64,000 nucleotides of DNA from positions 248,001-312,000 of the forward strand of contig NIVC01000136.1 in NCBI GenBank assembly GCA_002269645.1. The letters run 5' to 3'. A program made the translations under genes and the position numbers. The notes below the pieces were generated by a model. That model did not search any database, was not told where the DNA came from, and was given only the letters and a program-made list of their open reading frames with translations. Origin of the DNA: Macrostomum lignano. Its lineage: Eukaryota. Below, piece by piece: positions 1 through 64,000 of the stretch (positions are counted from its first letter, which is position 1; the number at the start of each line of letters is the position of its first letter).

Positions 1-1183
1 GTTCTATCAGTATTGTGCTGTCTGTTCTATCCGTATTGTGCTGTCTGTTCTATCAGTATTGTGCTGTCTGTTCTATCAGTATTGTGCTGTCTGTTCTATC
101 GGTATTGTGCTGTCCGTTCTATCAGTATTGTGCTGTCTGTTCTATCAGTATTGTGCTGTCTGTTCTATCCGTATTGTGCTGTCTGTTCTATCAGTATTGT
201 GCTGTCTGTTCTATCCGTATTGTGCTGTCTGTTCTATCAGTATTGTGCTGTCTGTTCTATCAGTATTGTGCTGTCTGTTCTATCAGTATTGTGCTGTCTG
301 CTGTATCAGAACTGTGCTGTCTGTTCTATCAGTATTGTGCTGTCTGCTGTATCAGAACTGTGCTGTCTGTTCTATCAGTATTGTGCTGTCTGTTCTATCA
401 GTATTGTGCTGTCTGTTCTATCAGTATTGTGCTGTCTGTTCTATCAGTATTGTGCTGTCCGTTCTATCAGTATTGTGCTGTCTGTTCTGTCAGTATTGTG
501 CTGTCTGTTCTATTAGTATTGTGCTGTGTGTTGTATCCGTATTAAGCTGTCTGTTTTATCAGTATTGTGCGGTCTGTTCTATCAGTATTGTGCTGTCTGT
601 TCTATCAGTATTGTGCTGTCTGTTCTATCAGTATTGTGCTGTCTGTTCTATCAGTATTGTGCTGTCTGTTCTATCAGTATTGTGCTGTCTGTTCTATCAG
701 TATTGTGCTGTCTGCTGTATCAGAACTGTGCTGTCTGTTCTATCAGTATTGTGCTGTCTGTTCTATCAGTATCGTGCTGTCTGTTCTATCAGTATTGTGC
801 TGTCTGTTCTGTCAGTATTGTGCTGTCCGTTCTATCAGTATTGTGCTGTCTGTTCTGTCAGTATTGTGCTGTCTGTTCTATTAGTATTGTGCTGTGTGTT
901 GTATCAGTATTAAGCTGTCTGTTTTATCAGTATTGTGCTGTCTGTTCTATCAGTATTGTGCAGTCTGTTCTATCAGTATTGTGCTGTCTGTTCTATCGGT
1001 ATTGTGCTGTCTGTTCTATCAGTATTGTGCTGTCTGTTCTATCAGTATTGTGTTGTCTGTTCTATCAGTATTGTGCTGTCTGTTCTATCAGTATTGTGCT
1101 GTCTGTTCTATCAGTATTGTGCTGTCTGCTGTATCAGAACTGTGCTGTCTGTTCTATCAGTATTGTGCTGTCTGCTGTATTAG
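1..1183. repeat. 23-bp satellite array (CTATCAGTATTGTGCTGTCTGTT)n with variant units
   Basis: Tandem 23-mer read directly. Variant units recur at 368-bp (16-unit) spacing, e.g. 347/715 and 511/879. Confidence 0.98.
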
Positions 1184-1252
1184 TAGTTATGGTAAACAAG
1201 CCGGCAGCCGATAGACTGCGAGGCGAGAAACGAATGTGCCAAGCGCACTGTC

Positions 1253-4130
1253 TTAATTGTAAGCGAGCAACAATAGCAGCAACCCGAACTCCAGAGTTAA
1301 AACACACACAACGTACACTGAAGTTACATGCATGCACGGAGGTAAAATGACAAACGCAACTGCATGGAATAAAAGCTCAAATACGAGTACGAATAGAAGC
1401 TCGTGTGGCTCCCGCCGGCCGCTGGTCAGGGGCGCCGCCATTGGCTCCAGATCAGGAAGTTGCTCGACCATGGCGCTAGGAAGCTGCTCGGGCAACTCCG
1501 CCTTAGGTTCGGCCCCCTCAAGCGACCCAGGCGCACTCGGCCGGCCAGTCCACTGATTCGAGTGCGCAAGCCGCAGGCCGCCCTCCGATTGGTCCGCAGG
1601 GGCTGCCAGCGTTGTGTTCTGGTCGTGCTGCACCACGAACTTGGCCGAAACCGGAGAGGATCCCAGACGCATCCTCAGCCAGATTGGGTCACCCACCTGC
1701 TCAGTCATGGTTACCGGTTGGCGAAGGCGATGACCGCACATCAGAATGTCCGGAGATGCCGCTCGATTTCCACTGGGCCGGCTGGTCCTGATCGTCAGCA
1801 GCAGTTTCTGCAGGAAGTGGTCGAACGGCACCATTTTTGTCCACGCCTTGAATCCATCCTTGATGATCCTCACTAGCGTTGCTGCCTGACCCTTCGAGGC
1901 CGGATAGAACGGCGGAGTGTCCAGCTCCTGGCACCCGATGATGCGCAGCCACTGGGTCATTTTTTCCGACTTGAACTCCGGCGCATTGTCCGACACCAGC
2001 GTCCGAGGCACTCCGTTCCTGGCGAACACCGCTCTCAAAACCCGCAGGACACTGTCCGCAGTTCGGTCTGGCACCTGGATCGCCTCAGGCTACCCCGAGT
2101 AGGAGTCCGACAGCGGCAGCAGCAGGCCGACACCAGAAATCTCACAATGGTCCATGTGAACCCGGGACCACGGCTCACTCTCGGCTGGCCAGATGTCGAT
2201 TCTCCGCTGCAGGACTGGCCGAGTTTCTGAGCACTGCTGGCAGCGCTACACAAAGCTGCGTACTTCGCGATCGAGACCCGGCCACCAGAACTCCTTGGAG
2301 ATGTGCGCCTTGGTGTTGTCGGCGCTCGGATGCACTTCGTCGTGCGCCACCTCCAGGATGCGCCTGCGGAGAACAGGGGCAGCACAATTCTGGTTCCGTG
2401 GATCACCAGACAGCGCCTCCCGGCACGCTTTGTACGGCCTCTCCACCTGCGACACCATGTCCCACCGGCCAGTTCTGATCCTCTGCTGCAGCCGCTTCAT
2501 CAACGCGCACATCCTGGTTCCCTCACGAAGATCCTGCAGAGTCACAAGAGCTCCTTCTGACACGACCTCTTCATGCTCTAGCTGGTGCACGGCGTCACTT
2601 GTAGGGTCTTGGGCAGCAAAACTCAGGTGAGACAGGGCATCTGCATCTACCATCAGTCTTCCCGGCACATACTCCACCTCGTAGTCAAAAGCAGATAGCC
2701 GCGGGGCCCAGCGAGTTAGTCTTGCCGACACTGTTATAGGGAGATGATTTTTGCTGGGATTTAAGATGTACTTCAGTGGCTCGTGGTCAGTCTGGAGCGT
2801 GAACCTCTTTCCCAGAAGCATCTTGGGGCTCGCTCGACCGCCCAGACAATGGCCAGCGCCTCCCTCTCAATGTTGGAGTAGTTGGCCTTAGACTTGGTCA
2901 GCGCCCGAGAGAGGTACATGACTGGGTGACCTGACTGCACCAGCACAGCGCCCAGAGACTGCTCGCTAGCATCTACTTGCAGACACACCGGCGAGTTGAC
3001 ATCAAATGGTTTCACACACGGATTCGAGCTCAGGCTCTGCTTCACATTGGTGAACGCCGCCTCGGCAGCCGCACTCCAGTCAAACACGCGGTCCGCTCGA
3101 CAAAGTTCCTGCAGAGGCCGACACTTCTCAGCAAAGTTGGGAACCAATCGACAATAGAACTGCGCCAAATCCAGAAACCGCTCGAGATCCTTCTTGCTTT
3201 TCGGAGCCTCCACATCCTGAATCTTCTGCACCATTCCCGGATCCGGCTTGATCCCCTCTTCATCGATGATGTGGCCCAGGAACTTCAGGCTACTGGCCTC
3301 CATAATGCACTTCGCTTCGTTGATTTTAATATTGTCCACAGCTTGTCCAGCACCTTCTCCCTGATATTCTGCAGCTCCGCCTTTGACACCGCTCCCATGA
3401 GCACATCGTCCTGGTACACGATGACACTTGGGTGCTCACCCAGCAGCTTCTCCATCTCGCGCTGGAACACAGACGGAGAAACCTTAATGCCGTACGACAG
3501 CCTGTTGAAGCGGTAACAGTCGAAAGGGGTTTTGATCGTAGTGATGTCCTTCGACTGTTCTCCAGTGGCACCTGGTAGTAGGCGTCGGACAGAAGGACTT
3601 CTTGTTTGCCATCTTTGAGAAGGCTGTCTCGATGGACGGAGTCAAGTACGTCTGGTCCTGCACCCACTGATTGACGGCAGTGTAACCTCCGCAGATCCTC
3701 ACGGACATCTTGTCGGACTTAACCGTCACCACTATGGGGCTGCCCCACTCTAAGGACGTCAGGTTCTCAACTATGCATGCCTTCTCCATCAGGTCCATCT
3801 CCTTCTTCACCAGTGGACGCAGCGCCAGCGGCAGCTCTCTGGCTGTTTGGAAAATCGGCCGGCTCCTGCCTTCAACAGAGTCTCACCAACTGCTCCATTG
3901 ATGCCCAGCAAGCTCTCGTATATGTTGTTGCTGAGTGGCTTGGCCTCATCCGAATGGTGAGCAGGCAGCGAGCAAAGCAGATCTCAGCTGAGTAACCCAA
4001 GTTCTGCTGGCCTTCGATGACGGGCAGCTCCGCCGCAACGAAGCGGCCATCAGGGCCGCCAGTCTTCACCAGGCACTCCAGCATGCCGAGCTGCTTCATC
4101 GCATGCCCGTCGTACGCAAGCGTCAGGGAC
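1253..4130 (-). mobile_element. Degenerate Ty3/gypsy LTR retrotransposon pol (protease end, RT, RNase H, integrase), family 1
   Basis: Frameshifted ORFs. RT: VIVYQDDVL and FLGHIIDEEGIKPDP. RNase H: LQVDASEQSLGAVL...YSNIEREALAIVWAV, FTLQTDHEPL. Integrase: H-H-C-C zinc finger and LVSDNAPEF...PFYPASKGQA. Confidence 0.93.
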
Positions 4131-4328
4131 TTTAGTTAAGCTTAGTTTAGTTTAGTTTAGTTTAGTTTAGCTTAGTTTAGCTTAGCTTAGTTTAGTTTAG
4201 TTTAGTTTAGTTTAGTTTAGTTTAGTTTAGTTTAGTTTAGTTTAGTTTAGTTTAGTTTAGTTTAGTTTAGTTTAGTTTAGTTTAGTTTAGTTTGTTTAGT
4301 TTAGTTTAGTTTAGTTTAGTTTAGTTTA
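4131..4328. repeat. (TTTAG)n pentanucleotide microsatellite
   Basis: Tandem repeat read directly. Confidence 0.97.
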
Positions 4329-5470
4329 CAGTTGCATAGTGGCTCCAAGGCGCTGTTTATAGATACCAAATTTGAGTCTCCAGTTGAGTTATTGGTACAG
4401 CGGTATTCAAATATTGCCTAAGAATAGCCTTTTGAAATTCAGAAGCAATCTTCTCAAAAATACGCATTTCTAGCTGTCGTATCGAAAGATTTATGGAGTT
4501 TACTCGCTGTTTTATTTTTATCGATTGACTGACAATACTTCATTGAAACGTGTGCGTTCTTTTAACTTTAAGCTGCCGGACGGTCAGCAGAGCTGACCAT
4601 GGACCAACAGCCTTTTCTGGTGGTAATTTTTTGTAGTCAATGGTAAAAGAAAAATGATGTAGACGTTCCTGCCGAGCATGGTCAGCAGCATTGAACATTT
4701 ACGAAAAATGGGTGAAAAAAGTCCTACTTATCTAATGGAATGCAGCGACCCGGTTTCAGCATTCTCAGTGATGACATCATCAGTCTCAGAATCGGATGTA
4801 TGCAAGATTTCTATGGTTGTAGCTGATTCACTTTTCAATAAAATGATGCACTACTCGTATTAAATCCCGAGAATGCGGGTGGCCTGCTCTGCAGGCCATA
4901 GCTAATGGTCTATGGCTTGCGAATAATTTGAATGCTGTTTCGAAAATAAGTCTGCATAACCGTAGCTTGCGGCTTTGGCCTGCTCAGCAGGACATGCCTA
5001 TTTTTTATACAGAAAACATTTGTGAATCACGGTCAACGAGTCTTTCTATCGAGCATTAAGACTCTAGCTATAGTCTATGGCCAGCCCAGCTGACCATTTC
5101 GGCAGGGACGGAGCTTTTGTATTTCTAGCTCCGGCGCAAATAGGTTTTAAACACTGCCTTTGTCTTTGACGCATTTAAGCTAAAACCGTTTGTAAATCGA
5201 TCATGCCATTTAAAAATTCCAACGTTTAAAAGTTGACAAAGTTGACTTGTAATGTGTCAATCTGTTGCACGTCTTATCAGGGACGATTTCTTTTCCGAAA
5301 GACATGGCATTTCTGGCTTAATCGTCAAACAATAGTATTTTGCGTACATACGTAGTGAGATTTTGGATTCATTCGAAAGACTTATTTTAAATGCGTGCTC
5401 ATTTGTATTTTTGTTCTTTTCATTCCTTCGTAGCCCTGTGCCGTTTAAACAAGTAATTGACGACTTCCAG

Positions 5471-5808
5471 GACTGCTGTGCTGGCGGAGCCCGCTGACCT
5501 GTGGCGACACGTGCAGTGGCGGGTGACATCGCTGGTTGCTAAGCAGTGCCTCTCCCAGTCCAGCCAAATCACTTCATCATGGAGAATGAAACCGCCTGTA
5601 AGCGACAGCTGCTACAGTCTGAAGTCCTGCGCCAGGCTGCAATGCGCCTCTGCTCAACGCACAGCGGGCTCTTCCAGTGCGGTTCAACTGCAGCCAGACG
5701 GTCGCTGCTTCGTGAAGTTTCAGCAGCGACTTACTGGCAGAGTGAGTTTCCAACGAAACTGGACTGAGTACGAGACTGGGTTCGGTGACGGCACTGACTT
5801 CTGGATAG
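5471..5808 (+). pseudogene. Orphan exon 2 of the FReP family (unit A), with no exon 1 or exon 3 nearby
   Basis: Acceptor ttccag|G and donor ATAG|gtgag. Encodes ...QQRLTGRVSFQRNWTEYETGFGDGTDFWIG, the FBG N-terminal part. Flank 4330-6310 is homologous to 32320-34090 of unit C. Bracketed by two gypsy remnants. Confidence 0.85.
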
Positions 5809-6369
5809 GTGAGCGGCTTGTCAATTGGTGTGCGTCAGGAACCGAAGCAGGTCTTATCAACTGCCATAAGTGTCATTTAGGCCGTACAATTAATAACGTT
5901 CGTTGGTTGGTGGCTGTGGAAATTTTACGCTCGTAGTTCTTCGGACCGCCCTGCAGCTAAGTGGAAATTTTAGCAAAACTTTTTTTCCTACATCTTTTCC
6001 AGCTTTTCAAAGCTTGTATGCCTTTATCTTAAAAATCTGTATTTATATCCTAAGTAAGTAAGTATTCCTCTGTAGGCTCTGCGCTGAATTGGATGTCATG
6101 TTACAAACAAGTAATTATTCGTTCGACGCTCGTATCCAACAAACAACAGCAACAACAACAAAGTACGCAGCCCAGCATGCAAGTCACAGTTAGAGCAGGA
6201 CATGTCAGATGGCGCGTCCCAGATCTTAAGAGCAGAAGAAGTTCGCCCTGTTGGCAGTGTCGGGCTCCCAGCGTCGCATAGTATACATCAAATTATTAAG
6301 CTGAATAAATGAAAGTTTATTGAAATAAAGTCGACAGAACTTTATTGTGGCACAAAAGCACGAAAAACA

Positions 6370-6677
6370 TTACAGGCTAGAAACATGCCTTATATTGAAA
6401 CTATTTGTTATCGATTGACTGACCCACCGCAACCCCCAACCCGCGCTAGCAAAGTACATGCAGCGAGAGAGAGAGTCACCAAAACAACCTAACCCAACCC
6501 CCGCCCCCGGCGCGCACGCAGGCCAAGCTACCACATCCCTCCATGCCAAGACAAAAGCAACAGAACTTGCAACAAAAAAAGAAAAACCCTCCACCAAAGA
6601 AAACAATCAGTCACTGTCAGATAAGTTCACTCGTAGGTCAGTCGCCCTTGTGGTCCTCTCTGAACGCCGCAGCATCT

Positions 6678-6709
<32 letters not shown>

Positions 6710-9700
6710 GGCGGCGGCGGCGGCGGCGGCGCTTCAGACGTTGTCACCGACGGAGACAGCTGCCGTGGCCCCGCCCCGCCTGACTGGCCCAATCCTGCCG
6801 CTTGCTCAGGTGGGATGATCGCCGGCACCAGGTGGTCGGCATGCCGCCGCACGATACGCTCGTCGGGCAGGCGGCACTCGTAGGACAGCGGCCCGGTCCG
6901 CCGGCTCACGGAGGCCGGCGCCCACTTCTTCGGACCATTGAAGTGGCACCAGGACACCGTCGCCTTCTTCGAAGTTGCGATCCCTGGCTCGCAGGTCGTG
7001 GTACTCCTTTTGCGAGTCCTGACTGCGCCTGACTGTAGCAGAGACATCGGGCCGCACGATGTTTAGAAGCGTCCGCAGCTGCCTGCCCATCATCAGCTGG
7101 CAGGGTGGAGCACTGGTTGTGCTGTGCGGAGTGACCCGGTAGGTCAGCAGGAACCGAGCTAGCCGAAACTGCAGGGACGCGGGCCGCCCCTTCGCCAGGG
7201 CCGCCTTCACCGTCTGGACCGCTCGCTCGGCCAATCCGTTGGACGATGGATGATATGGAGCCACTTTGATGTGCCGGATGCCGCTACTGGCCAAGAAGTT
7301 GCTCATCTCTTGGCTCACGAAATTCGGACCGTTGTTGCTCACTACGACCGCTGGCAATCTCAGCTGACTGAAAGTCCTTCTCAGCCGATCGATTGTGGCA
7401 GCACTGGTGGCGGACTGGCAAATGTGAACTTCAATCCATTTCGAATGAGCGTCCACCAATACTAACAGCATTTTTCCCTCGACTGGTCCAGCGTAGTCCA
7501 GGTGGATCCGGGACCACGGCTTGTCCGGACACGGCCACGGCTGCAGGAGGGTTGGCAGCGGGCAGTTCTGATGACGCTGGCACTCGCCACAGTTCTGTGA
7601 CAGCTGCTCGATGTCCCGGTCCAATCCGGGCCACCAGAAATATCCTCGGGCCAGGGACTTCATCCTTGAAGCTCCTTGGTGGCTCTGATGTAGATAGTCG
7701 AGCAGCGCTTGTCGTCCCTGAACCGGCACAATCACACGGTTGCCCCACAGCAGGCAGCCGTCCTCCAGGCTCAGTTCTGCCGCCCTGACCGCATACGGCT
7801 GCAGTTCCGCATCCAGCCGAGCACGAACCGCAGCACTCGACTTGTCCAACCGCGAACCTGAGCAGGCGTCACGGGTCCCTCATTGAACGCATCGATGAGC
7901 AGCACTACCTCAGCCGGTGAGAGCGTCTCCACTGTCTTCGTCGGCAGCGGCAGCCGACTCAGCGCGTCAGCCCGCAGCAGCGAAGTTCCCTTGCGATACT
8001 GCAGTCGATACGAGTAGTTCGAAAGCAGCAGAGCCCAGCATTGGATCCTCGCTGAAGCCAGTGGTGGCATGGCTTTGCTCTCGTATAGCAGGCCCAGTAG
8101 CGGCTTGTGGTCGCTCTTGAGCTCGAAGGTTTTGCCATAGAGGTAGGCGTGGAAGTGCTTGATCCCAAAAATGATCGCCAGGGCTTCCTTCTCTGTCTGC
8201 GAATAGTTCCGATTCTCTCGGCGAGCGATCGGAACGCAAAGGCAATCGGCCTTTCAAGGCCATCAATCCGGTGGCAGATAACGGCCCCGACCCCGCATGG
8301 CGAACTATCGCACTCCAGAATCACCTCCTTTTTGACGTCGAAATGGACAAGCGCCAGCAAGCTCAGTATCAGCTCCTTGCTGCGCCGGAAAGCATCGGAC
8401 TGTGCTTCGCCCCATCGCCAGACAGTTCCTTTCTCGAGAAGCCGGTGCAGAGGAGCCAGAACGCTGGACAGGTTCGGCAGAAATCGGCCGTAATAGTTGA
8501 GGAGGCCCAAGAAACTCCGCAACTGCGTGACGTCCTTTGGCATCGGCGCGTCAACGATCGCGTTGACTTTGTCACTCATCGGATGCAGGCCCTGGACGTC
8601 AATCCGATGCCCCAAATAGGTCACCGAATTCTCCATGAAGCGGCACTTGTCAAGCCGGCACTTCAGCCCAGCATCCTTCAGGCGCTGCAGGACTATCTCC
8701 AGATTCTCGAGGTGCTCAGCATCATCGGCGCCGGTCACCAGCACGTCATCAATGAAGGTTGCCGTATGCTTTGCGCCTTGCAGCAGGCCGTCCATGGTCC
8801 TCTGGAAGATTCCAACTGCTGGTGAGATTCCAAACGGTAGTCTCGTATACCTCAGCAAACCCTTCGAGGTGTTGATGGTTCACAGGCGCTGGGACTCTTC
8901 ATCGAGCGGAAGCTGCATGTATGCCTGGCTGAGGTCCAGCTTGGTGAACTTTTGGCCGCCGGTGAGCTTGGCGAACAACTCCTCAATCCTTGGCAGCGGG
9001 TAGAAGTCCATCTCCACATCCTGGTTTACCGTGCACTTGAAATCTGCGCAGATTCTGATGGAGCCGTCCGACTTCAGCACCGGCACGATTGGGGACGCAT
9101 ACTCCGAATCGGAGACCGGCCGCAGGATGCCCTGCTGAATCTCCCGCTCGAGCTGCTCTTCCACCTTGGACTTCAAAGCGAAGGGCACCTGCCGCGCCTT
9201 TATGAACTTGTGTCGCGCCCCAGGCTTCACTCGCAGTTTCAGAGGTTCACCCGTGTAGCAGCCGAGGCCACTCGAGAAAACGGGGCTGAACCTCTCTAGT
9301 AACTTCTGCACTTGCTGATCCTTTGGAGCCGACGCTTCGGGCAGCTGCTTGACGCTCCCCCAATTTAACGGCAGCGCAGCCAGCCAGTTCCTACCGATGA
9401 GGCTGGAACTGGATCCAGATACCACTAGAAGAGGAAGAAGCTGCGCTGCTTGGCTTTACCTGGAATCTCTGCAGACACGCTGATCTGACCAATCCCGCTG
9501 ACTGGCTGTCCGCAGTAGTTCCGCAGCCGAATCGGGGTCCGCTCGAGCTCAGGAGCCCCGCCCAGCAGGTCGTGATAGGCTCTAGCCGATATCAGCGATA
9601 CAGCCGCGCCCGTATCGATCTCCATCTGGCAGGACACTCCGTTGAGCAGGACCATGGTGATGTACGGCGGCACTTTGGCAGCTGCACTGGGCAAGGTGTT

Positions 9701-10420
9701 CAGGGAGCCGCAGTCTTGGCTTTCCTCCTCCACGGCGGCGACTTGCGACCGCGGCTCAGCTCCAGCCGAATCCGCGCCTCCTAGACAGGCTGCAGTGGTG
9801 TGCCCCATCTTGCCGCACTTGAAACAGGCCTTCTTCATGAATGGGCACTTCGCCGCCAGGTGTTTTGCAGACAGGCACCTGTAGCACCTTTTCGCTGGTC
9901 GCTGAGTCGCTACCACATTGGTCTGGCCGACTTGGTCTACCGATGCTGCCGAGGCGGCTTGCGGAGTTCCTGCGGACTAGTCCTTGACCAAGTTGCAGTC
10001 CTTGGTTGCCAGCTCCACCGCCTGGGAGATCGCCAGTGCTCTGTCCAGGTCCAACTCTGTCTCGGACAGGAGTCTGCGCTGTATGTGATCATCCTGGATG
10101 CCAAGCACCAGACGATCTCTCAGCATGATGCTCAAGCTGTTACCGAAGTTACAGTGGACAGCCAAACGCCGCAGTGCCGCCAAGAAGTCGGCCACGGACT
10201 CCGAGCTCTCTCGAACGCGCTGGTAGAAGTGGAAACTTTGCACGATCTCTGACGGCTTCGGGTCCCAGTGATCGTCAAGCTTTTTGCAGATGTTAGCGAA
10301 GGAAGCCTCTGAAGGCTTAACTGGGGCCAGAAGACTGGTGACAAGCCTATAGGTGTCCTTGCCGCACAAGCTGAGGAATGCCGCTCACTTCTTCTCTTGG
10401 CTTTCGAGTTCGTTTCACCA
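6370..10420 (-). mobile_element. Degenerate Ty3/gypsy (Mag-like) LTR retrotransposon with gag, CCHC knuckles, protease, RT, RNase H, integrase and a probable 3' LTR; 5' LTR absent
   Basis: Gag MLRDRLVLGI; two CX2CX4HX4C knuckles; protease MEIDTGAAVSLI; RT TFIDDVLV; integrase HQSH...CGEC and IHLDYAGP...HPSSNGLAERAVQT. LTR-like end ...ctaccaca at ~6536 followed by a PPT-like tccctcc. Several frameshifts. Confidence 0.93.
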
Positions 10421-10456
10421 AGCGAGCAACTTTACCTGAAAAACAGCAGGGCTTCC

Positions 10457-10903
10457 AAATGCTGTGTTATTGACTGCAATTTCGGCTACGCGAATGCGGC
10501 ACCGACAGAGAAGAAAATCAGCTTCTATTCCTTTCCAAAAGACACTTCATTGCTGCAGTGACGGCTGAATGCCATTCCGAACAAAAGTCAAAGTGTATCA
10601 GCATTTTAAATGTTCCAACACCTATCTTGGTAAGCAGTTAAAAAAGCCTGAATGCCCGCCGATTACAAGAGAACTCTGGCAACTTGAACACCTACTAGCA
10701 TTCGCCGAGTTTATAAAAAAAAACTGGCGCTAAGGTGCAGCAGGAAAGAACTGCTTGACGAGTGAAACAGTCGGTAGCTTCATTTAGACGTGTTCTGCGA
10801 TTCCGAAACTTTGCTTAAGACTACTTGCTACGGTGCACTTTCAGAATGCTTTGTTTGGAAAGTTTTCTTCGGATCCCATCCAGAGGCAGTTCGGAAGGTA
10901 CTG
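10457..10903 (+). mobile_element. Internally deleted THAP/P-element-type transposase remnant
   Basis: From 10457: KCCVIDCNFGYANAAPTEKKISFYSFPKDTSLLQ*RLNAIPNK, a THAP-domain N-terminal pattern. Near 10850-10903: ALFGKFSSDPIQRQFGRY, resembling the P-transposase C-terminal catalytic motif. Not in the ORF track because of stops. Confidence 0.65.
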
Positions 10904-12859
10904 TGACGATTATCCGGCAGACTCGAAATTAATTAATAAAGACAAACACGACAGAGGCAAATTTTGTAGCGGTAGCACTTGATGATAGTAGCGAATGATG
11001 CGGGCGGTGGCCGCAGTACGTATTTATTGTAACCGTATCAGTGGATAGTTAGGGCTCGTTTTTATTAATTCCGTCTGGGTAGCTAATAGAGATAGGTCAG
11101 AGTACTTGCTGAATCAGTAAGAAATGCACTGGGCGGCTACGCAACAATAAGATAGATGATAGGCGATAGATCGAGTCGATGAGCCTGAGGCAATGGCGAC
11201 GATGTGATGGCAGTGATCGTGTGGTGGCGGTACTCGTAGCGAGAACCCGTTGCAGACGGTAGAGGTGGCGTGGTCGAGAATTGACGGTGGCAGTGGCGTG
11301 ACTGAGACTTGGCAGAGGCGTGGTTTAGAACCGTGGCGAAGCGAGGCGGAGAGAGAAGGCGGGTAAACAAGCCAACAATGGGTTGAAGGAACGAAGGGCA
11401 GCCGGGGGCGGTCTAACCCCGAGCGCCCCAGCCAGACAGGACTGATAAAGAGCGGGCTGGGTGTGGGTGCGCGAGGAGAACTTAATTTCAGGCTAACATA
11501 ATTTATGCGCGGCTTTTCTATTGGCCGGCGAGAAAAACAGGAATTATCGATCGCATACTGTACTTAGGCTTTACAAACGTAAGCAAGTTGTTTAAAATTC
11601 TTTGGACGCTACTTTAAGCAGCCGTGAGAGTACGAGACCATTAAATTAGCAATATTATAGATTGGTACTGTATGCTAAAACGGCCCTTGACGGGGCTACC
11701 TAAGCTGACAACGTCACACCACCGACAGATATCAGGTGGTCAATACTACATCAACTCGATAAAAGATTATTCAGTCTAAAAATAAGATTAGAGTGATGTC
11801 GCTTGTATCCATTTCTTATATCCATTGCCTGGCCTTGCGACGTAAAGACTCAGGCTGCCTGAATGTCATGTTTTACATCTTAGGATATCTGTCAAAGTCC
11901 ACTGGTAAACGCTGTCATCATAAGTATCGACAGTTTCTGGTCAGCGAAAACAACTTTCCAGCATTGGAAATGCCAACTAAAAATTTAGGTCATATAGGGA
12001 TTAGAAATCAGAAAAATCGGGACAAAATAAAGGTTCACTAAAGGGCAAAATAAGAAGCTAAAAGCAGAGGGGCGAAAGTTCAATCTAAAGGTAAGACACC
12101 TAAGTGAGAGAAATTAAAGAACGTCAAGAAGCGGAAGAAATCATAGATAAGAACTTAACCTTTGCTTTCCCCCAAGATTTCAGACCAAACCAGACGACAT
12201 CCAGTTGGCCGAGGTACCAGGCAGAGCCAGTCGGCGCGGTGCCAGGAGAATCGATACGACATGATACCCCGACTGGCGGGCGAGATAGAGCAATGGTCAA
12301 CAGGCCGAGGTCAGCGGTGACGTACGACCAGGGAGCAAAAGGACGACTCACCGAGGGACGCACGAGGGCCTGACGTGCGAATAAAACCCGAACTGACCTT
12401 TAACCATCGCCTGATGTGGCAAACTAATAGATATCAAATTATCTCTCTCGCCCGTAGCAACGCGCTAATCTAATGTTGCTGCGTCTGTTTTGGCACCCCG
12501 CCGTTGCTAATCAGCGGCGGGGGATGACGTGTATCAAATGATCTATGAAATAGACACGGCCTCGTCCCTGAAATGGGCAACGGAGAAAAGTGCACTTCAC
12601 AAAAACCTTGAGTTTACTTAATCTTTGTCATTTGTGCCGTAGGCGCGAATATTAAGCAGCCTAGTAGCGATCTCTTGTTGTAAGCCCTCTTAGGCTTCGA
12701 AGGCGCAAAAGCAATCCTACGGACCGCTAGACGACTACGAGAGAGAAACATAACCGAAGCCCGAGAGAGAAGTCTTACAGGTCAGAGGCCGGTAAACTCC
12801 GGCCGCAAACCTCTATCCGGCCCTCGGGTCCTTTGAAACTTCAATGGCAATTCGGCCCG

Positions 12860-13060
12860 CTCTTCTAAGTTCTCTCCTCTCGTTTCTCTCATCTATTCTC
12901 TCCTCTCCACACCTTTCTTCTCTTCTCTCATTTCTCTCTTTTTTTCTCCTCTCACCGATCTTCTTTCTTCTCTCTCTCACCTTCTCTCATCTCGCCTCTG
13001 TTCTGTGATCTCTCATTTCCTCTTTATTCTTCTCTCTCCCCCCATTCCCTCACCTTTCCA
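12860..13060. repeat. CT-rich low-complexity tract
   Basis: Polypyrimidine tract. Its lead-in (ggtcctttgaaactt) resembles that of the 31290-31840 tract. Confidence 0.85.
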
Positions 13061-13682
13061 CTCTCATTTGGGTGGGTCTTGGGGACGAGTTGGGACAAGT
13101 TGGACCGCCCCATTGGGGAGTGTTACTCCCATATGTAGAGAGTATTCCCTGCTTGGGTGCACAGAGGTATATAAAATACACAAGCTCCAACGAAAAAAAA
13201 TCCGGAAATATTTTCCGGCAAGGAAGCCTTAGAAGTTCCACATCCAAAGCAACCTGGCTGTCGTGAGAAACCAGTATTGTATAGAATTATCTAAAACCAA
13301 ATGCACATGAACACTTCGTGTGCTGCAGATTGACCCAGTAAATAGACACAAACTTAGACGAAGTTCGCAATGAATACTTCACAAACAAAGCCCCGAAATT
13401 CCGAAATAACATCCAGCAAAAAAAGAAAATAACGCAGCAAGGCAGGTAAAATTGATGCGCTGCATGGCGCAAAGGTTGCGAGTGACGCATGCAGTACCTG
13501 GGGATTCCAAACACTGTCTGGCAGAGATAAAAGTACATTTAGACACGGGATTCTGGCCAACCGAATCCCCAGCAGAGGCAAACAGTCTGATGCAAATGGC
13601 AAACCGCGTGACGCGTCTGGAATGCGAAGTGCAGCCTGCAGTCACGTGAAATTTATCCGATGGGCAGGGAATGCTTCTTCTG

Positions 13683-13690
13683 TATATAAA
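13683..13690 (+). promoter_or_regulatory. Putative TATA box of FReP unit B within a ~450-bp 5' flank conserved across units
   Basis: TATATAAA ~75 bp upstream of the ATG. The homologous site is TATTTAAA in C and TAAATAAA in D, E and F. Preceded by a conserved GTCACGTGAAATT. Confidence 0.4.
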
Positions 13691-13762
13691 TGCAGCCATT
13701 TTACAGGATGCAGCTGCAATCCTCAGATTACCGATACAACAACGAAAGGTGAACTTGACTCG

Positions 13763-16700
13763 ATGCAGCTCTTTCAGTTGCGAGTTTCTGCAGCGTTGGC
13801 TCTGCTGCTCTGCTCGCTGGCAGCCGGCCGCCAGGTCTCCCAGTGCGCTCCCGCTGACTCTCCGCGGCTCCGCTTCGTGGCGCAGCTCAGCGTGAACGGC
13901 TGCGCGCTGTTCGTGCACGACACGGGAGCGAGCGACGGTCCGCACTTGGCAGTCGAGCCGCTCATGTGCGTGACGGACAGCCTGAGAGGCATTGTTCCCC
14001 GATTCGACTTCATCACCCAGCAGCTGTACTTTAGCGTTCCTGTATTGATGAGGGATGCTGGGATGCTGGCAGAGGCTCAGCGTCAACTGCGGCATCTGTC
14101 ACCGAGGTCTGTGAGCTTTGCCACGGTGACCAACATCAGCGTCTCAGCCGACACCCGCTCATCGATTCGGGTTTTGAGCTTCCTGTGGACTCCGAATGAG
14201 CCAATCGCCACTCTGAGACTGAGAATCGATGAAAATAAGTTTCATTCTTTTATAAGAGCACTAAGAATGTCGAAATTGAACCTTCTGAAAAATATCGTAC
14301 CATCAGATTTCAAGTGGATTAAGGGTCAATCTCATCTGAACTATTTACCTATGGAGACTCTTCAAAATGTGAGATTGTCAGCTTCAATCATTTCGAACGG
14401 CTCCTGTCATGACATTCAAAGCCGCATTATGCTGCAAAACGACAGCTTCATCGAAGTCGGCTTGTACAGGAAAAAATTCTTACCCGTGTGCCGACAGCTG
14501 AGGTTCAGTCGGTACGTCAATCTCGAGAACTGCTCTGCCCGAGCGCACCAGAGACTCGACATCAAGGGCCACTTCCTCATCGAGCCTCTGCTGTGCCACA
14601 ACATCTCCAGCTTGAGCAGCGAGTCAGTCAGGTATGACTACAGCCGAGACATGCATTACCTGAAGCTGGATCTGGTGCTGCAAGATGAGGCCACACGCGA
14701 TGCTGTGAGGACTCAGTTGGCCGACTTGTCGCCTCGCTCGGTCGATTTCATGCGGCTGTGGACTGCTGAGAGATCGGTGAGCTCTTCGTTGAGTGCTCGG
14801 TTCGAGGTCGGTCCGCTGATGGCGTCGGCAGACTGGAGGTCCGCTCAGCTGCGGCTGCTCTGCGGAAACTGGACGGAGTGCCGCGATCTCAAGTTAGCTG
14901 ACATTTTCTAGGAAATGTTTTTCCCTTTTTACTGGTTTTTACTGAAGCTACGAACGTTTAATTAGTCATAGCGAGTAATGGAGTTAAAAAGGATTATAAC
15001 TAAACATTTCTGACACAAAAAACGCAGAATCCTTACCCGATTTCTCATAATTTAACATATTTGTATGCAAGCTACGAAGTACATGATTTTTTCTACTACA
15101 TTTTCTCAAAAAAAGAGTTTTCCATATTGCGCATTTGACGCATTTGCATTTCTTTCTTTGAATAATGGCTAAATCGTATTTTCAATTCTACAGTTATTTT
15201 TTTCTTTCGTAGCACTGTGTCGTATAAAAAGTAATTGACGACTTTCAGGTCTGCTCTGCTGGCGGAGCCCTCTGACCTGTGGCGACACGTGCAGTGGCGG
15301 GTGACGTCGCTGGTTGCTGAGCAGTGCCTCTCCAAGTCTAGCCGAATCACTTCATCATGGAGAATGAAACCACCTGGAAGAGCAGACAGCTGCTCCAGTC
15401 TGAAGCCCTGCGCCAGACTGCAACGCGCCTCTGCTCGACGCACCGCGGCGTTTCAAATGCTTCCAGACGGTCGCTGGTTCCTGAAGATTCAGCAGCGACT
15501 TACTGGCAGAGTGAGTTTCCAACGAAACTGGACTGAGTACGAGACTGGCTTCGGTGACGGCACCGATTTCTGGATTGGTGAGAGGCAGTTTTGTATCGGC
15601 TAATATGCTAGTTGACACATGCACTTTCAACTGACGAAAGATAGATTGAAAGATTAACTGCTTGGTCATTAAAAAAATGTGAAGTTAAAGTTGCGCCATG
15701 ACGAAAATCTGTATATTGTCCTTTCCCGTCTGATTTGCGTTTCAAGTCTTCGGGCTGCTTCAGTTATTCAGGAGGCTTCTGCCACTATCCATCCATTGTC
15801 CGGTTCAGAGTGCGAGTAGAGTCCTGAATCCAAATTTGGGCTTCCTTGGCTCTGACTGTGTGTGCACAGCGGTCTTTTATACCGCTAGGACCGTCAATGG
15901 CACAATAGTGTGCTTCAGATAGTAGAAAGTTACCCAGGACTGGTCAATGAAAATGATTTTCAGACGCCTTTCAGACAACAAAAATGTCAAAAAACAAAAG
16001 TCCTCAACCTAATCTGAAGCAAAAGGTAGTAGAAAGCACTTCGGCCCTTTACGAGCTGTTCGAACAAGAAAGGCTGGCTTGCTGTGTTGGCAACCGCAGT
16101 GCTTTTGCTGAAATGGAGGAGCACCAGCCAGAGCAGCACCAGCCAGAGCAGCACCAGCCAGAGCAGCACCAGCCAGAGCAGCACCAGCCAGAGCAGCACC
16201 AGCCAGAGCAGCACCAGCCAGAGCAGCACCGGCCAACTCAGTTCTTCATCTGATGCTTGCAAATGACAGACTCTTAAATTTTTACCTTAGACTTGACCTT
16301 TACCTTTGACAATTAAAAACCCGTCTTACAGTCTCAGAACAGCAGGCCGCTCAGCTGGGATTTCAGAAGGCTTGAAATGGATCATTTTGGCAATTAAAAA
16401 AATTAGCTTCACCATCTGCTATGAAATGCACATTGGTAAAATATTTTTCTCAACATCCGAATGACGAGTCACCTGGCAGCAGCGGCGACAAGTCGAGCAG
16501 AAGTGACTCAGACTCAGCCGCTCTCCTCCCGCAGGTCTCTCCGCCATCCACTCGCTCAGCCAGGGCGGCGTCACCCTCAGAGTGGAGATGAAGCTGGGGA
16601 ACGGCTCTGAGCTGCATGCGGAGTACGCGGGATTCCAGGTGGGAGACGCCAGCACTGGGTATCGGATGACGTACCGAGAGATGCTGAGGGTCAGGTCCGT

Positions 16701-16944
16701 CAGCATTGACTCTTTGGAGCACCACAAAGGCATGCGGTTCTCCACGATGGACAGGGACAATGACGAAGCGAGTGATTCATGCTCAAACCAACGGGTAAAA
16801 GGAGGCTGGTGGTTCAACGAGTGCCTATACGTCAACCCTAACGGAATTTTCAAACTCCATTTTATTGGTTTGAAATATATGATCTGGACCTATGGCTCTG
16901 CTATTCTGTCTCTTCGTGAAATGCGGCTGATGCTGCAGATTTGA
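13763..16944 (+). CDS. Secreted fibrinogen-related protein, unit B: join(13763..14892,15249..15577,16535..16944), 622 aa
   Basis: Signal peptide MQLFQLRVSAALALLLCSLAAG. Intron phases (2, 1) join the exons in frame. FBG motifs: QQRLTGRVSFQRNWTEYETGFG, FWIG|LSAIHSL, FSTMDRDND, GGWWFNECLYVNPNG. The exon-1 donor (ctcaa|gttag) is inferred from phase and from where the paralogs diverge. Confidence 0.82.
16118..16232. repeat. 15-bp minisatellite (GAGCAGCACCAGCCA)n in intron 2 of unit B
   Basis: Tandem repeat read directly. Same unit at 55245-55277 and 56610-56812. Confidence 0.95.
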
Positions 16945-18689
16945 GCATCAAAACTGAGCAATGCAATAATGCACTCTGTTCATTGAAGTACAACTTTTTA
17001 CCAGTCGGAGCTTAACTAAAATGTTTTTTCAGAAATAATAGGCATGCTTATGCAGTTAAGTAACTACAAAATATAGTTTCTCATATCTCCCAGATTGCAA
17101 GAGTTTTACTGACTGAAAAAACGATTGCACAGAAACTGAAAAAGATATTTTTGCGGCCTTAAACTCAATAAACTTATTTTGATAGGCGCAAGCTATTTTC
17201 AACTATAAACTAACTAGAAAAAATGAGCAGCTTAACTCATGAACTCTAAAAACTCAAATATACAGATGCTTATCGCAGTTAATTCAAAGTTTTTACACTT
17301 GGATTTCCAATAAATTCAAATATCAGCTGAAGGCCTGAAAGTTTTGTTGCTACGAGCGCATGAGGCTTTTCTGAAATATTGCTTTACTGATACTGATCTA
17401 ATCTGCTATTAGTTTAGTCTACTAATCTACTATTCTAGCTCGTTAGTTCGCACGGCCCACCCCACCAGGAACAAACAGGCAGCAAATTGGCGTGGACTGC
17501 GAAAGAGCGCAGAGAGGCCAAAAGGAAACCGTCAAGTTGTCCCCCAACGCCAAAAAAGAAGCCGAAGAAAGTACAGCAAAAGCAGCAAGAGCGGGCAAGC
17601 ACAGCAAAAGTGGTGAGAGCTACTAACTGAGAGCTACCTTTCCTCTAGCTCTTTCGTCTCAAGTGAAGTGATTTTATTCATTTGGCCAGCGGCCTCAACA
17701 AGCAGCAGTTTGTGCGTACTCTTTGTGGCCAAAGATTAAACTTTCCGTCGCTGGACACCAAGCAAGCCAATTCCTGAACCTTGACATCAAACTCAGCCGC
17801 AGCACAGGTGGGTCGGCACGGCCCCATGGCAGCAGACTGGATTTCCTGAACATGCCCCATCAAGCGCACATGACAGCAGCCCAGCAGGCCGCCTGCACCG
17901 GGCTCGAGTAGACGATAGCGACTTTTTTGGATGATGAGGCGTAGGCCTGCTGAAGAAGCTTGGCGGCGGCGTCGTCGAGAGACCCAGGGAGGCGACCTGC
18001 AAAAGAGAAAGGCGGTAAAGGGAGAGCTGAGCGCATGACCGGCAAACTCTTGCGGGCTGACACAACATGTTGCATAGACTTGAAACACAAAATTCAGCAA
18101 TTCCTGACGGCAGTGCAGGCGGCAAGCCGCATCAGCAAAGGGAAGCAAATTTTGCTCCTGCAAGTTTAGTACTCGCAACTGAGATCTGAGAATATATTTA
18201 GGAAGTGTACTATATAGTTTAGTCACACATATTTTTAATAAACATTTTAGCAGCTTGTAGTGACAACTTGGTGGCCAAAATCCGCGCCGCGCAGTTGAAA
18301 AAATAAGTGATTGGTATTAGAAAAATGTGAAAAGCCGTTCATTGTTGCCTTTTTTATGTGATTGTTTTAGAGTTTTATTCAGTTATTAATAGACTCACGA
18401 GATTGGTCTGCAGTTTAAGACTGAGGATGGAGTCGGGTGGATTTTAGCACCGATTTTAATTCAGTTAATGTTATGTTAAACATTTCCTATCTTGCACAGC
18501 TGCGCCAGTGTGTGCATGGAAAGTACTTTGTACGCGATCTGCTGTCCTACAATTTCGGCAAAGTTATAGCAGCTTTAATGATTGATTATTACTTCACACA
18601 GTTGAAACCAGTGAACTTTGAGTGGCATATTAACATTCATTTCACCTTCATTTCTACATGTACATGAGGTCGTAACTTTTGCGTGTCGG

Positions 18690-19015
18690 GACCGAGGCCC
18701 TGTACTTGTACGATCGGGCCAAGCTGCAGCACCCGTCCACCATCCTGCGCCGCCGGCGACTTCAATTGGCGGGCCATGAGATCCCGGCCTAGGGCTATAC
18801 TGCCCCTAACCTGTTCAGGACGTCCTGCTGCTCACCTTGCTGGGTCCATTTCGGGTCACGCTTTAAATCATAGATACCCGGAATGTCTGCTGTGCGACGC
18901 CGGGCGCCCGACACTACTAACATGGCGGACTTCGTTCGTTCTCAGGCACTGCGGTGCGCCATCTGACGCGCCCTGCTCTACATGTAACTGTGACCCTGCA
19001 TGCGGAGCTGCGTAT
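18690..19015 (+). mobile_element. 3' remnant of an RTE-like LINE ending in a (GTT)n tail
   Basis: Degenerate frame ...STILRRRRLQLAGH..., like RTE C-termini (RLxxAGH), followed by (GTT)n at ~19017-19046. Confidence 0.5.
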
Positions 19016-19018
19016 TTC

Positions 19019-19049
<31 letters not shown>

Positions 19050-19695
19050 GCGGAGATGAGCTCAGAGGGGCCGCCAGTCGATGGCCCCTAGGAGCTGCGC
19101 CACTACGTCTCCTCGTGCAAGGTCGCCAATGCTAGTGACGCCGATGGTGCGTCTGGTAAGTTCGAGCTTAGGACAATGGAGAATATGGAACTGCTCAGTC
19201 GGTTGATTGCATAGCCGGCATGGCCCTCCTTCGGCGATGCCTGTTCGGTGACGATAGTAGGATGATTCTGGACAATGGCCGGATCTGATTTGGGATATAA
19301 GCGTCTGCTGCCGACGAGTGCCCGTTCCTGGGGACACCGGGGTGCGGTATACCTCCAGGTGTCCTGGCAAGTCGGGCTGATACCTAAGGTGATGGTAGAT
19401 CCGTTCCTTGGAGGCGGGAGCGAGATGAGCACCTGATCTTGACAGAGAGTCGCTGCGATTCTAGCTTCAGCGTCGACGAGTTCATTGCCGTGCACCCCGA
19501 ATGTCCGGGACCCAGAGCAGCGTGAGTTTGGTCCTATGGGCCGCGGTCACGAGGAGGGCCTTCGCTAGTTCGAGCCTAGCGTTCAGTGTGGGCCGGTCGG
19601 CTTGGATGGCGGTAATGGCACTTTGACTGTCCGTGAGGATGGCGGCGCAGGCGGGAGCGGAATCAATGATGTCCTGGAGCGCGAGAGTGATGGCA

Positions 19696-21681
19696 TTAAG
19701 CTCGGCCTCGTAGGAATTGCACCATCGGCCCGCTGCCGCGTGCCCGTCCTCTAGTGCCGTCCTCTTTGCGGAGGAGGATCCTGGCCGATCCCCCGTTGGT
19801 GGTGCCTCCTGAGATTGAACCGTCAGTGAAGTAGAGGGCTGCGTCGGGACAACGCTGCTCAATCGCGGAGAGCACTGCCTCGGTGGCAGGTCCTTCATGC
19901 TCGGGGAGTTTGGTGAACATCTGCACCCCGCAATCAACCAGCGAGTCCCATGGGGGGTTGCGGGTCGTAGGTATAGGCAGACACGGGAGAGGTATCATAG
20001 CGTTGCAGATGGCTCTGGCTTGCTCTCGTAGCCCTTTGTTGGCCGCTAGCCGGGTGTTGAGTTGCCTGTCGCAGATCTGCCGGAACGGATCGTCGGCCGG
20101 GCGGCGGTTTACTTTCTCGTAGGCCATCAGGGCCCTACGGCGGGCTTCGAGGCTGATCGGACTGACGTTTGTTTCCATATAGATGGCTTCCACCGGTATC
20201 GAGTGTGGCAATCCCGTGATGGCTCTGAGGGCTTCTCTTTGAGCGCGGTCCAGGTCGTCGAGGCGGGTACTGGACAGCCATGGAGTCCAGGCAGCAGCAG
20301 CGTGCCAGACCACAGATTCGACGAGTGCTCGATAAACCCGGAGGAGCAGGGCGCGGTCCCAGCCCCATTCGCGATGGGCGAGCGCGAGGATGATGGCGGT
20401 TCTGCGTGCCATCTTCTCTTTGACCGAGTTGGAGTGCTTATCGAAAAGGAGGCCATTGTCTATCCACACCCCGAGGAACTTCAGTTCTTTCTTGGGGGGG
20501 ATCGAGTGGCCGTTAAGCGAGAGGTGAAGAGCGCGGTCGCGGTCGGCGCGGTCCCTGCTGAAGAGGCAGCATTCGGTCTTGGATGGATTAAGGTCAATGC
20601 GCAGGTGATCTGCCCACTGTTCGATCTTCTGGAGCGCATCTTGAGTGCGAGCAAGGAGCTCACGGATGTCGCGGCCCGTCGTCCAGAGTGCGATGTCGTC
20701 CACGTAGCCGCTATATTCGACATTCGCCGTCATGTAGTCGGACCAGGCGTTAACGTAGAGAAGGAAGAGGGCCGGCGAGCTGACAGCCCCTTGCGGGACT
20801 CCCTCACGGAGCCGGCGCCATTTTCCAGTGGTCGCGCCGATTCTAACGGCAATTTGGCGGCCCTCAAGGAAACTGTCAAACCATTTGACCATACAGGCGG
20901 GAAGGCCCTCGTCCATCATCCGGGCGAGGAGTCGGGCCCTCCAGACTCTGTCAAACGCTCTGGAGCAGTCTATGAGCACGGCAAGGGTTTTGGGATGCGG
21001 GTTGCGCTCCCAACCGTCTTGAATGGCCTGGACCAGGCGGGCGACCTGTTCTTCGCAGCCCCGGCCTCGTTGGAAGCCGGCTTGCCATAGTTGAATCTTT
21101 CTATGTCTCTCCAGCCAGTAGTAGAGGCGGTCCAGAATGAGTCTTTCGAGTATTTTGCAGCAGATGGAAGTGAGGCTAACTGGTCTGTAACTGCTTCGAT
21201 CCTTGGGGTCCTTGTCCTCCTTGAGCAGAGGAATGATGATAGCTTGCTTCCAGGGGCCAGAGCAGTGTCCAGTGCGCCAGCAGCGGTTGAAGACCTTGAG
21301 CCACGTGGCTCTCCATCGGTCGGGCAGGTGCAGAAAGAACGCTGCTTCAATGCCATCGGGGCCGCATTTCTTGCTGGGATCCAGTCTGTGGATAGCTCTA
21401 AGCAGTTCACCCTCGGTGAAGTCACGGCGATAGTTGTCGTCGTCCACCTCATAGGAGGCTAGGTGCGTAGCCGTTTGCACTTTGAATTTGCGGTGGGTGG
21501 CGTCGTGCTTCAGAGTGCTAATGTCTTCATAATATCTGCCGAAGGCGTTGGCTTTATCCTTGTCGGTACAGAGTTCCTTTCCGTCTACGACCAGGTTCTC
21601 GTTAGGGTGGGCCGCTTGTTTGCCGTTGCTAAGGCATTTGATGGTGTTCCAGACCTTTTTGGGGTCCTCGGATTCGGCCAT
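19696..21681 (-). CDS. LINE reverse transcriptase and start of RNase H (largest intact ORF fragment)
   Basis: 661-aa ORF with non-LTR RT motifs (QAGFQRGRG, LIDCSRAFDRVW, GYVDDIAL, KFLGVWID). Confidence 0.9.
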   Translation of the reverse strand: MAESEDPKKVWNTIKCLSNGKQAAHPNENLVVDGKELCTDKDKANAFGRYYEDISTLKHDATHRKFKVQTATHLASYEVDDDNYRRDFTEGELLRAIHRLDPSKKCGPDGIEAAFFLHLPDRWRATWLKVFNRCWRTGHCSGPWKQAIIIPLLKEDKDPKDRSSYRPVSLTSICCKILERLILDRLYYWLERHRKIQLWQAGFQRGRGCEEQVARLVQAIQDGWERNPHPKTLAVLIDCSRAFDRVWRARLLARMMDEGLPACMVKWFDSFLEGRQIAVRIGATTGKWRRLREGVPQGAVSSPALFLLYVNAWSDYMTANVEYSGYVDDIALWTTGRDIRELLARTQDALQKIEQWADHLRIDLNPSKTECCLFSRDRADRDRALHLSLNGHSIPPKKELKFLGVWIDNGLLFDKHSNSVKEKMARRTAIILALAHREWGWDRALLLRVYRALVESVVWHAAAAWTPWLSSTRLDDLDRAQREALRAITGLPHSIPVEAIYMETNVSPISLEARRRALMAYEKVNRRPADDPFRQICDRQLNTRLAANKGLREQARAICNAMIPLPCLPIPTTRNPPWDSLVDCGVQMFTKLPEHEGPATEAVLSAIEQRCPDAALYFTDGSISGGTTNGGSARILLRKEDGTRGRARGSGPMVQFLRGRA

Positions 21682-22727
21682 TTTCCAATAAAGTCCTTCC
21701 AGAATGTCTGTTTCTTTTCGCCGCAGCGCTTGATAAGCTCCTGGCTTTTAGCGCGCCATTCCTCGGGCGGGGCGGCGGCTTCACGGAGAGCGTTGCGATG
21801 ATCACGCAGTTTGCTCAGCTCGTCATCCTAGTACGGTTTATTTTTGATGGAGACCTTTTTTCGCGGGATGGCCAGTTCTGCCGCTTTGAGCATACCTTTG
21901 GTAAGCCGGCTGACCTGTTTTTTGATGGAACCTCGGTTGAGGTGTTCACAGTCTTCCTCAAGAATGGACCTGAACTGAGACCAGTCGGCTTTTTTCCAAG
22001 CCCAGTGGAATCTGGGTGTCGCTCGAAGAGTGTCCCGCGCAGTGCTGATAGAGATCAGGATAGGTTTATGGTCCGATCCAAGTTCGTTGAGAGTGGACCA
22101 GGTGCAGCGGGGGGCAATCTCCTGGCTGGCAATGGAGAGTTCGGGAGCGCTGGAGCGCCCTGAGTGACGGTCTATGCAGGTGTGAGCTCCGGAGTTGAGT
22201 ATCCGGTAGTTGGTAGAGGAACATCAGTTGATAAGGCAACGGGATTGAGGCAGGCTGTCCCGGCCCTGGTCGGCGTCGCTCCCCCAGGATGGGTGGTGCA
22301 GGTTAAAGTCGCCCGTGATGATCTCGCGGTGGTGGCAGTGAAGCCAGCTGTCGACACTAGGATGTTCGCGGTGGTCCTCGCCTTCGATACGCCGGATCGG
22401 GGGGCGATAAATATTGGTGATGATAAGTCTGTCGCGGGCGGACGTGTTCAAGACAATACGGCTCCCTTCAGTGGTGCCGCCGTTCCAGCCCTGGATTTTA
22501 CGATACGGAATACCTTGGCGGACGAAGAGCAACAGTCCTCCTCCTTTGATACTGGGGTCGAGCCTAGCAACTTTGCGATCCTTGCGAGCAGTGGTATAGC
22601 CTGACAGCTTAGGGGTTCGATTGAGCGACGTGAGCTTGGACTCCTGGACGGTGATGATATCGACCTGAAGTCTCTGAGCTAGTTCCTCCAGCTCCCCCAG
22701 CTTGTTGCTGATCCCATCGGCGTTCCA

Positions 22728-23072
22728 TTACAGAATGGTTATGGTCGGTTTCGAGCTGTCCCATCCAGGAGCCGAGCGGCCGCGCCTAGGGATGGTCGGG
22801 TCCGAGCCCGTGGAGGAGGGTGGACTAAGGCTGGCTGCTTTCGAGCAAGGAGGGCAGCGCCACATTCCCCTGCTGACTTCGCGTTTAATCTGATCCCGGG
22901 TGGCCTGGGTGCAAGCATTATGGTAGAAACCTTCGCAGGTGTTACAGCAGGCAATAACGGTGCTGATTCGGATGGGTGTGCGGCAGTGGGTACAGTTCGG
23001 CTTGTCACGTTGGATGCGTTGGAGCAATTCTTGTCGCCGGCTGACTTCATCAGCGACTTCATTGGGGGCCAC
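22728..23072 (-). CDS. PHD-finger-containing N-terminal fragment of the LINE ORF
   Basis: CTHC...CCNTCEGFYHNAC...WRCPPC fits the C4HC3 spacing. Confidence 0.75.
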   Translation of the reverse strand: MAPNEVADEVSRRQELLQRIQRDKPNCTHCRTPIRISTVIACCNTCEGFYHNACTQATRDQIKREVSRGMWRCPPCSKAASLSPPSSTGSDPTIPRRGRSAPGWDSSKPTITIL

Positions 23073-23296
23073 CTCTGGCTGGCTGTCCGAGTCGGAAGAA
23101 TTAGGGGAATTAACGGCGTTGCTGCCTCGGTTCGTGCAGCTAGAGCAGCGCCATTCGGTGGAGCCGATGGCTTTGTTAGCCGCCCATCTGCTCAGCCCGG
23201 AGCAGTCGCGTTGGAGGTGGTAGTACCTATCACAGGTGCGGCAGTGGAGGGACTTCCCTCTGAGCGGGCGTCCGCACTACGCTGCCCGCAGAGAGT

Positions 23297-23338
23297 GGGT
23301 CCCGGATTAAGCTCGATATCACCGGCCCTGAGCAGCAG
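23297..23338 (-). other. 2A-like ribosome-skipping peptide LLLRAGDIELNPGP
   Basis: Exact D(V/I)ExNPGP motif with an upstream hydrophobic run, in ORF 23192..23629. Confidence 0.88.
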
Positions 23339-23449
23339 CGTGGGAAGGTGGCGGGCCTCACTGCCGAACTTCCCGTGGTCCAGGTACGCGCTGCAGAGAA
23401 AGATAACAATCCAAGTAGCCAAAAGCACGAGGGACGGAGTGTCCGTTTT

Positions 23450-23558
23450 CCGGAGCTCTTCGACCCCTTTCCAAGAGAGGGGCTCCCCTCCGCGACGAAG
23501 ACGCGGCGCCGGGTAGGAGCTGTGGGCGGGCCGCAGGCTGCGCGTAAAGCACAGCGGG

Positions 23559-23559
<1 letters not shown>
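23450..23559 (-). ncRNA. Putative HDV-like ribozyme at the 5' end of the LINE (copy 2, somewhat degenerate)
   Basis: On the - strand: P1 ACCCGCU/GGAGGGG; P2 CCGGCGC/GCUCCGG; P3 GCG/CGC with L3 UCUUCGU; P4 CCCCU/AGGGG; J4/2 UCGAA. Confidence 0.55.
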
Positions 23560-23589
<30 letters not shown>

Positions 23590-23727
23590 GCTGACTGCAG
23601 CGTGGGCTCAAGCAATCCATCCGCCGCAACGACTTCCGTCACTGACAAAGACAGCATGAGTAGTCGAAAACCGAGGGCCAGACAGGACCCCAAACACAGC
23701 CCCTGAAACAGGGTCGGTGCCCGAATC

Positions 23728-23839
23728 CCGGCGCTCTTCGCCGCCCAAAAAAAGGGCGTTGCCTCCCCCCGCGACAAAGACGCGGCGCCGGACAGGGCCT
23801 GCTGTTTACTCAACTGGCTGGAAGTAAATCCTAGGGGGT
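23728..23839 (-). ncRNA. Putative HDV-like ribozyme (copy 1) heading a ~250-bp short element
   Basis: On the - strand: P1 ACCCCCU/GGGGGGA; J1/2 hairpin UUUACU/AGUAAA; P2 CCGGCGC/GCGCCGG; P3 GCG/CGC with L3 UCUUUGU; GG-CAAC; P4 GCCC-U7-GGGC; J4/2 GGCGAA. Order and the GGCAAC/GGCGAA motifs parallel the HDV genomic ribozyme. Confidence 0.7.
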
Positions 23840-23904
23840 TGTGTTGTTGTTTTTAATTAACCCCATGTAACGCTAATCAGCACTGCGCTAATTTTTCTAA
23901 CTAA

Positions 23905-24290
23905 TTTTCCTTAGACTTTCCTCACTTCTTCTTTACCTTAGATTTTTTCATTTAGTCAAGTTTGCGAACCGAAGCATTCAGATGACATTTCGCTTCAGTC
24001 CTGATCTGGCACAATTAAAAACCCATCTTGCCGCCTGGGAACAGCAGGCCACTTAGCTGGGATATAAGAAGTCTTTAAATGAATAATTTAGCCAATTAAC
24101 AAATTTAGCTTCACCATCTGCTATAAAACGCACTGCAAAATATTGATTTTTACATCTCCCAGGTTGCAAGAGTTTTACTGACTGAAAACACTCAAGCGCA
24201 TAAAAAATGAAAACAATATTTATACTCAATAAACTTATTTTAATAGACGCAGGCATTCAATTTTTTTACATTTGAATTTCCAGTAATGAT
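23905..24290 (+). pseudogene. Empty FReP exon-3 module: intron-2 sequence fused directly to the 3' flank
   Basis: 23905-24135 matches the intron-2 ends at 16300-16435, 55550-55710 and 56870-57060. 24135-24290 matches the 3' flanks at 17070-17190 and 56345-56470. No FBG exon lies between them. Confidence 0.7.
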
Positions 24291-24292
24291 TT

Positions 24293-27200
24293 TTATCAGT
24301 ATTGTGCTGTCTGTTCTATCAGTATTGTGCTGTCTGTTCTATCAGTATTGTACTGTCTGTTCTATCAGTATTGTGCTGTCTGTTCTATCAGTATTGTGCT
24401 GTCTGTTCTATCAGTATTGTGCTGTCTGTTCTATCAGTATTGTACTGTCTGTTCTATCAGTATTGTGCTGTCTGTTCTATCAGTATTGTGCTGTCTGTTC
24501 TATCAGTATTGTGCTGTCTGTTCCATCAGTATTGTGCTGTCTGTTCCATCAGTATTGTGCTGTCTGTTCTATCAGTATTGTGCTGTCTGTTCTATCAGTA
24601 TTGTGCTGTCTGTTCTATCAGTATTGTACTGTCTGTTCTATCAGTATTGTGCTGTCTGTTCTATCAGTATTGTGCTGTCTGTTCCATCAGTATTGTGCTG
24701 TCTGTTCCATCAGTATTGTGCTGTCTGTTCCATCAGTATTGTGCTGTCTGTTCTATCAGTATTGTGCTGTCTGTTCTATCAGTATTGTGCTGTCTGTTCT
24801 ATCAGTATTGTGCTGTCTGTTCTATCAGTATTGTACTGTCTGTTCTATCAGTATTGTGCTGTCTGTTCTATCAGTATTGTGCTGTCTGTTCCATCAGTAT
24901 TGTGCTGTCTGTTCCATCAGTATTGTGCTGTCTGTTCCATCAGTATTGTGCTGTCTGTTCTATCAGTATTGTGCTGTCTGTTCCATCAGTATTGTGCTGT
25001 CTGTTCCATCAGTATTGTGCTGTCTGTTCCATCAGTATTGTGCTGTCTGTTTTATCAGTATTGTGCTGTCTGTTCCATCAGTATTGTGCTGTCTGTTCCA
25101 TCAGTATTGTGCTGTCTGTTCTATCAGTATTGTGCTGTCTGTTCCATCAGTATTGTGCTGTCTGTTCCATCAGTATTGTGCTGTCTGTTCCATCAGTATT
25201 GTGCTGTCTGTTCCATCAGTATTGTGCTGTCTGTTCCATCAGTATTGTGCTGTCTGTTCCATCAGTATTGTGCTGTCTATTCTATCAGTATTGTGCTGTC
25301 TGTTCCATCAGTATTGTGCTGTCTGTTCCATCAGTATTGTGCTGTCTGTTCCATCAGTATTGTGCTGTCTGTTCTATCAGTATTGTGCTGTCTGTTCTAT
25401 CAGTATTGTGCTGTCTGTTCCATCAGTATTGTGCTGTCTGTTTTATCAGTATTGTGCTGTCTGTTCTATCAGTATTGTGCTGTCTGTTTTATCAGTATTG
25501 TGCTGTCTGTTCTATCAGTATTGTGCTGTCTGTTCTATCAGTATCGTGCTGTCTGTTCTATCAGTATTGTGCTGTCTGTTCCATCAGTATTGTGCTGTCT
25601 GTTCTATCAGTATTGTGCTGTCTGTTCTATCAGTATTGTGCTGTCTGTTCTATCAGTATTGTGCTGTCTGTTCTATCAGTATTGTGCTGTCTGTTCTATC
25701 AGTATTGTGCTGTCTGTTCCATCAGTACTGTGCTGTCTGTTCCATCAGTATTGTGCTGTCTGTTCTATCAGTATTGTGCTGTCTGTTTTATCAGTATTGT
25801 GCTGTCTGTTCTATCAGTATTGTGCTGTCTGTTCCATCAGTATTGTGCTGTCTGTTCCATCAGTATTGTGCTGTGTGTTCCATCAGTATTGTGCTGTCTG
25901 TTCCATCAGTATTGTGCTGTCTGTTCCATCAGTACTGTGCTGTCTGTTCCATCAGTATTGTGCTGTCTGTTCTATCAGTATTGTGCTGTCTGTTCTATCA
26001 GTATTGTGCTGTCTGTTCCATCAGTATTGTGCTGTCTGTTCCATCAGTATTGTGCTGTCTGTTCTATCAGTATTGTGCTGTCTGTTCCATCAGTATTGTG
26101 CTGTCTGTTCTATCAGTATTGTGCTGTCTGTTCTATCAGTATTGTGCTGTCTGTTCTATCAGTATTGTGCTGTCTGTTCCATCAGTATTGTGCTGTCTGT
26201 TCTATCAGTATTGTGCTGTCTGTTCCATCAGTATTGTGCTGTCTGTTCTATCAGTATTGTGCTGTCTGTTCTATCAGTATCGTGCTGTCTGTTCTATCAG
26301 TATCGTGCTGTCTGTTCTATCAGTATTGTGCTGTCTGTTCTATCAGTATTGTGCTGTCTGTTCTATCAGTATTGTGCTGTCTGTTCTATCAGTATTGTGC
26401 TGTCTGTTCCATCAGTATTGTGCTGTCTGTTCCATCAGTATTGTGCTGTCTGTTCCATCAGTATTGTGCTGTGTGTTCCATCAGTATTGTGCTGTCTGTT
26501 CCATCAGTATTGTGCTGTCTGTTCTATCAGTATTGTGCTGTCTGTTCTATCAGTATTGTGCTGTCTGTTCTATCAGTATTGTGCTGTCTGTTCTATCAGT
26601 ATTGTGCTGTCTGTTCTATCAGTATTGTGCTGTCTGTTCTATCAGTATTGTGCTGTCTGTTCTATCAGTATTGTGCTGTCTGTTCTATCAGTATTGTGCT
26701 GTCTGTTCTATCAGTATTGTGCTGTCTGTTCCATCAGTATTGTGCTGTCTGTTCTATCAGTATTGTGCTGTCTGTTCTATCAGTATTGTGCTGTCTGTTC
26801 TATCAGTATTGTGCTGTCTGTTCTATCAGTATTGTGCTGTCTGTTCTATCAGTATTGTGCTGTCTGTTCTATCAGTATTGTGCTGTCTGTTCTATCAGTA
26901 TTGTGCTGTCTGTTCTATCAGTATTGTGCTGTCTGTTCTATCAGTATTGTGCTGTCTGTTCTATCAGTATTGTGCTGTCTGTTCTATCAGTATTGTGCTG
27001 TCTGTTCTATCAGTATTGTGCTGTCTGTTCTATCAGTATTGTGCTGTCTGTTCTATCAGTATTGTGCTGTCTGTTCTATCAGTATTGTGCTGTCTGTTCT
27101 ATCAGTATTGTGCTGTCTGTTCTATCAGTATTGTGCTGTCTGTTCTATCAGTATTGTGCTGTCTGTTCTATCAGTATTGTGCTGTCTGTTCTATCAGTAT

Positions 27201-28145
27201 TGTGCTGTCTGTTCTATCAGTATTGTGCTGTCTGTTCTATCAGTATTGTGCTGTCTGTTCTATCAGTATTGTGCTGTCTGTTCTATCAGTATTGTGCTGT
27301 CTGTTCTATCAGTATTGTGCTGTCTGTTCTATCAGTATTGTGCTGTCTGTTCTATCAGTATTGTGCTGTCTGTTCTATCAGTATTGTGCTGTCTGTTCTA
27401 TCAGTATTGTGCTGTCTGTTCTATCAGTATTGTGCTGTCTGTTCTATCAGTATTGTGCTGTCTGTTCTATCAGTATTGTGCTGTCTGTTCTATCAGTATT
27501 GTGCTGTCTGTTCTATCAGTATTGTGCTGTCTGTTCTATCAGTATTGTGCTGTCTGTTCTATCAGTATTGTGCTGTCTGTTCTATCAGTATTGTGCTGTC
27601 TGTTCTATCAGTATTGTGCTGTCTGTTCTATCAGTATTGTGCTGTCTGTTCTATCAGTATTGTGCTGTCTGTTCTATCAGTATTGTGCTGTCTGTTCTAT
27701 CAGTATTGTGCTGTCTGTTCTATCAGTATTGTGCTGTCTGTTCTATCAGTATTGTGCTGTCTGTTCTATCAGTATTGTGCTGTCTGTTCTATCAGTATTG
27801 TGCTGTCTGTTCTATCAGTATTGTGCTGTCTGTTCTATCAGTATTGTGCTGTCTGTTCTATCAGTATTGTGCTGTCTGTTCTATCAGTATTGTGCTGTCT
27901 GTTCTATCAGTATTGTGCTGTCTGTTCTATCAGTATTGTGCTGTCTGTTCTATCAGTATTGTGCTGTCTGTTCTATCAGTATTGTGCTGTCTGTTCTATC
28001 AGTATTGTGCTGTCTGTTCTATCAGTATTGTGCTGTCTGTTCTATCAGTATTGTGCTGTCTGTTCTATCAGTATTGTGCTGTCTGTTCTATCAGTATTGT
28101 GCTGTCTGTTCTATCAGTATTGTGCTGTCTGTTCTATCAGTATTA
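24293..28145. repeat. 23-bp satellite array, ~3.85 kb (~167 units)
   Basis: Tandem repeat read directly. CCATC and other variant units occur in the left part; essentially homogeneous from ~26750. Confidence 0.99.
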
Positions 28146-29220
28146 TAACGGTAGGAGTAACAAGCCATTTTTCCACCATTAGAAAAAGTTACAAACTGGA
28201 AAATGCTTCCTTGAAAATTTTTTTGCTGCGCCGTAACGGAGCAACGCAGGCGCATTTATTAAAAAACACAGGCTACCTTTTTTGTTGCGCACCTTCTCAA
28301 AGAAAAATAAGGTCGCCAGCTCTCCGGAATGTCGAGATATTCGACGATTTTGTCAGAAAGCTAAACACTATGTTCTCTAGTTTCGCTGTTGAAGCATTCA
28401 TGCCGTCGGTGCAATGACGGGGCCATAAGGGAATGCTTGACAGACTAGCCGAGGATGTAGAGCAGTGAGGTTTGCCCACTGTCGATGCTGGAAACTGGGC
28501 AGTTGGAGAATTTCGCATCGGGTGTTCACAGTCACTTCATAGTAGCCTGGCAGAACCATCGAATATCTCGACGGTCCGAAGGGCTGAAGATTTGATTGTT
28601 GTTTGATGAAGTGAAGGTGCGCAACAAAAACTATGAGAAAAAGGGAAAAAAACTCAGAGGGGGGATTCTACTCTTGGTAATTTTACGAGTAAACTCGGGT
28701 GTCTCCAGAAATTTGTATTGCATAAAATTATCTAAAAGCAAAAACCGAGATAGCACTTCATGAGCTGCAGATGAAAGAACGACCCAAGCTAAAAAACACC
28801 GTATTGAAGCTTAGACGAAGTTCGCATTGCAGACTGCAACAACAAAGCACCGGAACTTCCGAAAGGTCATCCAGCACAAACAGAAAATAACGCAGAAAGG
28901 CAGGTAAAATTGATGCGCTGCATAGCGCAAAGGTTTCGAGTGACGCATGCAGCGCCTCGGGATTCCAGACACTGTCTGGCAGAGATAAAAGTGCATTTAG
29001 TCACGAGATTCTGGCCAACCGAATCCCCAGCTGAGGAAAACAGTCTGATGCAAATGGCAAACCGCGTGACGCGTCTGGAATGCAAAGTGCAGCCTGCAGT
29101 CACGTGAAATTGATCCCATGGGCAGGGAATGCTTCTTCTGTATTTAAATGCAGCCATTTTACAGGATGCAGCTGCAATCCTCAGATCACCAATACAACAA
29201 CGAAAGGTGAACTTGACTCG

Positions 29221-32200
29221 ATGCAGCTCTTTCAGTTGCGAGTTTCTGCAGCGTTGGCTCTGCTGCTCTGCTCGCTGGCAGCCGGCCAGGTCTCCCAGTG
29301 CGCTCCCGCTGACTCTCCGCGGCTCCGCTTCGTGGCGCAGCTCAGCGTGAACGGCTGCGCGCTGTTCGTGCACGACACGGGAGCGAGCGACGGTCCGCAC
29401 TTGGCAGTCGAGCCGCTCATGTGCGTGACGGACAGCCTGAGAGGCATTGTTCCCCGATTCGACTTCATCACCCAGCAGCTGTACTTCAGCGTTCCTGTAT
29501 TGATGAAGGATTCTGGAATGCTCGCAGAGGCTCAGCGTCAACTGCAGCATCTGTCACCGAGGTCTGTGAGCTTCGCCACGGTGACCAACATCAGCGTCTC
29601 AGCCGACACCCGCTCATCGGTTCGGGTTTTGGGCTTCCTGTGGACTCCGGATGAGTCAGTAGCCACTCTGAGACTCGGCTTTGCAGAGAAGAACACATAT
29701 GAAACTCTAAAACTCCGAGAAAACATAATTCTAAGACTTCTGAATATCGACCCAATGAGAACCTTACTAATTCAAAGTACCGAGACGCAGATCGTAGAGA
29801 AAAAAAATGAAAGTTCAATAATCGAGACTCTAAAAAATGTAAAACTCTCAGCTACTCTTCTGTCGAATAGTTGTTTCCATGACATTCAGAGCCGCATCAT
29901 GCTGCAAAACGACAGCTTCATCGAAGTCGGCTTGTACAGGAAAAAATTCTTACCCGCATGCCGACAGCTGCGGTTCAGTCGGTACGTCAAACTCGAGAAC
30001 TGCTCTGCCCAAGTGCACCAGAACCTCAACATCAAGGGCCACTTCCTCATCGAGCCTCTGCTGTGCCACAACATCTCCAGCTTGAGCAGCGAGTCAGTCA
30101 GGTATGACTACAGCCGAGACATGCATTACCTGAAGCTGGATCTGGTGCTGCAAGATGAGGCCACACGCGATGCTGTGAGGACTCAGTTGGCCGACTTGTC
30201 GCCTCGCTCGGTCGACTTCATGCGGCTGTGGACTGCTGAGAGATCGGTGAGCTCTTCGTTGAGTGCTCGGTTCGAGGTGGGTCCGCTGATGGCGTCGGCA
30301 GACTGGAGGTCCGCTCAGCTGCGGCTGCTCTGCGGAAACTGGACGGAGTGCCGCGATCTCAGGTTGGCTGACATTTTGTTTAGGAAGGTTTGAGGTTTCA
30401 TACACGTAAAGTCTAAATTAGTTTTTATACTTTTTATTTGCTTTAGACTCAACAGATTATGATGTTAGCGCGAATACGAGCTAAAACTAAGGTAGCAGTT
30501 GGGTGCAGAGTAGGTTTGAGTGGATACGTTTCTGATGGCCCGAATTACTGACCTTATAAATGCGGTAGCACGCATGGCAAAAGTGCTAAAATTTACATGA
30601 TAATTATATGCTGGCGGCATTGTTACTCTACTACTTTATACCAAGACAGTGAAAAGACGTGAATGAAGTAAATGTAGTCTTCAAGGGTGGGAAGATTCCA
30701 TATTTGCTTTTTACTTTGCTGTTTGGTAGAGGAGGTAATACATGTGGGGCCCCACACCCCCGCTTCACTCTCAAGCCACACCCCTGCCTCCTTTCGACTT
30801 TGCCCACCGGTACACAAATCCTTTGTAGAATGTTGACTTGGCCAGACGCGACATCCTTGCCTATATGTATCGAAAAAAACGTCTTTTTAGCAGAGATGAT
30901 TCCTGCCGTCCTAAAAATAGAGTGTTGCTCTTTTCTCCCGTAAAATCTAAAAAATAACTTCTGTTTGCAAAAAATCTTCCAACTTGAAAAACTTCCAACT
31001 TCTAGTAATTCGAATCTTGGTAACACGCAAATGCAAGGCGACTGACTTATTCACGAAAAACCACACGCATTTTATATTCTTGATTGCCTTTAGCAGCCAT
31101 GTCTAGGGTTTTTAGCCCTTGTTAATAGCTCGTAGTTGGGATAGAGGTGAACATAAAATGGAATACATTCGTGTGGATGTAAAATTATAGGATTTGAGGC
31201 AAACATTGAAACTGTCAATACATAGAATGTCAGGCAATGTCTATCTGACTCTAAAACATGTATTGTCAAACTCTGAACTCTGTCTCTGCCTCTCCCTACG
31301 TGCCTTGGATCCTTTGAAACTTCCATCTTCTTTTCTGTTTCCTCTTCTCTCTCTTCTCTCTCCTCTTCTTTCGTCTCTTCCCTCTCCTCTCTATTCTTTT
31401 CTCTCTCCTCTCATCTCTTTTTCTCGTGTTTCTGTTCTCTTATCTCTCATTTCCCTCTTTTATCTCTTCTGATTTCTCTCTGCTCTATCTCTCTCTTCTC
31501 TCTCCTTTCATATCTCTGCTCTCTGCTCTCCCATCTCTCTTCTCCTTTCGACTCTCTCCTCTCTTCATTCTCCCCTTTTCTCTCCTCTCTCTCCCTTCCC
31601 CTCTTTCCCCTGGTTCTTGATTCTCTACCCTCCTCTCTCCTCACTCACTTCTATCCCACTTTGTCTCACCTCTCCTGTCTCATCTCTTCTCTCTTCTCTC
31701 CTATCTCTCCTTTCTCTCTATTCTTCCATCTCTAATCTGTTCACTCTCGTCTCTGCTCTGCACTCTTCTTTCCCCACTTTTGACTGCTATTTTTCCTTTC
31801 TTCTCTTTTATTCTCTTCCCTCTTCTATACTCTCACTCTAAAAAGCAGCCAAACTTTAAAAGCGCACATCGCTGTTCAGGATTAACCTTTAAACTTGAAA
31901 TTTCACACGATTGTGTTACAGATTATTGTCTGTGTCAAACTTAAAGAGGATTAATAAAAGTAGAGCGGCGCTAAGGAGGATTTTGTGAAAAATCCTGCTT
32001 TTCTAGCAGTTTTTTGCTTTTTTGAGTAGAAAGACTTAGACTTAGGAAATTTTAAGGTAAGCCTAAGACATTCTCCGTAGTGAGTTCAGGGTGGGTGCAA
32101 AAATTGGTTTGATTTGCTTGAGCGGTTTGGGCGTCCATAGCGATCAAAATTGTACACAGACAGACACACAGACAGACACAGACAGAGTTTTGATTTTTAT

Positions 32201-34958
32201 GGGTATAGATAGAAGATTTTGCGGCTGCTAGGTGCCAAGCTATACATTTTCAAATGTTTCGACAGGTAAGCGAACAGATATTAATACCTGCTAACTTAGG
32301 AAGCAGAATTCAGAACTGATACAGTTGCATAGTGACTCCAAGGCGCTATAGACACCAAACTTGAGTCTCCAGTTGAGTTATTGGTACAGCGGTACTCAAA
32401 TATTGCCTAAGAATAGCCTTTTGAAATTCTGAAGCAATCTTCTCAAAAATACGCATTTCTAGCTGTCGTATCGAAAGATTTATGGAGTTCACTCGCTGTT
32501 TTATTTTTATCGATTGACTGACAATTCTTCATTGAAACGTGTGACTAAGTGTGTGCGTTCTTTTAACTTTAAGCTGCCGGACGGTCAGCAGAGCTGACAA
32601 TGGACCAACAGCCTTTTCTGGTGGTAATTTTTTGGAGTCAATGGTAAAAGAAAAATGATGTGCTGCACAGTAGACGTTCCTGCCGAGCATGGTCAGCAGC
32701 ACTGAACATTTACGAAAAATGGGTGAAAAACTTATCTGCAATGGAATGCAGCGACTCGGTTTCAGCATTCTCAGTGATGACATCATCAGTCTCAGAATCC
32801 GATGTATGCAAAATTTCTATGGTTGTAGCTGATTCACTTTTCAATAAAATGATGCACTATTCGTATTAAACCCCGAGAATGCGGGTGGCCTGCTCTGCAG
32901 GCCATAGCTAATGGTCTATGGCTTGCGAATCATTTGAATGCTGTTTCGAAAATAAGTCTGCATAACCGTAGCTTGCGGCTTTGGCCTGCTCAGCAGGCCA
33001 TGCCTATTTTATAAACAGAAAACATTTGTGAATCACGGTCAACGAGTCTTTCTATCGAGCATTAATATTCTAGCTATAGTCTATGGCCAGCCCAGCTGAC
33101 CATTTCGCAGGAACGAAGCTTTTGTATTTCTAGCTCCGGCGCAAATAGGTTTTAAACATTGCCTTTGTCTTTGACGCATTTAAGCAAAAACCGTTTGTAA
33201 ATCGATCATGCCATTTAAAAATGGCAGCGTTTAAAATTTGACAAAGTTGACTTGTAATGTGTCAATCTGTTGCACGTCTTATCAGGGACAATTTCTTTTC
33301 AGAAAGACATGGTATTTCTGGCTCAATCGTCAAACAAATAGTATTTTGCGTACATACGTAGTGAGATTTTGAATTCATTCGAAAGACGTACTTTAAATGC
33401 GTGCTCATTTATATTTTTGTTCTTTTCATTCCTTCATAGCCCTGTGCCGTTTAAACAAGTAATTGACGACTTCCAGGACTGCTGTGCTGGCGGAGCCCGC
33501 TGACCTGTGGCGACACGTGCAGTGGCGGGTGACATCGCTGGTTGCTAAGCAGTGCCTCTCCAAGTCCAGCCAAATGGCTTCATCATGGAGAATGAAACCG
33601 CCTGTAAGCGACAGCTGCTACAGTCTGAAGTCCTGCGCCAGGCTGCAATGCGCCTCTGCTCAACGCACAGCGAACTCTTCCAGTGCGGTTCAACTGCAGC
33701 CAGACGGTCGCTGCTTCCTGAAGTTTCAGCAGCGACTTACTGGCAGAGTGAGTTTCCAACGAAACTGGACTGAGTACGAGACTGGGTTCGGTGACGGCAC
33801 TGACTTCTGGATCGGTGAGTGGCTTGTCAAGCCTACAGTTCCTCTGTAGGCTTTGCGCTGAATTGGATGTCATGTTACAAACAAGTAATTATTCGTTCGA
33901 CGCTCGTATCCAACAAACAACAGCAACAACAACAAAGTACGCAGCCCAGCGTGCAAGTAACAGTTAGAGCAGGACATGTCAGATGGCGCGTCCCAGATCT
34001 TGAGAGCAGACGAAGTTCGCCCCGTTGGCAGTGTCGAGCTCCCCGGCGTCGCATAGTATGCATGAAATTATTAAGCTAAATAAATGAAAATGTAAAATAT
34101 AATCAAATGCCTTGAAAATTTAATTAACTGTTTTAAATAAACCATTCAATTAATTATCTAGAGGCACATTGATATAAAAGATCCAGCAAAGTTGCAAGTA
34201 AAAATGATTCAAGTTTTTGTGCGACTCAACTTTAAATTTCTAACCCCACTGTCACCAGTGCAAAGTCTCTTCAAGCTTAAAATCAATATTGGAGGAGATA
34301 GGGCAGTCTGAGTGGAGAAGAGCAGATAAAAGGCCGTACAGCTGAAACATCGCCAGCTTCCAAGTGAGCTGCATCAATAGAATTCATTGGCGCCTCAATC
34401 CAGACTGCCTGCGCAAGTCAGGCCCAAAATTATGGAAAATATATTTTCATCAATTTTGCGTCACGACTCACCTGAAAGCAGCGGCGACAAGCCGAGCAGA
34501 AGTGACTCAGACTCAGCCGCTCTCCTCCCGCAGGTCTCTCCGCCATCCACTCGCTCAGCCAGGGCGGCGCCACCCTCAGAGTGGAGATGAAGCTGTGGAA
34601 CGGCTCTGAGCTGCATGCGGAGTACGCGGGATTCCAGGTGGGAGACGCCAGCACTGGGTATCGGATGACGTACCGAGAGATGCTGAGGGACAGGTCCAGT
34701 GTCAGCTGGGATGCTTTGCAGCTCAGCAAAGGCATGCGGTTCTCCACGATGGACAGGGACAATGACGTATGGGATGCTCAGTCATGCTCAAACACACTCG
34801 GAAATGCAGGTTGGTGGTTTCATTACTGCCGCCACTTCAACCCTAATGGACTTTATCCTTCGCAAGAGAAGGTAGATATAATTGGCAACATGGTGTGGTA
34901 CATTTCTTATAGTAAGAAACTGTCTCTTCGTGAAGTGCGGCTGATGCTACAGATTTGA
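29221..34958 (+). CDS. Secreted fibrinogen-related protein, unit C: join(29221..30362,33477..33814,34534..34958), 634 aa
   Basis: Same structure and intron phases as unit B (ctcag|gttgg, ttccag|G, ATCG|gtgag, cccgcag|GT), in frame with no stops. FBG motifs FSTMDRDND and AGWWFHYCRHFNPNG. Confidence 0.82.
31290..31840. repeat. CT-rich low-complexity tract in intron 1 of unit C
   Basis: Polypyrimidine tract read directly. Confidence 0.9.
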
Positions 34959-35585
34959 GATTATCAACCGCAAAATACCGATTTTTAAAGTCTCTTTGAT
35001 GCAAGAGTTTCACTGAATGAAAACACTCGACAGCATAAAAACTAAAAACAAAATTTTTGCCAGTTTAAACTTAATAAACTCATTTTTATATACTTATACT
35101 TTTTTCAACAATATGCTAATCAGAAAATGCAAATCATCCTAACGCAACGCATCTGTGCAACTCAAATACAGAGTGTTTGTTCGCGACTTTTCCTTCACAT
35201 TTTTTGCACTCGAATTTCCTACAAATTGCCAGCTGAAAGCCTCAAGTTTGTTGCTACGAGCGTATGAAGCTTTTCTAAAGTCTTGCTTTTCTGATACTGA
35301 CTGATAATCGCCTATAGATGCCTGTGATTTGAGCGCATTTTAAATGGATATATACACACGCACATGTGATGAACGGGAGGGAGGAGACTTCAGGTTAGTT
35401 GCCTCACCTGGGTTCGTGTACTGAACCTTTAGCGCTACGGTCCTCCAACCTACTAGCGTACGAAGCAAGAGTCGGTTGAGATCTCGGAACGGCCCAGGCT
35501 TGGCTAGGTCGTCGGCTCGGCTTCAAGACGAAGATCGCCACTACATTTATACTCGCAGTCTCAAAGCGTTGACCGGGGAGGGGCG

Positions 35586-36537
35586 GTGCTGTCTGTTCTA
35601 TCAGTATTGTGCTGTCTGTTCTATCAGTATTGTGCTGTCTGTTCTATCAGTATTGTGCTGTCTGTTCTATCAGTATTGTGCTGTCTGTTCTATCAGTATT
35701 GTGCTGTCTGTTCTATCAGTATTGTGCTGTCTGTTCTATCAGTATTGTGCTGTCTGTTCTATCAGTATTGTGCTGTCTGTTCTATCAGTATTGTGCTGTC
35801 TGTTCTATCAGTATTGTGCTGTCTGTTCTATCAGTATTGTGCTGTCTGTTCTTATCAGTATTGTGCTGTCTGTTCTATCAGTATTGTGCTGTCTGTCCTA
35901 TCAGTATTGTGCTGTCTGTCCTATCAGTATTGTGCTGTCTGTTCTATCAGTATTGTGCTGTCTGTCCTATCAGTATTGTGCTGTCTGTCCTATCAGTATT
36001 GTGCTGTCTGTTCTATCAGTATTGTGCTGTCTGTTCTATTAGTATTGTGCTGTCTGTTCTATCAGTATTGTGCTGTCTGTTCTATCAGTATTGTGCTGTC
36101 TGTTCTATCAGTATTGTGCTGTCTGTCCTATCAGTATTGTGCTGTCTGTCCTATCAGTATTGTGCTGTCTGTTCTATCAGTATTGTGCTGTCTGTTCTAT
36201 CAGTATTGTGCTGTCTGTTCTATCAGTATTGTTTTGTTTGTTCCATCAGTATTGTGCTGTCTGTTCTATCAGTATTGTTTTGTTTGTTCCATCAGTATTG
36301 TGCTGTCTGTTCTATCAGTATTGTTTTGTTTGTTCCATCAGTATTGTGCTGTCTGTTCTATCAGTATTGTGCTGTCTGTTCTATCAGTATTGTGCTGTCT
36401 GTTCTATCAGTATTGTGCTGTCTGTTCTATCAGTATTGTGCTGTCTGTTCTATCAGTATTGTGCTGTCTGTTCTATCAGTATTGTGCTGTCTGTTCTATC
36501 AGTATTGTGCTGTCTGTTCTGTCAGTATTGTGCTGTT
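35586..36537. repeat. 23-bp satellite array
   Basis: Tandem repeat read directly, including tccta and ttttgttt variant units. Confidence 0.98.
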
Positions 36538-37129
36538 TTTCATGTTTTTTTCAGAGTTATGACATAATTTATGCAAGCAGACGGGCTCCATGGAACTTCA
36601 CTTACCTGTTGTGATGAATTGAGATTGAGACGAAGCGATTGAATTGGCTTGAGCCGCAAGTTGTAGACAGCGTTTCTAAACTGACGCGTTGGTCCTTTAT
36701 ATTGTATTATAGAACTGAGTACATGTAGTTAGGACGAACGATGTACATTGCGAAGAAGTACTGTACGCATAAATAGAAATCGATCAGTTCAGCGGAGGGG
36801 GAGGGTCTACAATGGTAAGCTAATATTGAGCAGCCAAGCGCACAAAGCAGTATAGTTCAAATCGGTATAAGACAGCCAATTCACACCTGTGGGTCATTTC
36901 GGAGCCGCACTGAGTTCTCTGAGTCGCAACGCAAGACGCATGCATTCGAGCAAAGCCTTCAGTTTAGAGTTCACCTGCCAAGGCCTCATCAGGGCTGCTG
37001 AAAACACCGCTTCCAAGACAGGAAGCCCAGCTCGCATTGCTGAGATTGACTCGAGCCCGGCACGCGCCGGTATTGCAAATCTGACGACTGCTGGCTGGCA
37101 TCCAACCGCAGAAACACAGGCGAGTTGAC

Positions 37130-38289
37130 GTTTAACAGTTTCACACTTTCACACGCTGCTTCACGTTGGTGAATGATGCCTTGACAGCCACTCTGTAGTC
37201 AAACACGCACTCCACTTTACGAAGTTCCTGCATAGCCGCCAATTTTCAGCAAAGTTGGGTAGAAGTCGCCTTTAGAGGTGCAAAATCCCCACACCGGTCG
37301 AGATCCTTCCTGCTTCTCATAGCTTCTGCATCCTGAATCATCTGCACCAATCCCGGATCCGGCCTTATCCTCTCCTCATCGATGATGTGGCCCAGGAACT
37401 TCAAACTGCTGGCCTTCATAATGCACTTCGCTTTGTTGATTTTCACATTAGCCTCTCTCAGATTGTCCAGCATTTTCTCTCCGATATTCTAAAGCTCCGC
37501 CTTCGACACCGCTCCCACGAGCACATCGTCCTAATTTACGATGACACTTAGGTTGCTCACCCAGCAGCTTCTTCATCTCGCGCTGAAACACCGACGAAGA
37601 CACTTTGATGCCGTACGGCAGCCTGTTAAAACGGTAGCAGCCGAAAGGTGTGTTGATGGTGGTGATATTCTTTGACTCATTTTTCAGCGGAACCTGGTAG
37701 TAAGCGTTAGACAAGTTCACTCGGCATAACAACATCATCTTGTTTGCCGTGTTTGAGAATGCTGTCTCGATTGACGGAATCAGATACGTCTGATCCTGCA
37801 CCCACTTATTGACGACAGTTTAGTCTCTGCAGATCCTCACGGACATCTTGTCGGACTTCACCGTCACTACTATGGGGCTGGCCCACTTTTCAACAGGATC
37901 TCGCGAACTGCTCCCTTGATGACCAACAAGCTCTCGTAACTGTTGCTGCTGGACAGCTTGGCTTCATTTGAATGGTGAGCAGGCAGCGAGCTGAGCAGAT
38001 CTCAGCTGAGTAATCCAAGTTCTGCTAGTCTTCAATGACGGGCAGCTCCGCCGCAACGAAGCGGTCATCAGGGCCGCCAGTCTTCACCAGGCACTCCAGC
38101 ATGCCGAGCTGCTTCATAGCATGCGCGTCGCACGCCAGCATTTAGTTTAGTTTAGTTTAGTTTTGTTTTGTTTTGTTTTGTTTACTTTTTTAAGTTTTGT
38201 TTTGCTTTGTTTTGTTTTGTTTTGTTTTGTTTTGTTTTGTTTTGTTTTGTTTTGTTTTGTTTTGTTTTGTTTTGTTTTGTTTTGTTTTG

Positions 38290-38320
<31 letters not shown>

Positions 38321-38960
38321 TTATTTTATTTTGTTTTGTTTTGTTTTGTTTTGTTTTGTTTTGTTTTGTTTTGTTTTGTTTTGTTTTGTTTTATTTTGTT
38401 TTGTTTTGTTTTGTTTTGTTTTGTTTTGTTTTGTTTTGTTTTGTTTTGTTTTGTTTTGTTTTGTTTTGTTTTGTTTTGTTTTGTTTTGTTTTGTTTTGTT
38501 TTGTTTTGTTTTGTTTTGTTTTGTTTTGTTTTGTTTTGTTTTGTTTTGTTTTGTTTTGTTTTGTTTTGTTTTGTTTAGCACCTGCCAGATCTATTTTTGG
38601 CACCTGCTGGCTAGCAGGCAATGCCTGATGCAACGCAGGGACCTCTTCAGCTTGGCCAGAGGCGGTCAGTGGCACAACAAGGACGACTAAAGTAACGTAT
38701 ATTATCTACTTAAGTAGTCCTTGTGGCACAGCTAAAATTTTTCTTACCATCTGAAGTTGCCGCACGTACTCGGTGATCTGACCCACGGACAACTCTATTG
38801 AGACTTTGCTCCGGAGCTGCTGTTCGCTGAGGCCGTCAGTGAGACGCATTCTGATCAGTTGCTCAGCTTGATCGACATTCTCGCCCCTCAGCCTCTCGAA
38901 TTCGCAGACCACCGCCTGCTCTCAAAGTCGGGGATCGAAACCGACAACCGTCTCGCCCTC
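37130..38960 (-). mobile_element. Second, more deleted copy of gypsy family 1 (RT fragment, protease end, gag fragment) interrupted by a microsatellite
   Basis: MQDQTYLIPSIETAFSN and LKFLGHIIDEERIRPDPG match the 3042-3810 fragments. Gag-like LIRMRLTDGL at 38706-38912. Confidence 0.85.
38143..38577. repeat. (TTTAG)n/(TTTTG)n pentanucleotide microsatellite
   Basis: Tandem repeat read directly. Confidence 0.97.
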
Positions 38961-41288
38961 ATGCATGGACATGAAAGCCGCTCGTTTGGCATATGACAGC
39001 CTCCTTTTGGGTTTTAGAGGCGTCACGAGGTTGGTTCACAGTTTTATTCAATAATAAAAAAGCTCATGAGGTTTCGTCTGCAGAGAGAGACAGGATGCAT
39101 TCAGAATGGATTTTTGTAGTGAAGAGCTAAGGCTGTTGATTGCTGCATTGCTGAATGTGATGCATAGCTGCATCAGTGTGTGTATTGCAAGTGCATTTTA
39201 GGCGATCAGTAGCTTCACAATTTCATAAAAGATGAAGCAGCCGCCGAAAACTCGTAGCCTATTTAATGCTCTATGAAATCAAATTTTTAATAAAGGTGAA
39301 ACCAATGCGCTCTGACTGCAGGACAAACATTCAGAACGTTGATCTATCTCTGACATGAGGCCAAATCTTTTGAGTGTACTGCAGGGTGCATTTCTTCTTG
39401 CACTGGTATTCAAATTTAGGCTCGGGTTTATAATAGTATAACCTGGTGAGACAAGTTGAATATTTTAGTAAATTCATTTTTAGGAGCGTCAGCACCCAGA
39501 AATGTTGGTTAAAATTGTTGGGATATGGACTTTTTAGCCAATTGAAAGAGGTGAAAATGCGTACAAAAATAGATAATAGGAGAATTGAGGATGGCGAGTA
39601 AAAGTAGTATGGTTGGAAAGTTTTGAGTGAAAGATGATCACGTTGATAATTTTGAAATTTCGATGCAATGGGATAATGGAGGCTGTGAAGGTATATTTAT
39701 CCCTTAAAATGATTGATTGGTAGATTAGCAGTAGGAATTCGAAGCTTCTTCCGCTCGTCGAGCTACTCAGACGGGAATCCCCGGCGATTTACTTTGCTGC
39801 ACCAGTGCGGAGCAACGCAGGAAAAGTCAATTCAAGACAATGTGCTCAAATTTTGTTGTGCACCTTCTCCAACAACAATAAAGTCAGCAGCCTTCTGGAA
39901 CGTCAAAGTATTCAACGATTCTGCCAGAAATTAGCAATCAATGTTTTCTATAAGCGCCAGTGAATTCAATACTCCACTGTGCGCCAATCAGCACTGCGTC
40001 TCGGTGTGACCTCCCTATTTTATCGGAACGTCAAACACATGTCTGCAACAGCTCTGGCTTAGATGGTAATTGGAATGTACACTGGCTGAGCGTCTGGATC
40101 TTTAACATGGGCACCGGGTGTCTATTGACACAGTACTGCGAATTTCTGTGACGGCTTTGATCAAGCCTCCACGGAGGGCAAACCTGAATTTCTCGGTGTC
40201 CTCACCTGGTTTCTCAGGCATTCGTTCATCGCAGACACACATGAAATCAAGTATAATTTACTCTTTTTATTAAACAATCTACTATTTGCTAAACAATGTT
40301 CCTACACGTGTAAGTAGTAAATTTTGTTTAGTTTGCAGTATTTCGTGTCGTAATTTAGCGCTATTTTTCCTTTTTTGCTTCGATAGTTTATATTACTCGA
40401 TGTTGAGTAACACTCGAAATGTATGTCAGTGAATTCAATGCTGTTCTGCAATTTTTTAATGCTAAAATACAATAATATGAGCAAATGCTTATTTACAGAA
40501 GAGATTTATGCAAAAAGTTAAGAGATTCAGAAATATGATGAAATCTCTATCCGGTGTCAAGACGATGGCAGTTGCCTGGCTGCCACCCGTTCAAGAAGTC
40601 CACGGCGTCACCTGATGACGGATTGCTTGAGGGTTTTGCTGAGGAGGTCCAGTCGTTGAGGTTTCTCATTATTGAAACTCTCATAAAATGAGAGTCATAG
40701 GGACTATTGGAAGAATCCGGAAAAACTGTCCAGCAAGGAACAAATCCCAGCTTCGAAGTTTCATATCAAAAGCAAACTGGCTTTCGCAAGAAACCAGCAT
40801 TGCATAGAATTACCTAAAAGTCAATACACAAGAAAACACTGCGCGTGCTGCACACTGAATAAATATGAAAACACAGACTTGGACACAGTTCGCATTGCAG
40901 ACTGCAAAAGCAAAGCCCCAAAACTTCCGAAAGGTCATACAGCATAAACAGAATGTCCCGCATCAAGGCAGGTAGAATTGATGCGCTGCATGGCGCAAAG
41001 GCTGCGAGTGACGCATGCAGTGCCTCGGGATTCCAGACACTGTCTGGCAGTGATAAAAGTGCATTTAGTCACGAGATTCTGGCCAACCGAATCCCCAGCT
41101 GAGGCAAACAGTCTGATGCAAATCCCAAACCGCGTTACGCGTCTGGAATGCGAAGTGCAGCCTGCAGTCACGTGAAATTTATCCGATGGGCAGGGAATGC
41201 TTCTTCTGTAAATAAATGCAGCCATTTTACAGAATGCAGCTGCAATCCTCAGCTTACCGATACAACAACGAAAGGTGAACTTGACTCG

Positions 41289-44200
41289 ATGCAGCTCTTT
41301 CAGTTGCGAGTTTCTGCAGCGTTGGCTCTGCTGCTCTGCTCGCTGGCAGCCGGCCAGGTCTCCCAGTGCGCTCCCGCTGACTCTCCGCGGCTCCGCTTCG
41401 TGGCGCAGCTCAGCGTGAACGGCTGCGCGCTGTTCGTGCACGACACGGGAGCGAGCGACGGTCCGCACTTGGCAGTCGAGCCGCTCATGTGCGTGACGGA
41501 CAGCGTGAGAGGCATTGTTCCCCAATTCGACTTCATCACACAGCAGCTGTACTTCAGCGTTCCTGTATTGATGAGGGATGCTGGAATGCTCGCAGAGGCT
41601 CAGCGTCAACTGCGGCATCTGTCACCGAGGTCTGTGAGCTTCGCCACGGTGACCAACATCAGCGTCTCAGCCGACACCCGCTCATCGGTTGGGGTTTTGG
41701 GCTTCCTGTGGACTCCGGATGAGTCAGTAGCCACTCTGAGACTTGGCTTTGGAGAGAACATTCGATATGAAACTCTACATCCCGAAAACATTGTTCTAAG
41801 ACTTCTGAATATCGACTCAATGAGAACCTTCCTAAATCAAAATACCCAGATGCAGAGTCGAGAAAACAATGAAAATTCAACAATCGATGCTCTTAAAAGG
41901 GTGAAGCTCTCAGCTACTCTTCTGTCGAATGGTTGTTTCCATGAGGCTCAGAGCCGCGTCATGCTGCAAAACGACAGCTTCATTGATGTCAGCGTGTACA
42001 AGCAAAAATTCTTACCCGCGTGCCGACAGCTGCGGTTCAATCGGTACGTCAATCTCGAGAACTGCTCTGCTCGAGTGCACCAGAGACTCGACATTGAGGG
42101 CCACTTCCTTATCGAGCCTCTGCTGTGCCACAACATCTCCAGCTTGAGCAGCGAGTCAGTCAGGTATGACTACAGCCGAGACATGCACTACCTGAAGCTG
42201 GATCTGGTGCTGCAAGATGAGGCCACACGCGATGCTGTGAGGACTCAGTTGGCCGACTTGTCGCCTCGCTCGGTCGACTTCATGCGGCTGTGGACTGCTG
42301 AGAGATCGGTGAGCTCTTCGTTGAGTGCTCGGTTCGAGGTGGGTCCGCTGATGGCGTCGGCAGACTGGAGGTCCGCTCAGCTGCGGCTGCTCTGCGGAAA
42401 CTTGATGGAGTGCCGCGATCTCAGGTTGGCTGACATTTTGTTATAGGTTGAAACCTTTGAAGACTTTATCTTTCGTTTACCGTGATTTTATATTTTATAC
42501 TTTTGCTTTCGAGCTGCTCTTCTCTGAACAAGTCATTATGAGTTTTGTAGTGAGATTAAGAAAACTTTTTAGTATCAGTTTGGAAGAAGAGTAAATTTAA
42601 GTCTGTAAGTTTCAGGTGGCCCGAATTTATGACGTAAAAAACACACAAGCACAAATAGCATAGTTTTATAGTTTATGAAATAATTGCATGTAAGCGGCAT
42701 CATTACTATTTACCACATATACCCAGACTATAATATTTTACATTATTTACCATTACTTGCTTTCGACGCCGCTTGCTTGTTTGACTTTATCTATTTATTT
42801 ATTCTTAGCACTGTGCCGTTTACAAAAAACAATTGACGACTTCCAGGGCTGCTGTGCTGGCGGAGCCCGCTGACCTGTGGCGACACGTGCAGTGGCGGGG
42901 GACTTCGCTGGTTGCTGAGCAGTGCCTCCTAAAGTCCAACCGAATCACTTCATCATGGAGAATGAAGCCATCTGAAGATACAGTCAGCTGCTCCAGTCTG
43001 AAGTCCTGCGCCAGGCTGCAATGCGCCTCTGCTCAACGCACAGCGAACTCTTCCAGTGCGGTTCAACTGCAGCCAGACGGTCGCTGCTTCCTGAAGATTC
43101 AGCAGCGACTTACTGGCAGAGTGAGCTTCCAACGAAACTGGACTGAGTACGAGACTGGCTTCGGTGACGGCACTGACTTCTGGATCGGTGAGTGGCTTGT
43201 CAATTGGTGTGCGTCAGGAACCGAAGCAGGTCTTATCAACTGCCATAGGAGTGTCATTTAGGCCGGACAATCAATAACGTTCGCTGGTTGGGGGCTCTAT
43301 CAATTTTAGCTTAACTTTTTTCTTTTTTTCTGGTGAGCGGCTTCTTTCATCGATTTTTCATATTGCGTGTCAGGAATGGAAGCAGATCTTGTGCACTTAT
43401 TAGCAGAAGGCTAGTTGACTAATTCTAAGTGAATGGTGGAATGCATTCAATTGATGGAGGGGTTTGAAGGATTGCTCAGCTGGATAAAAATGTTCAGTTA
43501 ACGTTGCGTCATAAGCTGGGTGATGCTCAATTTTGTATTGGCGTTGCGAGGTCTTGTGCGGCTTCAGTAAAACTTCTTTTTTCATGGAGTGCACCAAAAA
43601 GATGAGACCGATGAGACGCTTTTTTCATTCTTAGATCGAGGAGAGACCTGAATACATGCTTCCCCATAATTTTGAGGGAAACAGGAATATTGAGCTGCAT
43701 TTTTTTCAATGAAATCCAAAGTATTACGAAGGAGTTTTGTTGTTAAAGATTCGCTAGTAGTTCATTTAGTATAGCTCGCAGACCAAGCATTAAGCACAGC
43801 TGCTACAGTTGACCCATACATTGTGCAAGAAACAATTCAGATTTGCTGCATGCAATAATCTGAAGAAAGACTCGTCGTAGGCGTCACAGGGAAAAAAAGC
43901 CTGTTTGAGGTTGAAGGCGAAGATCCGCAGGCTCTTCCTGTTTGAGGTTGAAGGCGAAGATTCGCAGGTTTGCTGAGAGAGCTGCTGCTGGCTTCATGCA
44001 CAGTTTTGTGACGACTGCTTTACTCTGGTTGCTGTCATCTGTTTGCGCTTGTGCCAATCATGAGCAGCGCTCTCACGCCGACTGCTTTTCTCTGGTTGCT
44101 GTCATCTGTTTGCGCTTGTGCCAATCATGAGCAGCGCTCTCATGCCGACGCGCTCCTTTGTCAGTGAAACCAAATTGTTTCTGTCAAAGCGCACTCGTTT

Positions 44201-45154
44201 AGTCAACTGCGCGCTCGGGTCCCAAAAAATATTCAGACGACGCGTTTGAGTATTCCACCAGTTCAGCCCTGCAATTATGAATTGGGATGTTGCATTTTTT
44301 ATAAGAACGCCACCTCGAATTTTTTAATTGAATGGCAGCATTTGCATCCCCAAACAGGACACCAGCCCACGCACGCAGAGCCAAGCACTCCCCCCATCTG
44401 TCCGCGCTCTGTTGGGGGAGGGAGAACGAAACCAAAATGACACTAGCAGGACAAAGGAGTAAAACTTGGTTAGGGACTTGTCGAAGCCATTCACAGACCA
44501 GCATATACTCGCCTACAATCCTATATACATAAATGATGACCCGCTCTTAAGTATATTCAATGTTGAAACTCTGAGCTTTCAAAGAAAGGCCAGTCTGAGT
44601 TGAGGAGCAAAAAGACCGTCCAGCTGAAACATCACCAGCTTTCAAGTTGGCTGCATAAGCAGAGGTCATTTGCGCATTAATCCAGATTTTCAGCACAAGA
44701 CATGTTAAACGCTTAACATAATTTATATGCACTTTTGTTATGCAACACCTTTTGCGTGTTCATCAGCATCCGAATTTCGACTTACCTGGCAGCAGCGGCG
44801 ACTAGCCGAGCAGAAGTGACTCAGACTCAGCCGCTGTCCTCCCGCAGGTATCGGATGACGTACCGAGAGATGCTGAGGCACAGGTCCAGTGCCAGCTTTG
44901 ACGTTTTGGAGCGCAGCAAAGCCACGCAGTTCTCCACGATGGACAGGGACAATATCAAAGAAAGAAGTCCTTTATGCTTCAAGTCTATAGGAAAGAGAGC
45001 CTGGTGGTTTGACAGCTGCTACTACTTCAACCCTAATGGAATTTTCCCTACGCGAGAAACAGTAGATTTTAGATATACTTTTAGGTATATGAGCTGGCGG
45101 CATGGCTCTGCCCGTCTGTCTTTTCGTGAAGTGCGGCTGATGCTGCAGATTTGA
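41289..45154 (+). pseudogene. FReP unit D: exons 41289..42424 and 42847..43187 intact; exon 3 (44848..45154) has a 124-nt deletion, giving ...WIGIG* (495 aa if expressed)
   Basis: The acceptor cccgcag|GT is followed directly by ATCGGATGA. Relative to unit B, 16537-16660 is missing, with GGT microhomology. The downstream FBG sequence remains open in another frame. Confidence 0.8.
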
Positions 45155-45619
45155 GCATCAAAACTTGAGCAACTCAGTGGCCCACTCTGTTGACTCAAAT
45201 ACAGATTTTTCAGACTCTAGCTAGCCTGCTGGTATTTAATAATTTAAAAATATTATTTCAAAGTCTCCCTGATTGCAAGAGTTTTGCTGACTGAAAAAAC
45301 TCGAGCGCAAAAAAACTGTGAAACTTACAATTTTTTGTAAGTTTAAACTCAATAAACTCATTTTACGTTTTCAACAATCAGCGTATTGGGAAGGGCGAAC
45401 TATCGTAAGTCTGGAAATCTGTGTAACTCAAACGCAGAGATTTTGTTCGCAAATTTCTTTTCATCTTTAATTTTTTACACACGAATTTCTCACATATTGA
45501 AGCATCAGCTGAAAGCCTCAACGTTGTTGCTATAAGCGCATGAGTTTTTTCTGAAGTCTTGCTTTTCTGATACTGATAAATTCCCTATAGATGCCTGTGA
45601 TTTGAGCCTATGTAAAGTG

Positions 45620-45785
45620 CTGTTTCTGCTGTCTGTTCTTTCAGTATTGTGCTGTCTGATCTATCAGTATCGTGCTGTCTGATCTATCAGTATCGTGCTG
45701 TCTGATCTATCAGTATTGTGCTGTCTGTTCTATCAGTATTGTGCTGTCTGTTCTATCAGTATTGTGCTGTCTGTTCTATCATTAG
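45620..45785. repeat. Short 23-bp satellite array left of the tyrosine-recombinase element
   Basis: Tandem repeat read directly. Confidence 0.93.
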
Positions 45786-48700
45786 TGCTTCCAGCAACAA
45801 AGGCAATAAAAACGCGAACTTGGCACAGAAACGAAGCAGGCCTCCAAAGCCAAACACAACGGGGGATAAGAGCAGCAGCTAGGCATTGAGCAAAAAACAA
45901 ATCAGCGGGAAGAGCACCGTCAAAAATGAGCACTAAGGGCGGAAGAAATATGCAGAGAAGCCGCAGCAGTGGCAACACCCGAGTGGGGCAAGTACCGCTC
46001 CACCGCCGAACTCTTCCAGTTGCCGATCCGCTGGATCTCCGCCACTGGCAGGCCCATGCGAGCTGCCCAGGTAGCCCCACCTCGACGCAGGCTGTGAGCC
46101 GAGTAGAGCTTGCCGCCACACCCAGCCCTCTGCAGCTTAGAGTCAAGAAACCGGTCCAAGTCCCGAGCAGCTAGATGGCGCCGCTGTCCATTACAATCGA
46201 TGAAGGACCAGAGTGGCGCCTCGGCCATCGCCAGCTTGTTGACACACAGATGTCGGCGAATCGCCTTTACCGGGCAGAGCGCGGGGCAGGCGGGGAACTT
46301 CAGAAGCAGGACGTAGTGGACTCGATCTCGGAACTGAATAGTCTTGCCAAAGTCCACGCTTAAGAGGAGGCCGCAACGGTGAGGTGTCAGATTTTGCTCC
46401 TTCATCCCACTACCCAACTGAGGCGACGATAGAAGGAAATGATGATTTTCGCAGCACTGATGGTGACCGCCCAGCAGGCCAGTTGCCGATTGTCGCCCTT
46501 GTCAACCAGAGACCAAAGCTTTTGCAGCACCGACGGAGACATTGGTAGCTTCTGGTTGACCTGAAGCCCTAGCGCTTGCTTGCAGCCCCGCAGCAGATGC
46601 TGGGTGAGGGTGTGCTTCGTCAGGTCCTGAGTGCCGTTCAGCCGAAACCACAGTGAAAGCGAGCTGACGTGACCGCGAACGCTACTGTAGGCTCGCAGGC
46701 GCGTGCCCGTGAGGCCAGCCACGTAGTTTAGCAGCGTGGACACAGTACACCCGGCGGGGTCGAGTCCCTTGGCTGAGCAGTACGCGCGCCAGGACCGCAC
46801 GTGTGAGCTGATGGCGCTTTTCGAGCGGGCCGCGTTGGAGGAACCGAGTAGTTCACGGGTTCGGTGGCTGAGGTGGTCTGGCGCAGTCTGGCGACCTGAA
46901 AACGGAGAAAAGCGGATGTGGCAGCAGAAAGCGTGTGCCGGGAAAGCGAGCAATTGGTAAGACGCATCAATGAGCCATAATAGCGCAGCAAAAATTCAAC
47001 AACTGACTGCCCTCGTGCAGCCGAGACGCGGCGTCAGCAAAAATTTGAAACGGCCCTGGCACATGGTAAGCACGCAGCTGAATGTTCTGACGAATGCAAA
47101 GCAGCGCCACCGTCTGCAACAGCCTCAACACCAGAGGGCACTTGGAGACCCCATTGTTGATAATACAGCACGCTGCCATATTATCGCAGTAGATGCACAG
47201 CCGACAGTTGTGCAGGCGGTCCCGCCACGACAGCAACGCCATCAGAGGCATCACAGCCTCCTTGTAATTGATAGGCAGATCCCGAAAAACAGCATCCGCG
47301 TCGAGATCCCAATTAACGTACCGCCAGTCACTCACGCCCCCGGCAACCGCAGCACGGCTGCGCCGCCCACCAGGCAGGCGTCCGACTCGATCGCGGCATC
47401 GAAGTCGCCATTGAACCAGAGAGTCTTCCACCTTTGAGCTAGCAGAGCAGACTTCCACCAGCGCAGCTGACTACGCAGGGCCGCATCCATCTCATCTTGC
47501 TGTCCGACGGCCAAATTGTTAGAGCGCGAAATCAGGTCCTGAAGAAAGGGGCGACCGCATTCGATCACCTGCGAAGCCCACACCAGCCTGCCGATGATCT
47601 GCTGTAAACTTTGCTTGCTGATGCGATCCTTGGCAGCAGCATCGTCCAGTTGCCCTAAAAGTTTCTCCACTTTCTCGTCTGAAAGCCGCTTCAGGCCCTT
47701 GACGGTGTCGAGCTCCACACCGAGAAACGTCATCCTTTGCGAAGGCCGCTGACACTTCGTCCAATTCACGGTGAAGCCCAGTCTGGTCATTAGCGACGTC
47801 AACATATTAAAGAAGGCCTCGCACTCGTTTTGCAAACCGCAAAAGGCAAAATCGTCCAGATAGGCCTCAGTATTGACGAAGCCGCGGTGCACAATCATCA
47901 ACTTGACCGCCTCGCTTAGATGATAGAAAGCCGTGACGAAAGCAGCAGCACCAAATGGCAGGCGCGTGTCCACTATGTAGGTGTGGCAAGCATCGCTACC
48001 TAGCCGAAACTTCAAAACGGTAAACTTTTGGTCGTCAGGATGGATCCCACATGAACGATAGGCTTCGCTTAGATCGACCTTGCACATAAAGTAATTCTTC
48101 TTAAGCCTCTTAGCAAAGTTCTGGACACAGGTGAAACGCAGTCTCTGCTCGCTCTCGTAAGCGGAGTTGACAGACTTCCCTTGCGGCCGGCTGCAGTCAT
48201 GGATTAAGCGAACGCCACCGTTGGACTTCGGCAGCGCACCAAGGGCGCTGACTATGCGAGGTTTGTCACCAGCAGCACAGCGACGATAACGACCGAGACG
48301 AAGCTCGTTAGCAATCTGACGCGCAACCCTGTCATGGTGCTTAAAAACCGATGAGTAGTTTGCCACTTCAACCAGCTCGTTGCCATGCATCTGACGATTG
48401 GTGATGCGAAAGCCACTAGCAACGCCATCAAGGATAAAAGCCATCCGACCGGGCGGGAGATCCAGCTTGGACAACTCCGCCTGCCAATCGGCCAGATTGA
48501 GATCAGAGGATAAAACAGGAGGAATAAAATTCGCGCTATGATCGAGTCAGTGCTGCGGTTTCTCCTCACCGCTCGATTCGTCGCGGTGGAAGGCTGCCGC
48601 AGAGTGCGCCAGGCCGCATCTTCGGCAGCGATGCAGGAACCGACAGCTCTTGCGTTCGCACCCGCGTATCCTGTTGTAGTCGAAGCAAACCAGTTGATTG

Positions 48701-49796
48701 CGCTTCTGGGCACCACCCCCCGATTGCTGCTTCTGGGGAGCCATGAGGTACGCCGCAACCAGACTCAGGTCCGAGCTGTGCGACTCCCACTTGCCATCAG
48801 TCGCTTGGCTGAGCCGGCACTCGTCATCAAATCTCATGACACGGCTCTTGTCGAAGCCCAGGTCCAACAACTCGCCAATGCGTGCGGTGTACCTGAGATA
48901 GTCTCTGAGCTCTGCCACATCCAATCGACCATGCTGATCCAATCTGACTAGACGCCCGTCAGTCAGCATCTGAAGCATCGCCTGCGCATTGCCCGTCACC
49001 CAATCGCCTAACGAACGCGCCTCGACCGCCACTTCTTTAGACTTACTCTGGCTTAGAAGACACTGCCTGCGCTTGCTGACGAAGTCAACGATTCGGTAGA
49101 CGCTACTGGTACTTCTCCCTGAGGCTCCCATGTTCTCATGCTGCTGCCCAACTTCATGCTGCACACATCCAGTTAGGAAATTTAGCAACTCACCCGGTAC
49201 ATCACGTGCCTCAGAACGGCCGACCCGTAGCTGCGCGAACTTGGATTCCAGCTGCGCTTCTTCTTTGCGCAGCTTCAGCAGACGGATCCGCTTCTCCGCC
49301 TCCAGCAGCTGTTCGTCCAGGCCGCCAGCCGCGCCAGACCCACCGTTCTCGACCTGTCGCCGATTTGGGGGGCTGCCCCCGCTGCTCGCTACCGCCGAGT
49401 TCTGCCCTGTAGCTCGCAGAATGGCCTGAACGGTCGTCAGCTCGTCACTCTCGACAGAGATCTCCACGTCTTGAATATGGGCGCGAAGCCTTTGGACTAG
49501 TTTTGTTTTGTTGCCAGAGGTTGGCAAACCAAGCTCCTTTAGTTTCCCTCGCAGGGCTGGCACAGTTGTGGGGACGGAATCGGCTGACTGGCTACGGTTG
49601 CGGTTCATGACTCAGCAAAAGTTTCCATTTCCAAGTCAAAAAAATTCACTGCGAGAAGGCAAAGTGAGCCGCAAGTAGAGCGCGACGGGGGTTTAAAAAC
49701 ACCCCTGCAACCCAAAGGGGGGGCAGGCGGCGATGTACAATCAACGCGCTGGGCACTAAAGCCGGTTTGTGCGCTTTCGCCGCACAAATCAGTCCA
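45786..49796 (-). mobile_element. Tyrosine-recombinase retrotransposon (DIRS order, Ngaro-like)
   Basis: ORF1 (48547..49608) has a SAP-like motif and a C-terminal CX7CX4CX3H-C2H region. RT (47332..48474): RLIHDCSRPQGKSVN, KVDLSEAYR, RLPFG, YLDDF. RNase H (46967..47458): YCDN...YHVPG...ADAASR. YR (46402..46953 + 45920..46417): HSLRRGGAT...GNWKSSAVERY. No methyltransferase domain. Confidence 0.92.
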
Positions 49797-50035
49797 GTAT
49801 TGTGCTGTCTGTTCTATCAGTATTGTGCTGTCTGTTCTATCAGTATTGTGCTATCTGTTCTATCAGTATTGTGCTGTCTGTTCTATCAGTATTGTGCTGT
49901 CTGTTCTATCAGTATTGTGCTGTCTGTTCTATCAGTATTGTGCTGTCTGTTCTATCAGTATTGTGCTGTCTGTTCTATCAGTATTGTGCTGTCTGTTCTA
50001 TCAGTATTGTGCTGTCTGTTTTTATCAGTTTTTAT
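49797..50035. repeat. 23-bp satellite array right of the tyrosine-recombinase element
   Basis: Tandem repeat read directly. Confidence 0.95.
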
Positions 50036-50459
50036 CAGCATCGGGCTCGTTGCCGTGAGAGGCAGGAGTTCAGCTCGACAGAAGCTCAGATATTCGACTG
50101 AATGAGCCCAACTGCAGCCATTCTGAACTGTGTGTCGTTTAGACTTGCCTACAATGAGTTACTCTTTGCACAGAGCGCTCAAGTTAACAATCAGGACAGG
50201 TACCACATACTTATTTGTCTTAGCTGTATGGGGGCTCCGGGCATCCGGATACGGCGGGAAGGCGTCGCCGCCCATTCCGCTAACCCCTGGCGACCACGGG
50301 CAGCTGGTGCTGCGGTGTCGCATAGGGAGATCCGGTGTTGCCGCTGTCTGCAGCGCGGTCCCCTTCCGGAGAGTCCAGTAGGTAGATGGTCGCTCTCCCG
50401 GTAGCCGGTAGCGAACGAGCTGGCAGAGATTCTCGGGTCTGAAAGCATCGGAGATGTCC

Positions 50460-50800
50460 AGATTTAAGCTGAGGTACGTGAGCCAGTCCTGAGTAAAGGC
50501 AGGAAATCACATATGAAGTGCTCCCACTCTTGATGCTTTCGAGAGGCAGAATGGGCATTCCTCGCTACTGATTTTCTCATGAGGTGACGATGCCTGGCAA
50601 AGCAGCCATGTCCCACGAGGGCCATGGTCTCCGCCCTGATATTCCTCCGGGTGAGTCCAAGCAGGGCCCTGCGGAGGGCAGGAAAATGACAGGGGAACAG
50701 CCGCGCGCGATTGCCGGCAGTCGGTGGCATTAGCTGATGCACCTCTCCCAGTGCTTTGAAGTCACCCACTGGTTGATCCGATAGGTGATAACGGCGGCGG
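50460..50800 (-). mobile_element. Degenerate 3' fragment of a non-LTR retrotransposon (C-terminal zinc-knuckle region)
   Basis: GHGCFARHRHLMRKS...EWEHFICDF resembles the GHx4HL...EHxxCxC C-terminus of I/R1/Loa-type LINEs. Confidence 0.45.
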
Positions 50801-52035
50801 GGGTTGGGGCCTCATTGAGTATCTCAAGCCTTCGGTCATCATCCAGACGCCGTGGGCAACTTAGTAGACGGCACGAAGAAACTATTGACATCGAAACGAA
50901 ATTTTTTTCACAGGTGCACATGAAATCAAGTAGAAGTTACTATACCGATAAGAAAAATTTCCTCAACGTGTAATAAACACTTTTTTCGAGTTAATAAGAG
51001 TAGCTGTCATGATTTCGCACTATATTTTTTTGTTTTAATAGGTTTTTTTACCCGATCTTAGTGTAGAGATATCAAAACCCAGCAGACTACTAGAAGTAAA
51101 AGGATAAAATTACGAATGCAAACTTAAAAATAGCATGCGCCATACTCAATTTTTATTAATACCAGTAATATGACGAAAACAGCGAGTGACTATTTATTTT
51201 CTATTCAAAACCTCACCGTTCAAAGGACGACGGTTGTAAAGACTTCACTTAGTTTGTGTGGCAGAAAGATGCTTTTGCGATAGCATGATAAAATCATTCA
51301 TATATGTATTTGTCGAAATAGTATTTTTACCGATCAATAATTTGGGGACTGTAAATAGATATATTAGTCACGTGCACGTACGCACAAAAGAACAAGCGAA
51401 GGAGAGAGTTAAAGAGCACGATGGTAAAGTGTACGCAGCAACCCCAGCACCCCACACAACACAAGCCAAGTCACTAAAACGGTCAAATCCATTTCTTGAT
51501 ATCATCAATAAAACCGGTTTGGGGCTCAAAGGTCGACTTATATTGGGTATAAATGCAAGTGAAAAATCCGAGCTGAAACCTCAGACTTGGAGCAGCCTCG
51601 TGAAGGCCTCAAGAGATATTGGGCTTTGGTAGAGCAACCAAACGAGGCAATATCTCTGAAGAAGACAAATACCAATTGGTAAGCCTTTGTACGTGTCTGA
51701 GGTATTTGATTATTGAGAGCTGCGTTATTGCCGGCCGTTACTGACCAGTGGAATTCTATTGAGTTATTGAATTTGGGGCCTCCCTATTCCTAAGGGATTG
51801 AATAGGATCTGCGGACCGATTCCGATACTCTTAGAGGATTATTGGGTGATTTATTATGATACTATAGACTCCTAGAGTAACAGATAAGGGCACGCGAATC
51901 TAATTCTGTTATTTCTAGAAGTCGCCCTTTCTAGAGGACCTCGTCATTGTTATCGAGCTGACTTTGTTACTAGGGCACATCTCGGAGTTCTGGACTCGAG
52001 GAATACTTCGACGTCGACGGATTAAGTTGTTACGC

Positions 52036-53296
52036 TCTCATTCTCGGCCGACTTTAGAATTACGAAGGAAGACCACATAGAGGAGACGAGCTCTACAGAC
52101 CCGCCCGACAAAGAAGAGGAGCCCGCACCAGTAAGTGATCAATGAATTCTGTTCCCAGGCCTGAGGTCTGGAAGTGGGAGTTTACGAGTGACTGATCACC
52201 ACTCTTTAACATTTCTTTAAGTTCAATCTTTGTAACAGTGAGTTCAATGCTGTTTATTAATTTTTTTATTACTAAAATACAATAGATATGGCTGGTTTTA
52301 TTTAATAAAACATACAAATAATACGATAAACAATCACTATCGAGGGTCCAGACGAGCGCAGTTGCCTTGTTGCCATGCCTTCAAGAGGCCGACGGCGTCA
52401 CCCTGATGACAGACTGAATAAGAGTCTGGCTGAGGAGGTACCAGCCGTTGAGGTTTTCTCATTATTGAGATTCTGACATGGGCGTAAAAGGGTGCATTAA
52501 ATACGCCGGCGCCCTTGGGAAGAATCCGAAAATCCGGAAAATTTGTTCGGGATGAGAGGAAAATCAGCGTTAGAAGTTTTAATTCTAAAACAACCCCGAT
52601 ATCTAAAGAAACCGGAACTATCAAGAATTACCTGTATTACCTGAATTATCTGGGCCAATGTACAAGATAATACGGCTTGCGCTGCAGATTGAAGAAATCT
52701 AAAAAGACAAACTTTGACACAGTTCGCACTGCAGACGAAAAAAAACAAAACGCAAAACATTTTCGACACGACATGCAGTGTAAACAGAAACTCCTGCAGC
52801 GAGGCAGGTAAAATTGATGCGCTGCATGGCGCAAAGGCTGCGAGTGACGCATGCAGTGCCTCGGGATTCCAGACACTGTCTGGCAGAGATAAAAGTGCAT
52901 TTAGTCGCGGGATTCTGGCCAACCGAATCCCCAGCTGAGGCAAACAGTCTGATGCAAATCCCAAACCGCGTGACGCGTCTGGAATGCAAAGTGCAGCCTG
53001 CAGTCACGTGAAATTTATCCGATAGGCAGGGAATGCTTCTTCTGTAAATAAATGCAGCCATTTTACAGAATGCAGCTGCAATCCTCAGCTTACCGATACA
53101 ACAACGAAAGGTGAACTTGACTCGATGCAGCGCTTTCAGTTGCGAGTTTCTGCAGCGTTGGCTCTGCTGCTCTGCTCGCTGGCAGCCGGCCAGGTCTCCC
53201 AGTGCGCTCCCGCTGACTCTCCGCGGCTCCGCTTCGTGGCGCAGCTCAGCGTGAACGGCTGCGCGCTGTTCGTGCACGACACGGGAGCGAGCGACG
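52036..53296 (+). repeat. Segment duplicated at 62740-64000 (offset 10704 bp)
   Basis: Identical ORF translations at the same offset (e.g. 52093/62797, 52337/63041, 52497/63201). No differences seen by eye. Confidence 0.93.
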
Positions 53297-56231
53297 GTCC
53301 GCACTTGGCAGTCGAGCCGCTCATGTGAGTGACGGACAGCCTGAGAGGCATTGTTCCCCGATTCGACTTCATCACCCAGCAGCTGTACTTCAGCGTTCCT
53401 GTATTGATGAGGGATGCTGGAATGCTCGCAGAGGCTCAGCGTCAACTGCGGCATCTGTCACCGAGGTCTGTGAGCTTCGCCACGGTGACCAACATCAGCG
53501 TCTTAGCCGACAACCGCTCATCGGTTCGGGTTTTGGGCTTCCTGTGGACTCCGGATGAGCCAGTAGCCACTCTGAGACTCGGCTTCAAAAGGATTGTTGT
53601 CAAGACCGATTCAAGTAAAGCTTCAGGTTCAAGAATTTTACAGGAAAGTTTACCTCTCCAGTTCTTTCAATCAGTGTATAACCAGCTGAAGCGCAGTGAT
53701 GACTTTGGAAGCTCACCACAAGAGGCTCTTGAAAAGGTGAAGATATCAGCTTTTATCATTTCGAACGGATCTTGTCATGAGGTTCAGAGCCGCGTCATGC
53801 TGCAAAACGACAGCTTCATCGAAGTCGGCTTGTACAGGAAAAAATTCTTACCCGTGTGCCGACAGCTGCGGTTCATTCGCTACGTCAAACTCGAGAACTG
53901 CTCTGCCCGAGTGCACCAGAGACTCGACATCAAAGGCCACTTCCTCATCGAGCCTCTGCTGTGCCACAACATCTCCAGCTTGAGCAGCGAGTCAGTCAGG
54001 TATGACTACAGCCGAGACATGCACTACCTGAAGCTGGATCTGGTGCTGCAAGATGAGGCCACACGCGATGCTGTGAGGACTCAGTTGGCCGACTTGTCGC
54101 CTCGCTCGGTCGATTTCATGCGGCTGTGGACTGCTGAGAGATCGGTGAGCTCTTCGTTGAGTGCTCGGTTCGAGGTCGGTCCGCTGATGGCGTCGGCAGA
54201 CTGGAGATCCGCTCAGCTGCGGCTGCTCTGCGGAACCTTGACGAAGTGCCGCGATCTCAGGTTGGTTGGAATTTTCTGAGGGGTTTTCAGCTTTTATTGC
54301 ACCAGATTCAAAAAAGAGTTTACTTTCTAGACTCTCTTTACTTCACAGGACTTCTTGAGTGTTTGCAAGAGTAATACAAAATCCCTTTTCGTGTCAGCTT
54401 GGTTGCTATTGAGCGATCAGATCAGGCTATCAATGCTTTTGTATTGGTTTTTTTTCTTTTTTAAATTTTTTTGGCGTTCAAAAATGGATTTGACAATATC
54501 CAGGTCTGCTGTGCTGGCGGAGCCCGCTGACCTGTGGCGACACTTGCAGTGGCGGGTGACATCGCTGGTTGCTGAGCAGTGCATCTCCAAGTCCAGCCAA
54601 ATCACTTCATCATGGAGAATGAAAGCGTCTGAAGATGCAGTCAGCTGCTCCAGTCTGAAGTCCTGCGTCAGACTGCACAGCGCCTCTGCTCCACGCACAG
54701 CGGCGTTTCAAATCCTGCCAGACGGTCGCTGGTTTGTGAAAATTCAGCAGCGACTTACTGGCAGTGTGAGTTTCCAACGAAGCTGGACTGAGTACGAGAC
54801 TGGCTTCGGTGACAGCACTGACTTCTGGATCGGTGAGCGGCGTTTGTGTATCAGCTAATATTGTGTGACGGAGGGTTGGTAGCAGATCTTGTTAATCTTA
54901 TGGTGAAATTATGGTTGAATCATGCACTTTCAACTGATGTAATACGGACTGAAAGATTAACTGCCCGGCTAAATAAAAAAGTTAAGTTGAAATTGCGCCA
55001 TGATGGCAATGGTCAACACTGGCCTTTTCCGCCTGATTGGCGTTTCGGGTCCTTATTTTTGGTCTTTGGTTTTTTATACAGCTAGGACTATCAATGCCAA
55101 ATAGTTTTTTTTCAGATGACTAAAATGTCATCCAGGACTCATCAATGAAAAGTATTTGACACTCCGTCCAGACAACGAAAATGTCGAAAAATGGAAGTCC
55201 CAAAGCTACTCTAAAGCATAAGGCAGTAGACAGCGGTTCAGTCCAGCCAGAGCAGCACCAGCCAGAGCAGCACCAGCTTCTACGAGTACAACCATTGTTG
55301 CAGTTTTTGCGTATATTTCTATGAAGTTTGCATAAAAAACCTTGTTCCCCGACTCAAAACATTAACTAGTAAATTTTGCGCTGTTCACGTCACGTATAAT
55401 ATTAATGGCCTCATGAGGCCTTATGATAGATACATGGCGTACTTAAGAAAGGTTAGAACTTATTGACTTAAAAAAATCCACAAAATTTTCCTTTCGTGCG
55501 CGCCCTTCTACGAGATATTTATCTGAGTCGCAGTCAAGTTTCCGAAGCGATGCATTCAGATGACATTTCGCTTCAGTCCTGGCCTGATACAATTAAAACC
55601 CGTCTTGAAGTCTAAGAACAGCCGGCCACTCATCTGGGACATCAGAAGGCTTTGAATGGATAATTTAGTCAGTAAACGAATTTAGCTGCACCATCTGCTA
55701 TGGAACGCACATTGTAAAAAATTTATCCCAGGATCCAAATGACGAATCACCTGACAGCAGCGGCGACTAGCCGAGCAGAAGTGACTCAGACTCAGCCGCT
55801 CACCTCCCGCAGGTCTCTCCGCCATCCACTGGCTCAGCCAGGGCGGCGCCACCCTCAGAGTGGAGATGAAGCTGTGGAACGGCTCTGAGCTGCATGCGGA
55901 GTACGCTGGATTCCAGGTGGGAGACGCCAGAACTGGGTATCGGATGACGTACCGAGAGATGCTGAGGGACAGGTTAAATGTCAGCTATGTCGCTTTGGAG
56001 AACAGCAAAGGCATGCAGTTCTCTACGATGGACAGGGACAATGACGTACACAGAGGAATCTCATGCTCAAACAGATGGGGAAAAGCAGGCTGGTGGTTTA
56101 ATGCTTGTCTACACGTCAACCCTAACGGACTTTTTCCTTCGCGGGAGACAACAGATGGCAGCTATATCGTCTGGAACTCTGGCTCTGTCTGGCTGCTTCT
56201 TCGTGAAGTGCGGCTGATGCTGCAGATTTGA
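53125..56231 (+). pseudogene. FReP unit E: join(53125..54260,54504..54832,55813..56231) with TGC>TGA at codon 68 (53326-53328)
   Basis: All exons and splice sites are otherwise intact and in frame; one nonsense codon relative to the paralogs. Confidence 0.82.
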
Positions 56232-56609
56232 GCATCAAAAATTGAGCAACTCAGTGGCGCACCCTGTTGATTCAGATACTGATTTTTTGGACTTAAGCCA
56301 AAAATTATTGGGAGACTAACAAGCCTGCTTCTGCTAGTTATTACCTGCAAAATATGGATTATTACGTCTCCCTGATTGCAAGAGATTTACTGACCGAAAA
56401 CACTCGAGCGCATAAAAAGTGAAACCAATATTTATACACAATAAACTCATTTTAATAGACGCAAACTTTATTAATAAGCAAATTATAAAAGGCTGAATAC
56501 TTCAACTAAGAAATCTGAGCAGCTACTCACTTTATTCATACGGCCAAATGGTCGCGAATTTCTTTTTAAATTCATTTTTTACACTGGAATTTTAGTAATG
56601 ATTTTTTAT

Positions 56610-56812
56610 GAGCACCAGCCAGAGCAGCACCAGCCAGAGCAGCACCAGCCAGAGCAGCACCAGCCAGAGCAGCACCAGCCAGAGCAGCACCAGCCAGAGA
56701 AGCACCAGCCAGAGCAGCACCAGCCAGAGCAGCACCAGCCAGAGCAGCACCAGCCAGAGCAGCACCAGCCAGAGCAGCACCAGCCAGAGCAGCACCAGCC
56801 GGAGCAGCACCG
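56610..56812. repeat. 15-bp minisatellite (GAGCAGCACCAGCCA)n, ~13 units
   Basis: Tandem repeat read directly. Confidence 0.96.
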
Positions 56813-57074
56813 GCCGACTCAGTTCTTCAGCTGATGCTTGCAACTGACTGACTCATAAATTAATTTTGTCTTAGACTTCTCCTTACTTCTTCTTTACCTT
56901 AGATTTTTTCATTTAGTCAAGTTTGCGAACAGAAGTATTTAGATGACATTTCGCTTCAGTACTGACCTGATACAATTAAAAACCCGTCTTGCAATCTCGG
57001 AACAGCCGGCCGCTCAGCTGGGATATCGGAAGGCTTAAAATGGATAGTTTAGGCAATTAACAAATTTTAATTTA

Positions 57075-57400
57075 GGCAATCCAGGTAGGAGACGCCAGCA
57101 CTGGGTATCGGATGACGTACCGAGAGATGCTGAGGGACAGGTCAAGTGTCAGCTGGGATGCTTTGGAGCTCAGCAAAGACATGCGGTTCTCCACGATGGA
57201 CAGGGACAATGACGTATGGGATGCTGGTTCATGCTCCAATAAATATGGAAAAGGAGGCTGGTGGCTTTAACGCTGCCATCAATTCAACCCTAACTGACTT
57301 TATCCTTCAGGGGATTTAGCACATCACAGGAATACGGTCAGGCACTCTGGCTCTGCCTATTGAACTTTTCGTGAAATGAGGCTGATGCTGCAGAGTTGAG
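57075..57400 (+). pseudogene. Second, 5'-truncated FBG exon-3 copy with stop codons, downstream of unit E
   Basis: ...GYRMTYREMLRDRSSVSWDALELSKDMRFSTMDRDNDVWDAGSCSNKYGKGGWWL*RCHQFNPN*... The normal acceptor and exon start are missing. Confidence 0.85.
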
Positions 57401-58522
57401 AATCAAAAATTGAGCAACTCGTTGGCGCACTCTGTTGACTCAAATATGGTTTTTTATCGGATAACTGCCAGACATTAGTACGACTCGTAATAATACTTTT
57501 GCAAATTATGAGTCACATATTATCGATTTTTTCGATATCTTTCTGATTGCAAGAGTTTTACCTACTGAAAAGAGTCGAGCGCATAAAGAAACTGAAAACA
57601 ATATTTTTCGTGATTTTTAACTCAATAAAATCATATTTTCAACCATAAGCTAATTCAAAAAAGTAAAACATCCAAATAAACAAACGTTTTTCGTAAGTCT
57701 CAGTCAGTTTAAAATTTTTACACTTGAATTTTCCACGAATTTAAAAACAAACCAAAAGCATCAATGCTTTGTTGCTACGGAGCGCATGAGGCTTTTTTGA
57801 AGTGTTGCTTTTCTGATAGAATTTGATCGATTTTCTGGTTTTTTTGCTTCTTGTCAATGAGGCACGCAGACTCATTTTTTTGTATTCACAGCTTTATCGA
57901 TAATCAATAAATAGTCAATAATCAATAAATAATAATCAATAATCAATATTCAATAGTATATAATAATCAATAGTATAAATAATCAATAAAGAATTGAACC
58001 AGATTGAAGTGCGGAAAAGTGCTTTTATTGTTGGTGATGTGTAGGATCAAAAATACGACCAATCAATTTTAATTTATTTGCGTTGACATATTTGCTATTG
58101 TCATGAGCGCTACTCAATGCCTGTCTACTGCATCTGGTCTCATATGCATTCTACCAACGTACAAAAGTAAAATGTACTATTTAAATTCTGAGCTGTAGAT
58201 TTCACTTTAAATTATAGTGTCAAAATAGAAGATTGCAATAAAGCATACGGTAGGTAAACATAAACATGGTGTGGAGTCCAGGACTAACGTGCTGTATATA
58301 CAAACTTATCGTCATTTTTCCAGTGCTGGAATGTTGGAGCCGGTGGGTAGGTTTTTACTTGAACTAATTGTAATTCGGTAAAGTGTATAATAGTCTTCAC
58401 CAGACATACATGGTAAAACAAAATCGCACAACAGTTCTACTGTAAAGTGCAGATGAAGCAAGTTCAGTTCAGCTTCGTCTCGCTTCGAACCGCTCGTGAG
58501 CAGTAAAATTCGCAGAAAAATT

Positions 58523-62740
<4,218 letters not shown>

Positions 62741-63828
62741 CTCATTCTCGGCCGACTTTAGAATTACGAAGGAAGACCACATAGAGGAGACGAGCTCTAC
62801 AGACCCGCCCGACAAAGAAGAGGAGCCCGCACCAGTAAGTGATCAATGAATTCTGTTCCCAGGCCTGAGGTCTGGAAGTGGGAGTTTACGAGTGACTGAT
62901 CACCACTCTTTAACATTTCTTTAAGTTCAATCTTTGTAACAGTGAGTTCAATGCTGTTTATTAATTTTTTTATTACTAAAATACAATAGATATGGCTGGT
63001 TTTATTTAATAAAACATACAAATAATACGATAAACAATCACTATCGAGGGTCCAGACGAGCGCAGTTGCCTTGTTGCCATGCCTTCAAGAGGCCGACGGC
63101 GTCACCCTGATGACAGACTGAATAAGAGTCTGGCTGAGGAGGTACCAGCCGTTGAGGTTTTCTCATTATTGAGATTCTGACATGGGCGTAAAAGGGTGCA
63201 TTAAATACGCCGGCGCCCTTGGGAAGAATCCGAAAATCCGGAAAATTTGTTCGGGATGAGAGGAAAATCAGCGTTAGAAGTTTTAATTCTAAAACAACCC
63301 CGATATCTAAAGAAACCGGAACTATCAAGAATTACCTGTATTACCTGAATTATCTGGGCCAATGTACAAGATAATACGGCTTGCGCTGCAGATTGAAGAA
63401 ATCTAAAAAGACAAACTTTGACACAGTTCGCACTGCAGACGAAAAAAAACAAAACGCAAAACATTTTCGACACGACATGCAGTGTAAACAGAAACTCCTG
63501 CAGCGAGGCAGGTAAAATTGATGCGCTGCATGGCGCAAAGGCTGCGAGTGACGCATGCAGTGCCTCGGGATTCCAGACACTGTCTGGCAGAGATAAAAGT
63601 GCATTTAGTCGCGGGATTCTGGCCAACCGAATCCCCAGCTGAGGCAAACAGTCTGATGCAAATCCCAAACCGCGTGACGCGTCTGGAATGCAAAGTGCAG
63701 CCTGCAGTCACGTGAAATTTATCCGATAGGCAGGGAATGCTTCTTCTGTAAATAAATGCAGCCATTTTACAGAATGCAGCTGCAATCCTCAGCTTACCGA
63801 TACAACAACGAAAGGTGAACTTGACTCG

Positions 63829-64000
63829 ATGCAGCGCTTTCAGTTGCGAGTTTCTGCAGCGTTGGCTCTGCTGCTCTGCTCGCTGGCAGCCGGCCAGGTC
63901 TCCCAGTGCGCTCCCGCTGACTCTCCGCGGCTCCGCTTCGTGGCGCAGCTCAGCGTGAACGGCTGCGCGCTGTTCGTGCACGACACGGGAGCGAGCGACG
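63829..64000 (+). CDS. Start of FReP unit F (MQRFQLRVSAALALLL...), running off the window
   Basis: Identical to the start of unit E; its integrity cannot be judged here. Confidence 0.7.
   Translation, partial: MQRFQLRVSAALALLLCSLAAGQVSQCAPADSPRLRFVAQLSVNGCALFVHDTGASD

What the first reader, a model, noticed from the sequence alone, without database searches (positions are those of the whole stretch)
13763..57400. Tandem array of secreted FRePs with an unrecognised N-terminus: candidate diversified recognition-receptor system
Seen: at least five full or partial three-exon units plus orphan and pseudo exons. Each encodes a signal peptide, a ~350-aa region I cannot assign to a family, a Cys-containing linker and a C-terminal FBG domain. 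Established: FBG-domain lectins (ficolins, tachylectin-5, snail FREPs with IgSF domains) act in invertebrate pattern recognition and often expand by birth and death. Inference: this is a FReP family with a different N-terminal architecture, diversifying in place as an immune or recognition repertoire.
Basis: partly seen in the sequence, partly recalled or inferred. Interest (0 to 1): 0.85.

Follow-up and report, generated by a model that had tools for sequence, protein, structure and literature searches.

The report
Flatworm fibrinogen-lectin gene array, new stalk domain
This is a transposon-riddled tandem array of Macrostomum lignano genes for secreted fibrinogen-type lectins whose N-terminal part is two copies of a genus-restricted domain of unknown fold; this array is an undescribed but not revolutionary variant of the invertebrate FReP theme, and an immune role remains untested.

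Summary
The window (Macrostomum lignano, assembly Mlig_3_7) carries a head-to-tail array of three-exon genes on the + strand. Two are intact (U1, U2). U3 has a 124-nt deletion in exon 3. U4 has a TGA at codon 68. U5 is cut by the window end. There is also an orphan exon 2 and a truncated orphan exon 3.

The exon 1–2–3 joins use GT-AG sites. They reproduce database proteins exactly, and the GenBank models of paralogues on this assembly are RNA-seq derived.

The "unassignable ~350 aa" is two copies of a ~150–190-aa repeat, here called the R-domain. It has no Pfam or PDB sequence match. Its AlphaFold model is confident (pLDDT 92) and finds no similar PDB fold. An exhaustive profile search of 1.84 billion proteins found it in 13 clusters: all named members are M. 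lignano, and the other two are unassigned contigs.

The same repeat occurs once or twice before an FBG domain, and six times before a C-type lectin domain. That resembles snail FREP/CREP logic without IgSF domains.

Paralogues are mosaics. Some blocks are near-identical (dS 0–0.12). Two zones are hypervariable: the inter-repeat linker and the ligand-binding P-subdomain of FBG.

"Secreted diversified lectin family" is well supported. "Immune receptor" is plausible but untested, and published expression classes are mixed.

The parts
4327..6314 (+). U0 remnant. Orphan exon 2 (5471-5806) with 1.1 kb of upstream intron (4327-5470) and 250 nt of downstream intron (6065-6314). Its exon 1 and exon 3 are missing, and LTR-retrotransposon pieces lie on both sides.
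   Evidence: blastn against U2: exon 98.2%, introns 93.6% and 95.2%; tblastn; Pfam PF00147 6.8e-9
13281..13762 (+). Conserved upstream block (promoter and 5'UTR) of U1. Equivalent blocks lie at 28720-29220, 40878-41288, 52709-53124 and 63413-63828.
   Evidence: 87-91% nucleotide identity between units. TransDecoder-style proteins P0002-P0005 and P0051 begin with translated 5'UTR from this block.
13763..14892 (+). U1 exon 1: signal peptide, R-domain 1, hypervariable linker HV1 (14204-14419) and R-domain 2.
   Evidence: Translation equals P0001; donor CTCAA|GTTAGC
15249..15577 (+). U1 exon 2: C-terminal sub-domain of R-unit 2 and the start of the FBG domain.
   Evidence: Acceptor TTTCAG|G, donor ATTG|GTGAGA; Pfam PF00147 positions 39-80
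16535..16944 (+). U1 exon 3: FBG B and P sub-domains with the Ca2+-site motif FSTMDRDND and the C...GGWWF..C disulphide pair, then the stop codon.
   Evidence: Pfam PF00147 2.8e-20; alignment to tenascin-R and angiopoietin-related FBG
29221..30362 (+). U2 exon 1 (HV1 at 29659-29889, bounded by in-frame GT..AG).
   Evidence: Translation equals P0003; HV1 borders
33477..33814 (+). U2 exon 2 (intron 1 is 3.1 kb).
34534..34958 (+). U2 exon 3.
41289..42424 (+). U3 exon 1, open reading frame intact (HV1 at 41727-41951, same type as U2).
42847..43187 (+). U3 exon 2.
44848..45154 (+). U3 exon 3 remnant. A 124-nt deletion directly after the acceptor shifts the frame, and the remaining part is only 73% identical to U2. 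This makes U3 a pseudogene or a truncated product.
   Evidence: DNA alignment; spliced translation ends FWIGIG*; blastn 72.7%
53125..54260 (+). U4 exon 1 with an in-frame TGA at 53326-53328 (Cys68 codon); HV1 at 53563-53787.
   Evidence: The counterpart on NIVC01003286.1 (L003), 97-98% identical, has TGC and encodes intact P0005.
54504..54832 (+). U4 exon 2.
55813..56231 (+). U4 exon 3.
57080..57393 (+). Orphan exon 3, truncated at its 5' end, with no acceptor. The same fragment follows the P0005 gene in L003.
63829..64000 (+). U5: the first 57 codons of exon 1, cut off by the window end. 62740-64000 is 100% identical to 52036-53296 (the U4 upstream region and start).
24294..28144 (.). 23-bp satellite array between U1 and U2. 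Further arrays of the same unit lie at 1-1185, 35586-36536 and 49795-50029, that is, between successive units. They are probably part of the ancestral duplicated segment.
   Evidence: TRF; self-blastn

Best explanation
The locus is a birth-and-death tandem array of Macrostomum-specific genes for secreted, N-glycosylated lectins.

Each intact gene (U1, U2) encodes, in order:
- a signal peptide;
- two copies of a lineage-restricted alpha/beta repeat (the 'R-domain', about 150 aa plus a 40-aa helix/hairpin tail), separated by a hypervariable linker;
- a C-terminal fibrinogen-related (FBG) domain that keeps the Ca2+-site motif and the P-domain disulphide.

Inferred mechanism, step 1. The FBG head binds glycans, probably acetylated ones, on microbes, mucus or other extracellular targets. 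The R-domains act as a rigid stalk, or as an oligomerisation or partner-binding arm. This would be comparable to IgSF domains in snail FREPs or CCP domains in selectins. In the same species the same R-domain is stacked six times in front of a C-type lectin head.

Inferred mechanism, step 2. Copies are generated by unequal exchange between units that each carry a 23-bp satellite. They are partly homogenised by gene conversion: the signal peptide with R1, the core of R2, and the FBG A/B part. The inter-repeat linker and the pocket-forming part of FBG are left to diverge. The result is a repertoire of heads with different binding surfaces. Copies also decay, as in U3, U4 and the orphan exons.

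What is shown: gene structure, the exon joins, domain composition, taxonomic restriction, the pairing with two lectin heads, and the mosaic divergence.

What is inferred: secretion, glycan binding, the stalk role, gene conversion, and any immune role.
For: Gene models:
- The GT-AG joins reproduce P0001 and P0003 exactly.
- Paralogues with the same architecture have RNA-seq-derived GenBank models.

FBG domain:
- Pfam PF00147.
- 4.6e-26 to tenascin-R FBG and 2e-23 to ficolin-1, with the DRDND and C..GGWW..C motifs aligned.

R-domain:
- The two halves of the N-terminus are homologous (hhalign probability 96%, E 1.5e-9).
- An iterated HMM finds 2 copies in the FBG family, 1 in P0030 and 6 in the CTLD proteins P0025 and P0036.
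- AlphaFold on 30 aligned repeats gives pLDDT 92.1 and pTM 0.85.
- No Pfam or PDB sequence hit. No PDB fold hit (best E 0.05, TM <= 0.25).
- Only 13 clusters matched among 1.84e9 representatives. All named members are M. lignano; the other two are a Logan run and a JGI metagenome contig of unknown organism.

Secretion (read from the sequence):
- A hydrophobic N-terminus in all family branches.
- 8 N-X-S/T sequons and 14 Cys in the mature U1 protein.
- No transmembrane segment at the C-terminus.

Mosaic divergence:
- dS is 0.00-0.12 in R1, R2 and FBG-A/B. It exceeds 1 in HV1 and is 0.29-0.48 in FBG-P.
- The entropy profile peaks at aa 151-200 and 561-610.
- Introns are mostly unalignable, while the exon-1 blocks are 93-98% identical.

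Array decay.

Family size: orthogroup OG0000014 holds 26 M. lignano models plus M. spirale and M. hystrix transcripts (PMC7336406).
Against: - There are no binding, localisation or challenge data.
- The FBG A sub-domain is atypical. The canonical 'CDM..GGGW' segment and, in U1 and U4, its cysteines are missing.
- Positions that line the acetyl pocket in tachylectin-5A and ficolins (recalled from the literature, not tested here) are not conserved. Some copies may therefore bind something other than acetylated sugars, or nothing at all.
- Omega in the variable zones is below 1. Relaxed constraint explains them as well as diversifying selection does.
- The low dS of the conserved blocks could also reflect recent duplication plus replacement of the variable blocks, rather than gene conversion.
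- Two of the four complete units in this window are broken.
Confidence: 0.7

Rival explanations
1. Immune pattern-recognition repertoire in the strict sense. The paralogues would be humoral receptors for microbes or parasites, induced by infection. Their diversity would be maintained by pathogen-driven selection, as a functional analogue of snail FREP/CREP.
For: - It is a secreted FBG lectin family, and variation is focused on the FBG P sub-domain.
- The same N-terminal module is combined with a second lectin head, CTLD, as in the snail VIgL families (known from the literature).
- The family is large and genus-wide.
- Most members are positionally 'Non-Specific' and none falls in a neoblast or germline FACS class, which points to somatic differentiated cells.
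Against: - No infection or expression-after-challenge data exist for Macrostomum.
- Omega is below 1.
- Some members are Tail- or Testes-region specific and up-regulated in grouped worms.
Confidence: 0.3
2. Reproduction-related secreted proteins, for example prostate or seminal-fluid components, or proteins of sperm or egg coats. In this reading the family is fast-evolving and copy-number dynamic because of sexual selection, and the lectin head binds partner glycans.
For: - Orthogroup OG0000014 includes members classed as Tail-region and Testes-region specific, and carries the 'OvI_up' flag (higher in octets than in isolated worms) (PMC7336406 Table S5).
- Lineage-restricted, rapidly diverging tandem families are typical of Macrostomum reproductive genes (theme of PMC7336406).
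Against: - The orthogroup's final class is 'positional_mix', with Non-Specific members, no germline_FACS class and no in situ annotation.
- It is unknown which class the genes of this window belong to.
Confidence: 0.2
3. Structural mucus or extracellular-matrix lectins. R-domain rods with terminal lectin heads would cross-link glycans of the glycocalyx, rhabdite mucus or basal matrix. Paralogue variation would be mostly neutral drift in surface loops and linkers.
For: - The proteins are rod-like and multi-repeat. The CTLD relatives have six repeats, and P0025 also has an N-terminal Thr/Pro/Ser-rich mucin-like stretch.
- Body-wide 'Non-Specific' expression.
- Omega is 0.6-0.9 in the variable zones.
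- The closest sequence relatives of the FBG head in the PDB include the matrix proteins tenascin-R and tenascin-C.
Against: - Nothing links the family to mucus or matrix proteomes.
- The strong conservation of R1 and R2 next to a variable head looks more like a scaffold-plus-variable-binder design.
Confidence: 0.15
4. The array is mostly decaying, and the apparent diversity is pseudogene drift or assembly redundancy of the DV1 genome.
For: - U3 is frameshifted, U4 has a stop codon, and there are orphan exons.
- A 1261-bp stretch is duplicated at 100% identity.
- The Mlig_3_7 assembly is known to hold 180 Mb of duplicated blocks at 95% identity or more (PMC5730564).
Against: - U1 and U2 are intact, with canonical splice sites.
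- HV1 stays open and in frame in all four units and in all paralogues, despite near-saturated divergence.
- The conserved blocks have omega of about 0.4.
- The family is transcribed in three species.
- An intact counterpart of U4 exists.
Confidence: 0.05

Closest known systems
Snail FREPs and the VIgL families (FREP, CREP, GREP) of Biomphalaria glabrata
   Same: - Secreted proteins with one or two N-terminal non-lectin modules followed by a C-terminal FBG domain.
- The same N-terminal module is also found in front of a C-type lectin head.
- A multigene family with clustered, partly pseudogenised copies and localised sequence diversity.
   Different: - The N-terminal modules here are not IgSF domains. 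They have no Pfam Ig hit, and Fab chains appear in Foldseek only at E >= 0.05 and TM <= 0.25.
- They are a Macrostomum-restricted alpha/beta repeat.
- Somatic diversification, haemocyte expression and parasite binding are known for snail FREPs and are untested here.
Ficolins and tachylectin-5A/5B (FBG pattern-recognition lectins)
   Same: - A C-terminal FBG domain with the Ca2+-site motif (D-x-D-x-D) and the P-domain disulphide; ficolin-1 scores 2e-23.
- Secreted proteins.
   Different: - There is no collagen-like Gly-X-Y stalk.
- The FBG A sub-domain is shortened.
- The positions equivalent to the acetyl-pocket residues vary between paralogues (sequence comparison; residue roles recalled from the literature).
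- The oligomeric state is unknown.
Tenascin and angiopoietin-type FBG proteins
   Same: The best PDB sequence matches of the FBG head are tenascin-R at 4.6e-26 and ANGPTL2 at 1.4e-24.
   Different: There are no EGF/FN3 repeats and no coiled coil. The N-terminus is the R-domain pair.
M. lignano R-domain/C-type-lectin proteins (BOX15_Mlig001894g2, Mlig001890g2, Mlig001546g1; P0026, P0035, P0036) and the Logan transcript protein P0025
   Same: They share the R-domain, including its CxxxxxC tail and linker sub-domain, a signal peptide and a C-terminal lectin head.
   Different: They have six R-units instead of two, and a CTLD (PF00059) instead of FBG. They are not in this window.
Medusavirus stheno uncharacterised protein A0A7S7YF07 (BFVD model)
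   Same: It is the only structural neighbour found for the R-unit model: Foldseek E 3.1e-4, probability 1.0, TM 0.56 over 169 columns.
   Different: Sequence identity is 16%. The function is unknown, and the target is itself a predicted model. There is no evidence of common descent.

Membership tests
FBG-domain proteins (fibrinogen-related proteins, Pfam PF00147) | C-terminal fibrinogen beta/gamma globular domain detectable by profile | tested here: met
   PF00147 at 3e-8 to 2.8e-20 on single exons, all above the curated cut-off. phmmer against the PDB gives 4.6e-26 for tenascin-R FBG and 68 FBG chains in total.
FBG-domain proteins (fibrinogen-related proteins, Pfam PF00147) | Complete three-sub-domain FBG, including the A-domain disulphide (C...CDM) | tested here: inconclusive
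   Pfam covers profile positions 35-80 and 96-217 of 221. The 'CDM..GGGW' segment aligns with 'FQMLPDGRWF' in U1, where the Cys is lost. U2-type copies keep two extra Cys in this region.
FBG lectins (ficolin / tachylectin-5 type) | Ca2+-binding motif and the neighbouring disulphide in the P sub-domain | tested here: met
   FSTMDRDND and C569...GGWWF..C583 align with the tenascin-R and ANGPTL2 motifs. They are conserved across paralogues.
FBG lectins (ficolin / tachylectin-5 type) | Ca2+-dependent binding of acetylated sugars; agglutination | not testable with these tools
   This needs recombinant protein, glycan arrays or GlcNAc-agarose binding.
Ficolins | Collagen-like Gly-X-Y region N-terminal of FBG | tested here: not met
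   The translated sequences contain no Gly-X-Y run, and there is no Collagen Pfam hit.
Snail-type FREPs (IgSF + FBG) | One or two N-terminal IgSF domains | tested here: not met
   There is no Ig-family Pfam hit on exon 1 or on 30 repeat units, even at E <= 1. Foldseek matches to Fab chains are not significant (E >= 0.05, TM <= 0.25). The model is mixed alpha/beta.
Snail-type FREPs (IgSF + FBG) | Somatic diversification (point mutation or gene conversion in individuals) | not testable with these tools
   This needs amplicon deep sequencing from single worms. Only germline mosaicism between paralogues is seen here.
Modular 'variable N-terminal module + interchangeable lectin head' systems (VIgL-like logic) | The same non-lectin module is combined with at least two different lectin heads in one species | tested here: met
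   R-domain with FBG (this family, P0022, P0023, P0028-P0030) and R-domain x6 with CTLD PF00059 (P0025, P0026, P0035, P0036).
Secreted proteins | N-terminal signal peptide, no membrane anchor | tested here: inconclusive
   The sequence MQLFQLRVSAALALLLCSLAAG|RQ has the n-, h- and c-region pattern. All family branches have a hydrophobic N-terminus, and the protein ends inside the FBG domain. No signal-peptide predictor was available.
Immune-induced pattern-recognition receptors | Induction by, or binding to, microbes or parasites; expression in immune-competent tissue | not testable with these tools
   No such dataset was found. The published classes for the orthogroup are mixed.

The most novel reading that the evidence does not exclude
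Macrostomum flatworms have evolved their own modular lectin-receptor system. It is built on a genus-restricted domain with a fold not represented in the PDB. This domain carries either FBG or C-type lectin heads. In the FBG branch the system is diversified in the germline: gene conversion homogenises the scaffold, while the head pocket and an optionally spliced linker (HV1, bounded by in-frame GT..AG in three of four units) vary. This would be a convergent counterpart of the snail FREP/CREP immune repertoire in a phylum where no such system is known.
Probability: 0.3. Interest if true: 0.75.

Novelty: new variant of a known kind. Interest (0 to 1): 0.55.

Why it matters
Flatworm humoral recognition is almost unexplored. 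No paper in the searched library describes flatworm FBG lectins.

M. lignano is a transgenic, RNAi-amenable model, so a compact and well-mapped array with two intact genes gives a direct handle. Paralogue-specific HV1 probes, knock-down and infection assays are all feasible.

The R-domain is a new, confidently modelled domain family. It is absent from Pfam and has no PDB neighbour. Its pairing with two unrelated lectin heads is a second, independent example of the 'one scaffold, several lectin heads' design known from snails. This bears on how invertebrates build recognition diversity.

The sharp alternation of near-identical and saturated blocks within single exons also makes the locus a good case for studying gene conversion boundaries.

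If the family turns out to be reproductive or structural, it is still a lineage-specific expansion. It is the 15th entry (73 sequences) in the published table of orthogroups for four Macrostomum species, and it currently has no name or function.

Tried and rejected
- AlphaFold on the whole 378-aa N-terminus with a 9-sequence alignment gave pLDDT 36.7 and was discarded. Re-cutting into single repeat units solved this.
- Foldseek against the PDB found nothing significant. A PDB profile search found nothing.
- Pfam scans of 30 repeat units at E <= 1 gave only scattered chance hits.
- The search for homologous proteins with the repeat profile returned only 3 already known proteins, because of the word-index limit.
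- The look-up of encoding contigs for P0001 and P0009 found nothing on record.
- Literature and supplement searches for Mlig identifiers or 'fibrinogen' were empty. These covered Grudniewska 2018, the 2024 multiome preprint and the 2026 aneuploidy paper.
[quoted passage not shown] I rejected this: they have different sizes and different domains.
- I considered prokaryotic or viral origin. I rejected it on the spliced gene structure and the M. lignano identity of all named hits.
- Site-pattern counts show conflicting partitions in every block but give no clean conversion tracts. I did not run a formal recombination or site-selection test.

Full report
**Origin and overall layout**

The window is eukaryotic. 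Every named relative of its proteins is from the free-living flatworm Macrostomum lignano. Paralogous loci were retrieved from GenBank assembly GCA_002269645.1 (Mlig_3_7, NIVC01 contigs).

The window is a mix of four kinds of sequence:
- A head-to-tail gene array on the + strand.
- Retroelements on the – strand:
  - LTR-type pol at 1253-3339 and 6806-10369.
  - A non-LTR reverse transcriptase at 19696-21681.
  - A DIRS-like element with reverse transcriptase and tyrosine recombinase at 45920-49608.
- A 23-bp satellite at 1-1185, 24294-28144, 35586-36536 and 49795-50029.
- Two microsatellites.

**Checking the observation**

I mapped the units with tblastn using the family proteins, by reading the splice junctions and with blastn using U2 pieces as queries.

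| Unit | Exon 1 | Exon 2 | Exon 3 | State |
|---|---|---|---|---|
| U1 | 13763-14892 | 15249-15577 | 16535-16944 | intact |
| U2 | 29221-30362 | 33477-33814 | 34534-34958 | intact |
| U3 | 41289-42424 | 42847-43187 | 44848-45154 | 124-nt deletion in exon 3 |
| U4 | 53125-54260 | 54504-54832 | 55813-56231 | TGA at codon 68 |
| U5 | 63829-window end | – | – | cut by the window end |

- U1 and U2 are intact. Both introns are GT-AG, in phase 2 and phase 1.
- The spliced translations are identical to database proteins P0001 and P0003.
- U3 lacks 124 nt immediately after the exon-3 acceptor. The spliced frame therefore stops after '...FWIGIG'.
- U4 carries TGC->TGA at 53326-53328.
  - A 97-98% identical copy on another contig (L003) has TGC at that position and encodes intact P0005.
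- U5's first 1261 bp, including the upstream region, are 100% identical to the corresponding part of U4.
- An orphan exon 2 lies at 5471-5806. It is 98% identical to U2 exon 2, and pieces of both flanking introns are preserved.
- A 5'-truncated exon 3 lies at 57080-57393.

- The array reaches beyond the stated coordinates on both sides.
- Only two of the four complete units are intact.

**Are the exons really joined?**

Three lines of evidence support the joins.
- The joins use canonical splice sites and keep the reading frame.
- Several database models of the family begin with translated 5'UTR ('...TTTKGELDSMQLF...'), including P0051 for U1 and P0003 for U2. This is typical of ORFs called on transcripts.
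- The GenBank annotation of Mlig_3_7 (BOX15_ locus tags) was produced only from RNA-seq: StringTie and TACO assemblies, the mapped de novo transcriptome and TransDecoder (PMC5730564).
  - This annotation contains paralogues with the same exon-1-plus-FBG protein: Mlig019144, Mlig006328 and Mlig015699.

I could not inspect reads for this locus. The support is therefore strong but indirect.

**The N-terminal region**

Exon 1 has no Pfam hit. Its two halves are homologous to each other (hhalign probability 96%, E 1.5e-9).

I ran an exhaustive HMMER profile search of 1.84 billion representative proteins. It found only 13 clusters.
- All named members are M. lignano.
- One cluster is a 4758-nt contig from a Logan run. 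It carries an uninterrupted 1462-codon ORF, so it is most likely an mRNA (L001).
- One cluster is a 1.5-kb JGI metagenome contig (L002).

An iterated HMM over these proteins shows a repeat of about 150 aa.
- It occurs twice in the FBG family. Four further, more divergent M. lignano branches have the same layout (P0022, P0023, P0028, P0029).
- It occurs once in a 452-aa FBG protein (P0030).
- It occurs six times, with a period of about 195 aa, in 1.3-1.46-kaa proteins that end in a C-type lectin domain (P0025, P0026, P0035, P0036; PF00059).

The full repeating unit includes a 'LRLxCxxxxxCxxL' hairpin and a helix/beta tail. In the genes of this window, the tail of unit 2 is encoded by the first half of exon 2.

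Structure prediction gave two different results.
- AlphaFold on the whole N-terminus with 9 close sequences failed (pLDDT 36.7).
- AlphaFold on one unit with 30 aligned repeats gave pLDDT 92.1 and pTM 0.85. The model is a mixed alpha/beta domain of about 11 strands and 4 helices.

Database comparisons of this unit were as follows.
- Foldseek found no PDB neighbour (best E 0.05, TM <= 0.25).
- Foldseek found one BFVD neighbour, an uncharacterised Medusavirus protein (E 3e-4, TM 0.56).
- A profile search against PDB sequences found nothing.
- Pfam scans of all 30 units at E <= 1 found nothing meaningful.

The N-terminus is thus a genuinely unannotated, lineage-restricted domain. I call it the R-domain.

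**The FBG head**

Exons 2 and 3 encode a bona fide FBG domain.
- The 'FSTMDRDND' Ca2+-site motif and the 'C...GGWWF..C' disulphide pair are present.
- The A sub-domain is atypical. The canonical 'CDM..GGGW' stretch is replaced, and U1- and U4-type copies lack the cysteines that U2-type copies retain.

**Pattern of variation**

Among eight close paralogues, the entropy profile is almost flat at zero over aa 11-130, 271-360 and 451-540. It peaks at aa 151-200 and at aa 561-610.
- The first peak is HV1, the end of R-unit 1 and the inter-repeat linker.
- The second peak is the FBG P sub-domain around and after the disulphide.

The P-domain positions that vary include the residue four after the first Cys and the residue after the second Cys.
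- From my recollection of the tachylectin-5A and ficolin structures, these positions line the acetyl-binding pocket.
- This mapping is an inference. I did not test it here.

At the codon level, the four window units behave as follows.

| Block | dS | omega |
|---|---|---|
| R1, R2, FBG-A/B | 0.00-0.12 | ~0.4 |
| HV1 | >1 (0.20 for U2 vs U3) | ~0.6 (0.96 for U2 vs U3) |
| FBG-P | 0.29-0.48 | 0.75-0.91 |

- Introns are mostly unalignable, whereas the exon-1 blocks are 93-98% identical. That is higher than the upstream flank, at 87-91%.
- Site patterns conflict within every block.

The simplest reading is an old array in which gene conversion homogenises the scaffold-coding blocks, while the two variable zones escape or are kept apart. 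Recent duplication with replacement of the variable blocks is not excluded. Positive selection is not demonstrated.

HV1 is open and in frame in all units (72-77 codons) despite near-saturated divergence. This argues that it is translated.
- In U2, U3 and U4, HV1 is bounded by an in-frame GT...AG.
- Two database models (P0008, P0011) lack exactly this segment.
- In U1 both borders are mutated.
- HV1 may therefore be optionally spliced. The provenance of those two models is unknown.

**Family size and expression**

In Brand et al. 2020 (PMC7336406) the family is orthogroup OG0000014.
- It is the 15th entry in the orthogroup table.
- It holds 73 sequences: 26 M. lignano gene models in 20 clusters at 95% identity, plus M. 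spirale and M. hystrix transcripts.
- It has no member from M. pusillum.

The orthogroup's annotations are as follows.
- The positional classes are Non-Specific, Tail and Testes, with a final class of 'positional_mix'.
- It carries 'OvI_up', meaning higher expression in octets than in isolated worms.
- It has no neoblast or germline FACS class and no in situ data.

I could not tell which class the genes of this window belong to. No paper in the library discusses flatworm FBG lectins.

**Interpretation**

- Well supported (about 0.7): this is a birth-and-death array of genes for secreted lectins. Each has a new scaffold domain and a diversifying FBG head.
- Inferred: the R-domain works as a stalk or an oligomerisation or partner-binding arm. 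The inference rests on its stacking (one, two or six copies) in front of two unrelated lectin heads, and on its strong conservation next to a variable head.
- The design resembles snail FREP/CREP. Membership in that family is excluded, because the defining IgSF domains are absent. Ficolin membership is excluded by the lack of a collagen region.
- Open: whether the biological role is immune recognition (about 0.3), reproduction (about 0.2) or mucus/matrix cross-linking (about 0.15). These three refine the best explanation and are not exclusive across paralogues.

**Novelty and score**

The gene models exist in GenBank and UniProt as 'hypothetical protein' or 'Fibrinogen C-terminal domain-containing protein', and the family exists as an unnamed orthogroup. 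None of the following has been described:
- the R-domain;
- its repeat nature and its predicted fold;
- its pairing with CTLD heads;
- the mosaic divergence;
- the structure of this array.

I class it as a new variant of a known kind and score interest at 0.55. It is a useful and testable entry into flatworm lectin biology, and it adds a new domain family. Lineage-specific FBG expansions are common, however, and the immune claim is not yet supported by any functional or expression evidence.

Noticed in passing
window 1-1185, 24294-28144, 35586-36536, 49795-50029: The same 23-bp satellite (unit GTTCTATCAGTATTGTGCTGTCT; up to 167 copies at 98% match) sits between successive FBG units. It looks like part of the ancestral duplicated segment and could mediate unequal exchange.
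   Followed up: partly
window 29659-29889, 41727-41951, 53563-53787 (and 14204-14419 in U1): The hypervariable segment HV1 inside exon 1 is bounded by in-frame GT...AG in U2, U3 and U4, but by AT...AA in U1. Database protein models P0008 and P0011 lack exactly this segment, so HV1 may be an optionally spliced 'exitron'.
   Followed up: partly
window 52036-53296 and 62740-64000: A 1261-bp stretch is duplicated at 100% identity, 10.7 kb apart (the U4 and U5 upstream regions plus the start of exon 1). This is either a very recent tandem duplication or assembly redundancy of the DV1 genome.
   Followed up: no
window 53326-53328; L003 (NIVC01003286.1): The only defect of U4 is a single TGC->TGA change. 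A 97-98% identical copy on another contig is intact. This copy could be a homeologue, an allele, or a sign that the U4 change is a sequencing error.
   Followed up: partly
window 13379-14095, 28867-29550, 40935-41618, 52699-53454, 63403-63981 (- strand): Long antisense ORFs (192-251 aa) overlap the conserved 5' part of exon 1 in every unit. They are probably a by-product of the conserved GC-rich coding sequence. There is no evidence that they code.
   Followed up: no
window 1253-3339, 6806-10369, 19696-21681, 45920-49608 (- strand): Retroelements are inserted in the array: LTR-type pol (rve, RVT_1, RNase H), a non-LTR reverse transcriptase, and a DIRS-like element with reverse transcriptase, tyrosine recombinase and a SAP-domain ORF. 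The LTR element at 6.8-10.4 kb separates the orphan exon 2 from where its exon 3 should be.
   Followed up: partly
L002 (JGI metagenome 3300040801, 1516-bp contig) 231-653 and 1040-1435: An environmental contig encodes two R-domain-like segments, 29% and 37% identical to P0003. Together with the Logan transcript L001, it is one of only two matches without an organism label. It is presumably DNA of an uncultured macrostomid.
   Followed up: no
model m75768eea80d6 (P0001 aa 237-425): The only structural neighbour of the R-unit model is a predicted structure of an uncharacterised Medusavirus stheno protein (A0A7S7YF07; Foldseek E 3.1e-4, TM 0.56, 16% identity).
   Followed up: no
L004 (NIVC01002158.1) 2442-3372: On another contig, upstream of the intact P0002 gene, lies a partial unit. 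It has exon 1 with an internal deletion, followed by exon 2. Decaying copies therefore accompany intact ones elsewhere in the genome too.
   Followed up: no

What the first reader, a model, noticed from the sequence alone, without database searches (positions are those of the whole stretch)
14221..14410. Hypervariable AT-rich segment inside otherwise near-identical exon 1
Seen: between conserved ...ATLRL and QSR(I/V)MLQND each copy has a different 60-70 aa segment. B: RIDENKFHSFIRALRMSK...; C 29676-29880: GFAEKNTYETLKLREN...; D 41744-41945: GFGENIRYETLHPEN...; E 53581-53780: GFKRIVVKTDSSKASG.... All stay in frame despite length differences, while the GC-rich flanks are almost identical in DNA. 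Inference: flanks homogenised by gene conversion around a diversifying, cassette-like specificity segment.
Basis: partly seen in the sequence, partly recalled or inferred. Interest (0 to 1): 0.8.

Follow-up and report, generated by a model that had tools for sequence, protein, structure and literature searches.

The report
Fast-evolving linker from a read-through intron
The variable AT-rich stretch is real, but it looks like a former intron now read as a loosely constrained linker between two domains of a flatworm lectin-like gene family whose other parts are kept alike by gene conversion, not like a specificity cassette.

Summary
In exon 1 of tandem Macrostomum lignano genes (signal peptide, two copies of an undescribed domain, C-terminal fibrinogen domain), a 132-147 nt core (B 14222-14353) is unalignable between types. 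Its flanks differ by 0.2-5%. The core is AT-rich (GC3 0.39 against 0.75) and open only in the coding frame.

Gene conversion of the flanks is supported. Synonymous divergence is 0.03-0.28 in the flanks and 0.5-1.3 in the well-aligned 22 codons after the core. Flank trees are star-like. One partition significantly contradicts the core tree (AU p=0.0002). Blocks with pS of 0 occur even between subfamilies.

The "diversifying cassette" reading is not supported:
- Within-type dN/dS is 0.77-0.98.
- No stand-alone donor copies exist.
- AlphaFold confidence over the segment is below 50.

New here: four more distant subfamilies carry a canonical phase-2 intron (82-96 or 296 nt) at this position. The genomic spacing between the anchor motifs is the same there (141-153 nt) as in the window subfamily (120-147 nt, open frame). 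The core is therefore most likely an exonised intron that evolves nearly neutrally and blocks conversion. Type III copies (E, F) still carry a 60-nt in-frame GT..AG element. RNA data are needed.

The parts
13763..14892 (+). Gene B, exon 1: signal peptide, domain copy 1, variable linker, domain copy 2. It ends at a phase-2 donor, CTCAA|GTTAGC.
   Evidence: ORF. The spliced model P0001/P0032 is 100% identical. tblastn mapping. The donor is read from the sequence.
13832..14221 (+). Domain copy 1 of B. It is GC-rich, homogenised among paralogs, and ends with the ..ATLRL motif.
   Evidence: pi 0.002-0.15 and GC3 0.73. dS 0.04-0.28 between core types. Star-like tree.
14222..14353 (+). Variable core of B (type I, 44 codons). 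It is unique in the genome and is proposed to be an exonised ancestral intron plus short linker remnants.
14354..14419 (+). 'Tail' of B: 22 codons (ETLQNVRLSASIISNGSCHDIQ). Conserved as protein but AT-rich and old at synonymous sites.
   Evidence: Between types dN is 0.08-0.48 and dS mostly 0.5-1.4, with one type pair saturated. GC3 0.36. The outgroup counterpart is GC3-normal (read from the sequence).
14420..14892 (+). 3' flank of B: a partly homogenised 'mid' stretch, then domain copy 2, which is almost invariant among 30 paralogs.
   Evidence: AF2 model of residues 237-378 has pLDDT 90.
14893..15248 (+). Intron 1 of B. It lies at the position after domain 2 that corresponds to the ancestral intron after domain 1. 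It is not alignable between paralogs.
15249..15579 (+). Gene B, exon 2 (connector and start of the fibrinogen C-terminal domain). Boundaries approximate.
16534..16944 (+). Gene B, exon 3 (rest of the fibrinogen domain, with the DRDND loop and variable patches).
29677..29823 (+). Variable core of C (type II, 49 codons). Gene C exon 1 is 29221-30362.
41745..41885 (+). Variable core of D (type II, 47 codons; homologous to C's core). Gene D exon 1 is 41289-42424.
53581..53721 (+). Variable core of E (type III, 47 codons). Gene E exon 1 is 53125-54260.
53615..53674 (+). 60-nt in-frame GT..AG element inside E's core (CAA|GTAAAG ... TTCTTTCAATCAG|TG). The donor lies 34 nt after LRL, within the range (+32 to +38) of the ancestral intron donor in outgroup subfamilies.
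   Evidence: It is spliced out in models P0006, P0009 and P0016 and retained in P0005 and P0034.
53326..53328 (+). TGA in place of the conserved Cys-69 codon in E. F carries the same stop, so both are probably pseudogenes on this haplotype.
63829..64000 (+). Start of copy F, cut by the window end. Its exon 1 is identical to that of E.

Best explanation
The window holds a tandem array of Macrostomum lignano genes for secreted proteins. Each protein has a signal peptide, two copies of a lineage-specific ~140-residue alpha/beta domain (exon 1) and a C-terminal fibrinogen-related domain (exons 2-3). They are probably lectin-type recognition proteins.

The flagged segment is the linker between the two domain copies. 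In the ancestral gene each domain copy was its own exon, followed by a phase-2 intron. More distant paralogs still have that intron between the copies. In the subfamily seen here the intron is no longer removed and is read through as coding sequence. Only the requirement of an open frame of length 3n constrains it, because domain 2 and the fibrinogen domain lie downstream. It therefore evolves almost neutrally, keeps intron-like AT content, and has drifted into unalignable types.

The flanking domain-coding DNA is repeatedly homogenised by gene conversion between paralogs, within and between arrays. Conversion tracts stop at the diverged core. This makes the 5' edge sharp and the 3' edge graded.

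Shown: the anatomy, the rate and composition contrasts, the mosaic phylogeny, and the intron in the outgroup subfamilies. Inferred: the direction of change (exonisation rather than intron gain), neutrality of the linker, the heterology barrier, and the lectin function.
For: Family and architecture:
- P0001 is 100% identical to gene B and carries PF00147 at E=4e-37.
- Three exons.
- At least 30 near-full paralogs in the genome.

Conversion of the flanks:
- Between core types, dS is 0.04-0.28 (domain 1) and 0.03-0.15 (domain 2), against 0.47-1.37 in the tail, with one pair saturated.
- Star-like flank trees against deep type clades in the core+tail tree.
- E, L011 and L013 have type III cores but group with types I/II in the next 52 codons at 99% SH-aLRT. 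The AU test rejects a type III clade there, p=0.0002.
- PHI test: 0 of 1000 permutations as low as observed for the whole exon and for mid+domain 2.
- pS of 0.00-0.15 in terminal blocks against 0.7-0.97 elsewhere when B is compared with 45%- and 60%-identical subfamilies.
- Intron 1 is unalignable. Identity falls from 0.88 to 0.33 at the exon edge.

Near-neutral core:
- dN/dS is 0.77 (type II) and 0.98 (type III).
- Inside the 63-nt stretch (21 codons) around the 60-nt element, 17.5 nonsynonymous and 5.5 synonymous differences fall on 49 and 14 sites.
- pLDDT is below 50 over residues 154-203.

Intron origin:
- Canonical GT..AG phase-2 introns with stops or frameshifts lie 10-12 codons after the LRL motif in four outgroup subfamilies.
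- Genomic distance between the two anchor motifs is 141, 142, 146 and 153 nt there, against 120-147 nt of open frame here. Mature outgroup linkers are only 18-23 aa, against 40-49 aa here.
- Core GC is 0.39 and intron GC 0.38.
- Intron 1 sits at the equivalent place after domain 2 (LRL + 11 codons, phase 2).
- Type III retains a donor at +34 with a 60-nt in-frame acceptor.

Translation: the frame is open only in the coding frame in all six types.
Against: - No residual DNA similarity links the outgroup introns to any core. The intron origin therefore rests on position, length and composition only.
- The type III donor is phase 1, while the outgroup introns are phase 2.
- No RNA data could be reached. 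Retention of the core in mRNA rests on the open frame and on NCBI gene models. That those models are transcript-based is my recollection.
- In the subclade L014/L016/L017/L018 the core has 8-15 nonsynonymous and 0 synonymous differences per pair, apart from the near-identical L014/L018 pair. This could be positive selection. The clade was picked after seeing the data and the pairs are not independent.
- The full-length AF2 model was poor overall (mean pLDDT 45.9). Low confidence in the linker is therefore weak evidence of disorder.
- The PHI test on domain 1 alone was not significant (p=0.53).
- GC3 of outgroup domain-coding DNA ranges from 0.50 to 0.84. The high GC3 of the flanks therefore cannot be pinned on biased gene conversion.
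Confidence: 0.6

Rival explanations
1. The core is a specificity-determining segment kept diverse by positive (diversifying) selection, possibly exchanged as a cassette, while conversion homogenises the scaffold around it.
For: - Discrete types persist beside homogenised flanks.
- The frame is preserved in every type.
- One subclade has 8-15 nonsynonymous and 0 synonymous differences per pair in the core.
- The proteins look like recognition lectins.
- Several linker types are interspersed within one array.
Against: - Pooled dN/dS is 0.77-0.98 within types and never clearly above 1.
- There are no stand-alone donors.
- The segment lies between domains, not in the ligand-binding fibrinogen P-domain. 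That domain has its own diverged patches.
- Composition is intron-like.
- pLDDT is low.
- Frame preservation is explained by the downstream domains.
Confidence: 0.12
2. The core, or part of it, is still an intron or an alternatively spliced 'exitron'. It would be removed in some transcripts, so its sequence is neutral and linker length varies by isoform. This applies at least to type III copies (E, F and relatives).
For: - A 60-nt, 3n-long, stop-free GT..AG element sits at the ancestral intron position in type III, with a donor scoring 6-7 of 9 and a pyrimidine-rich acceptor.
- UniRef gene models P0006, P0009 and P0016 splice it out.
- Substitutions inside it look neutral.
Against: - NCBI models of the same genes retain it (P0005, P0034).
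- L015 and L019 have lost the GT yet keep the frame open.
- Types I, II and IV have no in-frame candidate.
- An intron that was always removed would not stay open and 3n-long in six independent types.
Confidence: 0.2
3. The paralogs are young (about dS 0.05-0.1). The core, tail and introns have been hit by locally raised mutation, for example AT-rich slippage or targeted hypermutation. The flanks would then not have been homogenised.
For: The diverged parts are the AT-rich ones. Indels are frequent in the core.
Against: - The tail keeps its protein sequence at dS of 0.5-1.3.
- Trees of adjacent partitions conflict.
- Blocks with pS near 0 occur between subfamilies that are only 45-60% identical.
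- The 3' half of exon 3 is not AT-rich and is also old, with pS 0.3-0.57.
Confidence: 0.04
4. The flanks are alike only because of very strong purifying selection, including on synonymous sites, without gene conversion.
For: Domain 2 is almost invariant as protein. GC3 is high. A long antisense ORF overlaps domain 1 in every copy.
Against: - A 10-20-fold drop in dS is far beyond usual codon-bias effects.
- Mosaic sharing and conflicting trees.
- About 450 nt of upstream non-coding DNA is also ~91% identical within the array.
- Domain 2 has low dS without an antisense ORF of 200 aa or more.
Confidence: 0.04

Closest known systems
Gastropod FREPs and the VIgL family (Biomphalaria glabrata FREP, CREP, GREP)
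   Same: Secreted multigene family. Its members have one or two N-terminal non-lectin domains, a connector and a C-terminal fibrinogen-related domain. Sister proteins use the same N-terminal module with a C-type lectin (P0024, P0026). Gene conversion contributes to sequence patterns in both (review PMC12074976).
   Different: The N-terminal domains here are not IgSF. They have no Pfam hit, and the pLDDT-90 model has no PDB fold neighbour. In snails diversity is reported in the IgSF exon and is claimed to be partly somatic. Here conversion homogenises the domains, and the variable part is an inter-domain linker with dN/dS of about 1. Somatic change was not testable.
Exonised or retained introns, and 'exitrons' (Marquez et al. 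2015, from my own knowledge)
   Same: An intron-derived, 3n-long, stop-free stretch inside a coding exon. Type III copies keep GT..AG signals, and two annotation sets disagree on whether it is spliced.
   Different: Alternative splicing is not demonstrated. In types I, II and IV the splice signals are gone. Exitrons are usually thought to arise from coding exons by intron loss, not from a read-through intron.
Concerted evolution with islands that escape conversion (for example MHC, KIR or globin paralogs)
   Same: Low synonymous divergence in converted tracts beside old, diverged islands. Gene trees are mosaic.
   Different: In MHC-type cases the island is the ligand-binding part, with dN above dS. 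Here the island is a linker with dN about equal to dS.
Donor-cassette gene conversion systems (chicken Ig pseudo-V genes, trypanosome VSG, Neisseria pilS)
   Same: A variable segment between conserved flanks that could guide recombination.
   Different: No silent donor copies were found. Every match to a core lies in a full gene copy, and B's core is unique.

Membership tests
Fibrinogen-related domain (FReD) proteins, Pfam PF00147 | Significant match to the Fibrinogen_C profile | tested here: met
   P0001 (gene B) scores E=4.2e-37, 128.5 bits against a cut-off of 22, over residues 450-604. The paralog models also carry PF00147.
Fibrinogen-related domain (FReD) proteins, Pfam PF00147 | Calcium-dependent carbohydrate or acetyl-group binding | not testable with these tools
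   Only the DRDND loop and the WWF..C..NPNG motifs are visible in exon 3.
Gastropod FREP / VIgL | N-terminal immunoglobulin-superfamily domain(s) | tested here: not met
   The exon-1 protein has no Pfam family at E<=1. The AF2 domain model is alpha/beta. The best PDB match has E=0.12 and TM 0.25, and no Ig fold matches.
Gastropod FREP / VIgL | Somatic diversification within individuals | not testable with these tools
   This needs single-animal long-read amplicons.
Interlocus gene conversion (concerted evolution) | Tracts of low synonymous divergence beside old sequence in the same genes | tested here: met
Interlocus gene conversion (concerted evolution) | Phylogenetic conflict between adjacent partitions, or a recombination signal | tested here: met
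   (AU p=0.0002). Domain 1 alone gave PHI p=0.53.
Donor-cassette conversion system | Silent stand-alone donor copies of the variable segment | tested here: not met
   B's core has 1 match in 764 Mb. E's core has 12 matches, all inside gene copies.
Diversifying selection on a recognition segment | dN/dS above 1 in the segment | tested here: not met
   0.77 and 0.98 within types II and III. One subclade picked after the fact has dS of 0. No codon site models were run.
Exitron | Internal to a coding exon, GT..AG boundaries, length 3n, no stop | tested here: met
   Met for type III only: E 53615-53674. Not met for B, C and D.
Exitron | Both the spliced and the retained form present in RNA | not testable with these tools
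   Gene models disagree. No transcript contigs could be reached.
Exonised ancestral intron | Homologous position holds a spliced intron in outgroup paralogs | tested here: met
   Four subfamilies have GT..AG phase-2 introns of 82, 84, 96 and 296 nt.
Exonised ancestral intron | Sequence homology between the intron and the new coding stretch | tested here: not met
   Local alignment scores are at shuffle level: z from -1.5 to 2.6 over 30 comparisons. This is expected if the event is old, but it leaves the origin inferred.

The most novel reading that the evidence does not exclude
The read-through intron is a regulated exitron, or a positively selected spacer. Each paralog would then offer its own linker isoforms between two recognition modules. 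Together with the diverged fibrinogen P-domain loops, this would give a flatworm a combinatorial, conversion-scaffolded repertoire of secreted lectins. That would be an independent invention comparable to snail FREPs, built on a domain of unknown fold.
Probability: 0.15. Interest if true: 0.7.

Novelty: new variant of a known kind. Interest (0 to 1): 0.45.

Why it matters
The finding gives a clean, testable example of how an intron can become protein sequence in one branch of a gene family. It also shows how such a stretch, once diverged, can act as a barrier that splits conversion tracts. That barrier produces a pattern easily mistaken for immune-type hypervariability.

It also describes a large, undescribed Macrostomum-specific family. 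More than 30 genes in this subfamily and further related subfamilies combine a domain of unknown fold with fibrinogen or C-type lectin domains. This is a candidate recognition repertoire in a flatworm model with transgenesis and RNAi. The family's real candidates for specificity are the diverged loops of the fibrinogen domain in exon 3, not the linker.

Tried and rejected
- Pfam and PDB sequence searches of the exon-1 protein found nothing.
- Foldseek of the pLDDT-90 domain model against the PDB found nothing below E=0.1.
- The full-length AF2 model was too poor (mean pLDDT 45.9) to say more than "low confidence" for the linker.
- I considered that the whole segment is a plain intron with a chance open frame. 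I rejected this. C, D and E have no GT at the divergence boundary. Six types are open in the coding frame only. The tail is under purifying selection.
- I considered B's core to be a frame-shifted version of type II. Local DNA similarity is at chance level, z=0.7.
- Searches for donor cassettes gave none.
- The search for residual similarity between outgroup introns and the cores was negative.
- The search for transcript contigs encoding P0001 or P0009 found no record.
- I considered GC-biased gene conversion as the cause of GC-rich flanks. I kept it only as a suggestion, because outgroup GC3 spans 0.50-0.84.
- The literature search found no paper on this family.
Full report
**What is there**

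The window is G000:C136:248001-312000 of a 764-Mb assembly. Close protein matches are all named Macrostomum lignano.

Four complete copies and one cut copy of a gene lie head to tail, 11-15 kb apart. Their exon 1 coordinates are:
- B: 13763-14892
- C: 29221-30362
- D: 41289-42424
- E: 53125-54260
- F: from 63829 to the window end

An upstream copy A has its exon 1 just outside the window and its exon 2 at about 5469.

The database model P0001 is 100% identical to B. Each gene has three exons. Exon 1 is about 1.13 kb. It encodes a signal peptide and two mutually homologous ~140-residue domains. Exons 2 and 3 encode a fibrinogen C-terminal domain (PF00147, E=4e-37).

The N-terminal domain has no Pfam or PDB sequence match. 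A search of 1.8 billion representative proteins found only 14 relatives. Of the seven not already known that I scanned against Pfam, four carry a fibrinogen domain, two a C-type lectin domain and one has no Pfam domain. An AlphaFold2 model of domain 2 reached pLDDT 90 but has no Foldseek neighbour in the PDB (best E 0.12, TM 0.25). The family therefore resembles snail FREP/CREP proteins in layout but is not a member, because the IgSF criterion fails.

**The observation**

The DNA alignment of B-E and a codon alignment of 30 paralogs found in the genome confirm the pattern.
- Nucleotide diversity is 0.002-0.05 over most of both domains and 0.48-0.60 over about 50 codons after the motif ..ATLRL.
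- The 5' edge is abrupt. The 3' edge is graded.
- GC3 is 0.73-0.76 in the flanks, 0.39 in the core and 0.36 in the next 22 codons. Intron 1 has GC 0.38.
- Cores are 93-147 nt long, always 3n.
- The cores fall into at least six discrete types: I (B only), II (A, C, D and others), III (E, F and eight others), IV, V and VI.
- Between types the cores are no more alike than shuffled sequence, apart from a short shared 3' end among III, IV and V.
- Each type is open only in the coding frame. Shuffles are open in 2.5-9% of cases, a product of 7e-9. The stretch is therefore translated, or at least selected to stay open.

**Gene conversion in the flanks**

Nei-Gojobori estimates between core types give the following dS values:
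- 0.04-0.28 in domain 1
- 0.03-0.15 in domain 2
- 0.47-1.37 in the 22-codon tail (one type pair saturated), which aligns reliably and is under purifying selection (dN 0.08-0.48)
- 0.15-0.71 in the next 52 codons

Trees of core+tail show deep, supported type clades with branches of 0.15-0.52 substitutions per site. Trees of the two domains are star-like, 0.02-0.07 deep, with types mixed.

E and its haplotig relatives L011 and L013 have type III cores. In the adjacent 'mid' partition they group with types I/II at 99% SH-aLRT. An AU test rejects a type III clade there (delta lnL 82, p=0.0002). A PHI test is significant for the whole exon and for mid+domain 2, but not for domain 1 alone.

Against the 45%- and 60%-identical subfamilies, 21-25-codon blocks with pS of 0.00-0.15 sit next to blocks with pS of 0.7-0.97. 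Intron 1 is unalignable between paralogs, and identity drops from 0.88 to 0.33 at the exon edge.

The 3' half of exon 3 is also old (pS 0.3-0.57), while its first 45 codons are nearly identical. The paralogs are therefore old, and parts of them are kept alike by conversion.

**No sign of a diversifying cassette**

- Where cores can be aligned, dN/dS is 0.77 (type II) and 0.98 (type III).
- One subclade (L014/L016/L017/L018) has 8-15 nonsynonymous and no synonymous differences per pair, apart from the near-identical L014/L018 pair. The clade was chosen after seeing the data and the pairs overlap.
- B's core occurs once in the genome. All 12 matches to E's core lie inside gene copies.
- AlphaFold2 on the full protein gives pLDDT 26-44 across residues 154-203. 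The model as a whole is weak.

**What the core most likely is**

In four more distant subfamilies a canonical GT..AG intron lies 10-12 codons after the LRL-type motif that ends domain 1. These subfamilies are P0013-like, P0018-like, P0023-like and P0022-like, at 35-65% identity. The intron is phase 2 and contains stops or a frameshift. The published gene models skip it. Its length is 82, 84, 96 or 296 nt, derived and the mature sequences.

The genomic distance from that motif to the next anchor (E/D-x-L-x-x-V/I) is 141, 142, 146 and 153 nt in the three short-intron subfamilies. In the window subfamily it is 120-147 nt, with one 93-nt deletion variant, and it is one open frame. Mature outgroup linkers are 18-23 residues, against 40-49 here. 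The excess equals the intron.

Intron 1 sits at the equivalent place after domain 2 (LRL + 11 codons, phase 2). This fits an ancestral structure of one domain per exon. Distant relatives also carry a C-x(4-12)-C loop right after domain 1, like the CGNWTEC loop after domain 2. This subfamily has lost it.

I conclude that the intron between the two domain exons has become coding sequence in this subfamily. That explains four things:
- the intron-like composition;
- the near-neutral substitution pattern;
- the frequent in-frame indels;
- the failure of conversion to cross it.

The origin remains an inference, because no sequence similarity to the outgroup introns survives.

**A loose end**

Type III copies, except L015 and L019, keep a donor (CAA|GTAAAG, GTAAAT or GTGAAG) 34 nt after LRL. 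They also keep an acceptor (TTTCAATCAG|) 60 nt downstream, in frame. In E this is 53615-53674.

UniRef-only models P0006, P0009 and P0016 splice it out. NCBI models P0005 and P0034 retain it. Other UniRef models remove larger or frame-shifting pieces of the region (P0008, P0010, P0011, P0012, P0015).

I could not reach RNA data. Whether this is an exitron in use or a prediction artefact is open. Types I, II and IV have no in-frame candidate.

**Verdict**

The best-supported account is a read-through former intron serving as a loosely constrained inter-domain linker, inside a conversion-homogenised lectin-like gene family. This is a new variant of known processes, of moderate interest. The undescribed domain and the family itself may be the more useful leads.

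Noticed in passing
window 13832-14221 and 14471-14892 (both domain copies of B): The ~140-residue N-terminal domain has no Pfam or PDB sequence match. A pLDDT-90 AlphaFold2 model has no PDB fold neighbour (best E 0.12). It was found only in 14 representative proteins. The named ones are all Macrostomum, and the domain is joined to fibrinogen or C-type lectin domains.
   Followed up: partly
window 16534-16944, 34533-34955, 55812-56228 (exon 3 of B, C, E): The fibrinogen domain shows the same mosaic. Its first 45 codons are nearly identical (pS 0-0.06). Its last ~90 codons are old (pS 0.3-0.57), with patches where pN is at least pS around the DRDND loop and the C-terminal strands. These are likelier specificity determinants than the linker.
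   Followed up: partly
window 53326-53328 and copy F (L007): E and F share a TGA in place of Cys-69 and are identical over exon 1. This indicates a recent ~10.7-kb duplication of a pseudogene, or an assembly duplicate. The haplotig copy L011 has a different stop (TAA), and L013 is intact.
   Followed up: partly
window 57082-57393: An extra exon-3-like fragment with three in-frame stops lies about 850 nt downstream of E's exon 3.
   Followed up: no
window 1-1185, 24294-28144, 35586-36536, 49795-50029: Arrays of a 23-nt minisatellite (GTTCTATCAGTATTGTGCTGTCT, up to 167 copies) lie in spacers and introns of the gene array. They create long spurious ORFs.
   Followed up: no
window 19696-21681(-), 6806-8795(-), 47332-49608(-): Retroelement ORFs sit between the genes: a non-LTR-type reverse transcriptase, Ty3-like RT/RNase H/integrase pieces, and an RT ORF next to a SAP-domain ORF. 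The Ty3-like pieces lie just downstream of copy A's exon 2.
   Followed up: partly
window 13379-14095(-), 28867-29550(-), 40935-41618(-), 52699-53454(-): A 227-251-codon antisense ORF overlaps the promoter, 5' UTR and domain 1 in every copy. It is probably a by-product of GC3-rich sense codons.
   Followed up: no
window 14878-14892 and the equivalent in C, D, E: The last 10 codons of exon 1 (CGNWTECRDL, the Cys loop after domain 2) have dN/dS of 1.68 across paralogs. The stretch is too short for a test.
   Followed up: no
G000:C3268 and C3286 compared with C136:240-312 kb: Two shorter contigs repeat the array with different copy content. Neither has a counterpart of B. This suggests haplotype or homeolog copy-number variation in the cluster.
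   Followed up: no
window 56611-56815: A 15-nt tandem repeat (AGCACCAGCCAGAGC, 13.7 copies) lies downstream of gene E's exon 3. It appears to be translated as a Ser/Gln/Pro-rich insert in the UniRef model P0016.
   Followed up: no
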